Below are positions 1 through 55,723 of a stretch of 55,723 bases of DNA, piece after piece. The position numbers and the translations under genes were made by a program. The notes beneath the pieces were generated by a model. That model was not told the origin of the DNA, searched no databases, and saw nothing but the letters and a program-made list of their open reading frames with translations. The number at the start of each line of letters is the position of its first letter. Position 1 is the stretch's first letter. The DNA is from a virus (Duplodnaviria > Caudoviricetes), in the IMG/VR virus record IMGVR_UViG_3300025389_000003, positions 1 through 55,723 of that record; one strand, written 5' to 3'.

Positions 1-67
1 TGGAACGCAGGGCGCAAGCCAAACGGAGCATTAGTTGCTGACATAGTCAAACTCCTTTAGGTTAACC
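1..67. repeat. Terminal direct repeat, copy 1 (assembly circularisation overlap)
   Basis: Positions 1-67 are identical to 55657-55723; the gene starting at 55700(-) has its RBS and start duplicated at 44-59. Confidence 0.95.
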
Positions 68-607
68 CGAAAATACGGGTGTTTTGCTTGGTTGCTGTTC
101 AATTCCGCCAATACCTTCACCCTCAACGTTAACCAGTGAACGGCCATTACTATCGCGTTGTCCTTGGAGACTTTCAATTTGGACTCTAATCTTGTCAGCC
201 TCTTCACGGGGCTTGTCATGATGTTGATAAGTCATAATTTCTTGGAAAATGTCCATTGGCAATTTAAATAGCAACATTTCGTTGCACGAGATATAACCAA
301 CGTGCTCACCTGACTTCACTCGATAATCTTCATAGCCTGGTAACTCTTCCGACTTAACGGGGACGTACCCTAGACGAATCCTCTTATCAATGCTGTCATA
401 GCTATTGGTAGTTGAAAGCCAGCAAAGGTGCCACCCATCCATGTTGGGTAACTTTGGCAGTGCTGATTGCGTCCACTCCTCACTCCACATCTTGCGACGT
501 TCCTGTGTAGAAATGAACTTTTCTTCTGGTGCTCCATGACTCGCTTCCCCGTTTTCACGGTCATTACGACCTGTAGCATTCAAAGATTTTTTAAGACGTG
601 ATTCCAT
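62..607 (-). CDS. Conserved hypothetical protein of the head module
   Basis: 181-aa ORF, ATG at 607 after GGAG; lies between the scaffold gene and capsid genes on the circular map. Confidence 0.7.
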   Translation of the reverse strand: MESRLKKSLNATGRNDRENGEASHGAPEEKFISTQERRKMWSEEWTQSALPKLPNMDGWHLCWLSTTNSYDSIDKRIRLGYVPVKSEELPGYEDYRVKSGEHVGYISCNEMLLFKLPMDIFQEIMTYQHHDKPREEADKIRVQIESLQGQRDSNGRSLVNVEGEGIGGIEQQPSKTPVFSG

Positions 608-626
608 ATTATTCTCCAAGTATTAG

Positions 627-1619
627 TTAGTAAGTTTTATTCTGACGGTCAAACTTCACAAAGTTTTCGATCATCTTTGCTTTGCGAACAGGGTTGTCCC
701 ATGCGCCAGCTTCTTTCATTGCTTTTACTCTTTCTGGAGTAAGCAAGAACTGGGTACGGTTAGTACCCCCATAAGCTGCTGAAGCCTCTCGTCCTGAACT
801 ACCCACAACATTCCTTGGTTTTCTAACAGTGGAATTACTGTCTGCAGAATCATTATAACGATGAGGTAGAGACTTTTGCAAACGGCTATCGAGCTCGTCC
901 CAATAGTCAGGATCTTTTGGGTCCCAGCCCTCTTCAACAAGCATTTCAGACGCCTTTAAAGTGATGCGACTGTCTCTGTCCGTACCATCAATCTTGTACC
1001 AACTGTTTTTGTTGATCCATTGTGCAGCGTTGCGCTGTACTTCAGGCTCAGGCAGTTTGATATTGTTGATTTCAGGGCGTGGTGCTTGTGCTACTTGTTT
1101 TTTAATTTGCGCCAATTGAGCCAAATTAGCCTTGGCTTCGTCCAAAAGGTCTTGAGCCTCCACCATGGCTTGGCCATCATTAGAGCTAACAGCTTCAGCC
1201 ATCTTCATTTTGGCGTACTCCAAGCGAACTTGGGTATCCTCAATGTTTTTGTCAATGCGCAAAACGTCAGTTTGACGTGTTCTATTCTCTACATCAGACA
1301 AACGGCGCTTAAATTCTTCATTTTCACGCTGTAATTGCTGTAAACGTAGGTCTTTTTCGTAGTTTGTCTTCTTGACTAGGTCACGTTTTGCTCTGCGACG
1401 GCTTCTTTTAGCGTCTCTAAGCTCGTCCGTGTCATCAGGATGGTCTGCATCTTCGTCATCAGCTTGTTTTTGGTCAATATTTTGATCAAATTTTTCTAGT
1501 TGTGAAGAATTATCGCCATCATCATCGTTTTTTAACAAACTTTCATCCAATTCAACGATTGCAGAGCCGTCTTGTGACTCTTCAATCTTCAATTCAGGTG
1601 TTTTTTGCTCGGTTGCCAT
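627..1619 (-). CDS. Putative capsid scaffolding protein
   Basis: 330 aa; acidic N-terminus, long coiled coil, 'W...N.W' segment; located between groES and capsid genes. Confidence 0.65.
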   Translation of the reverse strand: MATEQKTPELKIEESQDGSAIVELDESLLKNDDDGDNSSQLEKFDQNIDQKQADDEDADHPDDTDELRDAKRSRRRAKRDLVKKTNYEKDLRLQQLQRENEEFKRRLSDVENRTRQTDVLRIDKNIEDTQVRLEYAKMKMAEAVSSNDGQAMVEAQDLLDEAKANLAQLAQIKKQVAQAPRPEINNIKLPEPEVQRNAAQWINKNSWYKIDGTDRDSRITLKASEMLVEEGWDPKDPDYWDELDSRLQKSLPHRYNDSADSNSTVRKPRNVVGSSGREASAAYGGTNRTQFLLTPERVKAMKEAGAWDNPVRKAKMIENFVKFDRQNKTY

Positions 1620-1632
1620 AAATATTTACCCC

Positions 1633-2088
1633 TTAAACGTATGTTTTAAACGACAGTGGGTCATCTGTGACCTTAGCTATCAGTTCGTGGTCGTTGATAG
1701 TCATAAACAAAACGGGTTCGGTGTCGGCTTCTTCACCAGGAACTGGTCTTTCCCACCTGTCTCCACCCCATTTTGGAACCCTTACAAAGTCACCAATCTC
1801 AGCCCATGAGCCTTCTGGCCATGGTTGCATGGTGTCTCTGTTCTTAAACGCAAGCGGACCTATGGCCACGACCTTACCGATCATGTTGTTCCACTTCTCG
1901 TTTTCTTTGGTTTCATCAACGATGATGATTCGTCCTGCGCGTTTTTTAATACGGCGTAATTGAACGATTACACGACCACCATATGGACGTTGTCCAGGGT
2001 CTACATCAGGGAATGCCCATACTAGTTCAACTGGGTCAGGCACGCCCGCATTTCCCTCAATCGTAGGGATTTTCTCTTTTTCACTCAC
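1633..2088 (-). CDS. groES: GroES/Cpn10-like co-chaperonin
   Basis: P.G.RVIV, GRIIIVDE, GKVVAIGP, GDFV..PKWGG, INDHELIAKV match the Cpn10 pattern; GTG start at 2088 follows AAGGAG. Confidence 0.9.
   Translation of the reverse strand: MSEKEKIPTIEGNAGVPDPVELVWAFPDVDPGQRPYGGRVIVQLRRIKKRAGRIIIVDETKENEKWNNMIGKVVAIGPLAFKNRDTMQPWPEGSWAEIGDFVRVPKWGGDRWERPVPGEEADTEPVLFMTINDHELIAKVTDDPLSFKTYV
2022..2034. promoter_or_regulatory. 13-bp palindrome site CTAGTTCAACTGG (inside groES)
   Basis: Perfect match to genome-wide CYAGTTSAACTRG. Confidence 0.8.
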
Positions 2089-2102
2089 TACTCTCTCCTT
2101 AA

Positions 2103-2167
2103 ACACCATAGTTTCAGGTGCATCATCAAAGCGCTTTTCAGCGCGGCCTCAGTCGCGGAGTGCGACT
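2103..2167 (-). ncRNA. Candidate structured cis-regulatory leader of groES (three hairpins)
   Basis: Minus strand AGTCGC-actcc-GCGACT, GCGCT-gaaa-AGCGC, GCACC-tgaaactat-GGTGT directly before the AAGGAG RBS. Confidence 0.45.
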
Positions 2168-2346
2168 TATTCTTTACCTTCAGCTTCTTCTAACATACGG
2201 TCGATTGAATTCAGGGTAAATTGTAAACCTTGGTATTCACCTACCATACGCTGATAGGCTTCCCAAGTTACCGCGTTACCAGAGGCAAGGGAAAACGCTA
2301 ACTCGGATTGCCTAAGTTTGACCACGTGGATCAGTTGTTCAATCAT
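2167..2346 (-). CDS. Small hypothetical protein upstream of groES (59 aa, not in ORF track)
   Basis: MIEQLIHVVK...YQRMVGEYQGL...EGKE; ATGA overlap with upstream gene. Confidence 0.75.
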   Translation of the reverse strand: MIEQLIHVVKLRQSELAFSLASGNAVTWEAYQRMVGEYQGLQFTLNSIDRMLEEAEGKE

Positions 2347-2480
2347 TTGTTTTTGCTAAGAGGAGACACGGGCTTCTTGCCTGTATCCTTCATGCTTTGT
2401 CCATTCACGGGTGCGCCTTGGGCCAAACGCTTGTGTTGGGGGACGTTGATGCTCTTTTGTTCTTGATCAGATGTTGCCAT
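2343..2480 (-). CDS. Small basic hypothetical protein (45 aa)
   Basis: MATSDQEQK...; ATG at 2480 preceded by AAGGAG, overlapping the portal 3' end. Confidence 0.65.
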   Translation of the reverse strand: MATSDQEQKSINVPQHKRLAQGAPVNGQSMKDTGKKPVSPLSKNK

Positions 2481-4941
2481 TTGGGGCTCCTTGAGGTTGT
2501 GGCGCGGGCGCCTGTGGTTGTGGCGCTTGCGCCATGGGTTGCATAGCAGGCGGTTGTGCCTGTGCAATGTTTTGGATTGTCTCATGAGTCAGCTTAGCAT
2601 TCTCAATTGCAATCTTTGTTTGGTTGTCCATTGTTGCCTTTTGCATATCTGCTTGCAACTTGGCTTGATCATACTGTGACTTGGCTTGGTCGGCTTGGGT
2701 CTTGCGCTGTGTCTCAGCCATGCTTGTGTCTTTGACCACTTGCTCAGCAGGTGGCAACTGACCTTGTGATGCTTGTTGACGTTGTGTAGCAATACCAATG
2801 AGCTTTTGAAATTGTGGAACAAACGCTTGGAAGACGTCTTGCGTATCCATTTCTACGTGCGCACCAACTACTGTGTACAGCTTGTCGATGTGCGCAGTCA
2901 AACTTGGATCATCGTAGTTGTCTACAGGCTTGCCACCTTGTGATTGTGCTACATAAGCATTACTTCTGTTCAAGTACCACAATGTCATATGTTGCTTGAT
3001 GTGCTCAATCAAGTTATTGACAAAGTTGGGATCTGCAAATGGGGATTGGCCAAAGAATGGGTTCAATCCAAATTGCAAATGATCTTGAATGTGCGCTATG
3101 TGATCTTGTTGCATGTACGCATAGGCGGGTTGGCCTAAGAGCATGGCAGCGTTCTCATCCGCAGATGTGCGTTGCTCAGGAGAAGGCACGTCCTTCATCA
3201 ACTCATTGATGTTGGGTATCTTCAATTGCTTCAAGAATCTAGACAGAACCATATTCATATTGAACTGGTCAGGATGTTTTTCTGCCAAAGCTAACACCGC
3301 TTGGTTTTGCGCCATGCGTTGTGTCTCAGAAAAGATGTGGGGATCAGAGACTGGCACAACATCCGTGTTGCGCGAGAAGTCTTCTCTTTCAATATCCAAG
3401 TCAGCCACTACCTCTGACTTGCGCATCTCGTCAAAGTGCCAACGGTTGAGTCGGCATAGGATTTTGAGGACGCGCGCCTGAGATTCATGCAGCCTAGCGT
3501 GAATAGCAGAAAATACCGCTGCACCTTGCTCAATCAAAGCCTGAGTTGTACCGACAGGCGCCTGAGCGTTAACGTCAGCGATTTTTTCTTCTGACGTGCT
3601 CACGACTCCCTTTGTTGCGGTATCTAACCAGCCAAGGAGCTCAAACAACACTGCGGATGGGGGATTAAACGGCATAGGCATAGCTATTTGCCTGATGTCC
3701 TGAACCCCAGGCGCTCCCTCAATCTCAACAATTTGTGTGACGTCTACTTGTTGACTTTGTCCACTGATCTTTGCTCCTTTGAGCTTGAGCATGGTGGCTG
3801 CATTATTGATGTGAGCGCTATCCAACAATGCACGCAAGCTACCAGTAAGAGCAGCACTAAGACCGCCAATAAGGTGAGGCAATCCGATTGCATATGCACC
3901 CCTCCATGGAATGAACTTGAATTCAACGATCCAATCCAACTTGGTCATTGTTTCATCTTGTTCTTCCCAGTTTCTGTACAAGCCCACCACTTCATTGTCA
4001 ATCTCATCAATCATGAGAATATATGGAGCTGACTTGCCCTTGGAATACTTGTCTTCTTGTAATTCTAAGAACGTGTAAACGTGGTAGACGTTGCGGATAC
4101 CGTCTTGGTTTTTCTCAAACTGCTTGCCCTCAATCTTATTGTTGGCTTGCTCTACCTTGCCGATATCAATGCTTTCCGTAGCCTTAACATAGTTGATGTC
4201 ACGATACATGCCACTTCTGATGCGTCTTTGAAACTCATACTCGGTGATTTCGTGTAGTTCCGCTGCTCTTTGTGCGGTGTAGAAGTTGGTGGCAGCAAAC
4301 GGCAGTATCACGCGGTCAATTGGCAAAAACTCCACGCATGGGCGCTTTTTCTCTTCATCAAACCACATCTTAAAGTATTGTGATCCACCCAAAGGCAACT
4401 GAGTCAGCAACTGTTCTTGCTCGTCTCTGAACTCTTCGATCTGCTCGGTGATCTGCCAGTTCAAATAGTCACGCTTGCGCTCAGCTTTTTGTGACTTGAT
4501 TTCATCCATCTTGCCCAAAATCTTTGTTCTGACTGGGCCATCAGGTGGGAACATCTCTTTGATTGCACGAGCAGCGAAGTCTACACAGCCTTCTGCCATG
4601 GCTGGGTGAACTACTTTGGATGCGCCCATGAAGGTTGCGCCACCAGGGGCATCATTGCCCATGCCTGTGCGCTTTAATCCTTCTTCGTATTGCTTGTCCC
4701 TTAACTCACGAGCTTCTTTGTCGCTCTTGATCAAGTCCATGTATCGCTGAATAAGACCTGATAGTTCATGGCTATCATAAGTCTCAGCCATGTTGCTGTA
4801 GAAGTCAGGATTTTCTTCAGGCCCACTGTCAGGCATGGTGACAATTGCTGAACCGTCAGGCTGTTCTTCTGTTTCTATTTCAGGCAAATCAACAATGGCT
4901 GAGCCATCGTCTTGCTCTTCAATGTTCATTTCGTCGTTCAT
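2467..4941 (-). CDS. Portal protein
   Basis: 824 aa; HP..AE...F.ARA..E.FP..GPV, PVGTT.ALIEQG..VFSAIH.RLH, VVPVSDP motifs; Q/P-rich tail; downstream of terminase. Confidence 0.85.
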   Translation of the reverse strand: MNDEMNIEEQDDGSAIVDLPEIETEEQPDGSAIVTMPDSGPEENPDFYSNMAETYDSHELSGLIQRYMDLIKSDKEARELRDKQYEEGLKRTGMGNDAPGGATFMGASKVVHPAMAEGCVDFAARAIKEMFPPDGPVRTKILGKMDEIKSQKAERKRDYLNWQITEQIEEFRDEQEQLLTQLPLGGSQYFKMWFDEEKKRPCVEFLPIDRVILPFAATNFYTAQRAAELHEITEYEFQRRIRSGMYRDINYVKATESIDIGKVEQANNKIEGKQFEKNQDGIRNVYHVYTFLELQEDKYSKGKSAPYILMIDEIDNEVVGLYRNWEEQDETMTKLDWIVEFKFIPWRGAYAIGLPHLIGGLSAALTGSLRALLDSAHINNAATMLKLKGAKISGQSQQVDVTQIVEIEGAPGVQDIRQIAMPMPFNPPSAVLFELLGWLDTATKGVVSTSEEKIADVNAQAPVGTTQALIEQGAAVFSAIHARLHESQARVLKILCRLNRWHFDEMRKSEVVADLDIEREDFSRNTDVVPVSDPHIFSETQRMAQNQAVLALAEKHPDQFNMNMVLSRFLKQLKIPNINELMKDVPSPEQRTSADENAAMLLGQPAYAYMQQDHIAHIQDHLQFGLNPFFGQSPFADPNFVNNLIEHIKQHMTLWYLNRSNAYVAQSQGGKPVDNYDDPSLTAHIDKLYTVVGAHVEMDTQDVFQAFVPQFQKLIGIATQRQQASQGQLPPAEQVVKDTSMAETQRKTQADQAKSQYDQAKLQADMQKATMDNQTKIAIENAKLTHETIQNIAQAQPPAMQPMAQAPQPQAPAPQPQGAPNGNI
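4456..4468. promoter_or_regulatory. Near-match palindrome site CCAGTTCAAATAG (inside portal)
   Basis: One mismatch to CYAGTTSAACTRG; could be chance. Confidence 0.35.
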
Positions 4942-7808
4942 TTCTTAGCCTTTTTAGGTTTTTTCATGAGTTCAAGGGTCATGGTGTCTTGGCTTGCCTT
5001 GCCACCTTTTTTGTATCCCTTTTTCTGCAATGCAGTCAAATACTTTTCTGTAAGTTGTTGTCTAGGTATTCTACGGACAATGTCCATGTACCCAGGCGCT
5101 CTTCCTTTTGTTTCTTGAATTTCTTTTACAAAGTCGGGCGCAGCCATCTCAAACGGTATTTGTCTGAACGCCTCTGGGCTAGTCTCTCCATGCAACATGA
5201 ATGGGAAGGCTTTGTTTAGCTCAGGCTCATATGACGTCTCTCCACTGAAAGAAAAGACGTGAGGACCAACTGACATGCTTGGAGCGTGCAGTAGTCTTGG
5301 GTCAGTTGTGTCTTCGATCATTTTGGATGCATCAAAGATCTGCGCTTTCTTTCCGCCAATCTTTTTGCCAGCCATTAAATCAGCCAGTATGCGACGACGC
5401 TCAAACGTGTCAAACAAATGGTGCGTGTTATCAAATGATACGTCAGAATCAAATACAGGCTTGGAAGGAGACTTTTCTGTGCCCTTGGTCATTGCTGAGC
5501 GCATCATGTCTAGCATCATGGCTTCTTGCTCTGGGCTCAACAGACCATTTTTCCTAGCCTCTTGAAATTTGTTCCACATCCTATTAAAGACCAATTGGTT
5601 GGACGTGTGCATTTCAGGTGTACCAATAAAGGTAGACCATATTGCTTTATCTTCGGGAGACAGTCCGCGCTTTTCACGGTTCAATAATTTGATTGCGGTT
5701 CCCGACTTGCCTACACCCCAAACACGGCCAGCATAGTCAGGATCTTCCAATCCAATTTGTGAAAAACCTACGCCACCACGCATGCCATGTTTGCGCTTTT
5801 CTACCTTTGCGCGGTCAGCTTCTGTGATGTGCAAATACTTTCCTTCGTGCTTTCCTAATACTTCAGATGGCCTCATCAGTCCTTCTTGTGCCTTTTGGAA
5901 GATTGCCTCTTTCATTTCTGCCACGGTAGGCTTCTTTGCTGATCCGCCTTTAGCCATGTTGGGCATGGTTTGATTCTGTGGCCCTAGAGCGCTCAATGCC
6001 TGTCCTTGGGGGGTCATGCTCAAGATGTTGCTCTGAGGAGCTCCTTGGGGCATTTGACCGCCTTGCTGTGGCGGTTGTTGAGGTTGTTGCTGTTGATTTG
6101 GAGGCGTCATCTGAGGCGCTGACTGCTGAACGTATTGCATCCCAGGCGTCATCTTGTCCATGTCTACTCCACCTACGCTTGGGTTGCCGTCTCTGCCAGG
6201 CTCAACATATATCTTGTCTGACAGGTTAGGAGCCTCGTTAGCGCCAATAGACTGAATCTCAGCCTTGGGCACCATGAGTCTATTGCGTTGGAGCGCCATG
6301 CGCATTTCCTCTATTGATGGTTGCACGTTGCCTCCAGTTGCTTTGTGTACGACGCCACCTGTTTTGTACAGTGGAAGTCCGTTGGTTAATATGTCTTTGC
6401 GCATTGGCTCAGTGATGGGAAAGTGGTGAAGCTTTTTTTCATTTGCCTTATCAAGCATGGCATTAAATTGTGCTTGTTCTTGTGGGTTCATATTAGCCAT
6501 TGGAACATGGGCTACGCCTAGTCGTTCTGATGCGTCTCCACGCTCACTTGGATCGCCAGGCAATGTATGACCATGTAACTCCATCTTAACGCCATGCTTC
6601 TTTCCAAGTTGGTTAAAGATGTTAGGGACTTTCTTGTTGTAGAAAGCCTTCATTGGCTTGCCTTTTATTTCTATGTCTTGACCAGTCAATGAACGTAAAG
6701 TGCCTTGTGGCTTTTGTTGCATTAGCTTTTCCGCTAATTCTTTTCCAACAAGTTCAGGTAAATCTTCTTCTCTAACACCTGTTTGTTTAATAACTTCATT
6801 TCCATTTTTATCATAGGCAACTAGGTTTGACCCTGATAAATGCAAATCTTGTATATGTTTTGCCAAACTATATCGTTTGTTTTGTTCTTCACCAGGCGTC
6901 ATGACGATGCCATGGTAGCCCTTTTCTGCAGCGTGGTGCATCAATCTTTTAATGGCCATCTCTTCCCAGTTCTTTTTAAATGGGGCGTCTGGTGGAGCAA
7001 AATTGTTTGGTAATGATAATAGTTCATCATGAATTTCTTTTGGAATCGCTTTATTGTTTTGAATGTAAGGAGCCGCCAAATCCGATAATTCTTTTCGACG
7101 CTTTTCAATTTCTTCTGTGCGATAACCTTTTTCACGCCCTTGTTGATGCCAGTCTGACTGTAGCTCTTCAAGGTGCAGTAGCTTCTCACCGTTGGGCCCA
7201 GTGCGGTCTTTGAGACGCATGGATGCTAGGATGTTTGGCTCGCCATGGAAGTGGTTTGATACACCTTCAAAGTTACCCATTGGATACTTGATAAGCATCT
7301 CTCGGTAGTTCTCACCGCCAGGCAAAGTCAACTCTTCGTGTGCAGCGCCTTTTTCTATCTCACCATTGCGCCTCATGCTTTCAGCTATCTGGCTAAATCT
7401 GTTCCATTGGTTGTTTGCCAAGTCTTGTGCAATATCATCAACGGTCTCATCGTACTCGTCAGCGTTGCGTCTTCCACGACGACCCATCAAGTATTGAGCT
7501 TCTTCACGCGCCTCTTGATAGATTAAATCATCAATGATTTCACTATCAGTCACGGGCATGATTGTTTTGTCAATTATTCTAGGATTTGACTTTTGTGACA
7601 GATGTCCAAGGAACTGCTCGTGCGTCATCTTGGGCTCGTTCATCAGCGACTCAAGGCCACGCTCTTTGAGTTCAGTGGGCTTGACGCCAGGCAACGCCAT
7701 CAATTCTTTGAGGAACTCGGAACCAGTTCCTACCTTACGCTTGAGAGCCTTAGCCCCCATGTCCAAGGCTGAATAGAAGGGTCTGCCCTTGCCGATTAAC
7801 TCATTCAT
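4938..7808 (-). CDS. Large multidomain (polyvalent-type) putative head-cargo protein
   Basis: 956 aa; LPGGENYRE...H...R.KDR...LHLEELQSDW domain; domains separated by YKTGG, KATGG, MAKGG, YKKGG motifs. Confidence 0.6.
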   Translation of the reverse strand: MNELIGKGRPFYSALDMGAKALKRKVGTGSEFLKELMALPGVKPTELKERGLESLMNEPKMTHEQFLGHLSQKSNPRIIDKTIMPVTDSEIIDDLIYQEAREEAQYLMGRRGRRNADEYDETVDDIAQDLANNQWNRFSQIAESMRRNGEIEKGAAHEELTLPGGENYREMLIKYPMGNFEGVSNHFHGEPNILASMRLKDRTGPNGEKLLHLEELQSDWHQQGREKGYRTEEIEKRRKELSDLAAPYIQNNKAIPKEIHDELLSLPNNFAPPDAPFKKNWEEMAIKRLMHHAAEKGYHGIVMTPGEEQNKRYSLAKHIQDLHLSGSNLVAYDKNGNEVIKQTGVREEDLPELVGKELAEKLMQQKPQGTLRSLTGQDIEIKGKPMKAFYNKKVPNIFNQLGKKHGVKMELHGHTLPGDPSERGDASERLGVAHVPMANMNPQEQAQFNAMLDKANEKKLHHFPITEPMRKDILTNGLPLYKTGGVVHKATGGNVQPSIEEMRMALQRNRLMVPKAEIQSIGANEAPNLSDKIYVEPGRDGNPSVGGVDMDKMTPGMQYVQQSAPQMTPPNQQQQPQQPPQQGGQMPQGAPQSNILSMTPQGQALSALGPQNQTMPNMAKGGSAKKPTVAEMKEAIFQKAQEGLMRPSEVLGKHEGKYLHITEADRAKVEKRKHGMRGGVGFSQIGLEDPDYAGRVWGVGKSGTAIKLLNREKRGLSPEDKAIWSTFIGTPEMHTSNQLVFNRMWNKFQEARKNGLLSPEQEAMMLDMMRSAMTKGTEKSPSKPVFDSDVSFDNTHHLFDTFERRRILADLMAGKKIGGKKAQIFDASKMIEDTTDPRLLHAPSMSVGPHVFSFSGETSYEPELNKAFPFMLHGETSPEAFRQIPFEMAAPDFVKEIQETKGRAPGYMDIVRRIPRQQLTEKYLTALQKKGYKKGGKASQDTMTLELMKKPKKAKK

Positions 7809-8458
7809 AAGGGGCGCTCCTCTATTTCTAAATGATGTGCGTGAGTGACTTGTCCACCCTTGGCTTTGGTAATGTCTGGTTCATTGACGTCATATGTGCC
7901 ACGGTTTCCAATGGCTGATTTAATCTGTGTTGGGTGAAACAACGCCAAGTTCTTGACAAGTTTATTTTTATCGTTGTGTTCGGCCACGTACATGGAATCA
8001 TGGCCAAGGTTTTTGATTGCCTTCATCACATCAGGATTTTCTAGCTCAGCCCAATATCCTTGTGATATGGCATCTTTGACTCCACTCGATAATGGCCTGC
8101 CTTTTATCGCTGCATACTCATCGTAAAGATTGTCTAAATGCGCAGGGTTGTCATAATCAAACGGCAACTTGGCTTGCACATGCACTGGCATGATATTTTG
8201 ACCTTTGGGCTCCAATTCGCCGTAGTTTGTGTAATTGCCAAGATAACTATTGACAAAACTTGGGTCAGGCGAAACAAAGTGAGCCCCACGTTGGCTTGGC
8301 TTAAAGTCTTTGAAGTCAGCATTGGTTCCATGGTACATGACCCCCTTCTCATGGCTTCCATGTAAGAACTTAGCTTTGTTCGCCTCACGCTCAGCACGGG
8401 TCATCCCCTTGGTTAACGCAAGGCGCATCTGATCCATTGAGGGTTTGGGTTTACTCAT
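7805..8458 (-). CDS. ADP-ribosyltransferase-like protein (ART-PolyVal-like)
   Basis: YHGT..DF..F, F.S.DP..V.SY, IMPVHV..K.PFD, GHDS, F.P.QIKSA.GN.G.YD motifs; C-terminal KAKGG. Confidence 0.6.
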   Translation of the reverse strand: MSKPKPSMDQMRLALTKGMTRAEREANKAKFLHGSHEKGVMYHGTNADFKDFKPSQRGAHFVSPDPSFVNSYLGNYTNYGELEPKGQNIMPVHVQAKLPFDYDNPAHLDNLYDEYAAIKGRPLSSGVKDAISQGYWAELENPDVMKAIKNLGHDSMYVAEHNDKNKLVKNLALFHPTQIKSAIGNRGTYDVNEPDITKAKGGQVTHAHHLEIEERPL

Positions 8459-8461
8459 TAC

Positions 8462-8710
8462 TCAATTATCCACCGAGGGCTTGAGTTCGTCCACCGACCT
8501 TTTCTTTCTCCATCTGATCCAATCCCTCAATTGCTGCACCGCGAGTTGCTCGCCTATGTCCGCTTCAGGCAACACCGTGATGTCGAACCGATTCTCACAT
8601 ATGGTGGTCTTCACCCCATCCATATGAATCAGCCTTTTGTACGTTGTCTCCGTTTGGGCAAAGTATCCGAAGTCATTGCCCGAATCCATCAGTTCAGTCT
8701 CAATCGTCAT
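8462..8710 (-). CDS. Hypothetical protein
   Basis: 82-aa ORF in operon between terL and the ART-like gene. Confidence 0.65.
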   Translation of the reverse strand: MTIETELMDSGNDFGYFAQTETTYKRLIHMDGVKTTICENRFDITVLPEADIGEQLAVQQLRDWIRWRKKRSVDELKPSVDN

Positions 8711-8719
8711 GTCACACCC

Positions 8720-8732
8720 CCAGTTCAACTAG
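8720..8732. promoter_or_regulatory. 13-bp palindrome site CCAGTTCAACTAG (intergenic, after terL)
   Basis: Perfect match to CYAGTTSAACTRG. Confidence 0.8.
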
Positions 8733-8738
8733 TATTCC

Positions 8739-10181
8739 CTACTGAGAGTAGGGGTTTTGCTTGCTACGTGCGTTGTAGATCTCCGCATCGGTGATGTCCT
8801 CTTGCGTGATCTCCTCCCTTGGAGGCGCGTCAATGCTGATCCACCCCGCGTCCCTTAAATACCTCAACCCTTGGCTGATGCAGTCCACGAACTCATCATG
8901 CGCTGACTCAGGAAATGAACAGATCTGGCTCACCATGCCCTCCGCCCAATCCCTTACGTATCCTTTCCTCACACTGCTCTCAGGTATCCATACGCGACCA
9001 GCCTTGATGATGTTCGCCACAATGGATAGCCTTTGCACCTTATCTGCGCGACCAGGGTTATAAGCCTGAACTGGTATGTGCGCCCTTTGCAAGTCTTGGA
9101 TCAATGATATGCCTGCGGACTTATCCTCAACCAAGACGAGGTCAACCAACTTCCTGTCTTTCCCTTCTCCATATACGACCTCATACTCTTCGAGAACTTT
9201 AGGTCGCAAGTCTGGATACTGTAAGTGTTCTTGCCAACAATCCAAGATGAGTACAGACATCCCCCCATCCAAGGGCTTGAATACTGCCAATGTGATTGAT
9301 CCCGTTGGATCGTTGTATGTTTTATCTGAGGTGGCGCAATCATAGCTTTGGACGATGTATTCAAGCTTAGGGAAAGCCTTACCATCAGGCCATAGCCTGA
9401 ACCAATCCCTCTTGACTATTCCACCCTCCTCGGCGTCGATCAGCTCCGCATAGATCTCCTGTCGGCCTAGCTTCATCCCCTCATAGGACATGATCTGCTT
9501 CTTGAAGTTTTCCGCCAAGTTGTCGATGTTAGCGTATGTGGATGCACGCGTGATGACAACATCATCCCCTTCGCGCCCTACTAGTTCAACTATTAAGTCT
9601 TTAGGTTTAGGAGTTGTTGAGCAAATCAACTTGGTCTTCTTACCCAAGCGCATACCGAACTGTATCTGATCCCACGCTTCCTGAAGGTATTCCCATGCTG
9701 CCAACTCATCTAGCCATCCCCCATGGAACTGTGGCCCCCTGAAGCGCTCGGGCTCGGAGGCTGGGATTCCCTTGATGAACGATCCATTGATCAAATGTAT
9801 CTCATGAAGGCTTGAGTTGTATTTCTCTACTAGTTGAACTGGGATTACATTGAGGAGTCCTGAGTCACCCTCAAAGCATGTTCCCTTCAAGTCACCGCTA
9901 GTCGGAGCCGATACAAGCCATCTCGTGTTGGGATTGTTCCATGCCCATGATGCCAACGTCTCAGCCGATGCCCTAGTCTTCCCTGCTCCACGGCCAGCGA
10001 GCATCAGCCATATGCTCCACCAATCCCCTGATGGCTCAATCTGATGCTTATGCGCCTTCTCCCTCAGCCATTGATACTGCCATAACCACACGATCTGATC
10101 TATGGCGCTGAGCTTGGTGAACTCGGCTTGGGTCTTGGGGTCCATCAGGACCTCGTCAACCAACTCTAGCGTCTGGCTCAT
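8739..10181 (-). CDS. terL: Terminase large subunit
   Basis: Walker A LAGRGAGKT, Walker B GWLDE, CSTTP coupling motif, nuclease SYDCA...VEDKSAG...HDEFVD. Confidence 0.95.
   Translation of the reverse strand: MSQTLELVDEVLMDPKTQAEFTKLSAIDQIVWLWQYQWLREKAHKHQIEPSGDWWSIWLMLAGRGAGKTRASAETLASWAWNNPNTRWLVSAPTSGDLKGTCFEGDSGLLNVIPVQLVEKYNSSLHEIHLINGSFIKGIPASEPERFRGPQFHGGWLDELAAWEYLQEAWDQIQFGMRLGKKTKLICSTTPKPKDLIVELVGREGDDVVITRASTYANIDNLAENFKKQIMSYEGMKLGRQEIYAELIDAEEGGIVKRDWFRLWPDGKAFPKLEYIVQSYDCATSDKTYNDPTGSITLAVFKPLDGGMSVLILDCWQEHLQYPDLRPKVLEEYEVVYGEGKDRKLVDLVLVEDKSAGISLIQDLQRAHIPVQAYNPGRADKVQRLSIVANIIKAGRVWIPESSVRKGYVRDWAEGMVSQICSFPESAHDEFVDCISQGLRYLRDAGWISIDAPPREEITQEDITDAEIYNARSKQNPYSQ
9581..9593. 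promoter_or_regulatory. Palindrome site CTAGTTCAACTAT (inside terL, one mismatch)
   Basis: 12/13 match to CYAGTTSAACTRG. Confidence 0.65.
9830..9842. promoter_or_regulatory. 13-bp palindrome site CTAGTTGAACTGG (inside terL)
   Basis: Perfect match. Confidence 0.8.
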
Positions 10182-10543
10182 TCGGCTTGTCTTGCAAGCT
10201 TAATGTTCTCTAGCAGTTGGCCAAACACATTGATGTTGTGCTCGATCACCACAGGCTGAGTATCTGATCCAGTGTGTTCTGTCCTTGCCAGTTTGGGGAT
10301 GTGATACTCCACTACCGATTGGAACAAATCGAATGCCTTCGCTGGATTCGGTGGTGTGATGTACTCCCCTGTGGGCTCACCCTCCTCATCCAACTTCTGC
10401 ACTCCATTGGCTACCTGATCGAGCCATCCAGTGAGCCTATGAGCGTTTCCATCCACGAATGTGGCTATGGCCTGTCTTGCGTCAGAAGTCGCCTTATTCG
10501 GGCTTCCCAAGGGCCTCCCAGCCCCTTTCTTCGCTGTTCCCAT
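10178..10543 (-). CDS. terS: Terminase small subunit
   Basis: GAGRPLGSPNK N-terminus, EYH.PKL.R.E; directly upstream of and overlapping terL; GGAGG RBS. Confidence 0.75.
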   Translation of the reverse strand: MGTAKKGAGRPLGSPNKATSDARQAIATFVDGNAHRLTGWLDQVANGVQKLDEEGEPTGEYITPPNPAKAFDLFQSVVEYHIPKLARTEHTGSDTQPVVIEHNINVFGQLLENIKLARQAE

Positions 10544-10668
10544 ACTACCTCCAATATTTGTAAATTGTTTATTGATACTAAAGTATAACGTAGAACTTTA
10601 TGATTAGTTTACTACCTATAGTATCTTTGTATTGGCGTAGTGTATCTGATGAATTCTTTTGTGTAAAT

Positions 10669-10699
10669 AAAAAAAGAGGAGCTTCTTTACGGCTCCTCT
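10669..10699 (-). terminator. Rho-independent terminator ending the early operon
   Basis: Minus strand AGAGGAGC-cgtaaagaa-GCTCCTCT followed by a T run. Confidence 0.8.
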
Positions 10700-10738
10700 A
10701 AACTCATGGCAACTGCTTCCATGATCTTTCTTTGCAAT

Positions 10739-10933
10739 CTATTCCTCTTGGTCGCTTCTTAGTATTTTATGCTCCGCCCATTTTCTATATGACTTCAGCT
10801 CTTCGTTTTCTTTCTTGAGCCGATCTATTGTTCCTTGCATGTGCTTCATTCTACTCATGGCTTGTTCTATCCAGTCTTTGACTTCGTTTGTCATTGCGTG
10901 AGTATTTGGCTCTGCCAATTTCTTTGTGGCCAT
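10739..10933 (-). CDS. Hypothetical coiled-coil protein
   Basis: 64-aa ORF, tightly packed in operon. Confidence 0.65.
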   Translation of the reverse strand: MATKKLAEPNTHAMTNEVKDWIEQAMSRMKHMQGTIDRLKKENEELKSYRKWAEHKILRSDQEE

Positions 10934-11047
10934 TTACCTTCTCCAAAATACAAAGTCTAGGTACATCACCAATATGGCTATGATATAGAGAACTGTGAGT
11001 ATTGGTACTCCGCGAAATCTTATTTCGATGTCAGTTTCTTTTTCCAT
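10934..11047 (-). CDS. Small membrane protein (37 aa)
   Basis: MEKETDIEIRFRGVPILTVLYIIAILVMYLDFVFWRR; AAGGA RBS. Confidence 0.55.
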   Translation of the reverse strand: MEKETDIEIRFRGVPILTVLYIIAILVMYLDFVFWRR

Positions 11048-11048
11048 G

Positions 11049-11306
11049 TCATTGTATCCTTTGCGATGGTATGCGGTTACGGATGGCTTCTGCAAGTTCT
11101 TCCTGTTTCCACTCACTTGCTAAGTCTGCGCAAGCCTGTCTCTCGATGAAGATGGCTTGTCTTGTCGTCTCTATTGCGACTTGCATGATCTCGGCTCGTG
11201 CGAGCACAAGCGCCTCATCAAACTCTGTCTGCGTGAAGAATGTTTGAGCGCCTGAGCTTTGTAGGAGTTGGCGAGCCAATCCACTCAGTTCTTTCTTTTC
11301 TGTCAT
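11049..11306 (-). CDS. Hypothetical protein, 'ERxACA...IRxR' family
   Basis: ERQACADLA...AEAIRNR motif shared with ORFs at 14482, 15300, 15530. Confidence 0.65.
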   Translation of the reverse strand: MTEKKELSGLARQLLQSSGAQTFFTQTEFDEALVLARAEIMQVAIETTRQAIFIERQACADLASEWKQEELAEAIRNRIPSQRIQ

Positions 11307-11509
11307 GCGATTCTCGCTACTTTAGCCTTGCGCATGACAGCTTCATACTCTTTCTTGGCTGCATCATCTAACTTGCGCATGGGCAGCTCTTGATAGTATT
11401 TCCATTTGGCTTGGTACTCAGGTTGCTCTGATGGTGGCACCCAACCGTTTGCCCTCCATCTGATTGTGATGTCTGTGCCCGCTGGCGTGTAGATGTATTC
11501 TTTTCTCAT
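11303..11509 (-). CDS. Hypothetical protein
   Basis: 68 aa, ATGA overlaps on both sides. Confidence 0.65.
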   Translation of the reverse strand: MRKEYIYTPAGTDITIRWRANGWVPPSEQPEYQAKWKYYQELPMRKLDDAAKKEYEAVMRKAKVARIA

Positions 11510-11691
11510 GCTGTTTCTTTCTTCAAAATGTTTTGCAAAGATTCTAACAACAACTCAGCCTGGTCCCTTGGGATGACGCAAGTTGTGCAACCCTGTTTGT
11601 GTGAAACGTATAACCATACGGCTCTTTCATCATCCCATTTGTCGAATGATACGCGTGTTCCGTTTTCGCCTTTTACAATTACTTCTTCCAT
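11506..11691 (-). CDS. Hypothetical protein
   Basis: 61 aa from ATG 11691 with AAGGAG RBS. Confidence 0.65.
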   Translation of the reverse strand: MEEVIVKGENGTRVSFDKWDDERAVWLYVSHKQGCTTCVIPRDQAELLLESLQNILKKETA

Positions 11692-11705
11692 GATTGCTCC
11701 TTTGA

Positions 11706-11719
11706 GCCCCCGAAGGGGC
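11706..11719 (-). promoter_or_regulatory. Stable C(UUCG)G hairpin between early genes
   Basis: GCCCC-TTCG-GGGGC immediately upstream of an RBS; no T tract. Confidence 0.5.
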
Positions 11720-11726
11720 ATTTGGT

Positions 11727-12047
11727 TTAGATGGTGGGCTTGAAAGTTGTGCGAGTTGTAGACTCTTTGCGGAAAGACTCTAAGTCAGCTTCTGTGATGC
11801 CGAACTTGGCGCACAATGCATCCATGTCGATAGAACCTTTGACGGTTGTGGCCTTGATCTCAAGGCCATACATCTCGCCACGGAACTCGCCGAGGCCGAA
11901 GTTGACGAGGAGCAAGTCTTTAGAATTTTCCCAAGCTTTCTTGATAGCTTTGTATTCGCGGTCGAGAACTGCGAATGAATCAATAGGATTCTTGAGGGAC
12001 TCAACTGTTGCAGTTGCTTGGATGGTTGCTTGAACTTCTGTGATCAT
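11727..12047 (-). CDS. Hypothetical early protein
   Basis: 106 aa; strong AAAGGAG RBS; first gene after a sigma70-like promoter. Confidence 0.75.
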   Translation of the reverse strand: MITEVQATIQATATVESLKNPIDSFAVLDREYKAIKKAWENSKDLLLVNFGLGEFRGEMYGLEIKATTVKGSIDMDALCAKFGITEADLESFRKESTTRTTFKPTI

Positions 12048-12088
12048 TTGGAACTCCTTTGTTAAACCTGCTGTAGTGCAGTGATTAG

Positions 12089-12117
12089 AATTCTAACTGA
12101 AAATTAGACTCTTGCAA
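12089..12117 (-). promoter_or_regulatory. Sigma70-like promoter overlapped by 17-bp operator TCTAAC-N5-ATTAGA (12092-12108)
   Basis: Minus strand TTGCAA-16 nt-TAGAAT; the inverted repeat is shared with sites at 16550 and 21565. Confidence 0.6.
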
Positions 12118-12136
12118 CAATTATTTTAATACCTGA

Positions 12137-12415
12137 CTAATTTGTGGGGTTTTGTAGTGTTGAGACAACGTTTTTGATGGTTTCGTTCAGGGCGTCGAGT
12201 TCGTCCATCTTAGCTATAGCCCACGCCCTCTTCTGACCATGCCAACCCATCATGCTCCCTTGGTGGCACGACTTGCAGAGAGCCACTACCGTCCAGTGCA
12301 GTCCCTGTTTGATGTGGTGGGCGTCTGATGGGCCATGCTGACCACAGACTGAGCATGGTTGCTCTTTGACCATGCCCACCCACGTCCTTTCTTTTGCGTT
12401 CATTTTGCTATTCAC
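12137..12415 (-). CDS. Zn-binding HNH-like (DUF968/Ref-type) protein
   Basis: CSVC...DAHH...LCKSCH...GWHG. Confidence 0.65.
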   Translation of the reverse strand: MNSKMNAKERTWVGMVKEQPCSVCGQHGPSDAHHIKQGLHWTVVALCKSCHQGSMMGWHGQKRAWAIAKMDELDALNETIKNVVSTLQNPTN

Positions 12416-13118
12416 TCAGGATTCTCCATGCTGTTGCTGCACAAAGTGGGACTTGTCCGTTTCCAATGGCTTTAAGTCTGTCCACTCTAGAGGCCATCCC
12501 ATCAGCCACTCTGTCCACGTTGGGTTCAGTTTGCCACCATTGTGCAGACCCGAAACTTGTTCCCCAAGATTTCCTTTGCCTCTGTCTCTCAAAGCGTGTC
12601 TTGAATCTTGAGCTTTTGGAGTTCCCCAAACATGAGTAAATCCAGATTCTTTCGCGTCTATGGTTTGCACCAATGTCGGAAGCAGATATAACTCCCCACC
12701 TACTGTCATACCCCATTGCGGTAAGGTCTGCAAGGACTCGTTCAAGTCCTCTAGTAACGAGCATTGGACTGTTCTCCACAAATGTGTATTTGGGTCGTAT
12801 TTCGCCAATAATCCTTGCCATTTCTCGCCACATTCCTGATCGTTCTCCATCAAGTCCATCTCCGTTTCCAGCAACTGAGATGTCTTGACATGGAAAGCCT
12901 CCCGATATAACGTCAACAATTCCTCTCCACGGCTTTCCGTCAAAGGTTTGAACGTCATCCCAAATCGGGAAAGGCGGGAGAAGTCCGTCATTTTGTCTTG
13001 CTGCAAGTACGCTTGCTGGATAGGGTTCCCATTCGACTGCACAGACGGTTCGCCATCCGAGCAAATGTCCCCCAAGTATTCCTCCACCAGCGCCTGCGAA
13101 AAGAGCCAACTCATTCAT
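12408..13118 (-). CDS. C5 cytosine DNA methyltransferase, alpha-type chain
   Basis: Motif I LFAGAGG, IV GGFPCQDIS, VI VENS, VIII HRRERIW, X RLKAIGNGQVP; no recognisable motif IX. Confidence 0.9.
   Translation of the reverse strand: MNELALFAGAGGGILGGHLLGWRTVCAVEWEPYPASVLAARQNDGLLPPFPIWDDVQTFDGKPWRGIVDVISGGFPCQDISVAGNGDGLDGERSGMWREMARIIGEIRPKYTFVENSPMLVTRGLERVLADLTAMGYDSRWGVISASDIGANHRRERIWIYSCLGNSKSSRFKTRFERQRQRKSWGTSFGSAQWWQTEPNVDRVADGMASRVDRLKAIGNGQVPLCAATAWRILSE
12416..13114 (-). CDS. Overlapping alternative-frame ORF, putative methyltransferase beta chain (TRD plus motif IX)
   Basis: 232 codons open entirely within the MTase gene; WGTPKAQD and GKLNPTWTEWLMGWP resemble TRD and motif IX. 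Confidence 0.65.
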   Translation of the reverse strand: MSWLFSQALVEEYLGDICSDGEPSVQSNGNPIQQAYLQQDKMTDFSRLSRFGMTFKPLTESRGEELLTLYREAFHVKTSQLLETEMDLMENDQECGEKWQGLLAKYDPNTHLWRTVQCSLLEDLNESLQTLPQWGMTVGGELYLLPTLVQTIDAKESGFTHVWGTPKAQDSRHALRDRGKGNLGEQVSGLHNGGKLNPTWTEWLMGWPLEWTDLKPLETDKSHFVQQQHGES

Positions 13119-13126
13119 ATTTCTCC

Positions 13127-13462
13127 TTAAGATACTGCTTTATCCATAACACGATTAGAAGCCTCTGTAGACCTCCACACTTCAATTCTAGCTTGGGCTG
13201 ATATCAACCCCCATCTAAGCTCTTCTTCGCGTTGTACAGCCCCTTCTAGCCCACTTAGCAGTTGGGTATAGACTGGGTCAGCATATGCCTCTATTTCTGC
13301 ACTAGCAGCCGTTTTAGCAACTCCAGAGGACATGGCTGCCTTCATAAGCATCGCCTTTTGACTTTTACGGTACTCTTCCAAATAAACGCGGTGTGCTTTG
13401 GCTTCTGCGTACTTGATTCCGTGGGTGTAAAGGTAATCTACTGCTTTATCAATTTCTTTCAT
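13127..13462 (-). CDS. Hypothetical helical protein (possibly recombination-mediator-like)
   Basis: 111 aa; AEIEAYADPVY...IEVWRS.EAS.R. Confidence 0.6.
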   Translation of the reverse strand: MKEIDKAVDYLYTHGIKYAEAKAHRVYLEEYRKSQKAMLMKAAMSSGVAKTAASAEIEAYADPVYTQLLSGLEGAVQREEELRWGLISAQARIEVWRSTEASNRVMDKAVS

Positions 13463-13692
13463 GTGTTCTTATCCTTCAGCTTGTCTTCTGCCCATCTTGC
13501 TCCGTTAATAAAGTCAAAGTTGTGTGTCCTTTCATCTTTCATGTCTTCAGAAGTCAGTCCTACCCATTCACGCTTTGCTTCTAAAGCCCTATCAGTCATT
13601 TCCAAGGCGTTCTTCAAACGATGCAACTCAATCTCTACTTCTTTGAGTTTGTTGATTGCTTCAAATGTTTTTTCATGATTCATCTTTATCAC
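13459..13692 (-). CDS. Hypothetical protein
   Basis: REWVGLT..D...WAE.KLK.KNT C-terminal module shared with the 14117 ORF; start uncertain. Confidence 0.6.
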   Translation of the reverse strand: MIKMNHEKTFEAINKLKEVEIELHRLKNALEMTDRALEAKREWVGLTSEDMKDERTHNFDFINGARWAEDKLKDKNT

Positions 13693-13846
13693 CTTCTTTC
13701 ATTGCTCCCAACATATGGTTTAAAGCGTAAATTTTTTTTATGTTTTCTACTTGTTGTTGATGCAAAAAAGTTGATGCTTCTCCTAACGCTTTGTTTGCAC
13801 CATATAACTCAATAAGTTCATCTTGAATTTCTTCTTTGGTTTTCAT
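13673..13846 (-). CDS. Hypothetical protein (57 aa, not in ORF track)
   Basis: MKTKEEIQDELIELYG...; fills the gap between neighbouring ORFs with ATGA overlap. Confidence 0.55.
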   Translation of the reverse strand: MKTKEEIQDELIELYGANKALGEASTFLHQQQVENIKKIYALNHMLGAMKEGDKDES

Positions 13847-14127
13847 TCTTTATTCCTATCTTTTTTTTCTACCATTAGTTGTACAGTTTGTTTATATCCA
13901 TTTTTAAGTAAATCATTTTTTAAAATTTCTAAAACACCTACTGTTGTGGCAAGCAAAATAGAGTCTTCGTATTTCATAAGAACATCAAAAAGTTCAAGTG
14001 TTAATCCTCCAACCAATTCATTTTGAGTTAAATTTTTCATGTGTTCTTCTCCTTTATCAGGCAAGTCATACTTGCGAGATTCATAGACCATCTTGTCGTG
14101 GTCTGTTGGGTGTTGTTTAAGTGGCAT
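13843..14127 (-). CDS. Hypothetical protein
   Basis: 94 aa with AAGGAG RBS; possible internal start at MKNL. Confidence 0.55.
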   Translation of the reverse strand: MPLKQHPTDHDKMVYESRKYDLPDKGEEHMKNLTQNELVGGLTLELFDVLMKYEDSILLATTVGVLEILKNDLLKNGYKQTVQLMVEKKDRNKE

Positions 14128-14485
14128 TGTTTTTCTCCTTCAGCTTGGCTTCTATGTACCGCCATGTTTCAATCATGTCTACATATTCACCATTTGCTGC
14201 ATGAGCGCCACCATATGAACTTCGTGAATTGTCAGACCAATAATCTAAGGCATTATTCATGTCTTCATCAGTCAGTTTTACCCATGTGCGTTGTGGCGTA
14301 CCTATCCCTACATCACCAGTTACTGGATCTACTCTTAACCTAGTGTCTAACTCAGCTTTTTCGTTATATCTTGGTAATGAATTCATGTTTTTCTCCTTGC
14401 ATTTGTGAAACGGCAGAACTCGACCAATCCAACCAATCAATTCACCACATTTTTGGCAACAATAAGATGGATGTTTTGTTTTCAT
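14117..14485 (-). CDS. Hypothetical mosaic protein
   Basis: N-terminal CCQKCG..HKC module plus a second module with its own RBS (ATG 14386). Confidence 0.55.
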   Translation of the reverse strand: MKTKHPSYCCQKCGELIGWIGRVLPFHKCKEKNMNSLPRYNEKAELDTRLRVDPVTGDVGIGTPQRTWVKLTDEDMNNALDYWSDNSRSSYGGAHAANGEYVDMIETWRYIEAKLKEKNNAT

Positions 14486-14694
14486 TCTTTTCCCCTTGCT
14501 CGTATCCAATCACGAAAATGAAAATATTGCGGAGGTATCAATTCTGCACACGCCTCACGTTCTTTTTCTGCTACCATTTTGGCAAAGGCTTCAAGACCAC
14601 AATATGTTATTTCCATAACATCGTATTTATCTGGGTTTCGAGAAAATCTTCCACCAGACTGTTTAGCCATTTTTATGATTTCATCTTTAGTCAT
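14482..14694 (-). CDS. Hypothetical protein, MTKDEII/EREACA family
   Basis: Paralogous to 15300 and 15530 at protein and DNA level. Confidence 0.65.
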   Translation of the reverse strand: MTKDEIIKMAKQSGGRFSRNPDKYDVMEITYCGLEAFAKMVAEKEREACAELIPPQYFHFRDWIRARGKE

Positions 14695-14696
14695 TC

Positions 14697-15128
14697 TTAT
14701 TCCTTTATGCCGTGAGCGGCTTCGATTGCTCTAGCAAACTCTCGTAATGCCTCTGTTGCAGAAATTCCGTTTTGGTCTTGCTCAAATAAAGCAAAGGGTA
14801 TTTCGTCAATATGTTTATCCGTCAAAGGCTTGCGTTGTGGTGTGGTGTAGAGCTTTGTATTTTCTGGCAGTGGTCCATTTGTCCATTCAACTGTATAGCG
14901 ACTTATGTGAACTTCTGCTACCAATGCCACAGGCTCATCTTTTGTTTCTAGTTGTTCTTTATAGGTGGTTTTAGAGGCCATGTTTTGCATATCTTTTGTT
15001 AGTCCTCCATACTCAAGGATTGCTCTAGCAAACAATACAGGAAAGTCAGCCGTGCCATTCGCTTCAACCAACCCCTCTGCTTTGCCACTCATGTGCAAAT
15101 AAATGTTGTGTATTTCTTCATCTGTCAT
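14697..15128 (-). CDS. Hypothetical protein with two FARAI modules
   Basis: MTDEEI...FARAIL and PLTD...FARAIEAAHGI. Confidence 0.65.
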   Translation of the reverse strand: MTDEEIHNIYLHMSGKAEGLVEANGTADFPVLFARAILEYGGLTKDMQNMASKTTYKEQLETKDEPVALVAEVHISRYTVEWTNGPLPENTKLYTTPQRKPLTDKHIDEIPFALFEQDQNGISATEALREFARAIEAAHGIKE

Positions 15129-15307
15129 TTACGCCACCCTTTTTCTTTTAGCCAAACGTCAATCATTGCTCTGCATTCATTTTCCAACGCCACAGGTAAA
15201 TTGAACTCAATCCATGTTGTTTCTACTGCGTTTGGGTTGGGTACAAAGTCATCCCCAAATACAGGTTGACCTTCGCCTTTTACTTCTGCCATTCCAAATT
15301 TATTCAT
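15125..15307 (-). CDS. Hypothetical protein
   Basis: 60 aa from ATG 15307, GGGGA RBS. Confidence 0.55.
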   Translation of the reverse strand: MNKFGMAEVKGEGQPVFGDDFVPNPNAVETTWIEFNLPVALENECRAMIDVWLKEKGWRK

Positions 15308-15533
15308 TATTTCCCCTTGCTCGGATTTTGTCCGAAATGATTTCAGAGTAATTTCGCTCCAACCCACCTGCGTATGAGTCAGCAATTTTTGCACATTCCT
15401 CACGTTCTTTTTCTGCTACCAGTTTGGCAAACTTCTCAAGATACTCAAGCCCAATGATTGGCATCCAGTTCACATCAGTTGCCAAATGAAGACCTGACTT
15501 GTGCGCCATCTCTATGATTTCTTCTTTAGTCAT
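15300..15533 (-). CDS. Hypothetical protein, MTKEEII/EREECA family
   Basis: Paralogue of 14482. Confidence 0.65.
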   Translation of the reverse strand: MTKEEIIEMAHKSGLHLATDVNWMPIIGLEYLEKFAKLVAEKEREECAKIADSYAGGLERNYSEIISDKIRARGNNE

Positions 15534-15706
15534 TCTTCTCCCCTTTTTCGTATTTGTTCAGCAATAGCTTTTGATGGGTGTGGATAAGCAAGCACCCATT
15601 CGTCTGCAATCTTTGCACAAGCCTCACGCTCTACTTCTGCGATCCATCTACAGAGCTTGAGAAAATGTTCTTCAATTAAAAAGTAATCAATTTCTTCTTT
15701 AGTCAT
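15530..15706 (-). CDS. Hypothetical protein, MTKEEI/EREACA family (58 aa, not in ORF track)
   Basis: MTKEEIDYFL...EREACAKIADEW...IRKRGEE. Confidence 0.65.
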   Translation of the reverse strand: MTKEEIDYFLIEEHFLKLCRWIAEVEREACAKIADEWVLAYPHPSKAIAEQIRKRGEE

Positions 15707-15812
15707 TGTTCATCGCCTTATAAGTAAACAAAATTAAAGTCACAACCATGAGTGCGCAAATTACAGCAGGAATTAGCGCCATCACGATCAGCGTTGCCAT
15801 TAAAAGAGTCAT
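15699..15812 (-). CDS. Small membrane peptide (37 aa)
   Basis: MTLLMATLIVMALIPAVICALMVVTLILFTYK; ATGA overlap with the resolvase stop. Confidence 0.5.
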   Translation of the reverse strand: MTLLMATLIVMALIPAVICALMVVTLILFTYKAMNND

Positions 15813-16255
15813 TTCATAGCTCCTATGAAGTAAGCATCAGCCAAAGCTTGTCCCTTGGCTTTTTGCCTTAATTCTTTCCAGTTGGGGAAGAGTTGGATGG
15901 CGGAGCTTCTTGACGCGTCCTTATCAGTTCCAATCAACTGGTTTTTCTTTTTCCATGCTTGGGGTGAGTAGAGGTTGTGTGCAATTTTTAAAGCCCATAG
16001 AACGCCCATAACCGTCCCTACGCTGTGCCCAAAGTTGAACATTGAGGTGACGCCCTGACCAGGCATCGCATGTACGTTTTCAATACAAACAAAGCCGACT
16101 TTGTTGTCGGTCAAAAAGTCAGCCAACTCAGCCCCATTCACGCGCTTGGCGGTGCCAACCGTCACGACTGGCATCATCATCCACTCGATCGGTTCGTAGT
16201 CCTCTAAGACCACGATGGCGCCTGTGATGCCTGGGTCAATCCCTGCTACTCTCAT
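15809..16255 (-). CDS. RuvC-like Holliday junction resolvase
   Basis: GIDPG..GA, IENV, S.F.FG...G, PQAWKK, ADAYFI. Confidence 0.85.
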   Translation of the reverse strand: MRVAGIDPGITGAIVVLEDYEPIEWMMMPVVTVGTAKRVNGAELADFLTDNKVGFVCIENVHAMPGQGVTSMFNFGHSVGTVMGVLWALKIAHNLYSPQAWKKKNQLIGTDKDASRSSAIQLFPNWKELRQKAKGQALADAYFIGAMK

Positions 16256-16530
16256 TTTTTATCCTTTGGGTTAAATTTGTCGCAACGTTGCAAAATAAAT
16301 CTTGGGGCTCGCATTGGTTTGTTTCCATCCATGTAGACGTTACAGGTCCGATGTTTGTACACATAGTTCTGACACTCAAAACACAGTGTTCGGTCGTCAT
16401 CGTCGTAGATGTCTCGGTCATAGAGGCGTGACGCCAAGTCCCATGCCTCATCTTCCGATAATCCTTCCTCCTGAAAGAACTTCAGCCTCTTGAACTTCAA
16501 GTCAGTTGCTTCCTCAATCGTCTTGCTCAT
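16252..16530 (-). CDS. Hypothetical Cys-containing protein
   Basis: RD..DDDR..CFEC...C...LQRC; GGAGG RBS. Confidence 0.7.
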   Translation of the reverse strand: MSKTIEEATDLKFKRLKFFQEEGLSEDEAWDLASRLYDRDIYDDDDRTLCFECQNYVYKHRTCNVYMDGNKPMRAPRFILQRCDKFNPKDKK

Positions 16531-16549
16531 ATCTCCTCCATTTCTGAAG

Positions 16550-16566
16550 TCTAACATACGGTTAGA
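16550..16566. promoter_or_regulatory. 17-bp operator TCTAAC-ATACG-GTTAGA overlapping an extended -10 (TGtTAGACT) leftward promoter
   Basis: Perfect inverted repeat upstream of the 16530 gene. Confidence 0.65.
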
Positions 16567-16577
16567 TTTTGTAAACA

Positions 16578-16850
16578 AAAAAATGAGGGCCCCCCTATCC
16601 CCCTTACTATCCCTTCACCCAAAGACCCCCCTACCCCCACACAAGGGAGTAGAGAGGGAAGGTGCTTCACCCCACCGAAGTGGATCATCATGCTAACGGT
16701 TGGATACGTTATGCCCCCGACTTGATGATTCGACCAGTCGCATGGATTGTTCAGGAACTGCCCCCTAGACCGAAGTCATACCATGTACGCTTTTCTTCCG
16801 CGCCACCACGACTGGGGTGCTTGCTATCGTGCGGAGTACGGGTAAGACAA
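16578..16850. other. Non-coding GC-rich, G-tract region; candidate replication origin or structured RNA
   Basis: No credible ORF; C-runs such as CCCCCTACCCCC; lies near the primase gene. Confidence 0.35.
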
Positions 16851-17000
16851 AAAGCAAAAAACCCATTGGTGAACGAGCTTTAGGCTTGGTTGCCACATAA
16901 GAGCCTGCGTTGACAGGTCATCTTAGCTTTGACGAAGCCCGCTCACCAATGGGTTTGCGGTTGCGTTTCAACGAACTACAACGGTTTACCAAGCCGTTGA
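16850..17000 (-). ncRNA. c4/CI-antisense-like structured RNA candidate
   Basis: 14-bp perfect stem (16859-16872 with 16943-16956) followed by a U run on minus strand; internal ACCAAGCC complementary to GGCTTGGT in the upstream hairpin (16979-16999). Confidence 0.55.
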
Positions 17001-17007
17001 TGTACAA

Positions 17008-17038
17008 ATTATACCTCTTTGTTGATCTGTGTTGTCAA
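17008..17038 (-). promoter_or_regulatory. Consensus sigma70 hexamers TTGACA-19 nt-TATAAT upstream of the structured RNA
   Basis: Both hexamers perfect; spacer 19 nt; overlaps the primase 3' end. Confidence 0.6.
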
Positions 17039-17893
17039 GTGCTTAGCCTTGCAAAGCATAATCTTTTTTACAACAGAAATGATTCCTCTGTTTTTATGCA
17101 AATCATTCGCGTCCCACCCTTCTTCGTCAGCCATTGTCCATGGCATACCAGTTGAACTAGCAATGCTCTGACCTGTGCCTGACTTGTCGTTGTCCGCAAA
17201 CACATATTTTTTGCCTTGCACCTGATCAATGACATTCAGTAAATTGCTCGCGCTAAAACAAACCACCACTGAGCCCTTCATCCCACACGAACGCATGGCT
17301 TGGTGGACGCTGAGCCCAGTCGCATACCCTTCGACAAACCATATGTCGTCATTCTTCTCAGTTCCTAACCAGTACACAGCATTCTTGGCTCTCATGCCGT
17401 AGAGCATTTTCTTCTCATACTTCATCTCTTCAGGCACAAAGTAGATTTCTTGATAGCCTTGCAGCTTATTGGTCTTCACGTTCCTCATGGGGATCAGTAG
17501 GCTGTTTTTATATACAAAACCTTGTATATCTTTAAAGCCCTTGAACTCAAGATAAGGGTGACTTTCCACCTTAGATATCTTTAAGATATCTTCTGCCCTT
17601 TGAGCCACGACGTCATACTGCTTTTGCTGATCAGACTGCTGAGCACGCCGTTTTTCGAACCACTGGCGCTTTTGTTCTTCCGTCCATGGTTTGGCATGGG
17701 GATCCTCATACCAGATCGCCTTGGCCTCGCCTGACCAATCCATGACCCACCCACGCTGACCATCCCAAAGATAAGCGCCGTTACCAGATTTAGGCTTGGC
17801 AACAGTCCCAGTTCTTTTGATAGAGTCAGATGGGTAAAGTTTACTGGGGTCTATTTCAACCCCATGCGCTCGCGCAAAGTCTATGAAGCTCAT
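17009..17893 (-). CDS. TOPRIM DNA primase
   Basis: HPYL..KG, L.IPM, VEGYATG.S, V.CFSA.NL, ADND..G.G, DAND motifs. Confidence 0.85.
   Translation of the reverse strand: MSFIDFARAHGVEIDPSKLYPSDSIKRTGTVAKPKSGNGAYLWDGQRGWVMDWSGEAKAIWYEDPHAKPWTEEQKRQWFEKRRAQQSDQQKQYDVVAQRAEDILKISKVESHPYLEFKGFKDIQGFVYKNSLLIPMRNVKTNKLQGYQEIYFVPEEMKYEKKMLYGMRAKNAVYWLGTEKNDDIWFVEGYATGLSVHQAMRSCGMKGSVVVCFSASNLLNVIDQVQGKKYVFADNDKSGTGQSIASSTGMPWTMADEEGWDANDLHKNRGIISVVKKIMLCKAKHLTTQINKEV
17148..17160. promoter_or_regulatory. 13-bp palindrome site CCAGTTGAACTAG (inside primase)
   Basis: Perfect match. Confidence 0.8.
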
Positions 17894-18069
17894 TCTATTT
17901 TGCAGTCAAATTCAAAGATTTCATGGAACTCATACATAATGCCCTCTTCCAAGCATCTCATGATGTAGTCCATGGTTGGATTGTCATCGTGTTTGTGTGC
18001 TCGGTTCCATCCTATGATCAAACCATTAGAGACACACTCACGAACGAGGGTGTACATTTTAGGCTTCAT
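17890..18069 (-). CDS. Hypothetical protein (59 aa, not in ORF track)
   Basis: MKPKMYTLVRECVSNG..GWNRAHKHDDNP; ATGA overlaps on both sides. Confidence 0.7.
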   Translation of the reverse strand: MKPKMYTLVRECVSNGLIIGWNRAHKHDDNPTMDYIMRCLEEGIMYEFHEIFEFDCKIE

Positions 18070-18536
18070 TCGTCGTACCCCACGTCATCAAACTGATACG
18101 GCTGAGACATTACTTCTTCTTCAGTGATGGGTTGCTCAATGATCTCCTCGATTGTATGAGCCACCTCACCTACGCCGTGTTCTTTCTCGACGTCACGCGC
18201 AAACTGTCTCCAGTCCATAGAGCGTCTGTATAGAGCAACCAAGCGCTCCTCAGATAGTGGTTCTCTCTGTAGCCTGACGATGAGTTCGTTGGCAGCCTTG
18301 AGTTGCTCATCATAGATGGCCAACAATTCACCCAAAGACTTCAGTTCGTCTTTGTAATAGTCTTTCTTAGAATACTCTTCATCAGAATATTTCTTTTTGG
18401 CTTTCTTGATTCCATCTCTTAGCATGGCCACAATGCCATACTTAAAAACATGGTCATAACCCTCTTTGTCCGAGTTAATAACTACGGTTGCTGATCCGTC
18501 TTCATTGTCTTTGATGTGTTCAAATTCAATCTTCAT
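18066..18536 (-). CDS. Hypothetical protein
   Basis: 156 aa in operon. Confidence 0.65.
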   Translation of the reverse strand: MKIEFEHIKDNEDGSATVVINSDKEGYDHVFKYGIVAMLRDGIKKAKKKYSDEEYSKKDYYKDELKSLGELLAIYDEQLKAANELIVRLQREPLSEERLVALYRRSMDWRQFARDVEKEHGVGEVAHTIEEIIEQPITEEEVMSQPYQFDDVGYDE

Positions 18537-19009
18537 ACTTTCTCTCTTTCTACAATTGGTCTAGCGGTTTTGTTGATGATTGCTTTCATGACGATGTCTG
18601 AAGCGAGCTCGACATCTTTTACGGTTGACGCCTCAAGTTGCGCGTCATGTAGTTCCATCGCAAAGTTGATGGCCTTGAGTTCAGGTCCCTTGGCTATGAA
18701 ATGGTAGTTATGAGCGCCACGTCTAGCGCACTCGTATATAGCATCCTGTGCTAACTTGATTTCATCTGCATAGGTTTCTCCAATCTTGAGTTTCGATAAA
18801 GCTTCACACATGTTTAAAACTGAAATTAAAGTGTCTATGTCGTCTTTGACTGCTTTGCCAGTTCGTAATGCTTCTAGCGCCAAATGATTTTTTAGTTGTA
18901 GTGTCGTCAAAATACTCTTGAGGTCAGTCATCGGTTTCATGCCACTGATCACATAGTTGATCGTGTCGAGGATGACTGGCTTAGGGCGGTACTTAGAACG
19001 CTTTCTCAT
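18533..19009 (-). CDS. Hypothetical protein
   Basis: MRKRSKYRPK...; ATGA overlap with the helicase stop. Confidence 0.7.
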   Translation of the reverse strand: MRKRSKYRPKPVILDTINYVISGMKPMTDLKSILTTLQLKNHLALEALRTGKAVKDDIDTLISVLNMCEALSKLKIGETYADEIKLAQDAIYECARRGAHNYHFIAKGPELKAINFAMELHDAQLEASTVKDVELASDIVMKAIINKTARPIVEREKV

Positions 19010-20526
19010 GATCTTCCCTTCTTCCATGCAATGTTCATTTGTTGAATTTTGTTGTACACATTTCTGTTGATTTCTACATTAGGCGCAGTCGTAAACTTCC
19101 ACTCTGACTCACGCCCCGTGATTTGCTTAAATAAGTGCCACGCACGTCCTGACTGTGTCTCAGGCTTGCTGTGGTGCCTTGCGTAAGTGCAAACTTGATT
19201 CCATAGGTCTTGAGCGCTATTTGCAAGTTTCTTTTTATTGCGTCCCTCGCCAATAAAGATTTCTTGCATATGACCTGGTATCACCTCAGTCATCTGTTTG
19301 CTCACCCTCTCAAATCCACACGACATACAGCGCTTGTGGAAGGGCTTGTAACCACAGCGTGGGCAACCAAATAGCTCAAACTCCTCTTTGACGCGAATCT
19401 TCTTGTCGAGCTTCTCACCGTCGTCTAGCTTCTCTAAGCCATTGAAGTAGATGTCGTTAAAGTCCTCAAAGAACCTCACAATGTTTCCGCTAAAGTCCAA
19501 GAGGTAGCAATCTTTCTTACCAGTCTCAGGGGACGATCTAAGCCCACGCCCCCACATCTGAATAGCTGTAGACAACGATTTCCTTAAAGGTCTTGCGTCA
19601 CAGATACACCCAACGTCAGGCACGTCAAAGCCCTTTGCCAAGGCTTCTACGCTAATCAAAACTTTTAATTCACTATTTGGCTCTCTGTAGTGTTTTAGCA
19701 ACATTTCACGATCTTTGGCGTTGGTGTCACTGGTGAAGACTGCAGCCAACACGCCAGCCTCAATGAACTGACGGCAGAGCTCCTCGCAGTGCCTGATCGT
19801 GGCGCCAAAGACAATCGTCTTGCGGTTCTCGCCAAAACGTTGCCAGTCCTTGACCACGTCACCCACGATCTTGAGTTCGCGCTCCTCGGCAGCTCGATCA
19901 GTCCACTCGCCTCCTGACGTCTCTGCGCCCGTCATATCAGGCTTTTGGCACGAAAAAATCCGCATAGGTACCAACACCCCATGCTGAGTGAGATCGTGCA
20001 TTGTGGTGGCGTTTACGATGTTGGTGAATATCTTTCCCAAGCCTGTAGTAAATGGTGTGGCAGATAGACCAATGACACTAGACTTGGTTGTCTGGGCAAA
20101 ATTTGTCCAACTCTTGTAAGTCGTGTGAGCCTCATCGACCACCAAGACGTCGACCTGTGGCCAAAACTGTCGCTTGGCGATGGTCTGAATACTAGCAATT
20201 TGAAATAGTTCATCTGGTCTTCTCCTCCAGTGATTGGCTTGGATGATGCCGTGGTTGGTCATGCCGTAGCGGTCGGCCACCGCAGACGTTTGGTTGATCA
20301 AGGTAGTCCTGTCGCACAGGAATACTGCACGCTTACCCCTTTGAATGGCTTCGTTGCAGATACGCAACCCAAGGTAAGTCTTTCCAGCGCCCGTAGGCGC
20401 CATGATGATCTGATTCTTGTGCCCTTGCCTAAACCCCTCGCGTAAGGCGTTGTGGGCATCAATCTGAAATTGACGAGGGGGTGGGAATCCATTATCACGC
20501 TCGCTTTGCGCTAGGACGTTGTTCAT
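19006..20526 (-). CDS. Superfamily 2 DExH helicase
   Basis: APTGAGKT, VVDEAH, GLSATP, KGFDVP, QMWGRGLR; C-terminal CPRC..CMSC Zn ribbon. Confidence 0.92.
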   Translation of the reverse strand: MNNVLAQSERDNGFPPPRQFQIDAHNALREGFRQGHKNQIIMAPTGAGKTYLGLRICNEAIQRGKRAVFLCDRTTLINQTSAVADRYGMTNHGIIQANHWRRRPDELFQIASIQTIAKRQFWPQVDVLVVDEAHTTYKSWTNFAQTTKSSVIGLSATPFTTGLGKIFTNIVNATTMHDLTQHGVLVPMRIFSCQKPDMTGAETSGGEWTDRAAEERELKIVGDVVKDWQRFGENRKTIVFGATIRHCEELCRQFIEAGVLAAVFTSDTNAKDREMLLKHYREPNSELKVLISVEALAKGFDVPDVGCICDARPLRKSLSTAIQMWGRGLRSSPETGKKDCYLLDFSGNIVRFFEDFNDIYFNGLEKLDDGEKLDKKIRVKEEFELFGCPRCGYKPFHKRCMSCGFERVSKQMTEVIPGHMQEIFIGEGRNKKKLANSAQDLWNQVCTYARHHSKPETQSGRAWHLFKQITGRESEWKFTTAPNVEINRNVYNKIQQMNIAWKKGRS

Positions 20527-21323
20527 TTTTTACCTTTTAATTTATCAAGTTGTTTCTGAAGTGACTTGACCATCTTGATGGCCTCATTCTTTTCGTTCAT
20601 CAGCCCCACGAACCGCATCTCCATTTGTGCAATCATGTGGTTCAGGCGCTCAATCTCAGCGTGGGCAGTCTTTAAGGCGTCGTCAGAATCCAACAACTTG
20701 AACATCGCCTCTTGATTGGCTTGCATGGTCAGCTCAGCAATCTTGAGTTCTTCCTCGTCAGGAGCTGAACCATCTTGTGGCTCAATACTTTCTAGTTTGA
20801 CGTCATTGCTAGTTGAACTAGTATCTTCCATGCGTTGCCTGAGTTTGTTCTGATAGTGCCTCTCGCGGTTTTCTTTCTGTCTTTCAGCTATTTCAGGGTC
20901 ACGGACGGCAGCCACAAAAGACTCAGACACGTGGCATCGTTTGGCAATTTCATAGTTGGACTTCTTGTACCATTCCTCCCAAGTCAAACACGTCTCAACC
21001 TTATAGCGTCTGTCTCGAATGGACAGTGGCTTGCCGTGGGTTTCATTCGCAATCAAGGCTTTCTCGCGTGCATACTGAAGCGCGCCTGACTCCCACAACA
21101 CGTCAATCTTTTTGATGCCAAGAATCTTGTAGGCGTGATAGCGGTGAAAGCCGTCTGTGAGCCAATATGAAACCCCATCAAATACTAGTTCAACTGGGGG
21201 AAAGACGTTGTCAAGTTTCATGCGCTCGACAATGTGATACACCCAGTCTTGATCAACAACCGTACGCATTTGCGTACCGCCATCAATTCTGATTTCGTCA
21301 ATGTTTATTTGTTTTTTTTGCAT
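20523..21323 (-). CDS. ParB/Srx-fold (CTPase-like) protein with HTH and C-terminal coiled coil
   Basis: I.ID.I..D..TQ.R, PPVELV, arginine patch DGFHRYHA, N..HG.PL, HTH SNYEIAKRCHVSESFVAAVR; GAGG RBS. Confidence 0.8.
   Translation of the reverse strand: MQKKQINIDEIRIDGGTQMRTVVDQDWVYHIVERMKLDNVFPPVELVFDGVSYWLTDGFHRYHAYKILGIKKIDVLWESGALQYAREKALIANETHGKPLSIRDRRYKVETCLTWEEWYKKSNYEIAKRCHVSESFVAAVRDPEIAERQKENRERHYQNKLRQRMEDTSSTSNDVKLESIEPQDGSAPDEEELKIAELTMQANQEAMFKLLDSDDALKTAHAEIERLNHMIAQMEMRFVGLMNEKNEAIKMVKSLQKQLDKLKGKK
20809..20821. promoter_or_regulatory. 13-bp palindrome site CTAGTTGAACTAG (inside ParB-like gene)
   Basis: Perfect match. Confidence 0.8.
21185..21197. promoter_or_regulatory. 13-bp palindrome site CTAGTTCAACTGG (inside ParB-like gene)
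   Basis: Perfect match. Confidence 0.8.
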
Positions 21324-21333
21324 TGTTTCCTCG

Positions 21334-21534
21334 TTACTCAAATAAATCGGGTCTAAGTTCCTTTGCAGTCACTAGCCCTTGGGTTGCTTTCTCAATCTTC
21401 TTGGCCAATTCAGGTGAGGGTCTTTTTGCTTTACGCATCAAAATCCCCAACCACGTCAAAGTGATTCCCAAATACTCAGCCATCTCTTTCTTTGCGCCGT
21501 ACGGCTCGTCTTTGAAATATTCCTTTAAGTTCAT
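21334..21534 (-). CDS. Cro/YdaS-like HTH transcriptional regulator
   Basis: 66 aa; MA..LGI...W, PS..LA..IE.AT.G.VT..ELRPD. Confidence 0.85.
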   Translation of the reverse strand: MNLKEYFKDEPYGAKKEMAEYLGITLTWLGILMRKAKRPSPELAKKIEKATQGLVTAKELRPDLFE

Positions 21535-21564
21535 GTTGCTCCTTTTGTACATTTCATCACAAAG

Positions 21565-21581
21565 TCTAACACAAAGTTTGA
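21565..21581. promoter_or_regulatory. 17-bp operator TCTAAC-ACAAA-GTTTGA in the divergent promoter region
   Basis: Overlaps extended -10 TGtTAGACT for the cro-like gene; TACAAT for rightward transcription at about 21589. Confidence 0.6.
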
Positions 21582-21650
21582 ATTCGTGTACAATAATTTC
21601 ACGGTCATGTTGATCGGGTTTGTCGGATACGACGTTTTTAAAGGATGTAT

Positions 21651-22292
21651 ATGAGTTTTATTGTTGAAGATACAGGCGGTTCATTTGAGCGTTGCCCATC
21701 AGGAATGCACTTGGCAAGATGCTATCGCATCATTGACATGGGCACACAAAAGTCAGAGTACATGGGTCAAGTCAAGTTCTTGCACAAGATCATGTTGGGT
21801 TGGGAATTGCATGGCATGGACGAATCAGGCAGTCCTCTGACCATGAAGGACGGTCGCCCATTTGGTATTTTTAAGAACTACACATTGAGTTGGTCAGAAA
21901 AGGCTAACTTGAGATTAGACCTACAGTCATGGCGCGGTAAGCCATTCACACAAGAAGAGATGCGCAAATTTGACCTCAAGAACATCTTGGGCGCATGGTG
22001 CATGTTGAACGTGATTGAGCGTGCTGGTCAGAACGGTAAGACTTACACAAACGTGGATGGCGTGACTCCAGTTCCACAAATGATCAAACAGAATGGCTTG
22101 CCTCAAGGCGTCAATAAGCTAGAGATTTTCAACCTCAGCGATCCTGACATGACCATCTTTGAGTCATTGAGTGATTACTTGAAGACAAAGATCATGGCGT
22201 CTCCTGAGTGGCAGAAACAGGCTAAGACCAAGCCAACCACAGAGACTTACGTAGACACTTCATCCGACATGGATGACGACATCCCATTTTGA
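21651..22292 (+). CDS. Single-stranded DNA-binding protein (phage type)
   Basis: G.H.ARC..IID.GTQ, YTLS..EKANL...L.SWRG; acidic C-terminus DDDIPF. Confidence 0.75.
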   Translation: MSFIVEDTGGSFERCPSGMHLARCYRIIDMGTQKSEYMGQVKFLHKIMLGWELHGMDESGSPLTMKDGRPFGIFKNYTLSWSEKANLRLDLQSWRGKPFTQEEMRKFDLKNILGAWCMLNVIERAGQNGKTYTNVDGVTPVPQMIKQNGLPQGVNKLEIFNLSDPDMTIFESLSDYLKTKIMASPEWQKQAKTKPTTETYVDTSSDMDDDIPF

Positions 22293-22300
22293 GGTAAAAC

Positions 22301-23095
22301 ATGACAACAATAATAGCTAGATCAGCAGAATCCGTTCACTGGTATCGCGCAGAGGATGGAGCACCTCAGTACACCGTCAAGGCAAAGGACGGCTCAGACC
22401 GCCCTACAACGCTCAGGGACGCACGAACCATGAACTTGGTACCCTCGGTCACCACGGTTCTAAAAGTCGCCTCTAAGCCCGGTCTTGAGGTTTGGAAGAA
22501 TGAGCAAATGTTGCTCGCAGCATTAACCCTTCCCAAGAAGCCTCACGAGAGCGAACAGGAATTCATTGCTCGCATTGTAGCTGACTCAAAAGAGACGGCT
22601 AAGAAAGCAGCCGAGCGTGGAACTCGTGTTCATGAGTCGATTGAGGCGTGGTACGAAGGCGCTCGCATGGACATCGAGCACCGTGACATTGCTGAGGCTT
22701 TTGAGAAGAAAGTGTTCGACCACTTTGGCACCCATCCCTTCCAAGAATGGAAGACTGAGACGGCCTTTGCATCAAACTTGGGTTATGGCGGTAAGGTTGA
22801 CCTTTACTGCTTGCCTGATGAGACAGCACCCCTTGGGATTGTTATCGACGCCAAAACAAAAGAATTTGGCCCAGATGATAAGGTCGAAGGGTATGACGAG
22901 CACATGATGCAGTTGGCGGCCTACAGACACGGTTTAGGCATCCCACACGCGCGTTGTGCGAACGTCTTTGCGTCGGTCTCGTCCCCAGGTCTTATTAAAG
23001 TCGTGGAGTGGTCTGAGGAGGATCTCAGAAGGGGTTGGGAAATGTTCCAACACCTATTGGGTTATTGGAAAATCAAAAATAATTTTGGAGGATGA
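22301..23095 (+). CDS. PD-(D/E)XK exonuclease
   Basis: PSVTTVL, A.RGT.VH, E, YGG.VDL, IDAKT, QLAAY. Confidence 0.85.
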   Translation: MTTIIARSAESVHWYRAEDGAPQYTVKAKDGSDRPTTLRDARTMNLVPSVTTVLKVASKPGLEVWKNEQMLLAALTLPKKPHESEQEFIARIVADSKETAKKAAERGTRVHESIEAWYEGARMDIEHRDIAEAFEKKVFDHFGTHPFQEWKTETAFASNLGYGGKVDLYCLPDETAPLGIVIDAKTKEFGPDDKVEGYDEHMMQLAAYRHGLGIPHARCANVFASVSSPGLIKVVEWSEEDLRRGWEMFQHLLGYWKIKNNFGG

Positions 23096-23096
23096 T

Positions 23097-23324
23097 ATGG
23101 AGTTAAATGCAAAACAAGTCGGAGAAGCTTTCCGCACAGTCATGTTGGAAGAAAACCACAACTTCCTTGAGGACGATTTGGTTCTCATGGCCAATGCTTT
23201 TGTAAAGTTTGCAGAGCCTTTTATCAGGACTGACGAACTGAACAAATGTGTTGAAATAGCAACTAACCTCAACAGAAATGTTGGAGAGAAACTATTTGAG
23301 GTGAGAAGCAATGTGGGTTATTAA
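23097..23324 (+). CDS. Hypothetical protein
   Basis: 75 aa from ATG 23097 with GGAGG RBS. Confidence 0.7.
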   Translation: MELNAKQVGEAFRTVMLEENHNFLEDDLVLMANAFVKFAEPFIRTDELNKCVEIATNLNRNVGEKLFEVRSNVGY

Positions 23325-23382
23325 ATTTTGGCTTTTTTGTTCAAGCATTGTTTTACTGGCAATGCTGATTTCTAAATAAACC

Positions 23383-23408
23383 AAACCCCAGTTCAACTGG
23401 GGTTTTTT
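23383..23408. terminator. Terminator between convergent operons, built around the 13-bp palindrome (CCAGTTCAACTGG, 23388-23400)
   Basis: AAACCCCAGTT-C-AACTGGGGTTTTTT. Confidence 0.75.
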
Positions 23409-23409
23409 A

Positions 23410-24606
23410 TTATCTTAATTGACCAAGTGTTGTTGTACCTTCAGGCATTCCACCGAAAGCGGTGGGATTCACTTCTCCTAAACTCATGGCATTCATAATT
23501 TCGTCTGCATGTTTAGCCATGTAAGGCAATTGAGCAACAGCTCCAACTGTACCAATTAAAGGTGATCTGCTCATCATTGCTACACCACCCAAACCAGATG
23601 CAACTTGTGTTGGATCTATAGGTTTATTTTGCATGTAGTTATTGACCGATTGAATCAATTGAGGGGCAGCAATAGCACCGCCAGCAATCGGGCTGAGAAA
23701 TCTTCCAATAGCCTGTGGAACGCTTTTAACAGCCTCCATAGCAGATGTTCCCATGCGCTCTAGCATAGATGGTGTTTCAGACATATATGGGGTCAAATCT
23801 ATACCTGGATTACCGGGTATTGATCTATAAGCCACAGTTGTCTTGCGACCATTAACGTCTCTTACTATGGGCTCACGACTAGGTTCATTACCTTGAACAA
23901 CTTTTAAAGCCTTTTGTACTTCAGCCATGGTTCTAATGTCCATGCCAGTAAGTTCTCTTAATTTTTCAATTGGCACAGATGCTTTGAGTTGTGAATTAGC
24001 ATATCTTTGCAACCCTGAATCACTCATTGGTCTCATTTCAGGTGGCAGTTGACTGCCACTTTGTATAGCCTCTACTTGTTTTTTAGCTTCAGCTTTTCTT
24101 TGTTGACGTCCTACAACGGCGCCAACAGTTGCACCTAAACCTATTTCTGCAGCAGTTACAGGAGCAATATTTGATGTATCCTTTTTTGGTGGTGAACCTT
24201 TGTAGTTTACATTTGAAACCTCAGACAATCCTGGTGGATCTTCATCTGATGATTCAGTATTAGCATCAGGCTTGAGGTCTGGGTTTTTTCCAGACATTGG
24301 GCTAGGTTTTTGTGATTTTGAAATTTGCAAAAGAACGTTGTTTAATTCTTTTTGACCATTTGGATCACCTAAAGCAACTTTTTTCTTTGCGTCATCCAAA
24401 GCTTTTTGAAGGTCTTCTGATACTTCTGGGCCGCGTAAACTAGAGACTAATTCGGGTGGCAATATACCGCCTCCAGGCATGCTTGTAGGCGTTGATTTGG
24501 GTGTTGCTTTATGCGTTTCTACTGGCTTTTCTTGTGGGCTCTTGCTATAAGCAATTGGTGCAACCTCTCTCAAACCAGGAGGCAAATCATCGTCTTCTTT
24601 GGTCAT
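23410..24606 (-). CDS. Putative ejection/internal virion protein
   Basis: 398 aa; DDDLPPGL.EV and DEDPPGL.EV repeats; hydrophobic Gly/Ala segments; last gene of the virion operon. Confidence 0.5.
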   Translation of the reverse strand: MTKEDDDLPPGLREVAPIAYSKSPQEKPVETHKATPKSTPTSMPGGGILPPELVSSLRGPEVSEDLQKALDDAKKKVALGDPNGQKELNNVLLQISKSQKPSPMSGKNPDLKPDANTESSDEDPPGLSEVSNVNYKGSPPKKDTSNIAPVTAAEIGLGATVGAVVGRQQRKAEAKKQVEAIQSGSQLPPEMRPMSDSGLQRYANSQLKASVPIEKLRELTGMDIRTMAEVQKALKVVQGNEPSREPIVRDVNGRKTTVAYRSIPGNPGIDLTPYMSETPSMLERMGTSAMEAVKSVPQAIGRFLSPIAGGAIAAPQLIQSVNNYMQNKPIDPTQVASGLGGVAMMSRSPLIGTVGAVAQLPYMAKHADEIMNAMSLGEVNPTAFGGMPEGTTTLGQLR

Positions 24607-26057
24607 GGTTTACCTCCGCCAGTTTCACGAATATACCTATCTACTTCTTCTTCAATTTTTTTCTCGTAAGCATCAATAATTTTTTGTTGTGAAGGAGAAT
24701 TTGCAGTTAAATACAATTTAGTTGGAGAGTTTGGATCTATCACATATGACTTATGATTACCTGTCAGTAAGTCACGAGTATCGTTGTACAAATCTCTGTT
24801 ACGTAATTGAATATATTGTGCCTGAAGAGCAAACAATTTTGCCGCATCTGGTAGTGTATCTGAATGAGCCGTAGCTGAAGATAAAATACTAAATTCAGCA
24901 TTTCTTGCGCTACTAGGATTTAATCCTACAGATCTTTGGTTATTCAATTCTATTTGTGCAAGAGTTCTATAAACATTTTGCGCAAAACTTTGTACATTTG
25001 GATCTTTAGAGGCTAATGCAATTTTGCTCAATGCAACAGATAAACTTGCGTTGTAATCACCAATTGATCCATGTAATCCATTTTCTATCAATGCACCTAA
25101 ACCAGACATAAATCCTTGTCCAGATAAAATACCCATTACAGTATTGAATCTTGGATCATCTGAATATTTAAGAAGCTCTTTAATTGGCTTCATGTTATTA
25201 GAATGAATTTTAGGCGATCCTAATGCACTCAAATCATCCAAATAACTAGCACCTTGTTTATCCAAATTTTCGTATAAACGAGTATTGCCTGCTTTTGTTT
25301 CCTCGGGTGGGTTAACAGGGGTAAATTCACTTCCGGGTGTCTTCAATACCACACGCTCTTTGGGAGCTTGTTGAGTTCCACCACTTTCAGTTGTTTGTGT
25401 AACAGGCGCTCCATTATTATTGGTTGTAGTGCCTGAACCTGGGTTTGTCACAGGATTAGAAGCACTTACATCTTTTCCATGACTTGTATTCAAAATTTGA
25501 GTTTGGTCATTTAAATCTTTCAATGCATTTTTATATTGAGCAGGGTCTAAGTTTCCAGCTTTAAATTGTGCATCTAAATTTAATCGTCTTTTGTCAAATA
25601 GATCTACATTAGTTTGCAATTCTCTATTTAATGCCTCTCCACGATCCCTATCATGTAACGTAACAAAGTTTATCAATTCAGGAGGCAATGGATCATTAGG
25701 ATGATCTTTTTTAAAATCTTCAATTGCTTTGGCTGCAGTTTTTTTATGTCCCATTTGATTTTCAAAAACAGCAAGTTGTGCTCGTGCTTGTGCAATAGGA
25801 ATTTGTAATGCTTTTTGTTGCTCGACATTTTCACCAAGAGCTTCAAATGCTGACCCCAGAGATGCACCAAAACCACCCAATTGAGGCTTTAAAAATCCAG
25901 CAGAAACTTTAAACCAATTAGGTTGAGAATATCTTTGCTCCAATGCATCTAAAGCTTGTTTGGTTGCATCAGAATATCCACTAGCTGATTCTGGTGATTC
26001 ACCGTAAAAATTTAATTGTGAAGCGTCAGGAACTAATTTATCTAATTGTGTTGCCAT
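24603..26057 (-). CDS. Putative ejection/internal virion protein
   Basis: 484 aa; PNWF.V.AGFLKPQLGGF.ASLG; AT-rich; position typical of podovirus ejection genes. Confidence 0.5.
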   Translation of the reverse strand: MATQLDKLVPDASQLNFYGESPESASGYSDATKQALDALEQRYSQPNWFKVSAGFLKPQLGGFGASLGSAFEALGENVEQQKALQIPIAQARAQLAVFENQMGHKKTAAKAIEDFKKDHPNDPLPPELINFVTLHDRDRGEALNRELQTNVDLFDKRRLNLDAQFKAGNLDPAQYKNALKDLNDQTQILNTSHGKDVSASNPVTNPGSGTTTNNNGAPVTQTTESGGTQQAPKERVVLKTPGSEFTPVNPPEETKAGNTRLYENLDKQGASYLDDLSALGSPKIHSNNMKPIKELLKYSDDPRFNTVMGILSGQGFMSGLGALIENGLHGSIGDYNASLSVALSKIALASKDPNVQSFAQNVYRTLAQIELNNQRSVGLNPSSARNAEFSILSSATAHSDTLPDAAKLFALQAQYIQLRNRDLYNDTRDLLTGNHKSYVIDPNSPTKLYLTANSPSQQKIIDAYEKKIEEEVDRYIRETGGGKP

Positions 26058-26076
26058 GATTTATTCCTTAAACAGT

Positions 26077-27171
26077 TCAATCATTTCCAGTTGTAATTGG
26101 AGTTGTGTCAGTTGGCGCCAAAGTACCAGAACCACCTGTTGCCTCATTGGTTACATTATCGCCAGTTGCCCAATTGTTTGAGCTTGTACCAGTAACATTA
26201 GAACCAAAAAGAGAGTTATAAGCAGATTGAAGACCACTAGACAAGTTTTGATAAGGGGCAGAATTTGCAATTGGGTTTCCATTTTTATCATATTGTGGAG
26301 TAAAGAACCCTGCTGATCCAGTAAGCAATCCACCCAAAGTAGACAATGGAGAAGCTTGTGCAGTCGTTGTAGTGGTTGTTGGTACATTGTATCCACGCAA
26401 CAAGCCTGACAATGTAGACAAGTTTGTTAATGGGAACAACTGTTGATTCTGTGCAATAGTTTGTTGCTGGCCACCTAAAGTAGACAAAGCATTGATGTCT
26501 GCCAATCCAAGTGCTTGGTTCTGACCTGCAAGGTTAGCTTGTTGTTGACCAAGAGCTGTGAGGTTTTGTTGATTTGCAGAAGCTTGATTTCCAGCAATTT
26601 GCCCCAATTGGCCTTGTAATGCATTTTGTTGTTGAGCAGTTGTGAGCGCTGTGTTATATCCACTATTAAGCAATTGACCAATTTGGTTGTTCAAGTCTTG
26701 ATTCGCACCACTGATCACTTGACCGAGAACCTGAGCGCCACGTTGTGAACCAAATTGACCTGAGCCCACAGCGCTAGAAGTGGCTTGTGGAGCTAGATTC
26801 TGCTGAATATTGCGTTGTGCAATATCAGACATGTTGTTGATTACTGAATTGATATAGGGGCTCATGTAGCCCTGAGCCTGTTGTGCAGGGCTCTGACCTG
26901 CTGCAGCCAAGTAATTTGCTCCAGCAGCCAAGGGTGATGTCACACCACCTGCGCTAGTCAACGTTTGACCTGCTTGCTGTAATGTTGGCTGATAGGCACT
27001 TGCTGCAGTTCCTACGTTCTCAAATGCCTGTTGTTGTAAAGGCTGAGCACCAACGTATTGTGCATTTTGAGCTGCGTTTGCGCCCTGAGAAGCAATATTA
27101 CTCAGGTAGTCCGTGTAATACGATGGTGCGGTCGTTGCTTGCGTTTGTGATGACTGAAGTAGATTTGCCAT
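26077..27171 (-). CDS. Putative DNA pilot/ejection protein
   Basis: Gln/Ala-rich; YMSPY...V, G.FGS.R, LG.QQQ...Q. Confidence 0.6.
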   Translation of the reverse strand: MANLLQSSQTQATTAPSYYTDYLSNIASQGANAAQNAQYVGAQPLQQQAFENVGTAASAYQPTLQQAGQTLTSAGGVTSPLAAGANYLAAAGQSPAQQAQGYMSPYINSVINNMSDIAQRNIQQNLAPQATSSAVGSGQFGSQRGAQVLGQVISGANQDLNNQIGQLLNSGYNTALTTAQQQNALQGQLGQIAGNQASANQQNLTALGQQQANLAGQNQALGLADINALSTLGGQQQTIAQNQQLFPLTNLSTLSGLLRGYNVPTTTTTTAQASPLSTLGGLLTGSAGFFTPQYDKNGNPIANSAPYQNLSSGLQSAYNSLFGSNVTGTSSNNWATGDNVTNEATGGSGTLAPTDTTPITTGND

Positions 27172-27173
27172 TT

Positions 27174-29507
27174 TTATCCTTTCGCCATCTTGAGATAGTC
27201 AAGAGGTGATTTTGCTTTCGGTGGTATTTTTGTGTCAGGAGCACTTCTCTTGTGTGCGCGTAGCTCTTCACGCATTTTATCCAATAATTTCGATCCTAGC
27301 TTGTTGTCTCCGCCACCTATGGCAGTCACAAAACTAGCTGGAAACACATACTCTCCATCAGCAATCTTGGCGGGGACAGGATTCCCACCAACTGCCATTT
27401 TGTGAGGTATTTCGTGATGAAACTTACTCAAAACTTGTGCGCCTGCTTTGCTTGATCCGTCACCAAAAGAGGCTACCGTGTCAGCATCCATCACATAGTC
27501 TCCATCGTGGAGCATGGCTGGTATATCGTCGCTTTGGCCAGTTCCTTTGCCGTTGGCATAGTATCCAGTCAAGCCTGTGATGAATTCAGGATTGTGGCCC
27601 TTTGGAGCCGCTTCCTTATAGTGGTCAGGCAAACCCCCATGCGCTAAAGCATTAGTGGGTTGCGCGTCCCTTCTGATGCCTTGCTTTAGATATTTTAAAG
27701 GACTTAAAGTTGCCGCCTGTCCTATGCCAATTGATCCTTGAACTGGTGCAGCACTTAATAATCTTGGGGCAGATATGTTGGCACTTGGTTGATTGGCTAA
27801 AAAAGCTTTGTATGCATCTGATAATGCAGTTCCACCATCGGCCATAGTTAAAAACTTTTCAGCTACTTCAGGTTGATTCATCTTAATCTCTTTATTAAGT
27901 TCTGCCAAATCAGCTTGGGATACTTGTGTGGGCTGTTCTTGCGCTTGCGTAGGCTGAGACATAACTTTTGCCAACTCAGGATCAAGTTGATCAAAAATTT
28001 GTTTCAGGGCCTGTAAGTGAGCAGGATTTCCATACACAGGAGCGCCTGCCAACATGGTCGCAACCATGGGCAACCCAGTTGAACTAGTAGTTCCACCTGA
28101 CAGGGGTGAACTTGATGCCGTTGAAGTGGTTGAAGTTGATGTCTTGGTGGCAGGGGTTGTTGTTTTTGTGGTTGTTGGAGTTTTTGTTGTGTCAGTAACA
28201 ACTGCAGGGGTTACCACATTGTCAGTTGTATCTTTTTTTGCAACAACAGTAACTGGATTCAATTTAACAGCATTTGGGTCTTCAACAACAGTATTGTCAC
28301 TAACTGTGTTGTCAATTCCACTAGAACCAACAACAGTAACTGGTTGTAATTGTGTCGCATTAGGATCAGCTATGACCGCGTCATCAGGAGTTGTTGCGTT
28401 TTTCTTGGCCGTAATAGTAACTTTTCCAAGAGGACTGTTTGCATCACTTGTATTCGTAGAGCTTACTGTGTAATCAGTTGGATCAGTGCTTTTTGCAGTG
28501 ATTTGAACATTGCTAAGTGGACTATCTGAGCTTGGGCTAGTAGCAACAGTTTGACTTGTATCTGTGGCTAAAGGTGAGGTAGTTGTAGAAGTTTGGTCTG
28601 TAGGTGTAGATACATTACCCTGTGAGACTTGGTTTTTATACTCTTCACGCCCTGCGGCTATGGCCAAGTTAATTGCCACTTGAGTGGCTGGCTGACCAGC
28701 CAACACGCCACCTATGATTTTGGAAACAGCAATTTGTCCTGAAGGACTTAAATTCTGAATGCCTGGTATTTGATCAGTGATTGCAGATACGCCACCACTG
28801 ATCCCACCTGCCATCAATGCAGTTAAAGGATCTGCTTTACCTTGGGATGAAATTTCTGCTGCAGTCAAAGATCTGGCGGCTCCAGCACCTGCGCCTTGAA
28901 GTGCTTCTCCCAACAAACTAGGGTCTTCGCCTAAAGTTGATCCTATGGCCTTACCTACAGTTTGACCTGCCGCATTGCCTGCAGTGGAGGCCAGATACGA
29001 AAGCGCTCCAGATGTAGCTGCTTTTGTTAAGTCTCCTGTCTGCGCATAAGTATCGGCTGCAGAGACATAAGGCAATAAGGTTGGGTCGATGATTGAAGCC
29101 GCAATCATTGGGATTGGACCTAAATCCCTAGCGATGTTTCCAATAAAACCGCCCTTAGATCCGCCTGTGTATGTGACTTGCGTGCTTGGATCGGTAACGG
29201 GTTGCACTGCTCCCGTATTGGGATCAACACGAACAAATGTGTTCATGGTTCCACCAGTAGAACCAGACATAATTGCGTATACGTTTGGCGCTACTTGTTG
29301 GATATTTCCATTGATGAAATTACCTTGTCCATCAATTAAACCTGTTGATGTAATTGAATTTCCGTTGTCATCAACGCCACCAGTAATCGTGCCGATCTTG
29401 GCTTGACCAGTTTGGATAGCGTTATAGGTATCATCAAAGGTCTGACTAGCCGTAGACCAAATGTCTTGCGCTAATGGTGACGATGATGCGTTGGCTGTTG
29501 TGCTCAT
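27174..29507 (-). CDS. Large virion/ejection protein with duplicated C-terminal 'G.G..SD.IPA.L.DGEYV' module
   Basis: 777 aa; Gly/Ala hydrophobic region, Thr-rich linker, MADGG/LAHGG/MAVGG motifs. Confidence 0.6.
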   Translation of the reverse strand: MSTTANASSSPLAQDIWSTASQTFDDTYNAIQTGQAKIGTITGGVDDNGNSITSTGLIDGQGNFINGNIQQVAPNVYAIMSGSTGGTMNTFVRVDPNTGAVQPVTDPSTQVTYTGGSKGGFIGNIARDLGPIPMIAASIIDPTLLPYVSAADTYAQTGDLTKAATSGALSYLASTAGNAAGQTVGKAIGSTLGEDPSLLGEALQGAGAGAARSLTAAEISSQGKADPLTALMAGGISGGVSAITDQIPGIQNLSPSGQIAVSKIIGGVLAGQPATQVAINLAIAAGREEYKNQVSQGNVSTPTDQTSTTTSPLATDTSQTVATSPSSDSPLSNVQITAKSTDPTDYTVSSTNTSDANSPLGKVTITAKKNATTPDDAVIADPNATQLQPVTVVGSSGIDNTVSDNTVVEDPNAVKLNPVTVVAKKDTTDNVVTPAVVTDTTKTPTTTKTTTPATKTSTSTTSTASSSPLSGGTTSSTGLPMVATMLAGAPVYGNPAHLQALKQIFDQLDPELAKVMSQPTQAQEQPTQVSQADLAELNKEIKMNQPEVAEKFLTMADGGTALSDAYKAFLANQPSANISAPRLLSAAPVQGSIGIGQAATLSPLKYLKQGIRRDAQPTNALAHGGLPDHYKEAAPKGHNPEFITGLTGYYANGKGTGQSDDIPAMLHDGDYVMDADTVASFGDGSSKAGAQVLSKFHHEIPHKMAVGGNPVPAKIADGEYVFPASFVTAIGGGDNKLGSKLLDKMREELRAHKRSAPDTKIPPKAKSPLDYLKMAKG
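28075..28087. promoter_or_regulatory. 13-bp palindrome site CCAGTTGAACTAG
   Basis: Perfect match. Confidence 0.8.
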
Positions 29508-30926
29508 TTAAGTGGTCTTTTTAGTCAATGCTTGCTTGGCATTCAGGTAATCTGTTGTTGAGATTAAACCTGATTTATATGCTGAGTCTAAAGCCGCAGC
29601 ATTTGTTGTATCAACTTGTCCTTTAGCATTGAATGGATTGACATATTTGCTTTGCCCATAGGTATAAGTTGTAACTTGATTGGTAGGAGGCAATAAATGA
29701 GCTGCTTGTGCTCCGGCTGCTGGAAGGGTTTGATATCCAGCACCACCACCCGCCGTGTACGCCATTTGCTGACCAGTTCTTGGATCAGTGTACATAATCA
29801 CTGGAGTGTTATAGCCATTTATTCCATACGTGTATGAAGTGCCTTTAGGTACCCCAGCTTGTGCTGCTAGAGAATCAGCAGGCGCTTGTGGATTTAATGC
29901 TGAATTAAACATATTGACTGCACTTATTGGGCTTATTCCTGCTGTCTTGGCATAAAGATCTGGCGTCACCCCTGCATTGGCCAATACACTCATATTTTTG
30001 TAATTGGAACTATTGGGAGTGGCTGACAACACACTCGATAAAGCACCAAATTGATTTTGGGTTTGATCATCTGCTTGACCATTTAAAATTGAATTGGCGC
30101 TAACATTTTTTTGAGACGCTAATGTATTTGCAACATTGTTAGCTGTGTTGATTCCAGAAATATTGTTAACAGGTATTCCATTGAATAATTTATATTCAAG
30201 AGTTCCAACATCTGGTAAGTTTGCTAGGTTATATCCAACTTTGTTTGCTTCTTGAATAATTTTTGATTCATCAGGTAGGGTATACCCACCATAACCTTGT
30301 GTTGCGTTTTGTTGCAGATAATTCATGAATGCTTTAGATGGATCAATCCCTTCAGCAGTATTGAAGTTTTGTAATGTGCTTTCATACTGATTTGGATTTT
30401 GTGAAGCAAGCACTCCCAAATTACTATAAATATCAGATGCATTTATGCCAGAACTTTTTGTATATCCACTAACAGCATTTGCTATATCGGAAGAAGAAGC
30501 ATTAGGATGCGCAGCAATCCAATTTTGAATGTCTGTTTGAACTTGGAAATTTTGAGAAGGATTCGGACTTGTACTGCCAGAATTTAATCCTTGAATGGTA
30601 TTTTGTACACCTTGCAACTGGGTCAAAGGTGATGTTTGTGTTGCAGTATTAGAGGTATTTGCAGTAGTTGCAGTCAATGGTGAATTAGATGTGCTTGTAT
30701 TTGCTGTTTGTGCGCCAGTGTTGCCAATTAAATTGTTGTAAGTAGAGTTAACTGTTGCAACATCAGTTCCATAGTGATTTGCCAAAGCTTGCGCAATTTC
30801 AGGCGTCATCCCACCTTGCGTACTAATTGTGTTTGCAAGTTGCGCTTGTGTAACGTTGGGATTACTTGTGAAATAATTATTCACAAGATTTTGAAATGAT
30901 GGATCTACTGATGTTGTCGTTGTCAT
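29508..30926 (-). CDS. Asn/Thr/Gln-rich putative virion protein
   Basis: 472 aa; two related units (NNYFTSNPNVTQAQLA and QNWIAAHPNASSSDIA). Confidence 0.55.
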   Translation of the reverse strand: MTTTTSVDPSFQNLVNNYFTSNPNVTQAQLANTISTQGGMTPEIAQALANHYGTDVATVNSTYNNLIGNTGAQTANTSTSNSPLTATTANTSNTATQTSPLTQLQGVQNTIQGLNSGSTSPNPSQNFQVQTDIQNWIAAHPNASSSDIANAVSGYTKSSGINASDIYSNLGVLASQNPNQYESTLQNFNTAEGIDPSKAFMNYLQQNATQGYGGYTLPDESKIIQEANKVGYNLANLPDVGTLEYKLFNGIPVNNISGINTANNVANTLASQKNVSANSILNGQADDQTQNQFGALSSVLSATPNSSNYKNMSVLANAGVTPDLYAKTAGISPISAVNMFNSALNPQAPADSLAAQAGVPKGTSYTYGINGYNTPVIMYTDPRTGQQMAYTAGGGAGYQTLPAAGAQAAHLLPPTNQVTTYTYGQSKYVNPFNAKGQVDTTNAAALDSAYKSGLISTTDYLNAKQALTKKTT

Positions 30927-30927
30927 G

Positions 30928-31158
30928 TTAATTCCCTAAAGTCATAATTCCACACATGGCCTCAGCCCATTCATTCCATTTTGAATACAAGCGGTGATCA
31001 GGTATTCCTGATTGCACAAAGTATCCAATACCATTCACACCGTCTACCCAAGTTCTCCACTCTTCTTCAGGCAGATGCCCCAACTGATTCGGAGCAAACA
31101 ACTCCTCCATCAGCTTGCAATACATGTCCCAAGTCATTCCTCTCGGATCATACGTCAC
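30928..31158 (-). CDS. Small tail-module protein
   Basis: 76 aa, Trp-rich (DPRGMTW...W..W...W.EWA); GTGA overlap with the HNH stop. Confidence 0.7.
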   Translation of the reverse strand: MTYDPRGMTWDMYCKLMEELFAPNQLGHLPEEEWRTWVDGVNGIGYFVQSGIPDHRLYSKWNEWAEAMCGIMTLGN

Positions 31159-31664
31159 CAAAGTCGATTCCCCTTAGCAGAATTTTCTGCACCAGTAATA
31201 ACTTGCAAATTCCATGGAACATGCAAACCAGAAACCGTTTTTCCTTGGAGAGGAACAATATGGTCAACCTCGTAGTCTAAGCCTATTGAACGAAGCGAAG
31301 CGCAATACTTGTAAATGCATTCCATCTCAAAATCTTGGCCTGCATTTAACCAAAATGGCGTTCGTTTTAATCTTGCGTATCTTCTTTTTGCTGTGTTGAT
31401 ATTTACTAAATCAACATTAAGTTTTTTCCATTTTTTTCTATGTTCTTGATGTTTATCTTTATTTTCTTGATTCCATTTTATTGCTGTTGCAATTTTTTTA
31501 TCTGGTTTACTTGCATAAAAATTTTTATCATGCTCAAGGCCACAATCTACACACATCCAATTAGAAACTCTTCTTTCGGATACATGACCTTTAACACATG
31601 GTTTACCAGTAAAGTATCTGATTAAACCTTGTTTTTTTGCATCTAATCTTGAAATTATCATCAT
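31155..31664 (-). CDS. HNH homing endonuclease
   Basis: YFTGKPC..GH..ER...C..C, VDHIVPL.G..VSGLHVPWNLQVI...EN..K.N. Confidence 0.9.
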   Translation of the reverse strand: MMIISRLDAKKQGLIRYFTGKPCVKGHVSERRVSNWMCVDCGLEHDKNFYASKPDKKIATAIKWNQENKDKHQEHRKKWKKLNVDLVNINTAKRRYARLKRTPFWLNAGQDFEMECIYKYCASLRSIGLDYEVDHIVPLQGKTVSGLHVPWNLQVITGAENSAKGNRLW

Positions 31665-33652
31665 GGGTTTCCAGTACCTCTGACATCACCAGTTTCAATG
31701 CTAAGAATAATTTTTCCGACTTGGTAGTCACCATTAAAAGTATTGCTCTCAAACCTTAAACGCATCTCACGACGCTGTTCACGCATGTCAATTTTAAGAG
31801 TTGTTGGATCAAATGTATAAGGGTCTGATGGGCGGTCTATGTCATCCGCATAACCCTTACCCGTCACAATCACATCCATCTGTCCAGTTTGGATGAAGTC
31901 AGGCTCAACGCGCTCGCATCGTGTCCACATGTTCTCGCCTGGTCCTTGAGTTGAGCCAACTAGCCCTGCACTTGATCCCAAAACAGGTGTCTCAAATGCT
32001 GAATAAATTGCATCAACATGAGTCAAGTATGTTTGATTTTTACCAGTCTCATGTTGCCAAATCGTGTAGCCGTTTACAGTCATCAACTCGCCGGACACGC
32101 TTGTACTTGTAGGATTGTAAACTGTATAGGTTCCTGTGCCTCCAGTACCGCTTCCAAGCGCTGTAATCACCATTTGGTCAGGAACACCTGCGCCTTGGAT
32201 GATTTGTCCTACAGCCAAAGATCCAAAAACCATCGAAGAGACTGTCAATGTAGTGCCTGAAACCGACCCTTGAAACTCAACAATTGTGTTGGGATTGTAG
32301 TCACCCCATATGGGTTTGGGAAACACTTCAGTAAACCACCCTGCTGATCTTTGCGCTCCAGGTGCAGATCCTGCGTCATACCACACCTTTTCACGCACGT
32401 TATAGATGATGGCATCGGTACATTCAGTGGCGTCACCTCTTGGATAGAACCACCAAATTTCACCAAAACGAGGCACTTTACTGGCCCAAACCTTTTGGCG
32501 TTGAGAAAGGTTGATGTTGTCAAAGAAATAGTTTTGGTTCATGGTATTGGGTATCTCTTGTACAACACCGTTGTACATCAAAAAACGATCAACACCTGCC
32601 CAGTAATAAATTCCATCGTACTCGATCACAGAGCTAGAGGACATAATTGAACTCTGTTGAGTGATCAAGTCATAGCGCCAATAGAACGTAGAAGACGTAG
32701 TTCCTGTGGTCACCGTAGTGGGTGTGTAGGACACGCGTATCACGCTATCAAGCGACCAAAACAGCCCGGCAGGAGAGGTAGTACCACCACGCAGTGGCAA
32801 GCCCTTCACAATCTTTGTAGAGGCCACGTTGTTGGCATTTGCGTCAGCGCTAGTCCAGTTGTTGAAGTCGCCTGCAGCGCAGTTTTGTATCAAACCATTG
32901 TTGCCATAAACAAACAAGTAAGGGTATAACATTACAACTCCACCGCTTACCGAGATGTTGTTGTCAAACGTCAATGTGGCTGAGCCTGATGCCGTCGCAG
33001 GCAAACTCAAGACAACCGTCCAAACCCCAGCCACTAAAGAAGACGAGACTATGGTTGTGCCTGCTTGTATGCCTGTGCCTGAAACCGATACACCAGGCCC
33101 CATGGCCACATTAGTAGTCGCAAACGTAACACTAGTTGAACTAGTAGTGGTAGTTCCTACTGCGGTAAAAACACCGATTGGGGCTAATGATGTGCCTGTA
33201 AATTGGCCATACAAGGGACGAGTATTGGTGGTACTTGTGATGTACTGAAGATTCTGACCGGGGTGCGCAATCAACTGTAATGTTCCACCGCCCGTGGAGT
33301 CATACCCGATGTCAAACTGCCAAAGATTGGTTGCGTTGGGTGTGAAATAAGAAGAACTAATTGAGAATGGAGTTGGGCCAGTTCCAATCGCTGTCACGTT
33401 GTTGGTCACCCATTGCTGAAGACCTGCACTGTATCCTGAGATGATATAGTTCAAGCCATTTGTGGCGCTCATGATAAGCCCTCTTGAGGCTCCAGAAGCA
33501 TTCAAAAATGCGCCTGAGTAACCGCCTATCTTTCTAGGCAATCCACGCTGAAAGCGCACCCACTGGCCGTCCACGTAGGAAGCTGCAGCGAACTGCGTAC
33601 CATCGCGCTGAATCCCTGCGGGTACCGTAAGTGATAGGACTTTAGCGGTCAA
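31661..33652 (-). CDS. Tail nozzle / DNA-stabilisation protein (P22 gp10-like, tentative)
   Basis: 663 aa; DG.WVRF.RG.P.KIGG, F.EIWWFYP, YN..E..WY, R...R...LRFES. Confidence 0.6.
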   Translation of the reverse strand: MTAKVLSLTVPAGIQRDGTQFAAASYVDGQWVRFQRGLPRKIGGYSGAFLNASGASRGLIMSATNGLNYIISGYSAGLQQWVTNNVTAIGTGPTPFSISSSYFTPNATNLWQFDIGYDSTGGGTLQLIAHPGQNLQYITSTTNTRPLYGQFTGTSLAPIGVFTAVGTTTTSSTSVTFATTNVAMGPGVSVSGTGIQAGTTIVSSSLVAGVWTVVLSLPATASGSATLTFDNNISVSGGVVMLYPYLFVYGNNGLIQNCAAGDFNNWTSADANANNVASTKIVKGLPLRGGTTSPAGLFWSLDSVIRVSYTPTTVTTGTTSSTFYWRYDLITQQSSIMSSSSVIEYDGIYYWAGVDRFLMYNGVVQEIPNTMNQNYFFDNINLSQRQKVWASKVPRFGEIWWFYPRGDATECTDAIIYNVREKVWYDAGSAPGAQRSAGWFTEVFPKPIWGDYNPNTIVEFQGSVSGTTLTVSSMVFGSLAVGQIIQGAGVPDQMVITALGSGTGGTGTYTVYNPTSTSVSGELMTVNGYTIWQHETGKNQTYLTHVDAIYSAFETPVLGSSAGLVGSTQGPGENMWTRCERVEPDFIQTGQMDVIVTGKGYADDIDRPSDPYTFDPTTLKIDMREQRREMRLRFESNTFNGDYQVGKIILSIETGDVRGTGNP
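33132..33144. promoter_or_regulatory. 13-bp palindrome site CTAGTTGAACTAG
   Basis: Perfect match; extends to the 15-bp palindrome ACTAGTTGAACTAGT. Confidence 0.8.
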
Positions 33653-34878
33653 AACGTGCCTCCACTAAGACCGTTGACCACATACAAGCCTGAAGAACTA
33701 ATGACCATGGCTTGTGAACCAGACACTGTAAATCCAATCTGTGCAGAACTTGGCAAGTACATGCCAGTGCTTAGGTTAGATTGGAAGTTTAATGAAGGGT
33801 TGGACGCTGAACCTGGCGACAAAGTGATGGATGAACTACTGTTTGCGCTACTAGAAACAGCAACCACATTTGTGCCGTCGCAAACTAGAGCATACGTCGC
33901 ACCACTTGGAATGTTTACCGTTGCGCCACCGCTAACCGATGTTTTAAATGTAAGTGTGTATGTGCCAGTGGTTGAGTTTGTGATTACATAAAACTGAACC
34001 GTTTGAGGAACAATCACATTTGTGTTTTGACTTATTGTTCCAGTAAAGTTTTGAAGCACATAAGAAGCTTGTGTTGCAGTCAGAGTGATGGTTGCGCCTG
34101 CGCCTGTTACCGAAATTTGCTCTTGGGTAAATGCAAATACAGCACTTTGTCCATAACCCCAAGAAGCAAATCCACCAGTACCTTCAGAGACTAAGTAAAA
34201 AGACTCGCCAATTTGCAATTGAAATGTGCTATTTCCATCAATCGTGTCAGTACCTTGAGTGGCAATAGTCAAAACGCCAGTTCCATTGTTCTTGACAATT
34301 GTGTACCAACCAGAGCCTACGGCTGAGGATGATGGCAATGTGATTGTGCCTGCACCACCGCCCCAGACTGAAATCTGCGATTGTGCAGTGGACATCATTG
34401 TGAACCCACTGTAGTAGGTCACAATGGGTGTAATTGTATTGAGTGTTGTTCCTATGGCTTCTAAACCATATCCAACCAATGAGGACGCATTTGCCACAGA
34501 AGTGCTTGCACCAAACTGAACGAAGGCCCAAGTACCGTTTGTGGTTGTGTTGTCAGTTAGATAGACATAGTAAGCAAGACCAGAAGCAATCGAGACAATC
34601 GTTGTGGTTCCATCATTCTTGACAACCGTGAATGGGTTTGTATTTCCAACATTCTTGATCAAAAAAGATTGACCTGTGGAGACTTGAGTCGCTGCAGGCA
34701 GTATCAACTTCAGCCCACCTGTTGTGGCCGTCACTTCGATGATGTTAGCCACAACGCCTGAAGTGGTGCCATTTACAGGCCACTGTAGTGTGGTGTTGGT
34801 GCTGATTGATAGGCTTTCATAACCAACCTGAGAAGGGCTGATCGTTGAGCCTGTGTATGGGTTCGTATAATAAGTCAT
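33649..34878 (-). CDS. Tail fibre/spike-like protein
   Basis: 409 aa Ser/Thr/Gly-rich beta repeats (TITLP...GW...VKN.G.G..TI); ends LSGGTF. Confidence 0.65.
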   Translation of the reverse strand: MTYYTNPYTGSTISPSQVGYESLSISTNTTLQWPVNGTTSGVVANIIEVTATTGGLKLILPAATQVSTGQSFLIKNVGNTNPFTVVKNDGTTTIVSIASGLAYYVYLTDNTTTNGTWAFVQFGASTSVANASSLVGYGLEAIGTTLNTITPIVTYYSGFTMMSTAQSQISVWGGGAGTITLPSSSAVGSGWYTIVKNNGTGVLTIATQGTDTIDGNSTFQLQIGESFYLVSEGTGGFASWGYGQSAVFAFTQEQISVTGAGATITLTATQASYVLQNFTGTISQNTNVIVPQTVQFYVITNSTTGTYTLTFKTSVSGGATVNIPSGATYALVCDGTNVVAVSSSANSSSSITLSPGSASNPSLNFQSNLSTGMYLPSSAQIGFTVSGSQAMVISSSGLYVVNGLSGGTF

Positions 34879-35384
34879 GCTAATTCCTTTTTAGCCGCTT
34901 CTCTGGCTTTTCTAATTACCCAAGCTGCTCTCAATTTTGCTTTTTGTTCTTCAGCCATCGGGATACCCTTTTTATAACTTGGTTTGCCTTTTTTTGCTTT
35001 ACTAATGGCTTCGCCAACTTTTTTTCTTAATTCTTCGTTTTCATAAGTTTTTTTATTTGATTCTTTTAATTTTTTCTTATGTTCATTATTTTTTTTCATG
35101 CCTAAAGTTCCATCACCACCATCGGTCATGTTATATCCATTTGGCATCTTTGTATTTTTTTCAGAAATTAAAAGACGTTCAATTATTTTTGCAGATTCTG
35201 CATCAAAAGCATCTGCTACGTGCGTAAATACAAATGCATCTACACCATATTTTTTAATGGCTTTATGAATTAGTTGCCCCTCATTGGCATTACGATGGCG
35301 TTTCCACCGACGTTCCAAATCAGATGCAATACCAACATATTGTTTGGCATTTACAGTGTTTGTAATAACGTAAATTGCATACAT
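34875..35384 (-). CDS. GIY-YIG homing endonuclease
   Basis: IYVITN..N.KQYVG, RW..H, AIKKYG, E, GYN.T.GG; basic NUMOD3-like tail. Confidence 0.9.
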   Translation of the reverse strand: MYAIYVITNTVNAKQYVGIASDLERRWKRHRNANEGQLIHKAIKKYGVDAFVFTHVADAFDAESAKIIERLLISEKNTKMPNGYNMTDGGDGTLGMKKNNEHKKKLKESNKKTYENEELRKKVGEAISKAKKGKPSYKKGIPMAEEQKAKLRAAWVIRKAREAAKKELA

Positions 35385-35386
35385 GT

Positions 35387-36052
35387 TTAGCTATCCACGG
35401 CAACAGATTGACGATCTCCAACTCTAGATACATCCTCAGCTTTCAAGGCTTGTAAGGCTTCTTGATACTTCTGTTGGAAGATCTGACGTTGGTCATTTTT
35501 TAGGAAAGGCATGGCTTGTAACAACGTGCCAAACAACATTGCATTCGGTGCATTCTGAGTCAGCCAGTTTGTTTGGTTGGTCGAGCTCAAAGGCTGAATG
35601 CGCTCATAGTACAACACTTCAAAATTGTATGACTGATCAGGTGTTGGTGCGACATACCAAAAGTCCCAACTTGTGTCTGAATAAAACAAAGGAGGAGCTG
35701 TTTGTGTATTGACTGGCCAATAGTTGGTCAGGTACTCATACTTGCGCAACAAAATAGGATTGCGGTTGCCACTGCTATCGGTGTAGTTCATAGACACCGT
35801 CTTGCGCCATCTAGCAGGCTTTTGAATGACTGGGTTGCCAGCGGTCATCTGCGCCTCCACAATTTGCAACTGACCCAAGGTCTTGATCTCTTGCGCAATC
35901 TCAAACTCTGCAAGAGTGATGAACGTGGGTATTGCGTTGATGGTCGCAGTATCAGATCGTTCCAAGTATTGTGGAACAATCGCAATTAGATTATCGTAGG
36001 TCAGTACCCACGAATTTGGATTAGCAGGTGTTGTTACAAGGGTTGTGGTCAT
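35387..36052 (-). CDS. Head-tail adaptor-like virion protein
   Basis: TY..L...V..YLER.D, IP.FI.LAE, APTPD..Y..E..YY, TNWL..NAP..LL.G.L. Confidence 0.65.
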   Translation of the reverse strand: MTTTLVTTPANPNSWVLTYDNLIAIVPQYLERSDTATINAIPTFITLAEFEIAQEIKTLGQLQIVEAQMTAGNPVIQKPARWRKTVSMNYTDSSGNRNPILLRKYEYLTNYWPVNTQTAPPLFYSDTSWDFWYVAPTPDQSYNFEVLYYERIQPLSSTNQTNWLTQNAPNAMLFGTLLQAMPFLKNDQRQIFQQKYQEALQALKAEDVSRVGDRQSVAVDS

Positions 36053-36192
36053 GTTTTCCCCATTATTTAACCTATTTTCCCACTCATTGCAAGGACTCGC
36101 AACTGCCCAAATAAAAGTCTAAAACTACACATTTTTTAAAAAAATGTCACAATCAGTCGACACAATGAAGTTTTAACCCAAGGAGCTCCACC

Positions 36193-36468
36193 ATGCAATA
36201 CGAAGTGAAAATTGAAGACTTTACCGCTGACGTAGAAATCGAAATTAAATCAACCGATTTTGACTTGATTTCTGAGATTCAAATGGCCATCGCACAAGCT
36301 ATCGAAGATCACAAAGATGTTGATTTAGATAACTTGTTCGAAGAAGATGAAGATGAAGACAACGAAGGCGATGAGCAAGAAGACGATGTTCTTGAAGAAG
36401 ACGACAACACGATTGTTATAGATGACAATCCTGATACTAGGACGACCATCACCATTCATCGCGTTTGA
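36193..36468 (+). CDS. Highly acidic small protein in its own transcription unit
   Basis: 91 aa, roughly one third or more Asp/Glu; AAGGAG RBS; own terminator. Confidence 0.75.
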   Translation: MQYEVKIEDFTADVEIEIKSTDFDLISEIQMAIAQAIEDHKDVDLDNLFEEDEDEDNEGDEQEDDVLEEDDNTIVIDDNPDTRTTITIHRV

Positions 36469-36472
36469 TCAA

Positions 36473-36492
36473 GGGGCTTCGGCCCCTTTTTT
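36473..36492 (+). terminator. Rho-independent terminator
   Basis: GGGGC-TTCG-GCCCC-TTTTTT. Confidence 0.85.
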
Positions 36493-37441
36493 ACACCCTG
36501 ATCACTTGTCCTCTGAACTCAATGTGATCCTTGTCATAGACTTTCACCACTTCTGGCCACAACAATACGCCCTTGTGAAACGTCAAAACCACAAATCCTG
36601 ACCTCCAATTTGTCGGTGCATGTTCTAGATAATTCTCAAACTGAGGCCCAGAAGGTTCCGCAAGGGTCCCTGTATCTACCCCGTATCGTGTGCCGTTATA
36701 GTCATCATAAGGTGTGACCTTTAAGCTATGGAGATGCCCCGTCACCATAGAAACACCAGCATTCAGTGTATTGGCGTGTGTTGCGTGGATACCACCCTTC
36801 CAACGATGTTTAACCACAACACTGTTATTCAGCCATACTGACCAACAGGGATGCCATGCAGGGAAATGATCCTTGAGGCTAAACCCTTTAATGTGCTCAT
36901 ATTGGGGTGCATTAGCAGCCAAACGGTTCTCAAAGCGAGCATCATGGTTTCCTAGAGGCCACATCAACTTAACATTTTTGTTAACTTTTTTAGCTTCGTC
37001 TTCTATCTCACCTAAAGCAATTTCACACGCCCTGACTTCATCAATGAGACTAGGTGTTTTATCCCATCCAATTCTAGGGAAGCGACTGATGGAAGCACCG
37101 TCAAAAGCGTCACCGTTATTGATCACCGCCTTGACGTTTTCTAAATTCTTGATGGCCCAAATCAAACCATCGTAAGCTGTGGTACGAATACCAGGCCAAA
37201 AGTGTGCATCAGAGAAAACAATGACTGTGCCGTTGAGTATGCCTAGATCAATCTGAGGAGGCTTTGGATCAACCCTGTTCTTAACCTCTACGGTTTCCAA
37301 TTGAATCTCATATCGGCCCTCTAGAGCGTTTCTTCGGGCGTATATGGACCTTTCAGACATACCAAGCTCGGCGGCCATGATGCTCGGACTTTTGTACATC
37401 TGAAACAACATGATAAATTCTTCGTCAGAATAATACTTCAT
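36491..37441 (-). CDS. Calcineurin-like metallophosphoesterase with N-terminal HTH-like segment
   Basis: SDAH, NGDAFD, GNHD, KH, GHLH motifs. Confidence 0.85.
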   Translation of the reverse strand: MKYYSDEEFIMLFQMYKSPSIMAAELGMSERSIYARRNALEGRYEIQLETVEVKNRVDPKPPQIDLGILNGTVIVFSDAHFWPGIRTTAYDGLIWAIKNLENVKAVINNGDAFDGASISRFPRIGWDKTPSLIDEVRACEIALGEIEDEAKKVNKNVKLMWPLGNHDARFENRLAANAPQYEHIKGFSLKDHFPAWHPCWSVWLNNSVVVKHRWKGGIHATHANTLNAGVSMVTGHLHSLKVTPYDDYNGTRYGVDTGTLAEPSGPQFENYLEHAPTNWRSGFVVLTFHKGVLLWPEVVKVYDKDHIEFRGQVIRV

Positions 37442-37857
37442 AATTTCTTCCTCCAATAGAGTGTTCCCTTAGCACCCCAAGGGATGGAAGGATCGTAAAG
37501 TTTATAACCACAAGAAATGAGAGAATTTGCTGATGCTGGGTTGTCAAAGGTGTTTGTAATTAACCACGCCCAACCCATTTTTTTAGCGTATAGCTGACGG
37601 ACTCGAATAAGTCTTTTCTGGACGCCTCGCCCACGAGCGCTGGGAATGACGCCAGCACGACATAGATAGCCAGTATCAGTCCACCTAGCAGAGCGCACAA
37701 GCCCTGCAAAACCAATTGGCTTCCCTTCTTGATAAGCAATCCACCAAGCTCCATCAGAAAGGTTGTACGGCTTATCATAGGGAAGGCACTCCTTTTGAAG
37801 TTTTTTTAGAACATCAATATTTGCTTGAACAGAAGTGTCTATATGCTTGATTTTCAT
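37438..37857 (-). CDS. GNAT acetyltransferase
   Basis: GFAG, YLCRAGV.P.ARGRGVQ, N.AS.NSL..CGY. Confidence 0.85.
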   Translation of the reverse strand: MKIKHIDTSVQANIDVLKKLQKECLPYDKPYNLSDGAWWIAYQEGKPIGFAGLVRSARWTDTGYLCRAGVIPSARGRGVQKRLIRVRQLYAKKMGWAWLITNTFDNPASANSLISCGYKLYDPSIPWGAKGTLYWRKKL

Positions 37858-37907
37858 GCATTGCCTGACTAAATTTGCATGAATCGTAAATCAAGGTTAA
37901 GGCACAA

Positions 37908-38501
37908 TTATGACAATACTTGAAGTGCCTGTTGTATTAAATGAACTCTTTCTTCTAAGCCAAACGTACCACCGTTGATGCGTTTAGTTAAGCCTTCCCA
38001 GTTCTGTGCCTCTGCCAAGTCATTGCATCCATGCGTATTCCAAAACCACCCTGCGCTGAGTGCTGCATACATGGGTGTGGCCACTTGGTCGCAGTGCGTC
38101 ACCATGTCTTGGCCAATAGCCTGACCAAAATGGAAGTAGTTATCATGCCCAGTCAACTGTATACATCCACGACCGTGGAAGCGCCATCCATCTCCCGACG
38201 CCTCATCTCGGTTACCCATTCGATTGGCGTAAATCCGATTGGCAATCTTCTCGGCGTGGTGAGCGTAAAGTGGGATTTCTTCTGGCTTGAACTTATGACC
38301 GAACAAGGCGTGAAGGGTTTCTGGGCGATAGTTGAGGTTTTCTTCCAGTGTTTTGAAATGGTTGCACTCGTGTGAACACTGTCCAATAAACGCAGCTTGG
38401 CGGTTAACATCGTTGATCCCAAACGTTGCAAAAGTTGTGGTCAAAGGCTCAGACCATTCTGGTCCAATCCCCAACGCATGAAGTTTTTCAGCAGAAATCA
38501 T
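37908..38501 (-). CDS. Endolysin, glycoside hydrolase family 19
   Basis: AAFIGQ..HE, LEENL, YANRMGN, GDGW.F.GRG.IQLTG..NY, SAGWFW, TKRINGG..GL. Confidence 0.92.
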   Translation of the reverse strand: MISAEKLHALGIGPEWSEPLTTTFATFGINDVNRQAAFIGQCSHECNHFKTLEENLNYRPETLHALFGHKFKPEEIPLYAHHAEKIANRIYANRMGNRDEASGDGWRFHGRGCIQLTGHDNYFHFGQAIGQDMVTHCDQVATPMYAALSAGWFWNTHGCNDLAEAQNWEGLTKRINGGTFGLEERVHLIQQALQVLS

Positions 38502-38572
38502 ACTTGAACCAAAATCAAAGTAAGCACCAAGACCACGGCGCACAACAGAATGAATAGAAATCTATCATTCAT
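38498..38572 (-). CDS. 24-aa single-TM peptide in the lysis cassette
   Basis: MNDRFLFILLCAVVLVLTLILVQV; starts 1 nt after the upstream stop and has ATGA overlap with the endolysin. Confidence 0.5.
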   Translation of the reverse strand: MNDRFLFILLCAVVLVLTLILVQV

Positions 38573-38573
38573 A

Positions 38574-39293
38574 TTAGTGCTGAATTACGCCATTGGTGAT
38601 CACAACTGGGGCTGTTGTTAGTTTGCTGACTGCGCTATTCAAAGCATTCAAATCAGTGCTCAAAACACCGTTATAAGCTGAGCTTTGAGATGTCAAAGCA
38701 TTAGTAACATTTGTGTTGTTAGTTGCTGCCATGCTTGTCAAGGCTGTATTAGAAGCATTGCTCATGTTGGTCAATGCTGTGTTTGAGCTATTTGCGATGC
38801 TAGTCAATGCGGTTGTAGCGCTACCAGCTACGCTCACAATACCTGAATTGGCATTAGCTGCCATAGAAGCTTGATTGTTTGAGCCAGTATTAGCAATAGA
38901 AGCAAACGTACTATTAGTGCTGATAGCAGTCGCTGTAGCATTGTTAGACTGTGTGGTAGCCACTTTAGCGTTTTCATAAATGCCAAATCCTTGTACTGCG
39001 GTGGGCAGAATCAAAGATGCCCACTTGAAAACATCATCCCCTGCATTCTTAGGGGCTTCAATTCTTTGTTCCTGAGCTGCTCCACCCATGCCCATCTGCA
39101 TGGACATTACAGCCGCCACGGAAGCGGCTGGGTCGCCTTTCTTCACCACTTCAGCCAATACTTGATAGCGAGCCTTTTCAGCCTCTGCTTTGTATCTGGC
39201 AATCGTGACTTGAGTCTCAGAATATTTCTGATAGTCGTTTGTAGCGCAACCAGCAAGAGCTAAGACTGCGAGGGGTATTGCGAGTTTAATCAT
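38574..39293 (-). CDS. Putative lipoprotein
   Basis: Signal peptide with lipobox LAGC; Ala/Asn/Ser/Thr-rich tail. Confidence 0.75.
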   Translation of the reverse strand: MIKLAIPLAVLALAGCATNDYQKYSETQVTIARYKAEAEKARYQVLAEVVKKGDPAASVAAVMSMQMGMGGAAQEQRIEAPKNAGDDVFKWASLILPTAVQGFGIYENAKVATTQSNNATATAISTNSTFASIANTGSNNQASMAANANSGIVSVAGSATTALTSIANSSNTALTNMSNASNTALTSMAATNNTNVTNALTSQSSAYNGVLSTDLNALNSAVSKLTTAPVVITNGVIQH

Positions 39294-39765
39294 CTATTTT
39301 CTCCTTGAGGGATTCTCTCACTTGGTTGTAACTGGCGACGCAGGCTTGGAGGGCTCGGATGGCTTTGTCCCCGTCTGCTGTGATGGCGATAAGATTTGCA
39401 GAAGCCTGTCCGTCAAGTTCGGCTCTAGCTGTAGATTGATTTCCTCCGGCAGTTCCGGCGGTGTTGGCGGAACATACACTATTGGAGGAGAGGGGGATTG
39501 ACAAGCGCACAGCCCCAGACTGCACATCAGCAGTGAGCTTAGTAATCTTAACTTGAGCTTCATTGTTAGCCTTCTTTAACGCAGATGCGGTCTGATTGAC
39601 TTTTTCGTTCAGCTCTTGTTCTCTTGCTCTGGCTTGCTCGTTGGCTTTTGCAACTTTTGCAACAGCTTCTGAATAGCACTCTTGATAGCCTTGATGGTGT
39701 CCATAAAAATACGCTCCTATGATTGCAAATAAACTTGCCACTAACACATAAGGGTTAAACATCAC
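39286..39765 (-). CDS. rz: i-spanin (Rz-like)
   Basis: N-terminal TM, coiled coil, G.VRLSI, GD.AI..L.AC...Y. Confidence 0.85.
   Translation of the reverse strand: MMFNPYVLVASLFAIIGAYFYGHHQGYQECYSEAVAKVAKANEQARAREQELNEKVNQTASALKKANNEAQVKITKLTADVQSGAVRLSIPLSSNSVCSANTAGTAGGNQSTARAELDGQASANLIAITADGDKAIRALQACVASYNQVRESLKEKIDD
39318..39563 (-). CDS. rz1: o-spanin (Rz1-like) nested in the i-spanin gene
   Basis: Alternative frame fully inside Rz; lipobox LCAC; Pro-rich mature part. Confidence 0.8.
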   Translation of the reverse strand: MKLKLRLLSSLLMCSLGLCACQSPSPPIVYVPPTPPELPEEINLQLEPNLTDRLLQILSPSQQTGTKPSEPSKPASPVTTK

Positions 39766-40265
39766 TGACCTTTCATTGATGCTCTGGCTGCCGCCATTCT
39801 CTCACGTTCCTCGTCATGCTCCAACACGGGTGGTGTTTTTGGTGGAGGAGGTGGCGTCCAAGGCGTGTTCATTGCTGACATCACGCCTGAAGGCTGACTC
39901 ATAAACGGCGCACCTAAACCCATAGGTTGCATTAACGGAGCAGAACCAAAACCCATGGGTTGCATTCCCATAGGGCCTGCGCATGGATTAGACAGTGGCA
40001 TCATGGCTCGTGCTCCCATTATGGTAGCAAGAACTGAGAAAATGGATGTTGCTATGATTTTAAGTAAATCATGTGTCAGTTTGTCGTTGGGCGCCATGTC
40101 TTTCATGGGCTGTTCCACAGCCACAACACCATAGACAAAAAACACCACAATTGTTAACAAAATCATACAAAAAGTTAACATGATGGCGAACTTAGATATT
40201 GCATCCAACAAACGCACTATCCCGTTGACTTCTTCTTCTTTAAGGTTTTTTAGGCTTGTAAGCAT
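39762..40265 (-). CDS. Putative holin (two TM segments)
   Basis: Two hydrophobic helices flanking QPM..MAPND; Pro-rich C-terminus; upstream of spanins. Confidence 0.55.
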   Translation of the reverse strand: MLTSLKNLKEEEVNGIVRLLDAISKFAIMLTFCMILLTIVVFFVYGVVAVEQPMKDMAPNDKLTHDLLKIIATSIFSVLATIMGARAMMPLSNPCAGPMGMQPMGFGSAPLMQPMGLGAPFMSQPSGVMSAMNTPWTPPPPPKTPPVLEHDEERERMAAARASMKGQ

Positions 40266-40419
40266 CGGTCAACATCCAAGGACAGGTTTGTGTAACATCA
40301 CATAATGGGGGCTTGCAATCTTCGTCTTCCCAATGCTCTGGGTCTTGACAATGATAGCGATACTGATTGTCGCAAGAAGACAAAAGAAGTATAGAAGTCA
40401 ATAGTAATGCGTACTTCAT
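40240..40419 (-). CDS. Small Cys-rich lipoprotein (59 aa, not in ORF track)
   Basis: MKYALLLTSILLLSSC lipobox; YRYHCQDPEHW...C.PPLC....TCP. Confidence 0.7.
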   Translation of the reverse strand: MKYALLLTSILLLSSCDNQYRYHCQDPEHWEDEDCKPPLCDVTQTCPWMLTDAYKPKKP

Positions 40420-40658
40420 TGGTTGTCTACTTTCTTCACGGCCTTCTCAACTCTGATTTCCATACTTCGTATATCAACATACATCCACGCAACCAAAGGC
40501 AAAAGCAACAACAAAATGATGAGAAGAAGGGCTATGACAGTGAGGAAAAGTGAGTCAGACTGATCATCATTCCCCATGTCCACGCTATCATTAGAAGAGT
40601 TGCCGTTATAACCAAGGCTCTGGTTTTGATTAAATCCGCCTTTTGCCTTCGTTGCCAT
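40416..40658 (-). CDS. Small membrane protein (true start probably near 40580)
   Basis: TM LFLTVIALLLIILLLLLPLVAWMY followed by a short coiled coil. Confidence 0.55.
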   Translation of the reverse strand: MATKAKGGFNQNQSLGYNGNSSNDSVDMGNDDQSDSLFLTVIALLLIILLLLLPLVAWMYVDIRSMEIRVEKAVKKVDNQ

Positions 40659-41239
40659 TCAGCTCTCCGTTTAGCCAATAATTTTTCCCTTCGCGCCAAA
40701 GCTTGTTTTGTTGCAATATCACCTATTGTGCTATTCACTCTTGTGTATAAATCCTTCAATTCACGAGGAACGCTATACACCATGTAGTCGCTCAATTCTG
40801 TGTTTAACTTTTCCATCTGCAAATTGGCAATAACCAATTTTATAGCAATGTCCTGTCCTTCGTCATCTCCCACAGTCAACGCTAATTCTTCTTGTTCTTT
40901 GACATAATTTTTTAACCCATTGTATGCTTGGAAAAATTTAGTTAATGCATCTGCAACTTGGGTAAAAATTAAGTTTTCGTCAAACTCTGGGGGAGGCTGT
41001 TTTCTTTTTGGCTTAACGGTTTTATTCTCTTGAGGCTGTACCTCATTTGTTTCTTCTTTACGTCCAAACACCTCTGCAAAAAAGCCAAATATGCCTGTCG
41101 CTGACTTTTTAACATTCTTGACATCTTTGGCCACGCCTTGAACTTCATTGATTGTTTCTGTGACAAGCTGTCGTCCTTCTTTGTACATTTCGCAGGAGTC
41201 TTTAATAAACTTGAGTGCCCCCGAAGCCAAAGCGACCAA
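40532..41239 (-). CDS. Membrane-anchored coiled-coil protein
   Basis: 235 aa or more; C-terminal TM; start uncertain. Confidence 0.65.
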   Translation of the reverse strand: MVALASGALKFIKDSCEMYKEGRQLVTETINEVQGVAKDVKNVKKSATGIFGFFAEVFGRKEETNEVQPQENKTVKPKRKQPPPEFDENLIFTQVADALTKFFQAYNGLKNYVKEQEELALTVGDDEGQDIAIKLVIANLQMEKLNTELSDYMVYSVPRELKDLYTRVNSTIGDIATKQALARREKLLAKRRAEWQRRQKADLIKTRALVITATLLMIAWTWGMMISLTHFSSLS

Positions 41240-41256
41240 CGTAAACGGATCAATTT

Positions 41257-41451
41257 CTACACCCCAAAGAACTTCTTAAAGAATTCTGCAGCCATGCCTG
41301 GGCCAAGAAGAGTCATGAGCATGACGCCATAGAGCAAATACTCTATCTTTGTCATGCGTCTTTCTCCGTCTTTTAATGAACGTACGATTTGGTTGTATCT
41401 CTCAGTACAAATGGCTTCATGCACCGCCAAATCCTTCTCCACTTGATCCAT
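41257..41451 (-). CDS. Small membrane protein (hemolysin XhlA-like pattern)
   Basis: L.VHEAIC.ERY..I...L..G..RM.KIE plus TM. Confidence 0.65.
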   Translation of the reverse strand: MDQVEKDLAVHEAICTERYNQIVRSLKDGERRMTKIEYLLYGVMLMTLLGPGMAAEFFKKFFGV

Positions 41452-41680
41452 TTTCAGCTCCGATTATTGCAGTTGATGTTTCTCTGTCTATGGTTAGTTT
41501 GCCTATGCAAGTGAAGTTCCAGTCATTGCCATTTTTATCTTTTTCAGTTTCACATGGCACATTGATCTTTACGTTCTTGAATAAATATTCTTTTTCGCCT
41601 TCAAACACTCTCCAACAATGGTCTAAAGTTCCTCTTCCCTCTTGACCTCTTGTTTTGTTGAATCTTATTGAATACTTCAC
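41417..41680 (-). CDS. Hypothetical protein
   Basis: 87 aa; IRFNK.RG..GRGT.DH.WRVFE. Confidence 0.7.
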   Translation of the reverse strand: MKYSIRFNKTRGQEGRGTLDHCWRVFEGEKEYLFKNVKINVPCETEKDKNGNDWNFTCIGKLTIDRETSTAIIGAENGSSGEGFGGA

Positions 41681-42390
41681 ACAACCTCCGCTGCAGGCAG
41701 CGTGGTTGCTGTTACTGTTGCATTAACTGAATAATTGGCAACTAAATTAAAGTGAACAAATTTGATTGGTTTGTCACTAGCATGTCGAGTAAATGAGTGC
41801 GCCAACCAAGAATTAGCAAATATCATCATGCCTGGCTTGGGCTCAAAATTGATCATTTTGCTGGCTGGTGTTGCCATGCTAGGGTTTTGCTCAGGCAAAT
41901 CAATTTGAACTTTGGCAGATCGTGGATCATGAAATACAACCCTTGAACAATTTTCAGGGGTTTCAAGAAAATAAAAACCAACTATTTGTGATCCAAATCC
42001 ATGAACGTGTTGCTCCATAGAAGAATGCTTATGGTGTTCTTGTGTCCACATTTCAGTAAATGAAGTCACAAAATTCTGCATGGCATATCCTTGATCATTC
42101 AAAATATTCCAAGCTGTGCCCCCAATAAATCCTACAAAATCAGCCAATCTAGGATCATCAAAGTAATTACTACTCATAATTACTGGATAAATTTCATTTA
42201 ACTCTTGTTTTTCTCTTTGCTCTTTTAATTTTTCTTCAGAAACTTGTTTGACTACATCCAAAAAGTCAGGGCGCTCAATAATGTAAATTGGGCATGGAAA
42301 ATGTGACGCAACGTGAAGTTGGTTTTGTGTAACCACTTCAGCTACTGATTCAGCAGCTTTACAGACTTTTTTGTTCTTTGCCTTAGCCAT
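41677..42390 (-). CDS. Putative 2OG-Fe(II) oxygenase (TIGR02466-like)
   Basis: F..PIY, W, H.H, G.YFL, F.DPR, P.PG....NSWL.H, FN. Confidence 0.75.
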   Translation of the reverse strand: MAKAKNKKVCKAAESVAEVVTQNQLHVASHFPCPIYIIERPDFLDVVKQVSEEKLKEQREKQELNEIYPVIMSSNYFDDPRLADFVGFIGGTAWNILNDQGYAMQNFVTSFTEMWTQEHHKHSSMEQHVHGFGSQIVGFYFLETPENCSRVVFHDPRSAKVQIDLPEQNPSMATPASKMINFEPKPGMMIFANSWLAHSFTRHASDKPIKFVHFNLVANYSVNATVTATTLPAAEVV

Positions 42391-42400
42391 TGTTTCCTCT

Positions 42401-42880
42401 TTATGTTGTAACTAGAACCCATGTTGCTGTGGGAAAGTCTAGTTTATACTCTTTTCCATCCGTTGGATATGGTGGCATTATTTGCCATGTATTTGTTGTT
42501 CCTTGCCAAAAATATTGTTTGCCATCTGTTGGCTTTGGTGTTGGGGGAACATAAGCGCAAATTGACTCATCAAATGTCCACGCAGTAAAGTTACTTGAAT
42601 TAGGATTTGCAGCCCATGCATCTTTTACAGCTTGTTGTTTTGCCGTCTTTTCTGCATCAGTCATTTCTGTTAAATCCCAAACATCTGTCCACACGCCATT
42701 AACTTTTTGATAGGTTGGTTCAGTGCTATTAAGAACTTGATAAACTGTAGGCCTTGGTATTTCAACCCTTATAAAGGGTTCCCAATTTGATGGGACTGAG
42801 CCAAACGCATCAATCAGATTATCTTCGAATGCAGGATGATTAACAGGTTGACCATTTTCAACTTGAATGTACAAATTCAT
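42401..42880 (-). CDS. Tail fibre-associated (assembly chaperone-like) protein
   Basis: W...W, PPTPKPTDGKQYFW and PPYPTDGKEY repeats; follows the fibre gene. Confidence 0.55.
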   Translation of the reverse strand: MNLYIQVENGQPVNHPAFEDNLIDAFGSVPSNWEPFIRVEIPRPTVYQVLNSTEPTYQKVNGVWTDVWDLTEMTDAEKTAKQQAVKDAWAANPNSSNFTAWTFDESICAYVPPTPKPTDGKQYFWQGTTNTWQIMPPYPTDGKEYKLDFPTATWVLVTT

Positions 42881-42891
42881 TTTCTACCTCT

Positions 42892-44136
42892 TTATGGAGA
42901 ACCAGCGCAAGTTGATGGGAATGAACGAGATGATCCGGGCCATATGATACGCACAGCACCTACACCGCCGCAAGCTCCAGTATAAGCATAAGAACAAGCG
43001 GTGGAAACATTAGCACATCGGTAACCTCCGCCTCCGCCTCCGCCTCCATATGCCCCACCATTACCATTAGTCGCATACGCACAACCACCATTAGCTCCAG
43101 AAGATCCACCGCCACCTGAAGTAGAGCCACAAGTACACCCATGCCCACCAGCTCCACTACATCCTTGGCCTGATATTCCTACGCCTCCACCTCCACCAGC
43201 TTGTGATATAAACGATGTGCATGCAGTCCCACGTGAGTTACCACCTCCGCCTCCGCCACCTCCCCCAGATCCAGCGGTAGCCTGATAGCCGTTACATGGG
43301 TTTGATCCATTACCTCCATTGCCAGAATATCCCCCTGCACCTCCTCCTCCAGATGTTATATACCCCTGAGCTTTTCGACCTTTTCCACCATTTCCGCCTC
43401 CTGTTCCAGTATATGATCCTCCCGTTGCACAGCCAGAACAAGAACCGTAAGCGCCTTTTCCACCTGTTCCGCCGCCGCCATTTACGGTTCCAGTTGAAAT
43501 AAAATAACTAGTTCCTCCATTAGCACCACGAGAGGCCGGATTACAACAAGGAAAAACTGCACCATATGATCCACTACCACCTGTTCCTTTAGCACCAGCA
43601 ACAACGGTGTATCCATTTCCGGGAGTAACGGAAATGTTGTTTTTATAGCCTAATCCGCCGCCGCCGCCACCAGTTCCAGAACGAGCGGTGGAATAAGCAG
43701 AAAACCCGCCACCGCCACCACCACCGCCACCAACAGCTACAACTGAAACACTAGTAACCCCTGCTGGAGCAATCCAAGTGTAGGTACCAGCAGTTGTATA
43801 AGATTGAGAGCCTGCCGCCGCATTTGTTGAAGCAGTTGCATTTCCACTATACGAACCATAGCCAATTGCATTCTGCGCCCTGACGTGGAATGTGTAACTT
43901 GTTCCAGCAGACAACCCAGTTACTGAAATTGGGCTAGATGAACCTGTTGCTGTGTTTGTACCAGATGAAGTACATGCCACTTGATACCCTGTAATTGGCG
44001 ATCCACCGTTGTAGGATGGTGCTGTAAAAGAAACAGAAATTGCAGAAGTGCTTGTTCCTGTAGCTGTACCAATGGTAGGAGCACCCGGTACACCAGCATA
44101 AGAGCCACCAACAAAAGCATTAAGTATTCCACTCAT
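42892..44136 (-). CDS. Tail fibre / receptor-binding protein, FN3 plus Gly-rich domain
   Basis: FN3-like PGAPTIG...SFTAP..NGGSPITGY...V.GL..GT.Y.F.V.A.N..G; P.GVTSVSVVAVGGGGGG; G.GAVRIIW. Confidence 0.75.
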   Translation of the reverse strand: MSGILNAFVGGSYAGVPGAPTIGTATGTSTSAISVSFTAPSYNGGSPITGYQVACTSSGTNTATGSSSPISVTGLSAGTSYTFHVRAQNAIGYGSYSGNATASTNAAAGSQSYTTAGTYTWIAPAGVTSVSVVAVGGGGGGGGGFSAYSTARSGTGGGGGGLGYKNNISVTPGNGYTVVAGAKGTGGSGSYGAVFPCCNPASRGANGGTSYFISTGTVNGGGGTGGKGAYGSCSGCATGGSYTGTGGGNGGKGRKAQGYITSGGGGAGGYSGNGGNGSNPCNGYQATAGSGGGGGGGGGNSRGTACTSFISQAGGGGGVGISGQGCSGAGGHGCTCGSTSGGGGSSGANGGCAYATNGNGGAYGGGGGGGGYRCANVSTACSYAYTGACGGVGAVRIIWPGSSRSFPSTCAGSP

Positions 44137-45338
44137 GTCACATTAGTTCCTGTTAAGAGCCATTGAGTTGTTGCAATCTTGATGCAGTTTGCTACACCAT
44201 ATTGCGCTAATGTTCTTGATCCTGTGCTACCACCCTGTGCCCATGTCAATGTGTCAGAGTTTATAGCAATTGTTACATTGCTTGCAGACATATTGATAAA
44301 TTGAATGACTGTGCCTAGAGGATATGCTACAGAAGCATTGGCAGCAATTGTAAATGTACGTGCGTTGGCGTCCGATGATGGGTGAAAAATACAGTACCCT
44401 GCATCACCCAATACAGTTGTGTATGCGGCTGATTGACTGTTTTGTGGAATGCTCAAATAACCAAGACTTGCACTAACAGGAGGCAATGTCATGGTGGTGC
44501 TATCTGTACCAGTAAAAGTGATTGAATTGTTAGCTGTTAATGTTTTTCCATCAGCTATGGTCAAAGTTGAGCCTGTAGCTGGTGCAGTCAAAGTAACTTT
44601 ATTAATTGTTGTTGCTGATGCAACGCCCAAAGTTGGAGTTGTCAAAGTTGGGCTTGTAGCCAAGACAATAGAACCCGAGCCTGTAGTTGTATTGCCTAAA
44701 GCTGTGACTGTACCGCTTGTTGGTAGTGTCAAAGATGTTGTTGCTGTTGTTGTTAGTGTTGTGGCAAAAGCTCCTGAAGTAGTTAAATTACCACCAAGAG
44801 ATAATGAGCCAGAACCAAAGGTTAAAGAAGAGCCAGAACCAGTTGTGGTTAACAATGATCCAGTAGTTCCTGATGCAACGTAAGTTCCAGAGGGAATGAA
44901 CGCATACTTACCCCATGAACCTGCAGCAGTTGAGTTGTCTTCTACCCAAAGATAAACCATATTGCCTGGGTAAACTGTAGTCACCAAAGTAGATGAGTTA
45001 TCGTTTACGGTAACGTTACCAGTCGCATCGTTATCAATGATAAACACTTGACCTGCAGGCAAAGTATTTGCAGCAGGCAATTGAACTGTCTGTGTTGTTG
45101 ACCCACTGATCTTTTGGATTCGTGTGGAAAGAGCAGTTAATGTGGTGGTAGTTGCGGCTGCAGTTGTTACTGTTGAGCCACCAATTAAATTGACTACGCC
45201 ACTAGAATTTTTATAAAAAATACGGCCGTCTGCATAATTGATTGCAAGTTCACCGTTGCCTAAATTACCAGATGAAGGCGTGTTGGTTGATGTACCACTG
45301 TTGTACAAATATATTGGGGTATAGCCTGATGCTGACAT
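44133..45338 (-). CDS. Tail fibre protein
   Basis: N-terminal P....L..GELAIN..DG.IFYK module; C-terminal IPQNSQ..AYT.VL.D...YP.GT. Confidence 0.7.
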   Translation of the reverse strand: MSASGYTPIYLYNSGTSTNTPSSGNLGNGELAINYADGRIFYKNSSGVVNLIGGSTVTTAAATTTTLTALSTRIQKISGSTTQTVQLPAANTLPAGQVFIIDNDATGNVTVNDNSSTLVTTVYPGNMVYLWVEDNSTAAGSWGKYAFIPSGTYVASGTTGSLLTTTGSGSSLTFGSGSLSLGGNLTTSGAFATTLTTTATTSLTLPTSGTVTALGNTTTGSGSIVLATSPTLTTPTLGVASATTINKVTLTAPATGSTLTIADGKTLTANNSITFTGTDSTTMTLPPVSASLGYLSIPQNSQSAAYTTVLGDAGYCIFHPSSDANARTFTIAANASVAYPLGTVIQFINMSASNVTIAINSDTLTWAQGGSTGSRTLAQYGVANCIKIATTQWLLTGTNVT

Positions 45339-48082
45339 TAGAATGTTCCTCCGTTGATACCTGCTGTCAAGGTATTATTTGTGTAATTGTATGTCAGGGA
45401 TGTGTTTGTGTTAACCCCAACGTTGCCTGTTGCTGTTGAACTAAAGTGAAGGTAATTGGTTGAACCCGATCCTGCAGTTGCAGCTACATTGGTTGCGTTT
45501 GTTGCGTTTGTTACTGCGGTTGTTCCAATTACAGAAACCACTTGAGCTGCGGTTGCTGCACTAAATGCAGATGTCCCACTACCGTATGCTAGACCCGTAA
45601 GTGTCGCAACGCCAGTACCGCCAGAAGCAACAGGTAAAGTACCAGTAGTAAGAGCCGAACTTGAGGACGCATAAACCGCACCTCCTGATGTAAATGATGT
45701 TAACCCTGTACCACCATTTGTAGTTGCAAGCGTACCTGCTAAAGTAATACTACCAGTTGAACTAGTATTTGGAGTAAATCCTGTTGTGCCAGCGCTAAAT
45801 GATGAAACTCCTGCTGACGCTGATTGCCATGATGCAGTTGTACCATTAGAAGTCAACACATAGCCATTTGACCCAATTCCAAGCCTTGTAGCGCTATTTG
45901 TACCGTTTCCAATGATTAAATCACCAGTAGTGGTAATGGGGGACAATGCATTGAATGCAGCAGAAGCGGTTGTTTGTCCTGTTCCACCATTTGCTATTGG
46001 CAGTGTTCCACTTGTGATTTGTGATGCAGAAATTGCAATTGAAGTAGAACTAGCTGCAGTCAATTGACCTTGTGCATTTACTGTGAATGTACCAACAGAA
46101 CTTGCTGAACCATATGAGTTGGCAGTTACAGCAGTATTTGAAATGCTGAACTGTGTTCCAGTTAAAGTAAGTCCTGTGCCTGCGGTATAAGCGCCAGGTC
46201 CAGCAATTTGTGCAAACACCAAAGGTGTTGTGCCAATTGTGATTGGAGCATCAGTAGTTTGTACCCACTGAGTGGAAGCGTTTACAGTTCCACTGATAAT
46301 AAAAGTTGTATCGCCTGGGGCTACTTCATTCTGTCCAGTACCTGTTTGATCATAGTCTGTTGCACGAGTCAATACCCATCCAACTGATCCTGATCCCACG
46401 CTGGTAACAGTATAAATACCATTATATTGACCTGAAGATTCGTTCTTAACTAAAATCCTTTGGCCAACGCTTGGGCTTCCGCCATCAATTGCTAAAGTAG
46501 CAAAAGGACTTGTTTTGGTGATTGTTGCGCCAACTCCAGATGATCCGTTGTTGTAAGTAACTGTTCCCAAGTCAGCAGTCGTTGCATAGTTACAAGCTGC
46601 GTGATAGTTTACATTCGAGACTGCAGCATCCACATATTGCTTAGTGGCCAACTGAAGTGCAGATGTTGGGTCTTGTGTTACTGAAACTGAAGTCAAGCCA
46701 GCAGGCGTCAATGATGTTGCGCCTAATGCTATATTTGTTGTTCCTAACGTGATTGAACTATTGGTTAATGAACTATTGCCAATATTACTCAATGTGTTTG
46801 TTGAGCCACTGATTGACTTGTTTGTCAATGTATCGGTTGTTGCTCTACCTACCAAAGTGTCAGTGCTTGAGGGTAGGGTCAGTGTTCCGCTATTGACAAT
46901 TGACGAAATGACTGGAGAAGTCAATGTCTTGTTTGTCAGAGTCTGCGTTCCAGTCAAAGTGGTGACAACTGTTGTATCAATTGCAATCGTGCCTGATACT
47001 GTGATTGTTCCACCAGTCAATCCTGTGCCTGCAGTTATAGATGTAACTGTTCCTGCACCAGTCAATGTTTGCCAAATGGGATTACTTGAGCCTTGGCTAG
47101 TCAAAACTTGACCTGACAATCCAACTGGAGTCACAGCAAAGCCAGTTCCGTTTCCGTAAAGGACGCCTCCTGCAGTTGGGGCTGTAGACAAGCCTGTTCC
47201 ACCATTTGCAACACCTAAGACACCACCTAAAGTGATAGCGCCTGAGCTTGCTGTTGAGGGTGAAAGACCAGTAGTACCTGCGCTAAATGTGTTTACAACC
47301 GCGCCACCTGAGCCAATTGCATTTTGCACAAAAGCAGTTGTTGCTATTTGTGTGGAATTAGTTCCAGTTGATGCTGTGGGCGCACTTGGTGTTCCAGTCA
47401 AAGTAGGACTGTTTGCCAATACTACTGCGCCACTTCCTGTCGTTGACGCGCTAGAGGCTGATGTAGCCCTTCCATACGCATCAAATGTGACTGTTGGTAG
47501 TGTGTATGACCCTGCGCTTACTGCGGTGCTTGCAAGGCCAATTTGAGGGCTTGTAGACCCATTCGTGACTGATATTTGTCCTGAGACGCCAGTCACTGCT
47601 ACTGTGCTCAAAGCTGTGCCATTTAGCGCCAATAAACCTGTTCCAGTTGTGCCAACTAAGTTTTGCAGAACTGTTGATAGGCTGATTGTTGGGTTGCCAG
47701 TTGTGCCATCACCATTTGCAACTGATACGCCTGATCCACTTGAAGTAATTTGTACGTTTGTGAGCGTAGTGCTATTGGTTTTGACTTGTATTCCTGTGCC
47801 AGAACTGATCAACGATGCCAATGCACCTGTGACTGCTATGGTATAACTACCCAAAGAACCGCCATCTGTTGCAGTTAAACCAGTTGAAACTGCTATTTGA
47901 CGACTATTTGCAAGGCTGGTTTGTTGGCCAACCGTCAAAAATGTTTGAGTTTGTGTGGGCTGAGATGCTATGGCGCCTGTGGTTGTCTGAACCGTCACGC
48001 CATTTTGCACAATGGGAACTGACTCGTTACCAGTTAACGCCCCTGCGGTTGGCAATTGTGTAATTGTGACTTGTCCACTCAT
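45338..48082 (-). CDS. Long tail fibre protein
   Basis: 914 aa; repeats GTL.VANGGTG, FSAGTTG..P, TLTNK, ATKQYVD, RILVKNE....NGIY; ends INGGTF. Confidence 0.8.
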   Translation of the reverse strand: MSGQVTITQLPTAGALTGNESVPIVQNGVTVQTTTGAIASQPTQTQTFLTVGQQTSLANSRQIAVSTGLTATDGGSLGSYTIAVTGALASLISSGTGIQVKTNSTTLTNVQITSSGSGVSVANGDGTTGNPTISLSTVLQNLVGTTGTGLLALNGTALSTVAVTGVSGQISVTNGSTSPQIGLASTAVSAGSYTLPTVTFDAYGRATSASSASTTGSGAVVLANSPTLTGTPSAPTASTGTNSTQIATTAFVQNAIGSGGAVVNTFSAGTTGLSPSTASSGAITLGGVLGVANGGTGLSTAPTAGGVLYGNGTGFAVTPVGLSGQVLTSQGSSNPIWQTLTGAGTVTSITAGTGLTGGTITVSGTIAIDTTVVTTLTGTQTLTNKTLTSPVISSIVNSGTLTLPSSTDTLVGRATTDTLTNKSISGSTNTLSNIGNSSLTNSSITLGTTNIALGATSLTPAGLTSVSVTQDPTSALQLATKQYVDAAVSNVNYHAACNYATTADLGTVTYNNGSSGVGATITKTSPFATLAIDGGSPSVGQRILVKNESSGQYNGIYTVTSVGSGSVGWVLTRATDYDQTGTGQNEVAPGDTTFIISGTVNASTQWVQTTDAPITIGTTPLVFAQIAGPGAYTAGTGLTLTGTQFSISNTAVTANSYGSASSVGTFTVNAQGQLTAASSTSIAISASQITSGTLPIANGGTGQTTASAAFNALSPITTTGDLIIGNGTNSATRLGIGSNGYVLTSNGTTASWQSASAGVSSFSAGTTGFTPNTSSTGSITLAGTLATTNGGTGLTSFTSGGAVYASSSSALTTGTLPVASGGTGVATLTGLAYGSGTSAFSAATAAQVVSVIGTTAVTNATNATNVAATAGSGSTNYLHFSSTATGNVGVNTNTSLTYNYTNNTLTAGINGGTF
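45753..45765. promoter_or_regulatory. 13-bp palindrome site CCAGTTGAACTAG
   Basis: Perfect match. Confidence 0.8.
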
Positions 48083-48083
48083 G

Positions 48084-48470
48084 TTATTGGCCTGTAGATG
48101 GATTGGGGCTTGGGCTTATGATGTTTGTGTTGCCATTTTGTTGGGGAATATCATTCCCATTTTGTGTACTAATGTAGATTTCGGTAGGATTACCGCCAGG
48201 GATATTTGTACCTGTAGGCGTCACCACCAAACCATTGTCATTAGCTGCAACACTAACATCAGGTCTTGGAAATTGTAAGTTAATTCGCTCAGTCTTTCTA
48301 GCGGGTAATCGGTAGGGGTCTTTCTGATCTGCACACCCACGTTGACATACTTTTAGACCAGGAAAATTTGGGTCAGGCATCGCCTCAATAATTGGTCTTT
48401 TGAAACGACATCTGTCACAAATAAAGATGGCAATAGATGCATTACCACTTGTATCAAGAAATCTGGGCAT
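48084..48470 (-). CDS. Zn-finger-like protein of the head-tail module
   Basis: CDRC.F, GL.VC..C.D..DP, L..PRPD. Confidence 0.7.
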   Translation of the reverse strand: MPRFLDTSGNASIAIFICDRCRFKRPIIEAMPDPNFPGLKVCQRGCADQKDPYRLPARKTERINLQFPRPDVSVAANDNGLVVTPTGTNIPGGNPTEIYISTQNGNDIPQQNGNTNIISPSPNPSTGQ

Positions 48471-49092
48471 TGCTCACCACCTTTGAGACAAATCCAATTG
48501 AGCAACCAACCGCCTGCATTATGTCGCTGTATTTTTTGCCCTCAGACCTCATGGCTAGTATTTTTTCGGCTTTTTGGAAAGACTTCATCCGTACTGCCGC
48601 TGCGCTTGCTTCTTGCGCTTTGGCGCGATTTTTTGATATTTTTGCGGCATATTCGCGATCTGTCGCAAACCGCTCTTTAAATTTTTCGCCAGCCTCGGAT
48701 TGATAGCCCTCCACCCTGTGCTTTGTGGCTTCAGAGCGAACTTTGTGCATGTACGCATCAAAAGACGGGTCGGAAATGCGCTTTTTCTTGATGGACTTCT
48801 CCCTTTCAACAAAAGCGTGTCGGCGTGCAATTTCAAACAGTCGGCTGTTGCAGTATCTGTTCTTTCCGCCTTTCATGATTATCACCGCCTGCCACATTGT
48901 CCCGCCATGGATTTTGGCCAGTAGTACATGAGCCAAAAAATGCTCACGAGCTGTTAGAGCCACAAGGTTTGAGCTGTCATCGGAGCCACCCAGTGCCTTG
49001 GGCAGAATGTGGTGGCGCTCAACGTATCCGTCTGGGCACACTCTGGCCTTTGCCTTTGCAATCAAGCGTTGATAGGTCAGAAAGTAGTTCAT
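48454..49092 (-). CDS. HNH homing endonuclease
   Basis: Y..LI..AK.R, Y.ERHHILP..LGGSD..SNLV.LT.REH..AH.LL. Confidence 0.9.
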   Translation of the reverse strand: MNYFLTYQRLIAKAKARVCPDGYVERHHILPKALGGSDDSSNLVALTAREHFLAHVLLAKIHGGTMWQAVIIMKGGKNRYCNSRLFEIARRHAFVEREKSIKKKRISDPSFDAYMHKVRSEATKHRVEGYQSEAGEKFKERFATDREYAAKISKNRAKAQEASAAAVRMKSFQKAEKILAMRSEGKKYSDIMQAVGCSIGFVSKVVSNAQIS

Positions 49093-50162
49093 CGTGTGTA
49101 CGGCGCTATGTTAGGCGCAAAGTAGATTGGTGACTTATCACGCTCTTCATTTTCAGCCATGATAAAGTATTTTTCTGCTTGTGCTTCCAAATATTGAATT
49201 CTTCCCAAGTCAACGCCAGGCAATATCAAGCTCATTTGGTGAGCTAATAAGTATTGAATAGCCTGATTCCAACGTTGTGGTATCTCAAGTTGACCATTCA
49301 AACCACCTACATCGTCAATTTGACGTGAATACCAAACTGTCATTTGTACAAAAGCATTACTTGGGGCTGGCCACAAAGTAATCTTTGCCTGTGGAATAGT
49401 TCTATTTAGCCAATACTGATAGGGCTGATTAGCCGTAAAGTTCTTATTTGGCAAGTTTGTGTAATCATCTCTATTTAATCGAGACATTGTCACTTCTGTG
49501 GTGTTAACACCAAAGTACAACTCTCTTAATGCTAAAGTTGTACCGTTTGTGGCTTGCATTCTGTAATACTGAGCCGTAGCACCTGGGTCAATGTCTTGCC
49601 ATACCCATTGGCCATCTTGAACAGCTACGTTTGTTCCTGTGTACAACGTGACCCAAGTTGATCCGTCATAAGAATATTGAAGCGTGTAGCTCCATGTTGC
49701 AGTTCCACCGCCAGAAATATAGGGCATGAAGCCAATTGAACCAATGTATTGGGAGTTGTTTGTCCCATAATTGACCTGATAATACCCATTTGCCACCGTC
49801 ATCTGGTTATAAGTTTGGATGTTGTCATCATAAATGTTTGACACACCTGATCCATCGCTTGATGAATATGATCCAGAAGGCTGTGTAATCGTGCGATAGA
49901 GCGCGTTTAAGACGTCAACGCCACCTACGGGTAGCAAATACTCGTATTGGTCTGGAATCAGGCCATAGACCTGTTTATTGATGGCCCAATAGTTGATGCC
50001 TTGATTGATTAAATTGGACAGCACAAAGAACAAGGCTTGTTTAGAGCCTTGAACTTGTTCAATCGTCAGTTCTTCAGCCAATTTGCCCGATAAACGTGCG
50101 CCTTGGTCAATAAAGTTCTGAACGGTTACTACCGTTTGTCCAACAGTACCACTATAAGACAT
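49089..50162 (-). CDS. Head-tail adaptor / tail tubular protein-like, with inserted beta domain
   Basis: L.N.GIN.W, Y.LP....DVL, LNRDDY.NLPNK...P.Q.W..R, LWP.P, P.RW, A..EERD. Confidence 0.65.
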   Translation of the reverse strand: MSYSGTVGQTVVTVQNFIDQGARLSGKLAEELTIEQVQGSKQALFFVLSNLINQGINYWAINKQVYGLIPDQYEYLLPVGGVDVLNALYRTITQPSGSYSSSDGSGVSNIYDDNIQTYNQMTVANGYYQVNYGTNNSQYIGSIGFMPYISGGGTATWSYTLQYSYDGSTWVTLYTGTNVAVQDGQWVWQDIDPGATAQYYRMQATNGTTLALRELYFGVNTTEVTMSRLNRDDYTNLPNKNFTANQPYQYWLNRTIPQAKITLWPAPSNAFVQMTVWYSRQIDDVGGLNGQLEIPQRWNQAIQYLLAHQMSLILPGVDLGRIQYLEAQAEKYFIMAENEERDKSPIYFAPNIAPYTR

Positions 50163-50170
50163 GAGTTACC

Positions 50171-50566
50171 TCACCATCCTGGGCAGTCCCACCTTCTCAA
50201 AGATGCTTTTGCTCTTGGCGCATCTCCTGAAGCGTGTTTAACTACTCCTGACATCCTTGCACAAAATGAATTTTTACGAGCGCCACCTTGTGGCTGAGGA
50301 GCTTTTAAATGGCTCCCAGTTTCTCGATTGTACTTTTCTCTACCCTTAGCTGTGAGTCCCGCACCTTTGTTTGTCGGTAGTTTCTCACCGCGACCGACAG
50401 CCAAACTGACCCCACCGCCATCTTTCTTTTTAGCCGTTTTAGCTGACTCGATAAAGGCTTCCTTTGTAGGGGCACCTTTAGATCCGACACGACGCATGTG
50501 TTCTCCTGATCCATGGGCTATCCTCTCTTGTTTTTTATGAATATTGGCATAAAGACCGTTCTTCAT
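50171..50566 (-). CDS. Basic two-module protein
   Basis: GLYANIH...GSGE.MR..GSKGAPT module and GLTAKGR.KYN...SFCARM.G...SLRRW.C module joined by KKDGGGV. Confidence 0.75.
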   Translation of the reverse strand: MKNGLYANIHKKQERIAHGSGEHMRRVGSKGAPTKEAFIESAKTAKKKDGGGVSLAVGRGEKLPTNKGAGLTAKGREKYNRETGSHLKAPQPQGGARKNSFCARMSGVVKHASGDAPRAKASLRRWDCPGW

Positions 50567-50751
50567 TACCAACATCCCTTGTGTTTTTCATTGGCGTGAT
50601 GTGTAGAAACTTCACCACCATGAGCTTTTTTAGCATGTCTTTTGACTGCGTAAGCAATCGCTACTGCCTGCTTCTGGGGCTTGCCTGCGTGAATCTCAGC
50701 CTTGATGTTGTGCTCAAAAGCTTTTTTGGATTTAGATTTGGTTAAAGGCAT
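50566..50751 (-). CDS. Small basic protein
   Basis: MPL.KSKS..AF..NI..E..AGKPQKQAVAIAY; KAHGGEV. Confidence 0.75.
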   Translation of the reverse strand: MPLTKSKSKKAFEHNIKAEIHAGKPQKQAVAIAYAVKRHAKKAHGGEVSTHHANEKHKGCW

Positions 50752-50753
50752 GA

Positions 50754-51536
50754 TTAGGTTCCTACTCCAGTTACAAGATTGTCATTTTGAATCAAAATGC
50801 CAACTAAGTTTTGCGAACAAATCAATGGACCACCAACGCTTGCTTTATACAAGTATTGAATATCAGTTTTCTCTGTAATTTTGCGAGGCACTGTTTCGTA
50901 GTTAATTTCAATTTGTTGCACAAAAGTTTGTTCTTGCACAATTTTTTGAGCGCCTGACACGTTATCGTTGAATTGAACTTCAAAGTTAATCCAAGAACCA
51001 CTTGTAAAACCAATATTTGCTGTCTTGTAAGACCGCATAATGTACAAACTATAACCAGCAGGCACCGTGTAAATACTTGCTTGATTAACGCCCAAGCCAG
51101 GGTTAATTTGTGCTAGCAATGTGGTACTTTGCTTGAATGTAATAGTTCCTACGTTAACGCCATTTGTTACGCCAACATTGTTGATGCGCAAATATGATTT
51201 AACTGATGTAACAGCATTTGTACCGTTCAAGGCAATTACTTCGCTGATTGGCGCAAAGTTGGCATCCAAGCCTTGGATTTGAACGCTCAATGCGGTTGTA
51301 TCAGAAGCCGAAGAACTGACAATGGTCAATTGAGCTGCTGAACTAGGAAATGGGTATAGACCACCGCTTTGGGTTAAACCTTCCCAAAGAGGGCCAAATG
51401 CTGTGTTGCTAACGGAAGCTGAGTATCCGTAAAGCAAAAATGGTGTGTGACCTTGAATTTGACCACGAGAAACTTGAAGGTTGAAAGGCTCAACTCTTCC
51501 TGCTCGTGTCACTGATGCAGTAATACCATTACTCAT
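50754..51536 (-). CDS. Putative virion structural protein
   Basis: 260 aa beta-rich; F.LQV.RGQI.GH, SSS..DT, I.GLDAN, YTVPAG, EKTDI. Confidence 0.6.
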   Translation of the reverse strand: MSNGITASVTRAGRVEPFNLQVSRGQIQGHTPFLLYGYSASVSNTAFGPLWEGLTQSGGLYPFPSSAAQLTIVSSSASDTTALSVQIQGLDANFAPISEVIALNGTNAVTSVKSYLRINNVGVTNGVNVGTITFKQSTTLLAQINPGLGVNQASIYTVPAGYSLYIMRSYKTANIGFTSGSWINFEVQFNDNVSGAQKIVQEQTFVQQIEINYETVPRKITEKTDIQYLYKASVGGPLICSQNLVGILIQNDNLVTGVGT

Positions 51537-51547
51537 AATTGTTCCTT

Positions 51548-51575
51548 AAAAAGTGGGAGAGCCGAAGCCCTCCCA
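51548..51575 (-). terminator. Rho-independent terminator
   Basis: Minus strand TGGGAGGGC-TTCG-GCTCTCCCA-CTTTTT. Confidence 0.8.
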
Positions 51576-51581
51576 TCTTAC

Positions 51582-53081
51582 TCAACACTTTCTCATTGAG
51601 CCACCACGCTTTTTAGCAGGTGAATATGTAACTGATTTTTCAGTTTTAGTCACGCTACCATCTGGTGTGGTTGAACCAAACAACCCTTTAACTGCATTCA
51701 CACCGCGTTTGATTGCGTTGGGAATCATGTTCTTGGTTGCTTCGTTTTCTGCACGCTGAGATTTCTCCCAGTTTTCATAGTCACGGTTGGCTTTGTCGGC
51801 AAACATTTGGTCATCGGAGGTCATGCCTCCGTCAGCCTTTTTTGCGACTTTACCTCCGCGTTTGAAAGTACCAGATTGCAAGCTGTTGGCCACAGGACGG
51901 CTGACGAAGTGCTTAGGCATTTTTACTGCCTTGCCATCGTCGACTACATTACCCCCTGTGGCGTAGTGCTTTTTTACTGCATGGCCTCCATGCTTGTAAC
52001 CACCAGCATTGGCTTCTTTGACCTCACCAGTACGACCCATTTTCTTTCCGGGTGTAGATGTGTCAGCAGCGCGGTTTTCCCAGTCGCCATCCTCATAGGT
52101 GTCACCTTTGAGTCTGTCTTCCTTTTTGCCTTTCATTGTGGCCGCAGGGATTGCGCCGCCAGTAGCCTTATGATGCATCTTGTGATGAGCTTTACCGCCA
52201 TGCTTGTAACCGCCAGCGTTGGTTTCCTTAATGCCACCAGTACCATGAGCTTTGTCACGCTTGGCTGAGTGCATTTCGGTGTTCAAGTAGTCATGCTCAT
52301 TGTCTTCAATGGTGCCATGCATCTTGATTTTGCCTGGGTTCTTAGACTCATGGGTGTCAGAAGGAATAGCGCCACCAGTGGCTTTGTGATGCATTTTGTG
52401 CATCTTTCCACCGTGTTTGTAGCCTGCTGGTTTGCCCTCATGGATTTCTCCAGTGCCGTGGTGCTTGTCGTGGTGGTCACCATCAACAACCATGGTCTTC
52501 TCAAATTTCTTTGCGTTACCTTTGATTGTTGTTTTGGTTTCGTCACGATCAATAGCGCCACCAGATGCCTTGTGGTGCATCTTGTGAGCTTTTTCCATTG
52601 GCATAGACTCGTGATGATGGAGTTCTTTCTCCAACTTCTCAATGTGCTTTTCCATGCCCATGTGACCGCCTTTTTTCATGCCAGTCAGAGCTTTTCTTAC
52701 CATGGCTGCGCGAGCTACACGAGCTGCTGGTGCCATCGCTGCAATAGCGGGGCGTGCCATAGGAGCCATAGGAGCACGCATTGGAGCGCCCATCATGCCA
52801 CCGTCAAGCTTGTGCTCAACCTTACCACCCTTTTTGTACTGGTTGGGGTTCATAGCTTTGCGACGCTCATGCATAGAAGGCTTCTTGGGGGCGTGGCCAT
52901 GCTCAGACTCAAAAGCCTCGTGAGCACCATGCATCATGCCACCATGTGCCTCGTGCATGGACTTGTGGCCATGCTCTTCAGCTTTCATGCCTTTGTGATG
53001 TACTTTACCGCCTTTTTTGAGCTTCAGGATGACTGAAGGCTCGTCGGTGTACATCTTCACCATTGGTTTAAATTGACCCAT
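51582..53081 (-). CDS. His/Lys/Met-rich low-complexity protein with about 15 xxxGG motifs (putative internal head protein)
   Basis: 499 aa; repeated YKHGG...KATGGAI units; GGAGG RBS. Confidence 0.75.
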   Translation of the reverse strand: MGQFKPMVKMYTDEPSVILKLKKGGKVHHKGMKAEEHGHKSMHEAHGGMMHGAHEAFESEHGHAPKKPSMHERRKAMNPNQYKKGGKVEHKLDGGMMGAPMRAPMAPMARPAIAAMAPAARVARAAMVRKALTGMKKGGHMGMEKHIEKLEKELHHHESMPMEKAHKMHHKASGGAIDRDETKTTIKGNAKKFEKTMVVDGDHHDKHHGTGEIHEGKPAGYKHGGKMHKMHHKATGGAIPSDTHESKNPGKIKMHGTIEDNEHDYLNTEMHSAKRDKAHGTGGIKETNAGGYKHGGKAHHKMHHKATGGAIPAATMKGKKEDRLKGDTYEDGDWENRAADTSTPGKKMGRTGEVKEANAGGYKHGGHAVKKHYATGGNVVDDGKAVKMPKHFVSRPVANSLQSGTFKRGGKVAKKADGGMTSDDQMFADKANRDYENWEKSQRAENEATKNMIPNAIKRGVNAVKGLFGSTTPDGSVTKTEKSVTYSPAKKRGGSMRKC

Positions 53082-53093
53082 AGTAGCCTCCTA

Positions 53094-54059
53094 TTAAGCT
53101 TGTGTAACGCCAAGAGCGCCAACGCGTGTAGCGTTAGGGCCAACAGCAATGCCAGGTAAAGCGATAGTCATTACCAAACGCTTAGTGCCGTCAGAAGCTG
53201 TAGATGGTGTGTATGTTCCACGAACATCACCAGTTGTTGATGTTGCGGTGTTCAAGTCTGCTGCTACAAATGTACCAGTATCTTGTGCAAGAGTATTGTT
53301 CCAACCCACTTTGACAACGTAACCTGCGTCAAAACAACGTACAGGCAAGCCCAAAGTGTCAGTAGTACCAATAGTTACTGCTGTTGCAGAACCGTTGATT
53401 GTTGCACTAACGATTTGATAGAAAGCTTTTTTGCCTGACTTAGCAGTACCTGCGGTTGCAACTGTGATTGCTTCAGTCATTGCTTGACCATAGTAATCGT
53501 AACCACTGATTGTGATTGTGCGAGCAGTTGTTGATGTGTTGATTTGCAATGCACGTGGTGTGTTCAATTGAAGAACAGTTGTGCCGTCAGCGCGAACAAC
53601 AGATTTCACTGATGTGCCTGCAGTCAATGTAACTGATCCAGAACCTGATGCTGTCTGTGATGCAGCAATGTTTGCTGTCTGCAAAGTTTGTGGAACACAA
53701 TCCCAAACGTATACACGACCAAGGGGGCCAACACCCAAGTCCATGGGAGCGGGGTCGCCAAGGTATGCATCGCCTGAAGATGTAATTGTGATTGAGCCTG
53801 TAGCGCTTGAAGATGCGCTCAGCGTGTATGTACCAGTTCCACCATTACCAGTGACAAAAGCTGTAATGTAAGAACCAGCAGTAATGCCTGTTCCGCTTAC
53901 ATATTGTCCTAAAGTCAGGATGTCGCCTGTCAAAAGTGCGGTGATGGTCATTGTGGTACCAGTTACTGAACCAGTAAATGTACCTTCTGTTTGTGATAAA
54001 TCCAAACCCATGTAGGTTTGGGCTGGGCCTAAGAATAGGTCGTCTGAAAATTGAGGCAT
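53094..54059 (-). CDS. Capsid-associated (decoration-like) protein
   Basis: 321 aa from MPQFSDD with AAGGAG RBS; directly after the major capsid gene; G.D.YGQ.M.E, GKKAF, TGDVRGT. Confidence 0.6.
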   Translation of the reverse strand: MPQFSDDLFLGPAQTYMGLDLSQTEGTFTGSVTGTTMTITALLTGDILTLGQYVSGTGITAGSYITAFVTGNGGTGTYTLSASSSATGSITITSSGDAYLGDPAPMDLGVGPLGRVYVWDCVPQTLQTANIAASQTASGSGSVTLTAGTSVKSVVRADGTTVLQLNTPRALQINTSTTARTITISGYDYYGQAMTEAITVATAGTAKSGKKAFYQIVSATINGSATAVTIGTTDTLGLPVRCFDAGYVVKVGWNNTLAQDTGTFVAADLNTATSTTGDVRGTYTPSTASDGTKRLVMTIALPGIAVGPNATRVGALGVTQA

Positions 54060-54090
54060 TTGATCTTCTCCTTGAAAAGCTTGATCAGTT

Positions 54091-54119
54091 AAAAAAAAGG
54101 GGTGGAGATTATCCACCCC
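54091..54119 (-). terminator. Terminator after the major capsid gene
   Basis: Minus strand GGGGTGGA-taatc-TCCACCCC-TTTTTTTT. Confidence 0.8.
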
Positions 54120-54128
54120 CTATTTGCT

Positions 54129-55043
54129 TTAGACTCCGGCTGTACCGTAGGCACAACGGGGATCTGTGAAGCCAACGTCGTAACGCTCTGTTGCTTTGTA
54201 GCGCATAGAGTCAGTTTCGAAGTCACCTTCCATGGTTTTCTCAAGACGTCTGCGCATCAAAAGCTTGAAGCCTTCGGGAGCATCTGTCTGAACCCACCAT
54301 GCTGTAGATGATGTCAAGCGTGACAACACAGCGGCACCCTCGTCCAACAAACCGATAGATTTGATGGGGTTGATGTCGTTGTTTGCATTGCCAGTTCTGA
54401 GCACTGACTTCAACAATACTTCAGCTTGGAAGATATTGCCAGGAGCCACGATCAATTGACGTGGTACCAAGCGAATACGCTTGCCGTTGTTGTCAACTGC
54501 TTGGCGGATTTGAATCAACATCTGCTCAAGAGATGTTTGAGACAAGTTAGCTGCAGTAGCCAATTGGTTGCTGAATGTGCCATTCACGATGGGGTGAGCA
54601 GTGTTAATCAAAGAAACACCGTCGCCACCGGGATAGCTGCTGTTGAAGGCTGTGTTCAACACGTTAGCTGACAACAATTCTTTAGTCTCAACCAAAGACT
54701 GTGCCAAGTGACGTGCATAAACTTGACCAATACGGATGTGGTCGCCGTCTTCCACCAACACTTTTGTCAAAGCGAAGGCAAGGCCATACACTTTGTACAA
54801 ATAGCGCTTCAGGAATAACACACCACCTTGTTGATACGTAACGGGTGTACCGTCAGGCAACTGGGGTGCTGCGCCAAATCCATAAAGGACAGGCTCTTCA
54901 TGATAGTTACGGGGAATGCCGTCTTCTTCGCGGAACACACGGCTCCACTCGTCGGCACGTTGGTCATAGACTCCGTCAAAGCATTCGTTGAGAATAGGTT
55001 CAACAATACTTCTAAAGTCCGTACTTCGCATTGGTGCTGCCAT
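54129..55043 (-). CDS. Major capsid protein
   Basis: 304 aa; EE..L.GFG.A...G..V.Y, Y.LAF.LT....ED, K....A.VLN.AF, GDGVSL...AHP, LS..SLE, P..LIV.P, GDFET...RYKA.ERY..G..DPR..YG; strong RBS and downstream terminator. Confidence 0.85.
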   Translation of the reverse strand: MAAPMRSTDFRSIVEPILNECFDGVYDQRADEWSRVFREEDGIPRNYHEEPVLYGFGAAPQLPDGTPVTYQQGGVLFLKRYLYKVYGLAFALTKVLVEDGDHIRIGQVYARHLAQSLVETKELLSANVLNTAFNSSYPGGDGVSLINTAHPIVNGTFSNQLATAANLSQTSLEQMLIQIRQAVDNNGKRIRLVPRQLIVAPGNIFQAEVLLKSVLRTGNANNDINPIKSIGLLDEGAAVLSRLTSSTAWWVQTDAPEGFKLLMRRRLEKTMEGDFETDSMRYKATERYDVGFTDPRCAYGTAGV

Positions 55044-55058
55044 TGCAATACTCCTTTA

Positions 55059-55700
55059 TTAAACAACAGCAGTAGTTGCTGCAACAAATTGAACATATGG
55101 CAACTGGATACGAACAATCGTATACGCGTCACCCCAAGCGTTGTCCACGTAGGGAGCCAAGTCAACAACACGCATTTGGCCTTGAGCGCCGTTAGCTTGA
55201 GCAGAAGCTGAAGCCAAAGTTGCTTGAGACAAACCAGTGGTTGTGGAACCAGCGGTAATGTTGCTGAAGTTGTACTCGCCACCGATAGTGGTTTGAGCCA
55301 TTGAACCGTCAGCTTGGATTTCGTAAACGATTTTTTCGTCGTTGTAGAAATAAGCTACGCAAGTACCAGCAGTGTAGCTAGTGTTTGCGGGCCAATAGTT
55401 GGAAACGCGAGCGCGACCAGTTGTATCTGTCCACTGAACACCAGCGAAAGCGCCTGCGACTTGATAGCCGTCAGAAGCTGCACTGTTACCAGGGGTAGCA
55501 GAGGGGACGATTGTGCCTTTCGCAATGCCTGACAAGCTTGTGGCTGTCAAGACTGCGGCTGTCACGTAAGAAACTGGTTGTCCTTTTAAAATGTTAACGG
55601 ACAAACCAGATTGAATACCGCCAGCAAGCGCCTGAGCGCGATCCAGACCAGAGGGGTGGAACGCAGGGCGCAAGCCAAACGGAGCATTAGTTGCTGACAT
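55059..55700 (-). CDS. Capsid-associated (cement/decoration-like) protein
   Basis: 213 aa; APFGLRP, G.F.GV...D..G, YWPA, YEIQADG, G...TGLS; immediately upstream of the major capsid gene. Confidence 0.65.
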   Translation of the reverse strand: MSATNAPFGLRPAFHPSGLDRAQALAGGIQSGLSVNILKGQPVSYVTAAVLTATSLSGIAKGTIVPSATPGNSAASDGYQVAGAFAGVQWTDTTGRARVSNYWPANTSYTAGTCVAYFYNDEKIVYEIQADGSMAQTTIGGEYNFSNITAGSTTTGLSQATLASASAQANGAQGQMRVVDLAPYVDNAWGDAYTIVRIQLPYVQFVAATTAVV

Positions 55701-55723
55701 AGTCAAACTCCTTTAGGTTAACC
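55657..55723. repeat. Terminal direct repeat, copy 2
   Basis: Identical to 1-67. Confidence 0.95.

Follow-up and report, generated by a model that had tools for sequence, protein, structure and literature searches.

The window analysed here, a stretch of 55,723 nucleotides, is the complete 55.7-kb genome of a freshwater phage. Seventy-five ORFs were obtained by greedy calling, among which the genes for a Cro-like protein, a ParB-like protein, a helicase (of SF2 type, not DnaB type) and a primase follow one another in this order; the same order is found after the CI/Cro region of the temperate Acidovorax phage AP1. The genome further encodes a RuvC-like resolvase and an exonuclease. Neither a ParA nor an integrase was named in a PHROGs scan of all 75 ORFs or in a Pfam scan of a 60-protein subset, in line with the sequence-only reading of this DNA. 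That reading had also listed ten perfect and two one-mismatch copies of a 13-bp palindrome, CYAGTTSAACTRG, dispersed over the genome, and we recovered all of them (Table 1).

Table 1. Palindromic sites and elements of the ParB-like gene in the window
Feature	Position	Strand	Remark
Palindromic site, GroES-like gene	2022..2034	.	Frame P-V-E-L-V
One-mismatch copy, portal gene	4456..4468	.	
Palindromic site, fills the gap between terL stop and next gene start	8720..8732	.	Place recurrent in the family
One-mismatch copy, terL	9581..9593	.	
Palindromic site, terL	9830..9842	.	Frame P-V-Q-L-V
Palindromic site, primase gene	17148..17160	.	
Palindromic site, ParB-like gene linker	20809..20821	.	Encodes T-S-S-T-S; place recurrent in the family
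Palindromic site, second in ParB-like gene	21185..21197	.	N-terminal domain
Palindromic site, stem of a bidirectional terminator-like hairpin	23388..23400	.	Between convergent operons
Palindromic site, 777-aa gene of unknown function	28075..28087	.	
Palindromic site, gene of 663-aa virion protein	33132..33144	.	
Palindromic site, 914-aa gene of unknown function	45753..45765	.	
ParB-like protein gene	20523..21341	-	272 aa from TTG; ATG at 21323 suggested by homologues
Recognition helix ESFVAAVR, residues 140-147	20901..20924	-	E140/S141 change along with half-site bases -6/-5 and -3
Helix 149-172 after HTH	20826..20897	-	Tentative co-variation of residues 159 and 163 with base -1

The 10 perfect copies compare with 0.01 expected from 100 dinucleotide-preserving shuffles, in which the maximum was 1. 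Matches numbered 12 at up to one mismatch and 15 at up to two, and the genome's commonest 9- to 12-mers derive without exception from the palindrome. The palindromic site extends beyond 13 bp. The flanks [AC]...[TG], described earlier as usual, were found on both sides of 8 of the 10 sites. All 20 half-sites read [T/C][A/C]C[T/C]AGTT; there are two flavours, TACTAGTT and CCCCAGTT, freely paired around a central G or C (10/10).

Eight of the ten copies lie within ORFs, where they are read in two frames, as P-V-E/Q-L-V or as T/A-S-S-T, and they arose there through in-place substitutions, without insertions or deletions. The codon-preserving control proposed in the sequence-only reading was run by shuffling synonymous codons 1000 times inside each of the 75 ORF calls: against the 8 coding copies observed, the mean was 0.12 and the maximum 2, and no shuffle reached 8. 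A mean of 1.43 resulted in a run that also counted 23388 and 8720, copies lying wholly or partly beyond the reach of the shuffling. In two relatives (G004 and G010) the GroES-like gene spells this P-V-E-L in different codons and lacks the site, which speaks for selection on DNA rather than peptide, as had been suggested. The description of an array hidden inside coding sequence fits the window genome but does not hold family-wide, where 26 of 86 sites lie between genes and only 3.9 would be expected to.

The ParB-like protein is composed of an N-domain of ParB/Srx fold, an HTH, a disordered linker and a C-terminal coiled coil. In an AlphaFold2 model (mean pLDDT 78), helix 140-147 forms the second HTH helix. 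The best PDB match to this model was ParB-CDP (6sdk, E 2.7e-8), and Myxococcus ParB, Noc and KorB (8qa9) were further best matches; the alignments cover 137-151 columns, which corresponds in length to the N-domain and HTH together. As modelled, the protein resembles ParB, Noc and KorB. None of 20 family members matched Pfam ParBc at E ≤ 0.1, and the sequence profile of the family reached only E 0.04-0.35 against solved ParB structures. The arginine box, canonically GERRxRA in ParB, is degenerate (DGFHRYHA) and belongs to an invariant His-rich pocket of the N-domain (DGGTQ.R, DGFHRYHA, N..HG).

All 16 related genomes have a similarly built palindrome of their own, present in 2-15 copies, with at least 4 copies in 15 of these 16 complete or near-complete genomes; the even-spaced palindromes of L158, L161, G011, G014 and G015 were left out of the counts. 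MW202545, for instance, has 8 copies of TACTAGTC-W-GACTAGTA and a single copy of the window's 9-bp core. We then compared recognition helix and half-site at 53 loci, taking the half-site from the copy within the ParB-like gene, some 100 nt away from the codons of the HTH, with nine loci hand-corrected using other copies. The second helix residue followed base -3 with 0 exceptions in 53 (Pro with A at 26 loci, Ser or Thr with G at 27). The first residue followed base -6: K, R or A went with G at 10/10 loci and Q with C at 30/32. G011, which has an H-T helix and GTGGAAGC|GCTTCCAC, violates the Ser/Thr-with-G rule if the bases are numbered from the dyad. Distant palindromes were checked in the 17 genomes, and in complete genomes copies tens of kb away obeyed the helix residues. 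When all columns of the ParB-like protein were scanned over 47 non-identical proteins, base -3 was best predicted by S141 (MI/H 1.00) and base -6 by E140 (MI/H 0.83). On trees built after removal of the HTH and linker columns, each trait changed 10 times; independent pairs whose branches were well supported agreed 5/5 for the second residue and base -3 (sign test p 0.06, low power) and 4/4 for the first residue and base -6 (sign test p 0.125, low power). The A-P helix originated twice, with GTGTAATC both times, and the R-S helix three times, with GTAGTY every time. The 24-residue HTH segment is the same in L150 and MW202545, yet the two differ at base -1; the whole site is therefore not read by the HTH.

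Two places recur among the relatives. A full palindrome lies in the linker of the ParB-like gene in 16/17 genomes, and the terL flank holds a site, often a doublet, in 16/16 records containing terL. Within the 914-aa gene, 4 genomes have sites of 3 variants at one and the same alignment column. One relative (G005) has six tandem copies with 19-bp spacing between a terS-like gene and terL. Another (G012) encodes a divergent ParB-type protein that shares only its C-terminal part with the family; the family's palindromes are absent from this genome, and its sole repeated palindrome (two copies) sits exactly at the ParB-like gene linker and the terL flank.

The sequence-only reading had assigned the palindromes to the phage's own ParB-like protein and expected each HTH variant to occur with its own enriched palindrome. 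The 53 loci and 16 related genomes agree with this expectation, and the co-variation strongly supports the assignment. We conclude from these comparisons, with high confidence, that the palindromes are binding sites of this protein, and the array very probably represents its docking sites. One dimer would occupy each site, with one HTH on each 8-bp half-site, and a Glu at position 140 would accept both flavours of half-site. The conserved N-domain pocket may act as a nucleotide-dependent switch, and because of this proposed switching, site-bound dimers would seed a larger complex on phage DNA in the manner of KorB and Noc, without a ParA partner. Such a complex could mark and organise the phage chromosome. 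The near-obligatory anchors in its own gene and beside terL further suggest that it may control its own early operon and provide a link to the late packaging genes. KorB/Noc-like nucleation is a role that we put forward only tentatively; the explanation as a whole, an orphan ParB-family protein on cognate palindromes with a presumed chromosome-organising role, is one towards which we lean. The degenerate arginine box, the poor fit of the sequence to the ParB profile and structures and the lack of a named ParA gene weigh against it, and spreading or coating of the DNA, as envisaged earlier, would be conjectural. The earlier interpretation is to this extent partly supported.

Could another protein bind the sites, the correlation with the ParB-like protein arising from linkage? 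The copy inside the gene does sit in physical linkage with the codons of the HTH, and in phage Corndog a comparable repeat (24 copies in the 24.8 kb examined) occurs once in the HTH gene 76 and 0 times in the ParB-like gene 90. A Cro-like HTH protein, a terminase subunit or a host protein nevertheless makes a very improbable binder. The Cro-like protein encoded just upstream has a recognition helix that is near-invariant over all palindrome classes, and its best columns reached only 0.45 (base -3) and 0.43; those of the adjacent, tightly linked helicase reached only 0.56 and 0.45, so that both proteins fail as predictors of bases -3 and -6. Copies tens of kb off also track the helix residues, and the phage-specific variants go beyond what a host factor can explain. 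It is just as hard to credit that the ParB/Srx domain is catalytic and nicks or cuts at the palindromes, producing site-specific interruptions like those in the DNA of T5-like phages. The invariant His-rich pocket would suit such an activity, and PHROGs and record annotations label relatives of the protein 'ParB-like nuclease domain'; however, 'nuclease' is a historical name here, the structural neighbours are DNA-binding NTPases and sulfiredoxins, and symmetric sites with a coiled-coil dimer fit binding equally well.

A replication or packaging role, which the sequence-only reading touched on in passing only, is a serious rival to nucleation, because the sites have two fixed places (own gene and terL flank) and the gene precedes helicase and primase. 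The ParB-like protein might be an origin-binding replisome organiser and fork barrier, the own-gene site being the origin and the terL and other sites secondary origins or barriers that trigger the concatemer switch; we regard this as rather unlikely. In lambdoid phages the gene of the origin-binding protein lies between Cro and the replication genes, DNA-binding domain and in-gene sites co-vary by type, and the ori bound by lambda O lies in the linker-coding part of the O gene. The location of the ParB-like gene between the Cro-like and helicase/primase genes, as after CI/Cro in AP1, favours replication, as does the site in its linker-coding part. The sole other candidate initiator (21645-22289) is of the NGO0469 family by NCBIfam, with DUF2815 and DUF669, which we take to be ssDNA-binding families, as its nearest named Atlas clusters, and the resolvase and exonuclease also suit this role. 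The cited parts of the SPP1 reports place oriL within the gene of gp38 itself and oriR in the late region (PMC6316719), comparable to the second fixed place among late genes here (PMC6316719, PMC3485210). SPP1 and lambda origins, however, consist of direct repeats with an AT-rich element, whereas the phage has palindromes, one or two in the gene with no iteron array and 10-15 dispersed sites in some genomes, many for origins, and no AT-rich unwinding element lies beside the in-gene site (AT at most +8 points, 45 genes). The helicase is not of DnaB type, and the fold is ParB/Noc/KorB-like; we know of no initiator with such a fold, and to our knowledge neither SPP1 gp38 nor lambda O has a ParB fold. 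The protein might instead mark phage DNA for terminase or set pac-like entry points, a reading that appears decidedly improbable. The regular terL-flank site, the tandem array of G005 and the exchange of ParB type in G012, with a new matching site at the terL flank, speak for it; against it, the gene belongs to the early replication operon, away from the terminase genes, and the remaining sites are spread over structural and replication genes.

Nucleation by an orphan ParB-family protein has precedents outside phages. KorB of plasmid RK2 recognises a 13-bp palindrome at 12 dispersed sites. It is likewise a ParB-family HTH protein, found among the fold matches, its central-G/C palindromes are dispersed, some far from promoters, and the cited portions of two studies describe it as a sliding clamp for long-range silencing (PMC11790492, PMC13768133). 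Unlike the phage protein, KorB works with IncC (a ParA) and KorA, neither ParA nor KorA genes being named here, and has a canonical arginine box; the phage protein ends in a long coiled coil, and the replicon that carries it is a phage in which no integrase gene was named. The parS site inside spo0J itself, the Spo0J/ParB gene of Bacillus subtilis, parallels the palindrome within the phage's ParB-like gene. Noc of the same bacterium, whose structures are among the top fold matches, is presented in the cited sections as an orphan ParB paralogue nucleating on scattered chromosomal 16-bp palindromes (PMC8429893, 10.1101/2022.02.28.481274). Noc itself is equipped with a membrane-targeting helix and a CTP switch. 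The ParB-like CTP clamps BisD (ICEclc) and VirB (Shigella) regulate genes, load at parS-like sites and act remotely with no partition role, as far as the cited passages go (PMC12409273, PMC10770331), but these regulators are cellular or ICE-borne and use one or a few sites.

Multiple dispersed sites also occur in other phages. Those of the prophage-plasmid N15, its IR sites, are dispersed over the genome, and phiC31 has conserved inverted repeats, repressor sites, throughout its own. SopB, the ParB-type protein of phage N15, has several separate centromere sites, the four inverted repeats IR1-4, in the part of the source cited (PMC7205306); N15, however, has SopA and is a plasmid prophage needing partition, whereas no ParA was named here. 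Stoperators of Cluster A mycobacteriophages, also many and spread over the genome (PMC4351075, cited section), differ in being asymmetric, oriented with transcription and bound by a prophage repressor, while the sites here are palindromes in a genome with no repressor or integrase gene named. Also comparable are Cluster O mycobacteriophages, without integrase or parAB, whose 17-bp repeat TGTTCGG-N3-CCGAACA forms more than 30 dispersed dyad-symmetric sites, many intragenic; the same section predicts a dimeric binder, which it does not identify, and a role other than control of transcription initiation (PMC4351075). In the present family, protein and sites have changed in step among related phages, exposing a natural recognition code for this family of ParB-like proteins.

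The record is estimated to be 100% complete and has a terminal overlap of 67 bases. A greedy longest-ORF rule called 75 ORFs, lying on the minus strand nearly throughout, and these were named from PHROGs (75 of 75) and Pfam (a 60-protein subset). No ORF was named integrase, ParA or repressor by PHROGs over all 75 or by Pfam over the 60-protein subset, in line with the lack of ParA and integrase noted by the sequence-only reading.

Named genes of the window
Feature	Position	Strand	Place	Source
terL	8739-10181			PHROGs/Pfam
Portal	2467-4941			PHROGs/Pfam
GroES-like gene, major head protein, tail and lysis genes			packaging/virion set	PHROGs/Pfam
Cro-like YdaS-family HTH	21334-21552		early leftward operon	PHROGs/Pfam
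ParB-like gene	20523-21341	minus	early leftward operon	PHROGs/Pfam
SF2 helicase	19006-20526		early leftward operon	PHROGs/Pfam
Toprim primase	17009-17893		early leftward operon	PHROGs/Pfam
RuvC-like resolvase, exonuclease			other window genes	PHROGs/Pfam

Three homing-endonuclease-like genes (EndoVII/HNH-like, GIY-YIG and HNH; 31155-31664, 34875-35384 and 48454-49092) are inserted among the structural genes, some of them missing from relatives. Between terL and portal, beside a 956-aa protein, positions 7805-8458 encode an ART-PolyVal ADP-ribosyltransferase domain protein (E 4.7e-13) that may be an injected host-modifying enzyme. At 236 aa, the C5 cytosine methyltransferase (12408-13118) is short, its match being limited to the first 180 of the profile's 324 positions.

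The ten perfect copies of the 13-bp palindrome listed by the sequence-only reading were all found in place, against 0.01 expected from dinucleotide shuffling, together with both one-mismatch copies. The commonest 9- to 12-mers in the genome all derive from this motif. Taken as half-sites, the site spans 17 bp, with [T/C][A/C]C[T/C]AGTT and its mirror half on either side of a central G/C (10 of 10). Two half-site flavours, TACTAGTT and CCCCAGTT, are freely mixed among the window sites, which take the forms TACTAGTT-S-AACTAGTA, CCCCAGTT-S-AACTGGGG and mixed. The enrichment held against a codon-shuffled genome: when every protein and the codon usage of each gene were kept and coding matches only were counted, 8 were observed compared to a mean of 0.12 and a maximum of 2 in 1000 shuffles. 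These eight copies have arisen through in-place substitutions at variable residues and are read in two frames. Two relatives use different codons for the same P-V-E-L stretch of the GroES-like gene and lack the site there, which points to selection on the DNA, as had been supposed for copies lying within genes in different frames. Two further compositional features were seen in the window: on the plus strand CCAGTT is found 50 times and its complement AACTGG only 19 times, base composition predicting 15 for CCAGTT, and CTAG is scarce (112 versus 209 expected).

The copy at 23388 (23383-23405) lies between convergent operons and makes up the stem of a hairpin of 10 bp that has T-runs on each strand, so that one sequence may serve as terminator and protein site. 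In L116, a relative 97.7% identical to the window, the three sites compared were intact, a small number of positions. Next to the terminator site, about 3 kb of the window (23311-26341, genes of 398 and 484 aa) are replaced in L116 (4795-8030) by unalignable sequence, with flanks 97.7% identical on one side and about 95% on the other; this region is a swapped module.

The ParB-like protein is 266 or 272 aa long, depending on the start codon, and its N-terminal domain has the ParB/Srx (CTPase) fold. Foldseek searches of the PDB matched ParB-CDP (6sdk, E 2.7e-8) as well as Myxococcus ParB, Noc and KorB (8qa9) with a probability of 1.00, Caulobacter ParB also being among the best matches, and the alignments extended over 137-151 columns, a length equal to that of N-domain and HTH together. 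PHROG 1033, 'ParB-like partition protein', matched residues 11-146 (E 1.6e-18). The sequence signal to ParB is weak (profile against PDB, E 0.012-0.35) and none of 20 family members matched Pfam ParBc at E ≤ 0.1. The HTH directly follows the N-domain (model helices 129-136 and 140-147, with residues 140 and 141 co-varying with the half-site), and the C-terminal part consists of two long model helices (196-218 and 222-271). That the protein is a dimer we infer only from the palindromic sites. Canonical ParB proteins bind CTP through an arginine-rich GERRxRA box and an ENxxR box. Both are degenerate here: all 20 sequences compared read DGFHRYHA and AN..HG at the aligned positions, with one Arg kept and the others His. 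The N-terminus, MSNEETMQKKQ, contains no LG(K/R)GL-type motif, described in passages of a recent survey as the ParA-stimulating peptide; the same passages report NTPs other than CTP as ligands of the ParB fold and describe orphan ParB-like proteins as widespread in phages (PMC12704722). BFVD holds many phage ParB/sulfiredoxin proteins, those with ParB and HTH including one from Vibrio phage VpV262.

Scanning the collection with the pattern CCAGTTSAACTAGTA returned at least 110 stretches, mostly single chance matches, and yielded only two near-identical relatives, while a single-protein locus search gave one, 98% identical. A ParB-like profile confirmed 136 IMG/VR stretches as relatives, and 79 loci were retained. 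The relatives originate in freshwater metagenomes, and the family is large, with at least 509 contigs carrying a related portal gene. The closest GenBank record, MW202545.1, is 71% identical in nucleotides over part of the replication module; it contains the window's 9-bp core once, while TACTAGTC-W-GACTAGTA is found there in eight perfect copies. De novo counts across relatives revealed palindromes of the same build in other letters, some even-spaced, with the half-sites TACTAATC, TACTAATT, TACTAATG, TAGTAGTC, GCGTAGTY, GAGTAATT, GTGTAATC, YCGGTT, CCTGGTT and CCCCAGTT. The exact 13-mer found within the ParB-like gene was present at least twice in 29 of 57 core loci (at most 21 kb each, the window and MW202545 being taken whole). 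Seventeen genomes of 66-100% completeness were read whole. Copies of their own palindrome numbered 10, 8, 5, 5, 5, 12, 9 and 4 in the window, MW202545 and the related genomes G001-G006, and 4, 5, 5, 14-15, 9-10, 2, 8, 4 and 5 in G007-G015.

The HTH of the protein reads V-S-X1-X2-F-V-A-x-x-R, where X1 and X2 (E140 and S141 in the window) open its second helix (AlphaFold2 model, mean pLDDT 78). Both were compared with the half-site in 53 of the 57 loci, leaving out L122 (two overlapping palindromes, ambiguous), L170 (truncated) and the even-spaced L158 and L161; nine half-sites were hand-corrected from other copies. Proline at X2 went with A at -3 (26 loci) and serine or threonine with G (27 loci), without exception. 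Lysine, arginine or alanine at X1 accompanied G at -6 in 10 of 10 loci, glutamine C at -6 in 30 of 32, and glutamate or aspartate C at -5 in 6 of 8, the exceptions being the window and the near-identical L116, whose in-gene half-site has T at -5 (C in other window copies). A scan of all columns in 47 non-identical proteins ranked S141 top for -3 (MI/H 1.00) and E140 top for -6 (0.83), the next-best columns being positions that the in-gene site itself encodes. For base -1, the highest values were those of residues 159 and 163 in the next helix (0.87 and 0.85). For -3, -6 and -1 at the same loci, the best control columns reached 0.56, 0.45 and 0.48 in the helicase and 0.45, 0.43 and 0.37 in the Cro-like protein, which lies upstream in 55 of 81 loci with a recognition helix near-invariant over all palindrome classes.

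The half-sites come from the in-gene copy, which is separated from the HTH codons by about 100 nt; agreement of distant copies with it is seen in the whole genomes only. When the HTH and linker columns were left out of tree building, each trait changed 10 times. On well-supported branches, independent pairs agreed in 4 of 4 cases on a quick tree and in 5 of 5 and 4 of 4 on a careful tree (ParB-like protein and helicase), sign tests on supported branches giving p = 0.06-0.125 with low power. The same helix type arose repeatedly with the same half-site, A-P twice and R-S three times. Two cases limit this record: L150 and MW202545 differ at base -1 with an identical 24-residue HTH segment, and the even palindrome of G011, if numbered from the dyad, would violate the X2 rule. 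With this co-variation, the central proposal of the sequence-only reading holds, and the phage's own ParB-like protein is the predicted binder of the palindromes. Because specificity maps to its helix, the C5-methyltransferase and the homing endonucleases were set aside as site readers.

Of 86 sites in the first twelve genomes, 26 were intergenic versus 3.9 expected, and 26 is a lower bound because greedy ORF calls overstate coding. Two places recur. The linker-coding part of the ParB-like gene (relative position 0.60-0.68) contains a full palindrome in 16 of 17 genomes, and three half-sites only in G014; the linker peptide tracks the DNA (TSSTS, TSQTS, TNLIS, GLTE etc.). A site also flanks terL in all 16 records that hold this gene (G007 is without terL), directly after the stop in 14 genomes and between a terS-like gene and terL in G005 and G008. 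There is little else in these intergenic gaps, which leave no space for a promoter. In G005 (L207-L209, 29987-30093) six tandem TACTAATTAATTAGTA stand at 19-bp spacing, with half-sites abutting without a centre base, and this array looks like a centromere or iteron set. In a 914-aa gene, the sites of four genomes, of three variants, fall in the same alignment column.

The complete genome G012 (portal about 78% identical) has none of the family's palindromes over its whole length. Its only repeated palindrome, TCCGCACC-S-GGTGCGG, occurs twice, in its own ParB-type gene and directly after terL. This ParB-type protein (G012 42014-42859) resembles that of Acidovorax phage AP1 (L226, 8605-9429), the only cultured-phage match in the GenBank phage collection, which infects a Paracidovorax. 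Both have a DGWHRY box and a different DNA-binding part, have only the C-terminal coiled coil in common with the family, and precede the same helicase; the C-terminal module may be the part that talks to the replication genes. AP1 is unusable as a cultured model: despite the same helicase and coiled coil, its N-domain and HTH differ and it has no enriched palindrome. A further inverted repeat, TCTAAC-N5-GTTAGA, coincides in part with sigma-70-like hexamers where early operons begin (window 12092-12108, 16550-16566 and 21565-21581, 0-1 mismatch), with 8 window matches at up to 2 mismatches versus 1.65 expected. Many relatives have 2-3 per locus, often about 90-120 bp from a ParB-type site. Both this repeat and the Cro-like protein are conserved across the family, so the repeat is probably the operator of this protein.

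What the protein does at its sites admits several readings. A KorB- or Noc-like nucleation system without ParA remains, and fits the fold, the palindromes, their scattered and sometimes clustered distribution and the site in the protein's own gene. ParABS systems differ by their ParA partner, none being named among the window ORFs, and stoperators are asymmetric, oriented with transcription and bound by a prophage repressor, whereas the window sites are palindromic and no repressor or integrase gene is named. Phage ParBs associated with 5mYOX, reported as having no obvious DNA-binding domain and as acting with neighbouring TET/JBP-type oxygenases (PMC13229309), were set aside as an unlikely explanation; the window's 2OG oxygenase (41677-42390) matches PF13759 and is 20 kb away. 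A replisome organiser of the lambda O or SPP1 gp38 type also remains: the own-gene palindrome, the helicase and primase downstream and the second fixed place among late genes recall SPP1, for which passages of PMC6316719 place oriL within gene 38 and oriR in the late region and propose a fork-stalling model. However, the fold is different, one or two palindromes stand in place of an iteron array, and there is no AT-rich element, the mean AT excess over 45 genes being 0.08 at the site and no more than 0.10 within 400 nt. Only one other protein carries an 'initiator' label, that at 21645-22289 (plus strand; NCBIfam 'phage replication initiation protein, NGO0469 family', 213 bits), which adjoins the exonuclease. 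Its nearest named Atlas clusters are DUF2815 and DUF669; the label is possibly wrong and the protein could be an ssDNA-binding or annealing protein.

A role in packaging remains as well and fits the place beside terL. We tentatively suggest, as a rather unlikely reading, that the ParB-fold protein serves neither partition nor silencing but acts as an organiser coupling replication to packaging. Its targets would be an origin-like site within the gene that encodes it, a barrier next to the terminase gene and further late-gene sites; replication would start with the adjacent helicase and primase, then be forced to switch to concatemers for packaging. If true, this coupling would add a new function to those of the ParB fold and would offer a testable explanation for unexplained dispersed palindromes in other lytic phages, e.g. 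Cluster O.

Full-text literature searching turned up no report in which dispersed cognate palindromes are connected with a ParB-like protein of a phage. The closest descriptive parallel is the 17-bp repeat reported for Cluster O mycobacteriophages, to which passages of PMC4351075 assign no binder. In 24.8 kb of Mycobacterium phage Corndog (L322), none of 24 repeat copies lies in the ParB-like gene 90. One (2617-2633) is located within the HTH gene 76, and by analogy gp76 is a candidate binder of the repeat.

Judged from its sequences, the palindrome system extends the ParB/KorB/Noc kind, with an unusually clear record of protein-DNA co-evolution. A predicted DNA target is now assigned to an orphan phage ParB-like protein, and the family provides a natural series of specificity switches (Q-S/CTAG, Q-P/CTAA, K/R/A with G at -6, E/D with C at -5, H/GTGG). 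In the window, with its Glu-bearing helix and two half-site flavours, such a switch appears to be under way. The recognition code is readable, allows precise mutational tests and could give orthogonal ParB/site pairs for DNA labelling, and the near-universal places in the protein's own gene and beside terL make the role of the system directly testable.

Follow-up and report, generated by a model that had tools for sequence, protein, structure and literature searches.

An orphan ParB/KorB-like phage protein with palindromic sites in its own gene and after the terminase gene: a possible DNA-recognition subunit for a helicase and primase

Introduction

What does a ParB-like protein do in a phage that encodes no ParA? 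The question is raised by a gene in the window, i.e., the whole stretch of DNA analyzed here, the complete genome (55,723 nt) of a virus of the Caudoviricetes. Orphan ParB-fold proteins are common on mobile elements and few of them have a known function, examples being KorB, BisD, VirB, Noc, and the 5mYOX activators (excerpts of PMC12704722, PMC11790492, PMC12409273, and PMC13229309). The original prediction described the gene as an orphan ParB-type CTPase gene that carries two palindromes itself, and proposed a ParB clamp repurposed as initiator, helicase loader, or genome organizer. The layout found here, a lone ParB/KorB-type gene with one site inside it and another after the terminase gene, recurs across hundreds of phage relatives and suggests that a ParB-type switch has been reused to organize phage DNA replication.

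Results and discussion

Fold of the ParB-like protein

The gene encodes 266 aa from an ATG at 21323 with GAGGA just before it; the whole open reading frame is 20523..21341 on the minus strand (Table 1). A Pfam scan of the protein gave no match even at E ≤ 10, PF02195 (ParB_N) included, TIGR00180 (ParB/RepB/Spo0J partition protein) was likewise unmatched in an NCBIfam scan at E ≤ 1 that returned only a chance match to xseA, and PADLOC gave no defense-system match. PHROG 1033 ("ParB-like partition protein") matched residues 6-140 with an E-value of 1.8e-18, and a single-sequence search returned 11,054 cluster representatives of the family at E ≤ 1e-3. PF02195 was matched by 26 of 97 relatives at E ≤ 0.01 (best, 3.3e-6), and a profile of the 97 matched Myxococcus xanthus ParB (MxParB; 7o0n, E 1.3e-8), sulfiredoxin (E 2.3e-6), and Spo0J (1vz0, E 1.3e-5).

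The AlphaFold model (mean pLDDT 93.5) has HTH helices at residues 123-130 and 134-141, a linker of low pLDDT at 171-189, and C-terminal helices at 190-212 and 216-265, and the protein begins directly with the ParB-N fold, with no N-terminal peptide. Foldseek searches with the model found ParB, Noc, and KorB at E ~1e-7 (range for ParB, Noc, KorB, and Srx, 7e-8 to 1e-3). With VIA-align, the top structure was KorB (8qa9_B; Z 12.1, 162 residues aligned, model residues 2-172, i.e., NTD plus DBD), followed by Noc (Z 11.1) and MxParB (Z 10.5), and the N-domain alone aligned to those of ParB, Noc, and KorB with an rmsd of ~2 Å over 93-95 residues. By profile and by fold, the protein is therefore a remote member of the ParB/Srx group without a Pfam-model match, and the predicted succession of ParB/Srx N-domain, HTH, and C-terminal coiled coil is present. 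Of two longer proteins of the family that were found, one is a fusion with a Dam methylase domain and neither includes a helicase. One BFVD match (rank 28) comes from part of a protein annotated as "Helicase ATP-binding domain-containing protein."

Table 1. Positions of the ParB-like gene, its domains, neighboring genes, and palindromic sites in the window.
Feature	Position	Strand	Remarks
ParB-like gene, orphan ParB/KorB-like	20523..21323	-	profile, model, structure comparison
ParB/Srx N-domain (aa 1-97)	21033-21323	-	
HTH bundle (aa 98-142)	20898-21032	-	
Helix and disordered linker (aa 143-189)	20757-20897	-	
Coiled-coil C-terminal domain, CTD (aa 190-266)	20526-20756	-	
Cro/YdaS-like HTH gene	21334..21552	-	first in leftward operon; candidate partner regulator
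SF2 helicase (ResIII and Helicase_C, C-terminal zinc ribbon)	19006..20526	-	start overlaps ParB-like stop
Toprim DNA primase	17009..17893	-	operon gene after helicase
Terminase large subunit (TerL)	8739..10181	-	conserved site after stop codon
Internal palindrome CTAGTT-G-AACTAG	20809..20821		codons 168-172, linker after HTH; family-wide position
Second internal site ACTAGTT-C-AACTGGG	21184..21198		N-domain coding part (FPPVELVF)
Site CCCAGTT-C-AACTAGT	8719..8733		28-nt spacer, TerL stop to ATG (8709) of 88-aa gene
Dispersed site	2021..2035		within ORF 1633..2109
Dispersed site	9580..9594		within TerL
Dispersed site	9829..9843		within TerL
Dispersed site	17147..17161		within primase gene
Terminator-like hairpin AAACCCCAGTT-C-AACTGGGGTTT, bidirectional, T runs	23383..23405		holds palindrome core; between convergent operons
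Dispersed site	28074..28088		within ORF 27174..29507
Dispersed site, perfect ACTAGTT-G-AACTAGT	33131..33145		within ORF 31661..33652
Dispersed site	45752..45766		within ORF 45338..48082

Nucleotide pocket

The GxxR patch that had been read in DGFHRYHA is found at residues 57-64 (G58-F-H-R61), and the pocket residues Q18, R20, G58, R61, and N93 are invariant in the 97 relatives. Q18 aligns to MxParB Q52, G58 and R61 to G92 and R95, and the MxParB phosphate contacts R54, R95, and N127 to R20, R61, and N93. However, the motif is GFHRYH versus the canonical GERRxR: F59, at least 90% conserved in the family, replaces the catalytic glutamate (E93 of MxParB), His replaces R94, and A92 replaces the box III glutamate (E126). 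The residues aligned to the cytosine contacts S68 and G73 are R34 and N39, at positions that are not conserved. The GERRxR glutamate is required for hydrolysis, and MxParB Q52 and E93 have been described as catalytic in CTP hydrolysis (excerpts of PMC13229309 and PMC11790492); the ParB fold is able to bind CTP, ATP, or GTP (PMC12704722). Since both glutamates are replaced and the cytosine contacts are not conserved, the label "CTPase" in the original prediction is not established; the protein may be a nucleotide-gated clamp that binds an NTP with little or no hydrolysis.

Palindromic sites in the window and in relatives

The palindrome core AGTTNAACT (AGTTSAACT) occurs 11 times in the window against 1.52 expected, a count reached by none of 100 shuffles, and the 12-mer AGTTSAACTAGT is found at nine places in the genome. 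Nine of the 11 sites are intragenic and dispersed, and three are in or beside TerL. Both of the palindromes that had been placed inside the ParB-like gene are there (cores 20811-20819 and 21187-21195); outside the window, the second was found only in a 98%-identical relative (L011). Two other explanations of the motif were rejected. An RNA hairpin would have no loop, since the symmetry reaches a single central base, and it is also disfavored by the strict Watson-Crick symmetry of the arms and by one base that tracks a protein residue. A host or restriction motif does not fit relatives whose palindromes differ, each following its own ParB-like HTH.

A survey of homologues for palindromes within their own genes was strongly positive: of 80 viral homologues, 60 have a perfect odd palindrome with arms of at least 6 in the gene interval nt 380-600 (background, 0.53 per kb) and 50 have one with arms of at least 8 (background, 0.066 per kb). 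The corresponding numbers for homologues in bacterial genomes are 34 and 28 of 78. Because the loci are related, counts such as these do not represent independent events. The conserved position is the linker-coding part after the HTH; here the sequence varies by lineage while palindromy is kept, and some lineages have two to four copies, often ~33 bp apart. The perfect internal palindrome is missing from 20 of the 80, the cultured Acidovorax phage AP1 among them. Dispersal recurs as well, five relatives having 5, 4, 4, 4, and 2 sites of their own palindrome per genome (controls, 0) and one 27-kb record of a relative holding nine copies.

The site in the spacer after TerL marks the second position that is conserved family-wide. 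A lineage palindrome lies downstream of TerL at 66 of 78 loci, almost always 1-6 nt past the stop codon and at 24 loci in two or three tandem copies, and where both positions are on the same contig its arms equal those of the ParB-internal palindrome in four of six pairs. Homologues with no helicase nearby (such as L106 and L110, beside integrases, and L123 and L152) also carry a site in the gene, so that this feature goes with the ParB-like module and not with replication as such.

Covariation of the HTH with the half-site

In 53 distinct HTH/half-site pairs, Pro at residue 135 goes with A at half-site base -3 (23/23) and Ser or Thr with G (21/26), and this A/G switch is seen again whether residue 134 is Gln, His, or Lys. 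For base -3, residue 135 is the top of all 266 columns, with a mutual information of 0.88 of 1.00; the best control columns reach 0.38 in Cro, 0.42 in the helicase, 0.45 in the primase, and 0.52 in the SSB-like protein. Since bases -5 to -8 covary equally with the control proteins, base -3 alone is specific evidence. This covariation indicates that the ParB-like protein reads the palindrome, and we strongly infer that it binds there.

Neighboring genes and the proposed function

The gene occupies the slot between cro and the SF2 helicase and primase genes, and its stop codon (TGA, 20523-20525) shares an ATGA with the helicase start, both as originally described. The helicase gene lies downstream of the ParB-like gene at 78 of 80 loci and the primase gene at 69, and at 41 of the 80 the helicase match begins 3 nt before the ParB-like stop. 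The succession of ParB-like gene and SF2 helicase gene also recurs in Planctomycete and other prophages, several of which have AAA_24 and DUF669 too, and one a PrimPol. Among relatives, identity is 72-83% for the helicase and 37-57% for the ParB-like protein, whose best-conserved part in the close group is the CTD (55%).

The gene at 21645..22292, annotated by NCBIfam as "phage replication initiation protein, NGO0469 family," was considered as the initiator and rejected as an SSB-like OB-fold protein: its product has the OB fold of PrgE and SSBs, its nearest Atlas clusters are DUF2815 and DUF669, and it ends in a conserved DDDIPF, which we take to be the SSB tip motif. No other initiator was found in the genome, and Phage_rep_O (PF04492) gave no six-frame match.

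Given the translational coupling to the helicase gene and the primase gene next to it, the ParB-like protein would most likely be the sequence-specific DNA-recognition subunit of a helicase-primase module. A dimer, formed through the coiled-coil CTD, would recognize the odd palindrome (C/A)C(C/T)AGTT-S-AACTAGT through HTH residues 124 and 134-135, at the two family-wide positions (one within the linker-coding stretch of its gene, the other just past the TerL stop) and at nine further places, mostly within genes, and would so mark the phage DNA and bring helicase and primase to it. This would be comparable to lambda O or SPP1 G38P, whose origins lie within their own genes. The reading we favor, tentatively and at somewhat less than an even chance, is an orphan ParB of the KorB/BisD kind, which would bind sites dispersed over the phage genome and whose most likely task is to direct the helicase-primase module. 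Computation supports the fold, the presence and conservation of the sites, their covariation with the HTH, and the synteny; DNA binding itself, a role in replication, clamp behavior, and the identity of the nucleotide are what we infer.

The role of "initiator or helicase loader" is suggested by the synteny. The AT profile around the internal site shows only the AT content of the palindrome itself and no AT-rich unwinding element next to it, in the window's gene and in the mean over 60 relatives alike. SF2 helicases are not typical replicative helicases. Moreover, an origin does not explain the second conserved site after the terminase gene and the location of most others in structural genes, and the TerL-downstream site fits a KorB/BisD-like organizer or regulator at least as well as an initiator. 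It is possible but doubtful that the protein is the founding example of a large class of origin-recognition proteins, as yet undescribed, on the ParB nucleotide-switch fold, in which a hydrolysis-poor, NTP-gated clamp would load at palindromic origins, one within the linker part of its gene and others such as the array after the terminase gene, and pass an SF2 helicase and a primase to the phage DNA; HTH residues 134-135 would determine origin specificity through a simple, reprogrammable code. Searches of the open-access literature turned up neither the family nor its internal site, and no replication role for it.

Alternative readings

A possible but doubtful alternative is a KorB/BisD-like sliding clamp that serves as global regulator or genome organizer, the link with helicase and primase being shared early expression only. 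Such a clamp would load at the dispersed palindromes, close on a nucleotide, and slide, controlling transcription of an almost unidirectional phage genome or compacting or marking the phage DNA. It agrees with the top rank of KorB over NTD plus DBD, the invariant pocket, the dispersed intragenic sites, the conserved site or array in the spacer between TerL and the late genes that follow, and the presence of sites in genes that have no helicase near. It also has precedents in KorB, which has 12 sites on RK2, a disordered linker, a CTD, and the ability to silence distal promoters (PMC11790492, in excerpt), and in BisD, which loads at intragenic odd palindromes with a central N and spreads along transcription (PMC12409273, in excerpt). 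However, the helicase adjacency, the stop/start overlaps, and their recurrence across phyla exceed what shared early expression alone would give, no KorA- or BisC-like partner was recognized, and turnover of a clamp that lacks the catalytic glutamate needs another route.

It is quite improbable that the protein binds the palindromes as dispersed centromeres for plasmid-like maintenance or partition, with a host ParA or independently of ParA. Family membership and dispersed palindromes would fit, phage N15 has dispersed centromere sites, and none of the scanned ORFs was recognized as an integrase. On the other hand, the absence of a ParA-type Walker ATPase, which had been noted before, was borne out: there was none among 58 ORFs scanned with PHROGs, and six-frame searches with PF13614 and PF01656 gave no match in the complete 55.7-kb genome and matched 14 of 14 control genomes. 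The ParA-binding motif (L/F/I)G(K/R)G(L/F/I), as given in PMC12704722, is absent from a protein that opens with the ParB-N fold. No repressor or lysogeny module was recognized, and the gene is within the helicase-primase operon.

Still less probable is a packaging recognition protein for which the tandem palindromes beside the terminase gene would form a pac-like site. The frequent arrays directly after TerL and the three sites in or beside it in the window speak for this reading, but the ParB-like gene is early and belongs to the replication operon, at a distance of 11 kb from TerL, whose start is overlapped by a candidate small terminase gene (10178..10543). The best-conserved site is the one within the ParB-like gene, and metagenome contigs from four sequencing runs, compared over positions 1-20000, span position 8722 and show no molecule ends, though contigs cannot reveal the ends of a molecule. 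Least credible of all is a role in activating or targeting a DNA-modifying enzyme, like that of the phage 5mYOX-ParB pairs or the ParB-methyltransferase fusions. For it speak the ParB-dependent thymine dioxygenases known in phages (PMC13229309, in excerpt), the genes for a 2OG-Fe(II) oxygenase and for a C5 methyltransferase in this genome, and the Dam fusion of one longer relative. However, the 5mYOX-associated ParBs have no DNA-binding domain and stand beside a dioxygenase (same excerpt), whereas the protein here has an HTH, its synteny is with helicase and primase, and the only oxygenase (PF13759, 41677..42390) is not of the TET/JBP type and is 20 kb off.

The family comes with a ready, testable cis-site. 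Its genes carry their own palindrome, and one recognition-helix residue paired with one base provides a natural specificity table. If the ParB-like protein does direct the helicase and primase, it would be a new kind of phage origin recognition, and it would then make sense that gene and site move together as mosaic phage genomes are reshuffled; a KorB/BisD-type clamp would instead be a phage case of control over long distances from loading sites within genes. Under either reading, a widespread freshwater phage group has an unexplained conserved cis-element in the array after the terminase gene.

Comparison with known systems

Canonical ParBs (Spo0J, MxParB, and P1 ParB) share with the phage protein the N-domain with its Q, R, GxxR, and N, the HTH, and the dimeric architecture, and B. 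subtilis spo0J contains a parS site. The phage protein differs in having neither a ParA nor the ParA-binding motif and in the changes of E93 to Phe, R94 to His, and E126 to Ala; its site is an odd palindrome, whereas the canonical site is the 16-bp parS. SPP1 G38P, with its origin inside its own gene, also binds a second, distant site. Lambda O has its binding sites midway in its own coding sequence (ori-lambda; PMC8508860, in excerpt), compared with the linker-coding part here; as with lambda O, the next gene encodes a helicase function, and the DNA-recognition part diverges faster than its partner. The phage protein is unrelated to lambda O in sequence and has a ParB fold, no Phage_rep_O domain, no AT-rich region beside its sites, 11 dispersed sites, and an SF2 helicase rather than DnaB. 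[quoted passage not shown]

KorB of the IncP-1 plasmid RK2, a ParB-family CTP-dependent clamp and global repressor, has the same order of NTD, DBD, long flexible linker, and CTD. It has an IncC (ParA) partner and an N-terminal IncC-binding peptide, neither of which the phage has. KorB also has KorA to lock its clamp and, where the phage protein has GFHRYH, a GERRxR motif that includes the catalytic glutamate. The KorB operator is a 13-bp odd palindrome, and the RK2 genome is ~60 kb. About a dozen dispersed KorB sites, some far from promoters (PMC11790492, in excerpt), compare with 11 in the phage. Unlike KorB, the phage protein has a coiled-coil CTD, an obligate synteny with SF2 helicase and primase, and a site in its own coding sequence.

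BisD of ICEclc, a ParB-like CTP clamp for long-distance gene activation, resembles the phage protein in being an orphan encoded by a mobile element. It loads at, and spreads from, an odd palindrome located in genes, with 11-bp arms around a central N; it keeps GxxR and ENxxR, hydrolyzes CTP, and acts together with BisC through a C-terminal activator domain (PMC12409273, in excerpt). In the phage, by comparison, no BisC-like gene was recognized, the protein has other residues at the catalytic positions, and its gene is partnered by helicase and primase genes. What is new here, relative to these systems, is the palindrome at the same place within the genes, the tracking of base -3 by one residue, the site downstream of TerL, and the adjacency of the helicase gene.

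Palindromic sites in the phage genome

The phage genome contains 11 copies of the palindrome AGTTNAACT against 1.52 expected, a count that none of 100 shuffled sequences reached. The consensus extends to (C/A)C(C/T)AGTT-S-AACTAGTA, where S is G or C, and in many sites a CCCAGTT half is paired with an ACTAGTT half. Nine of the 11 sites are intragenic. The original prediction had placed two of them inside the ParB-like gene and had the stop codon of that gene overlapping the start of the helicase gene; both points are borne out, the sites lying in the parts encoding the linker and the N-domain and the TGA overlapping the helicase ATG. It is the DNA sequence that is repeated, since the two in-gene sites differ in context and in the peptide they encode, TSSTS for the linker site and PVELV for the N-domain site. 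The same palindrome core forms the stem of a terminator-like hairpin, which may reflect chance reuse or a dual-purpose site.

Features of the ParB-like locus and of palindromic sites in the window
Feature	Position	Strand	Description
Palindrome site	8722		28-nt spacer after the stop codon of the terminase large subunit (TerL) gene
Toprim primase gene	17009..17893	(-)	past the helicase gene, after two small function-unassigned genes
SF2 helicase gene	19006..20526	(-)	ResIII + Helicase_C; PHROG 16, E 7.9e-82
ParB-like gene	20523..21323	(-)	ATG preceded by GAGGA; 266 aa
Rightward operon	21645-23324	(+)	short; diverges from Cro/YdaS-like gene 21334..21552
Bidirectional terminator-like hairpin	23383-23405		stem CCCCAGTT-C-AACTGGGG, T runs on both strands; between convergent operons

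IMG/VR classes this uncultured phage genome as 100% complete with direct terminal repeats. These repeats amount to no more than 67 nt shared identically by the two contig ends (window 1-67 and 55657-55723), so that the window is a circular assembly; an overlap of this kind is typical of such assemblies and is no evidence of physical ends. Nearly all of its genes are encoded on the minus strand, among them that of a C5 cytosine DNA methyltransferase only 236 aa long (window 12408-13118 (-); PF00145, E 1.2e-32). Across window 13300-16000, the summed depth of metagenome contigs is 2-5 times higher and alternative joints and loose ends are numerous, which suggests a mosaic, hypervariable early region common to co-occurring phages. 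Three homing-type endonuclease genes stand among the structural genes at window 31155-31664, 34875-35384, and 48454-49092 (endonuclease VII-like, GIY-YIG, HNH).

Conservation of the internal and TerL-downstream sites

The ParB-like family comprised 528 proteins at E<=1e-3 among 960 word-index candidates, and an exhaustive search returned 11,054 cluster representatives at the same threshold. The survey of homologues for self-contained palindromes that the original prediction had called for was performed on the best 80 of 578 confirmed viral matches, searching gene nt 380-600 for perfect palindromes with arms of at least 6 and at most one central base. Such a palindrome was present in 60 of these 80 genes (background, 0.53 per kb) and, with arms of at least 8, in 50 of them (background, 0.066 per kb), always in the linker-coding part 3' of the helix-turn-helix (HTH); the remaining 20 genes showed no perfect internal site, nor did the ParB-like gene of the cultured Acidovorax phage AP1, which lies outside the 80-locus set. 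The sequence of the internal palindrome varies by lineage, its arm types including TACTAATC, TACTAGTT, TACTAGTC, GAGTAATT, GTGGAATC, GTGGAGTT, CCAGTT, GTCGGTT, and CTCACTTGAAAC, and some lineages carry 2-4 copies, often spaced by ~33 bp. Genomic matches numbered 566. In 78 bacterial-genome loci, of which those in Burkholderiales MAGs are the nearest relatives and others come from Planctomycetes, Chloroflexi, Cyanobacteria, and Alphaproteobacteria, an internal palindrome was found in 34 (arms of at least 6) or 28 (arms of at least 8).

Sites are also dispersed in relatives: TAATCNGATTA occurs in 5, 4, 4, 4, and 2 copies in five relatives' records, with none for reversed-pattern controls, and AGTTNAACT in 9 copies in one 27.6-kb record. 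Four full records were mapped, and a site was located directly after TerL in three lineages with three different palindromes. This was confirmed in 80 TerL loci collected separately: 78 had enough downstream DNA, and 66 of the 78 had a perfect palindrome belonging to the same family after TerL (background, 0.62 per kb), almost all starting 1-6 nt past the stop codon. At least three further TerL-downstream types, including that of the window, are imperfect. Of six contigs common to both sets, four have identical arms inside the ParB-like gene and after TerL, while two have no site after TerL. Taken together, computation from sequence supports two site positions conserved across the family, namely the gene's own linker-coding part and the spacer following TerL.

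In 24 of the 66 loci, the palindrome is present in 2-3 copies 26-29 bp apart. At TerL locus L184 (2935-3020) and 23 others among L180-L259, these tandem units of 26-29 bp, each containing the palindrome of its lineage, occupy the entire spacer that separates the TerL stop from a small conserved gene. The resulting cis-array is conserved in this phage group.

Covariation of the HTH with the half-site

Across 53 distinct pairs of HTH and half-site, Pro at residue 135 of the ParB-like protein accompanied A at half-site base -3 in 23 of 23 cases, and Ser or Thr accompanied G in 21 of 26 (Fisher P 3e-9, ignoring the relatedness of loci). The switch between Pro and Ser/Thr is seen repeatedly, whether residue 134 is Gln, His, or Lys. 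An unbiased scan across the 266 columns, discounting columns 168-172, which are encoded by the palindrome itself, ranked column 135 first for base -3; for base -5 the leading column was 134, and for bases -6 to -8 it was 124. Residue 135 accounted for 0.88 of 1.00 bit at base -3, against 0.38, 0.42, 0.52, and 0.45 for the best control columns of Cro, helicase, SSB-like protein, and primase from the same loci. Bases -5 and -7 track phylogeny equally in the control proteins and are not specific evidence for HTH reading. The covariation at base -3 strongly suggests that each lineage-specific palindrome is read by the HTH of its own ParB-like protein.

Fold and nucleotide pocket

The ParB-like protein has no Pfam match even at E<=10, and PHROG 1033 ("ParB-like partition protein") aligns to residues 6-140 with E 1.8e-18. 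A profile of 97 relatives matched Myxococcus xanthus ParB (MxParB; E 1.3e-8), sulfiredoxin (2.3e-6), and Spo0J (1.3e-5). The AlphaFold model (alignment A1; mean pLDDT 93.5) begins with an alpha-beta N-domain (1-97), followed by a helical bundle that contains the HTH (helices 123-130 and 134-141). A long helix (143-170) leads into a linker of low confidence (171-189) and then into C-terminal helices 190-212 and 216-265. Foldseek ranked ParB, Noc, and KorB at the top, and VIA-align gave Z 12.1 for KorB (8qa9_B) over 162 residues of the N-domain and DNA-binding domain, 11.1 for Noc, and 10.5 for MxParB. The ParB fold with an HTH and a C-terminal coiled coil proposed from the sequence is in agreement with this model, as is the proposed absence of a ParA-type ATPase with the complete genome, in which no ParA was found. 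The protein also has neither an N-terminal extension nor the ParA-binding motif as given in PMC12704722, where orphan phage ParB-fold proteins are described as common. Computation supports a predicted architecture like that of KorB, as an orphan ParB.

Residues Q18, R20, G58, R61, and N93 are invariant among the 97 relatives, and D57, F59, H60, and H96 are kept in at least 90%. In HMMER alignments to MxParB, Q18, R20, R61, and N93 correspond to Q52, R54, R95, and N127, while E93, R94, and the box III glutamate give way to F59, H60, and A92, respectively. PMC13229309 assigns phosphate contacts to R54, R95, and N127, cytosine contacts to S68 and G73, and hydrolysis to Q52 and E93; counted on the printed alignment, S68 and G73 fall on R34 and N39. 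Since the phosphate contacts are kept, the E93 equivalent is replaced, and the ParB fold can take CTP, ATP, or GTP (PMC12704722), we infer a functional nucleotide pocket in which hydrolysis is altered or absent. The earlier label of "CTPase" is not established.

Coupling to helicase and primase

Of the 80 best viral loci, 78 have a helicase homologue downstream of the ParB-like gene, the two exceptions having longer ParB-like genes, and in 41 of the 80 the helicase match begins 3 nt before the ParB-like stop. A primase homologue is present in 69; in several of those lacking one, little DNA is available downstream. Among closer relatives (L012-L065), identity is 72-83% for the helicase as compared with 37-57% for the ParB-like protein, within which conservation in the close group is highest in the C-terminal domain (55%) and lowest in the linker (26%). 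Distant prophages again have the ParB-like gene followed by an SF2 helicase, with AAA_24 and DUF669 genes upstream in several loci and PrimPol added in one; in others, PrimPol-DUF3987 follows the ParB-like gene. Computation on gene order supports a near-obligate coupling to SF2 helicase and primase.

In four viral loci (L016, L019, L028, and L042), helicase homology begins ~0.9-1.2 kb past the ParB-like stop without overlap, representing an insertion between the two genes or in the 5' part of the helicase gene. A strong internal palindrome also occurs in homologues with no nearby helicase, e.g., L106 (5989-6822) and L110 (5983-6795), on large Burkholderiales/Comamonadaceae MAG contigs. There, a ParB-like gene 42-44% identical, with its own internal palindrome, directly follows a tyrosine integrase gene, an AbiEi/AbiEii pair lies further on in L110, and no helicase or primase was found within 6 kb. 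These may be satellite-like or island elements carrying only the recognition protein and its site.

We also considered the product of 21645..22292 (+) as the replication initiator, given its NCBIfam name "phage replication initiation protein, NGO0469 family" (E 1.8e-63). DUF2815 and DUF669 are the names of its closest Atlas clusters, its model adopts an OB fold that matches PrgE and SSBs, its C-terminal end carries a conserved DDDIPF, which we take to be the SSB C-terminal tip, and a PD-(D/E)XK exonuclease gene (22301-23095) adjoins it. On these grounds the candidate was set aside; we read the product as a probable SSB-like recombination protein, and the family name may be misleading. Phage_rep_O is absent from the window.

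[quoted passage not shown]

The open-access literature searched, including passages of the fold survey PMC12704722, makes no mention of an internal site, a TerL-adjacent site, or a replication link for this family. We tentatively rank first a role as the DNA-recognition subunit of the helicase-primase module. The main rival, which we consider less likely, is a clamp of the KorB/BisD type that regulates or organizes the genome from intragenic loading sites (PMC11790492, PMC12409273). Such a clamp accounts better for the arrays downstream of TerL, for intragenic sites being dispersed, and for homologues that have no helicase, and the lack of an AT-rich element beside the internal site fits it as well; the two roles are not mutually exclusive. 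Roles in partition, packaging, or DNA modification are less likely still. The reading as a recognition subunit draws on an analogy with the lambda O protein, for which the origin is found midway along the O gene (PMC8508860): in both systems, the sites are situated inside the protein's own gene.
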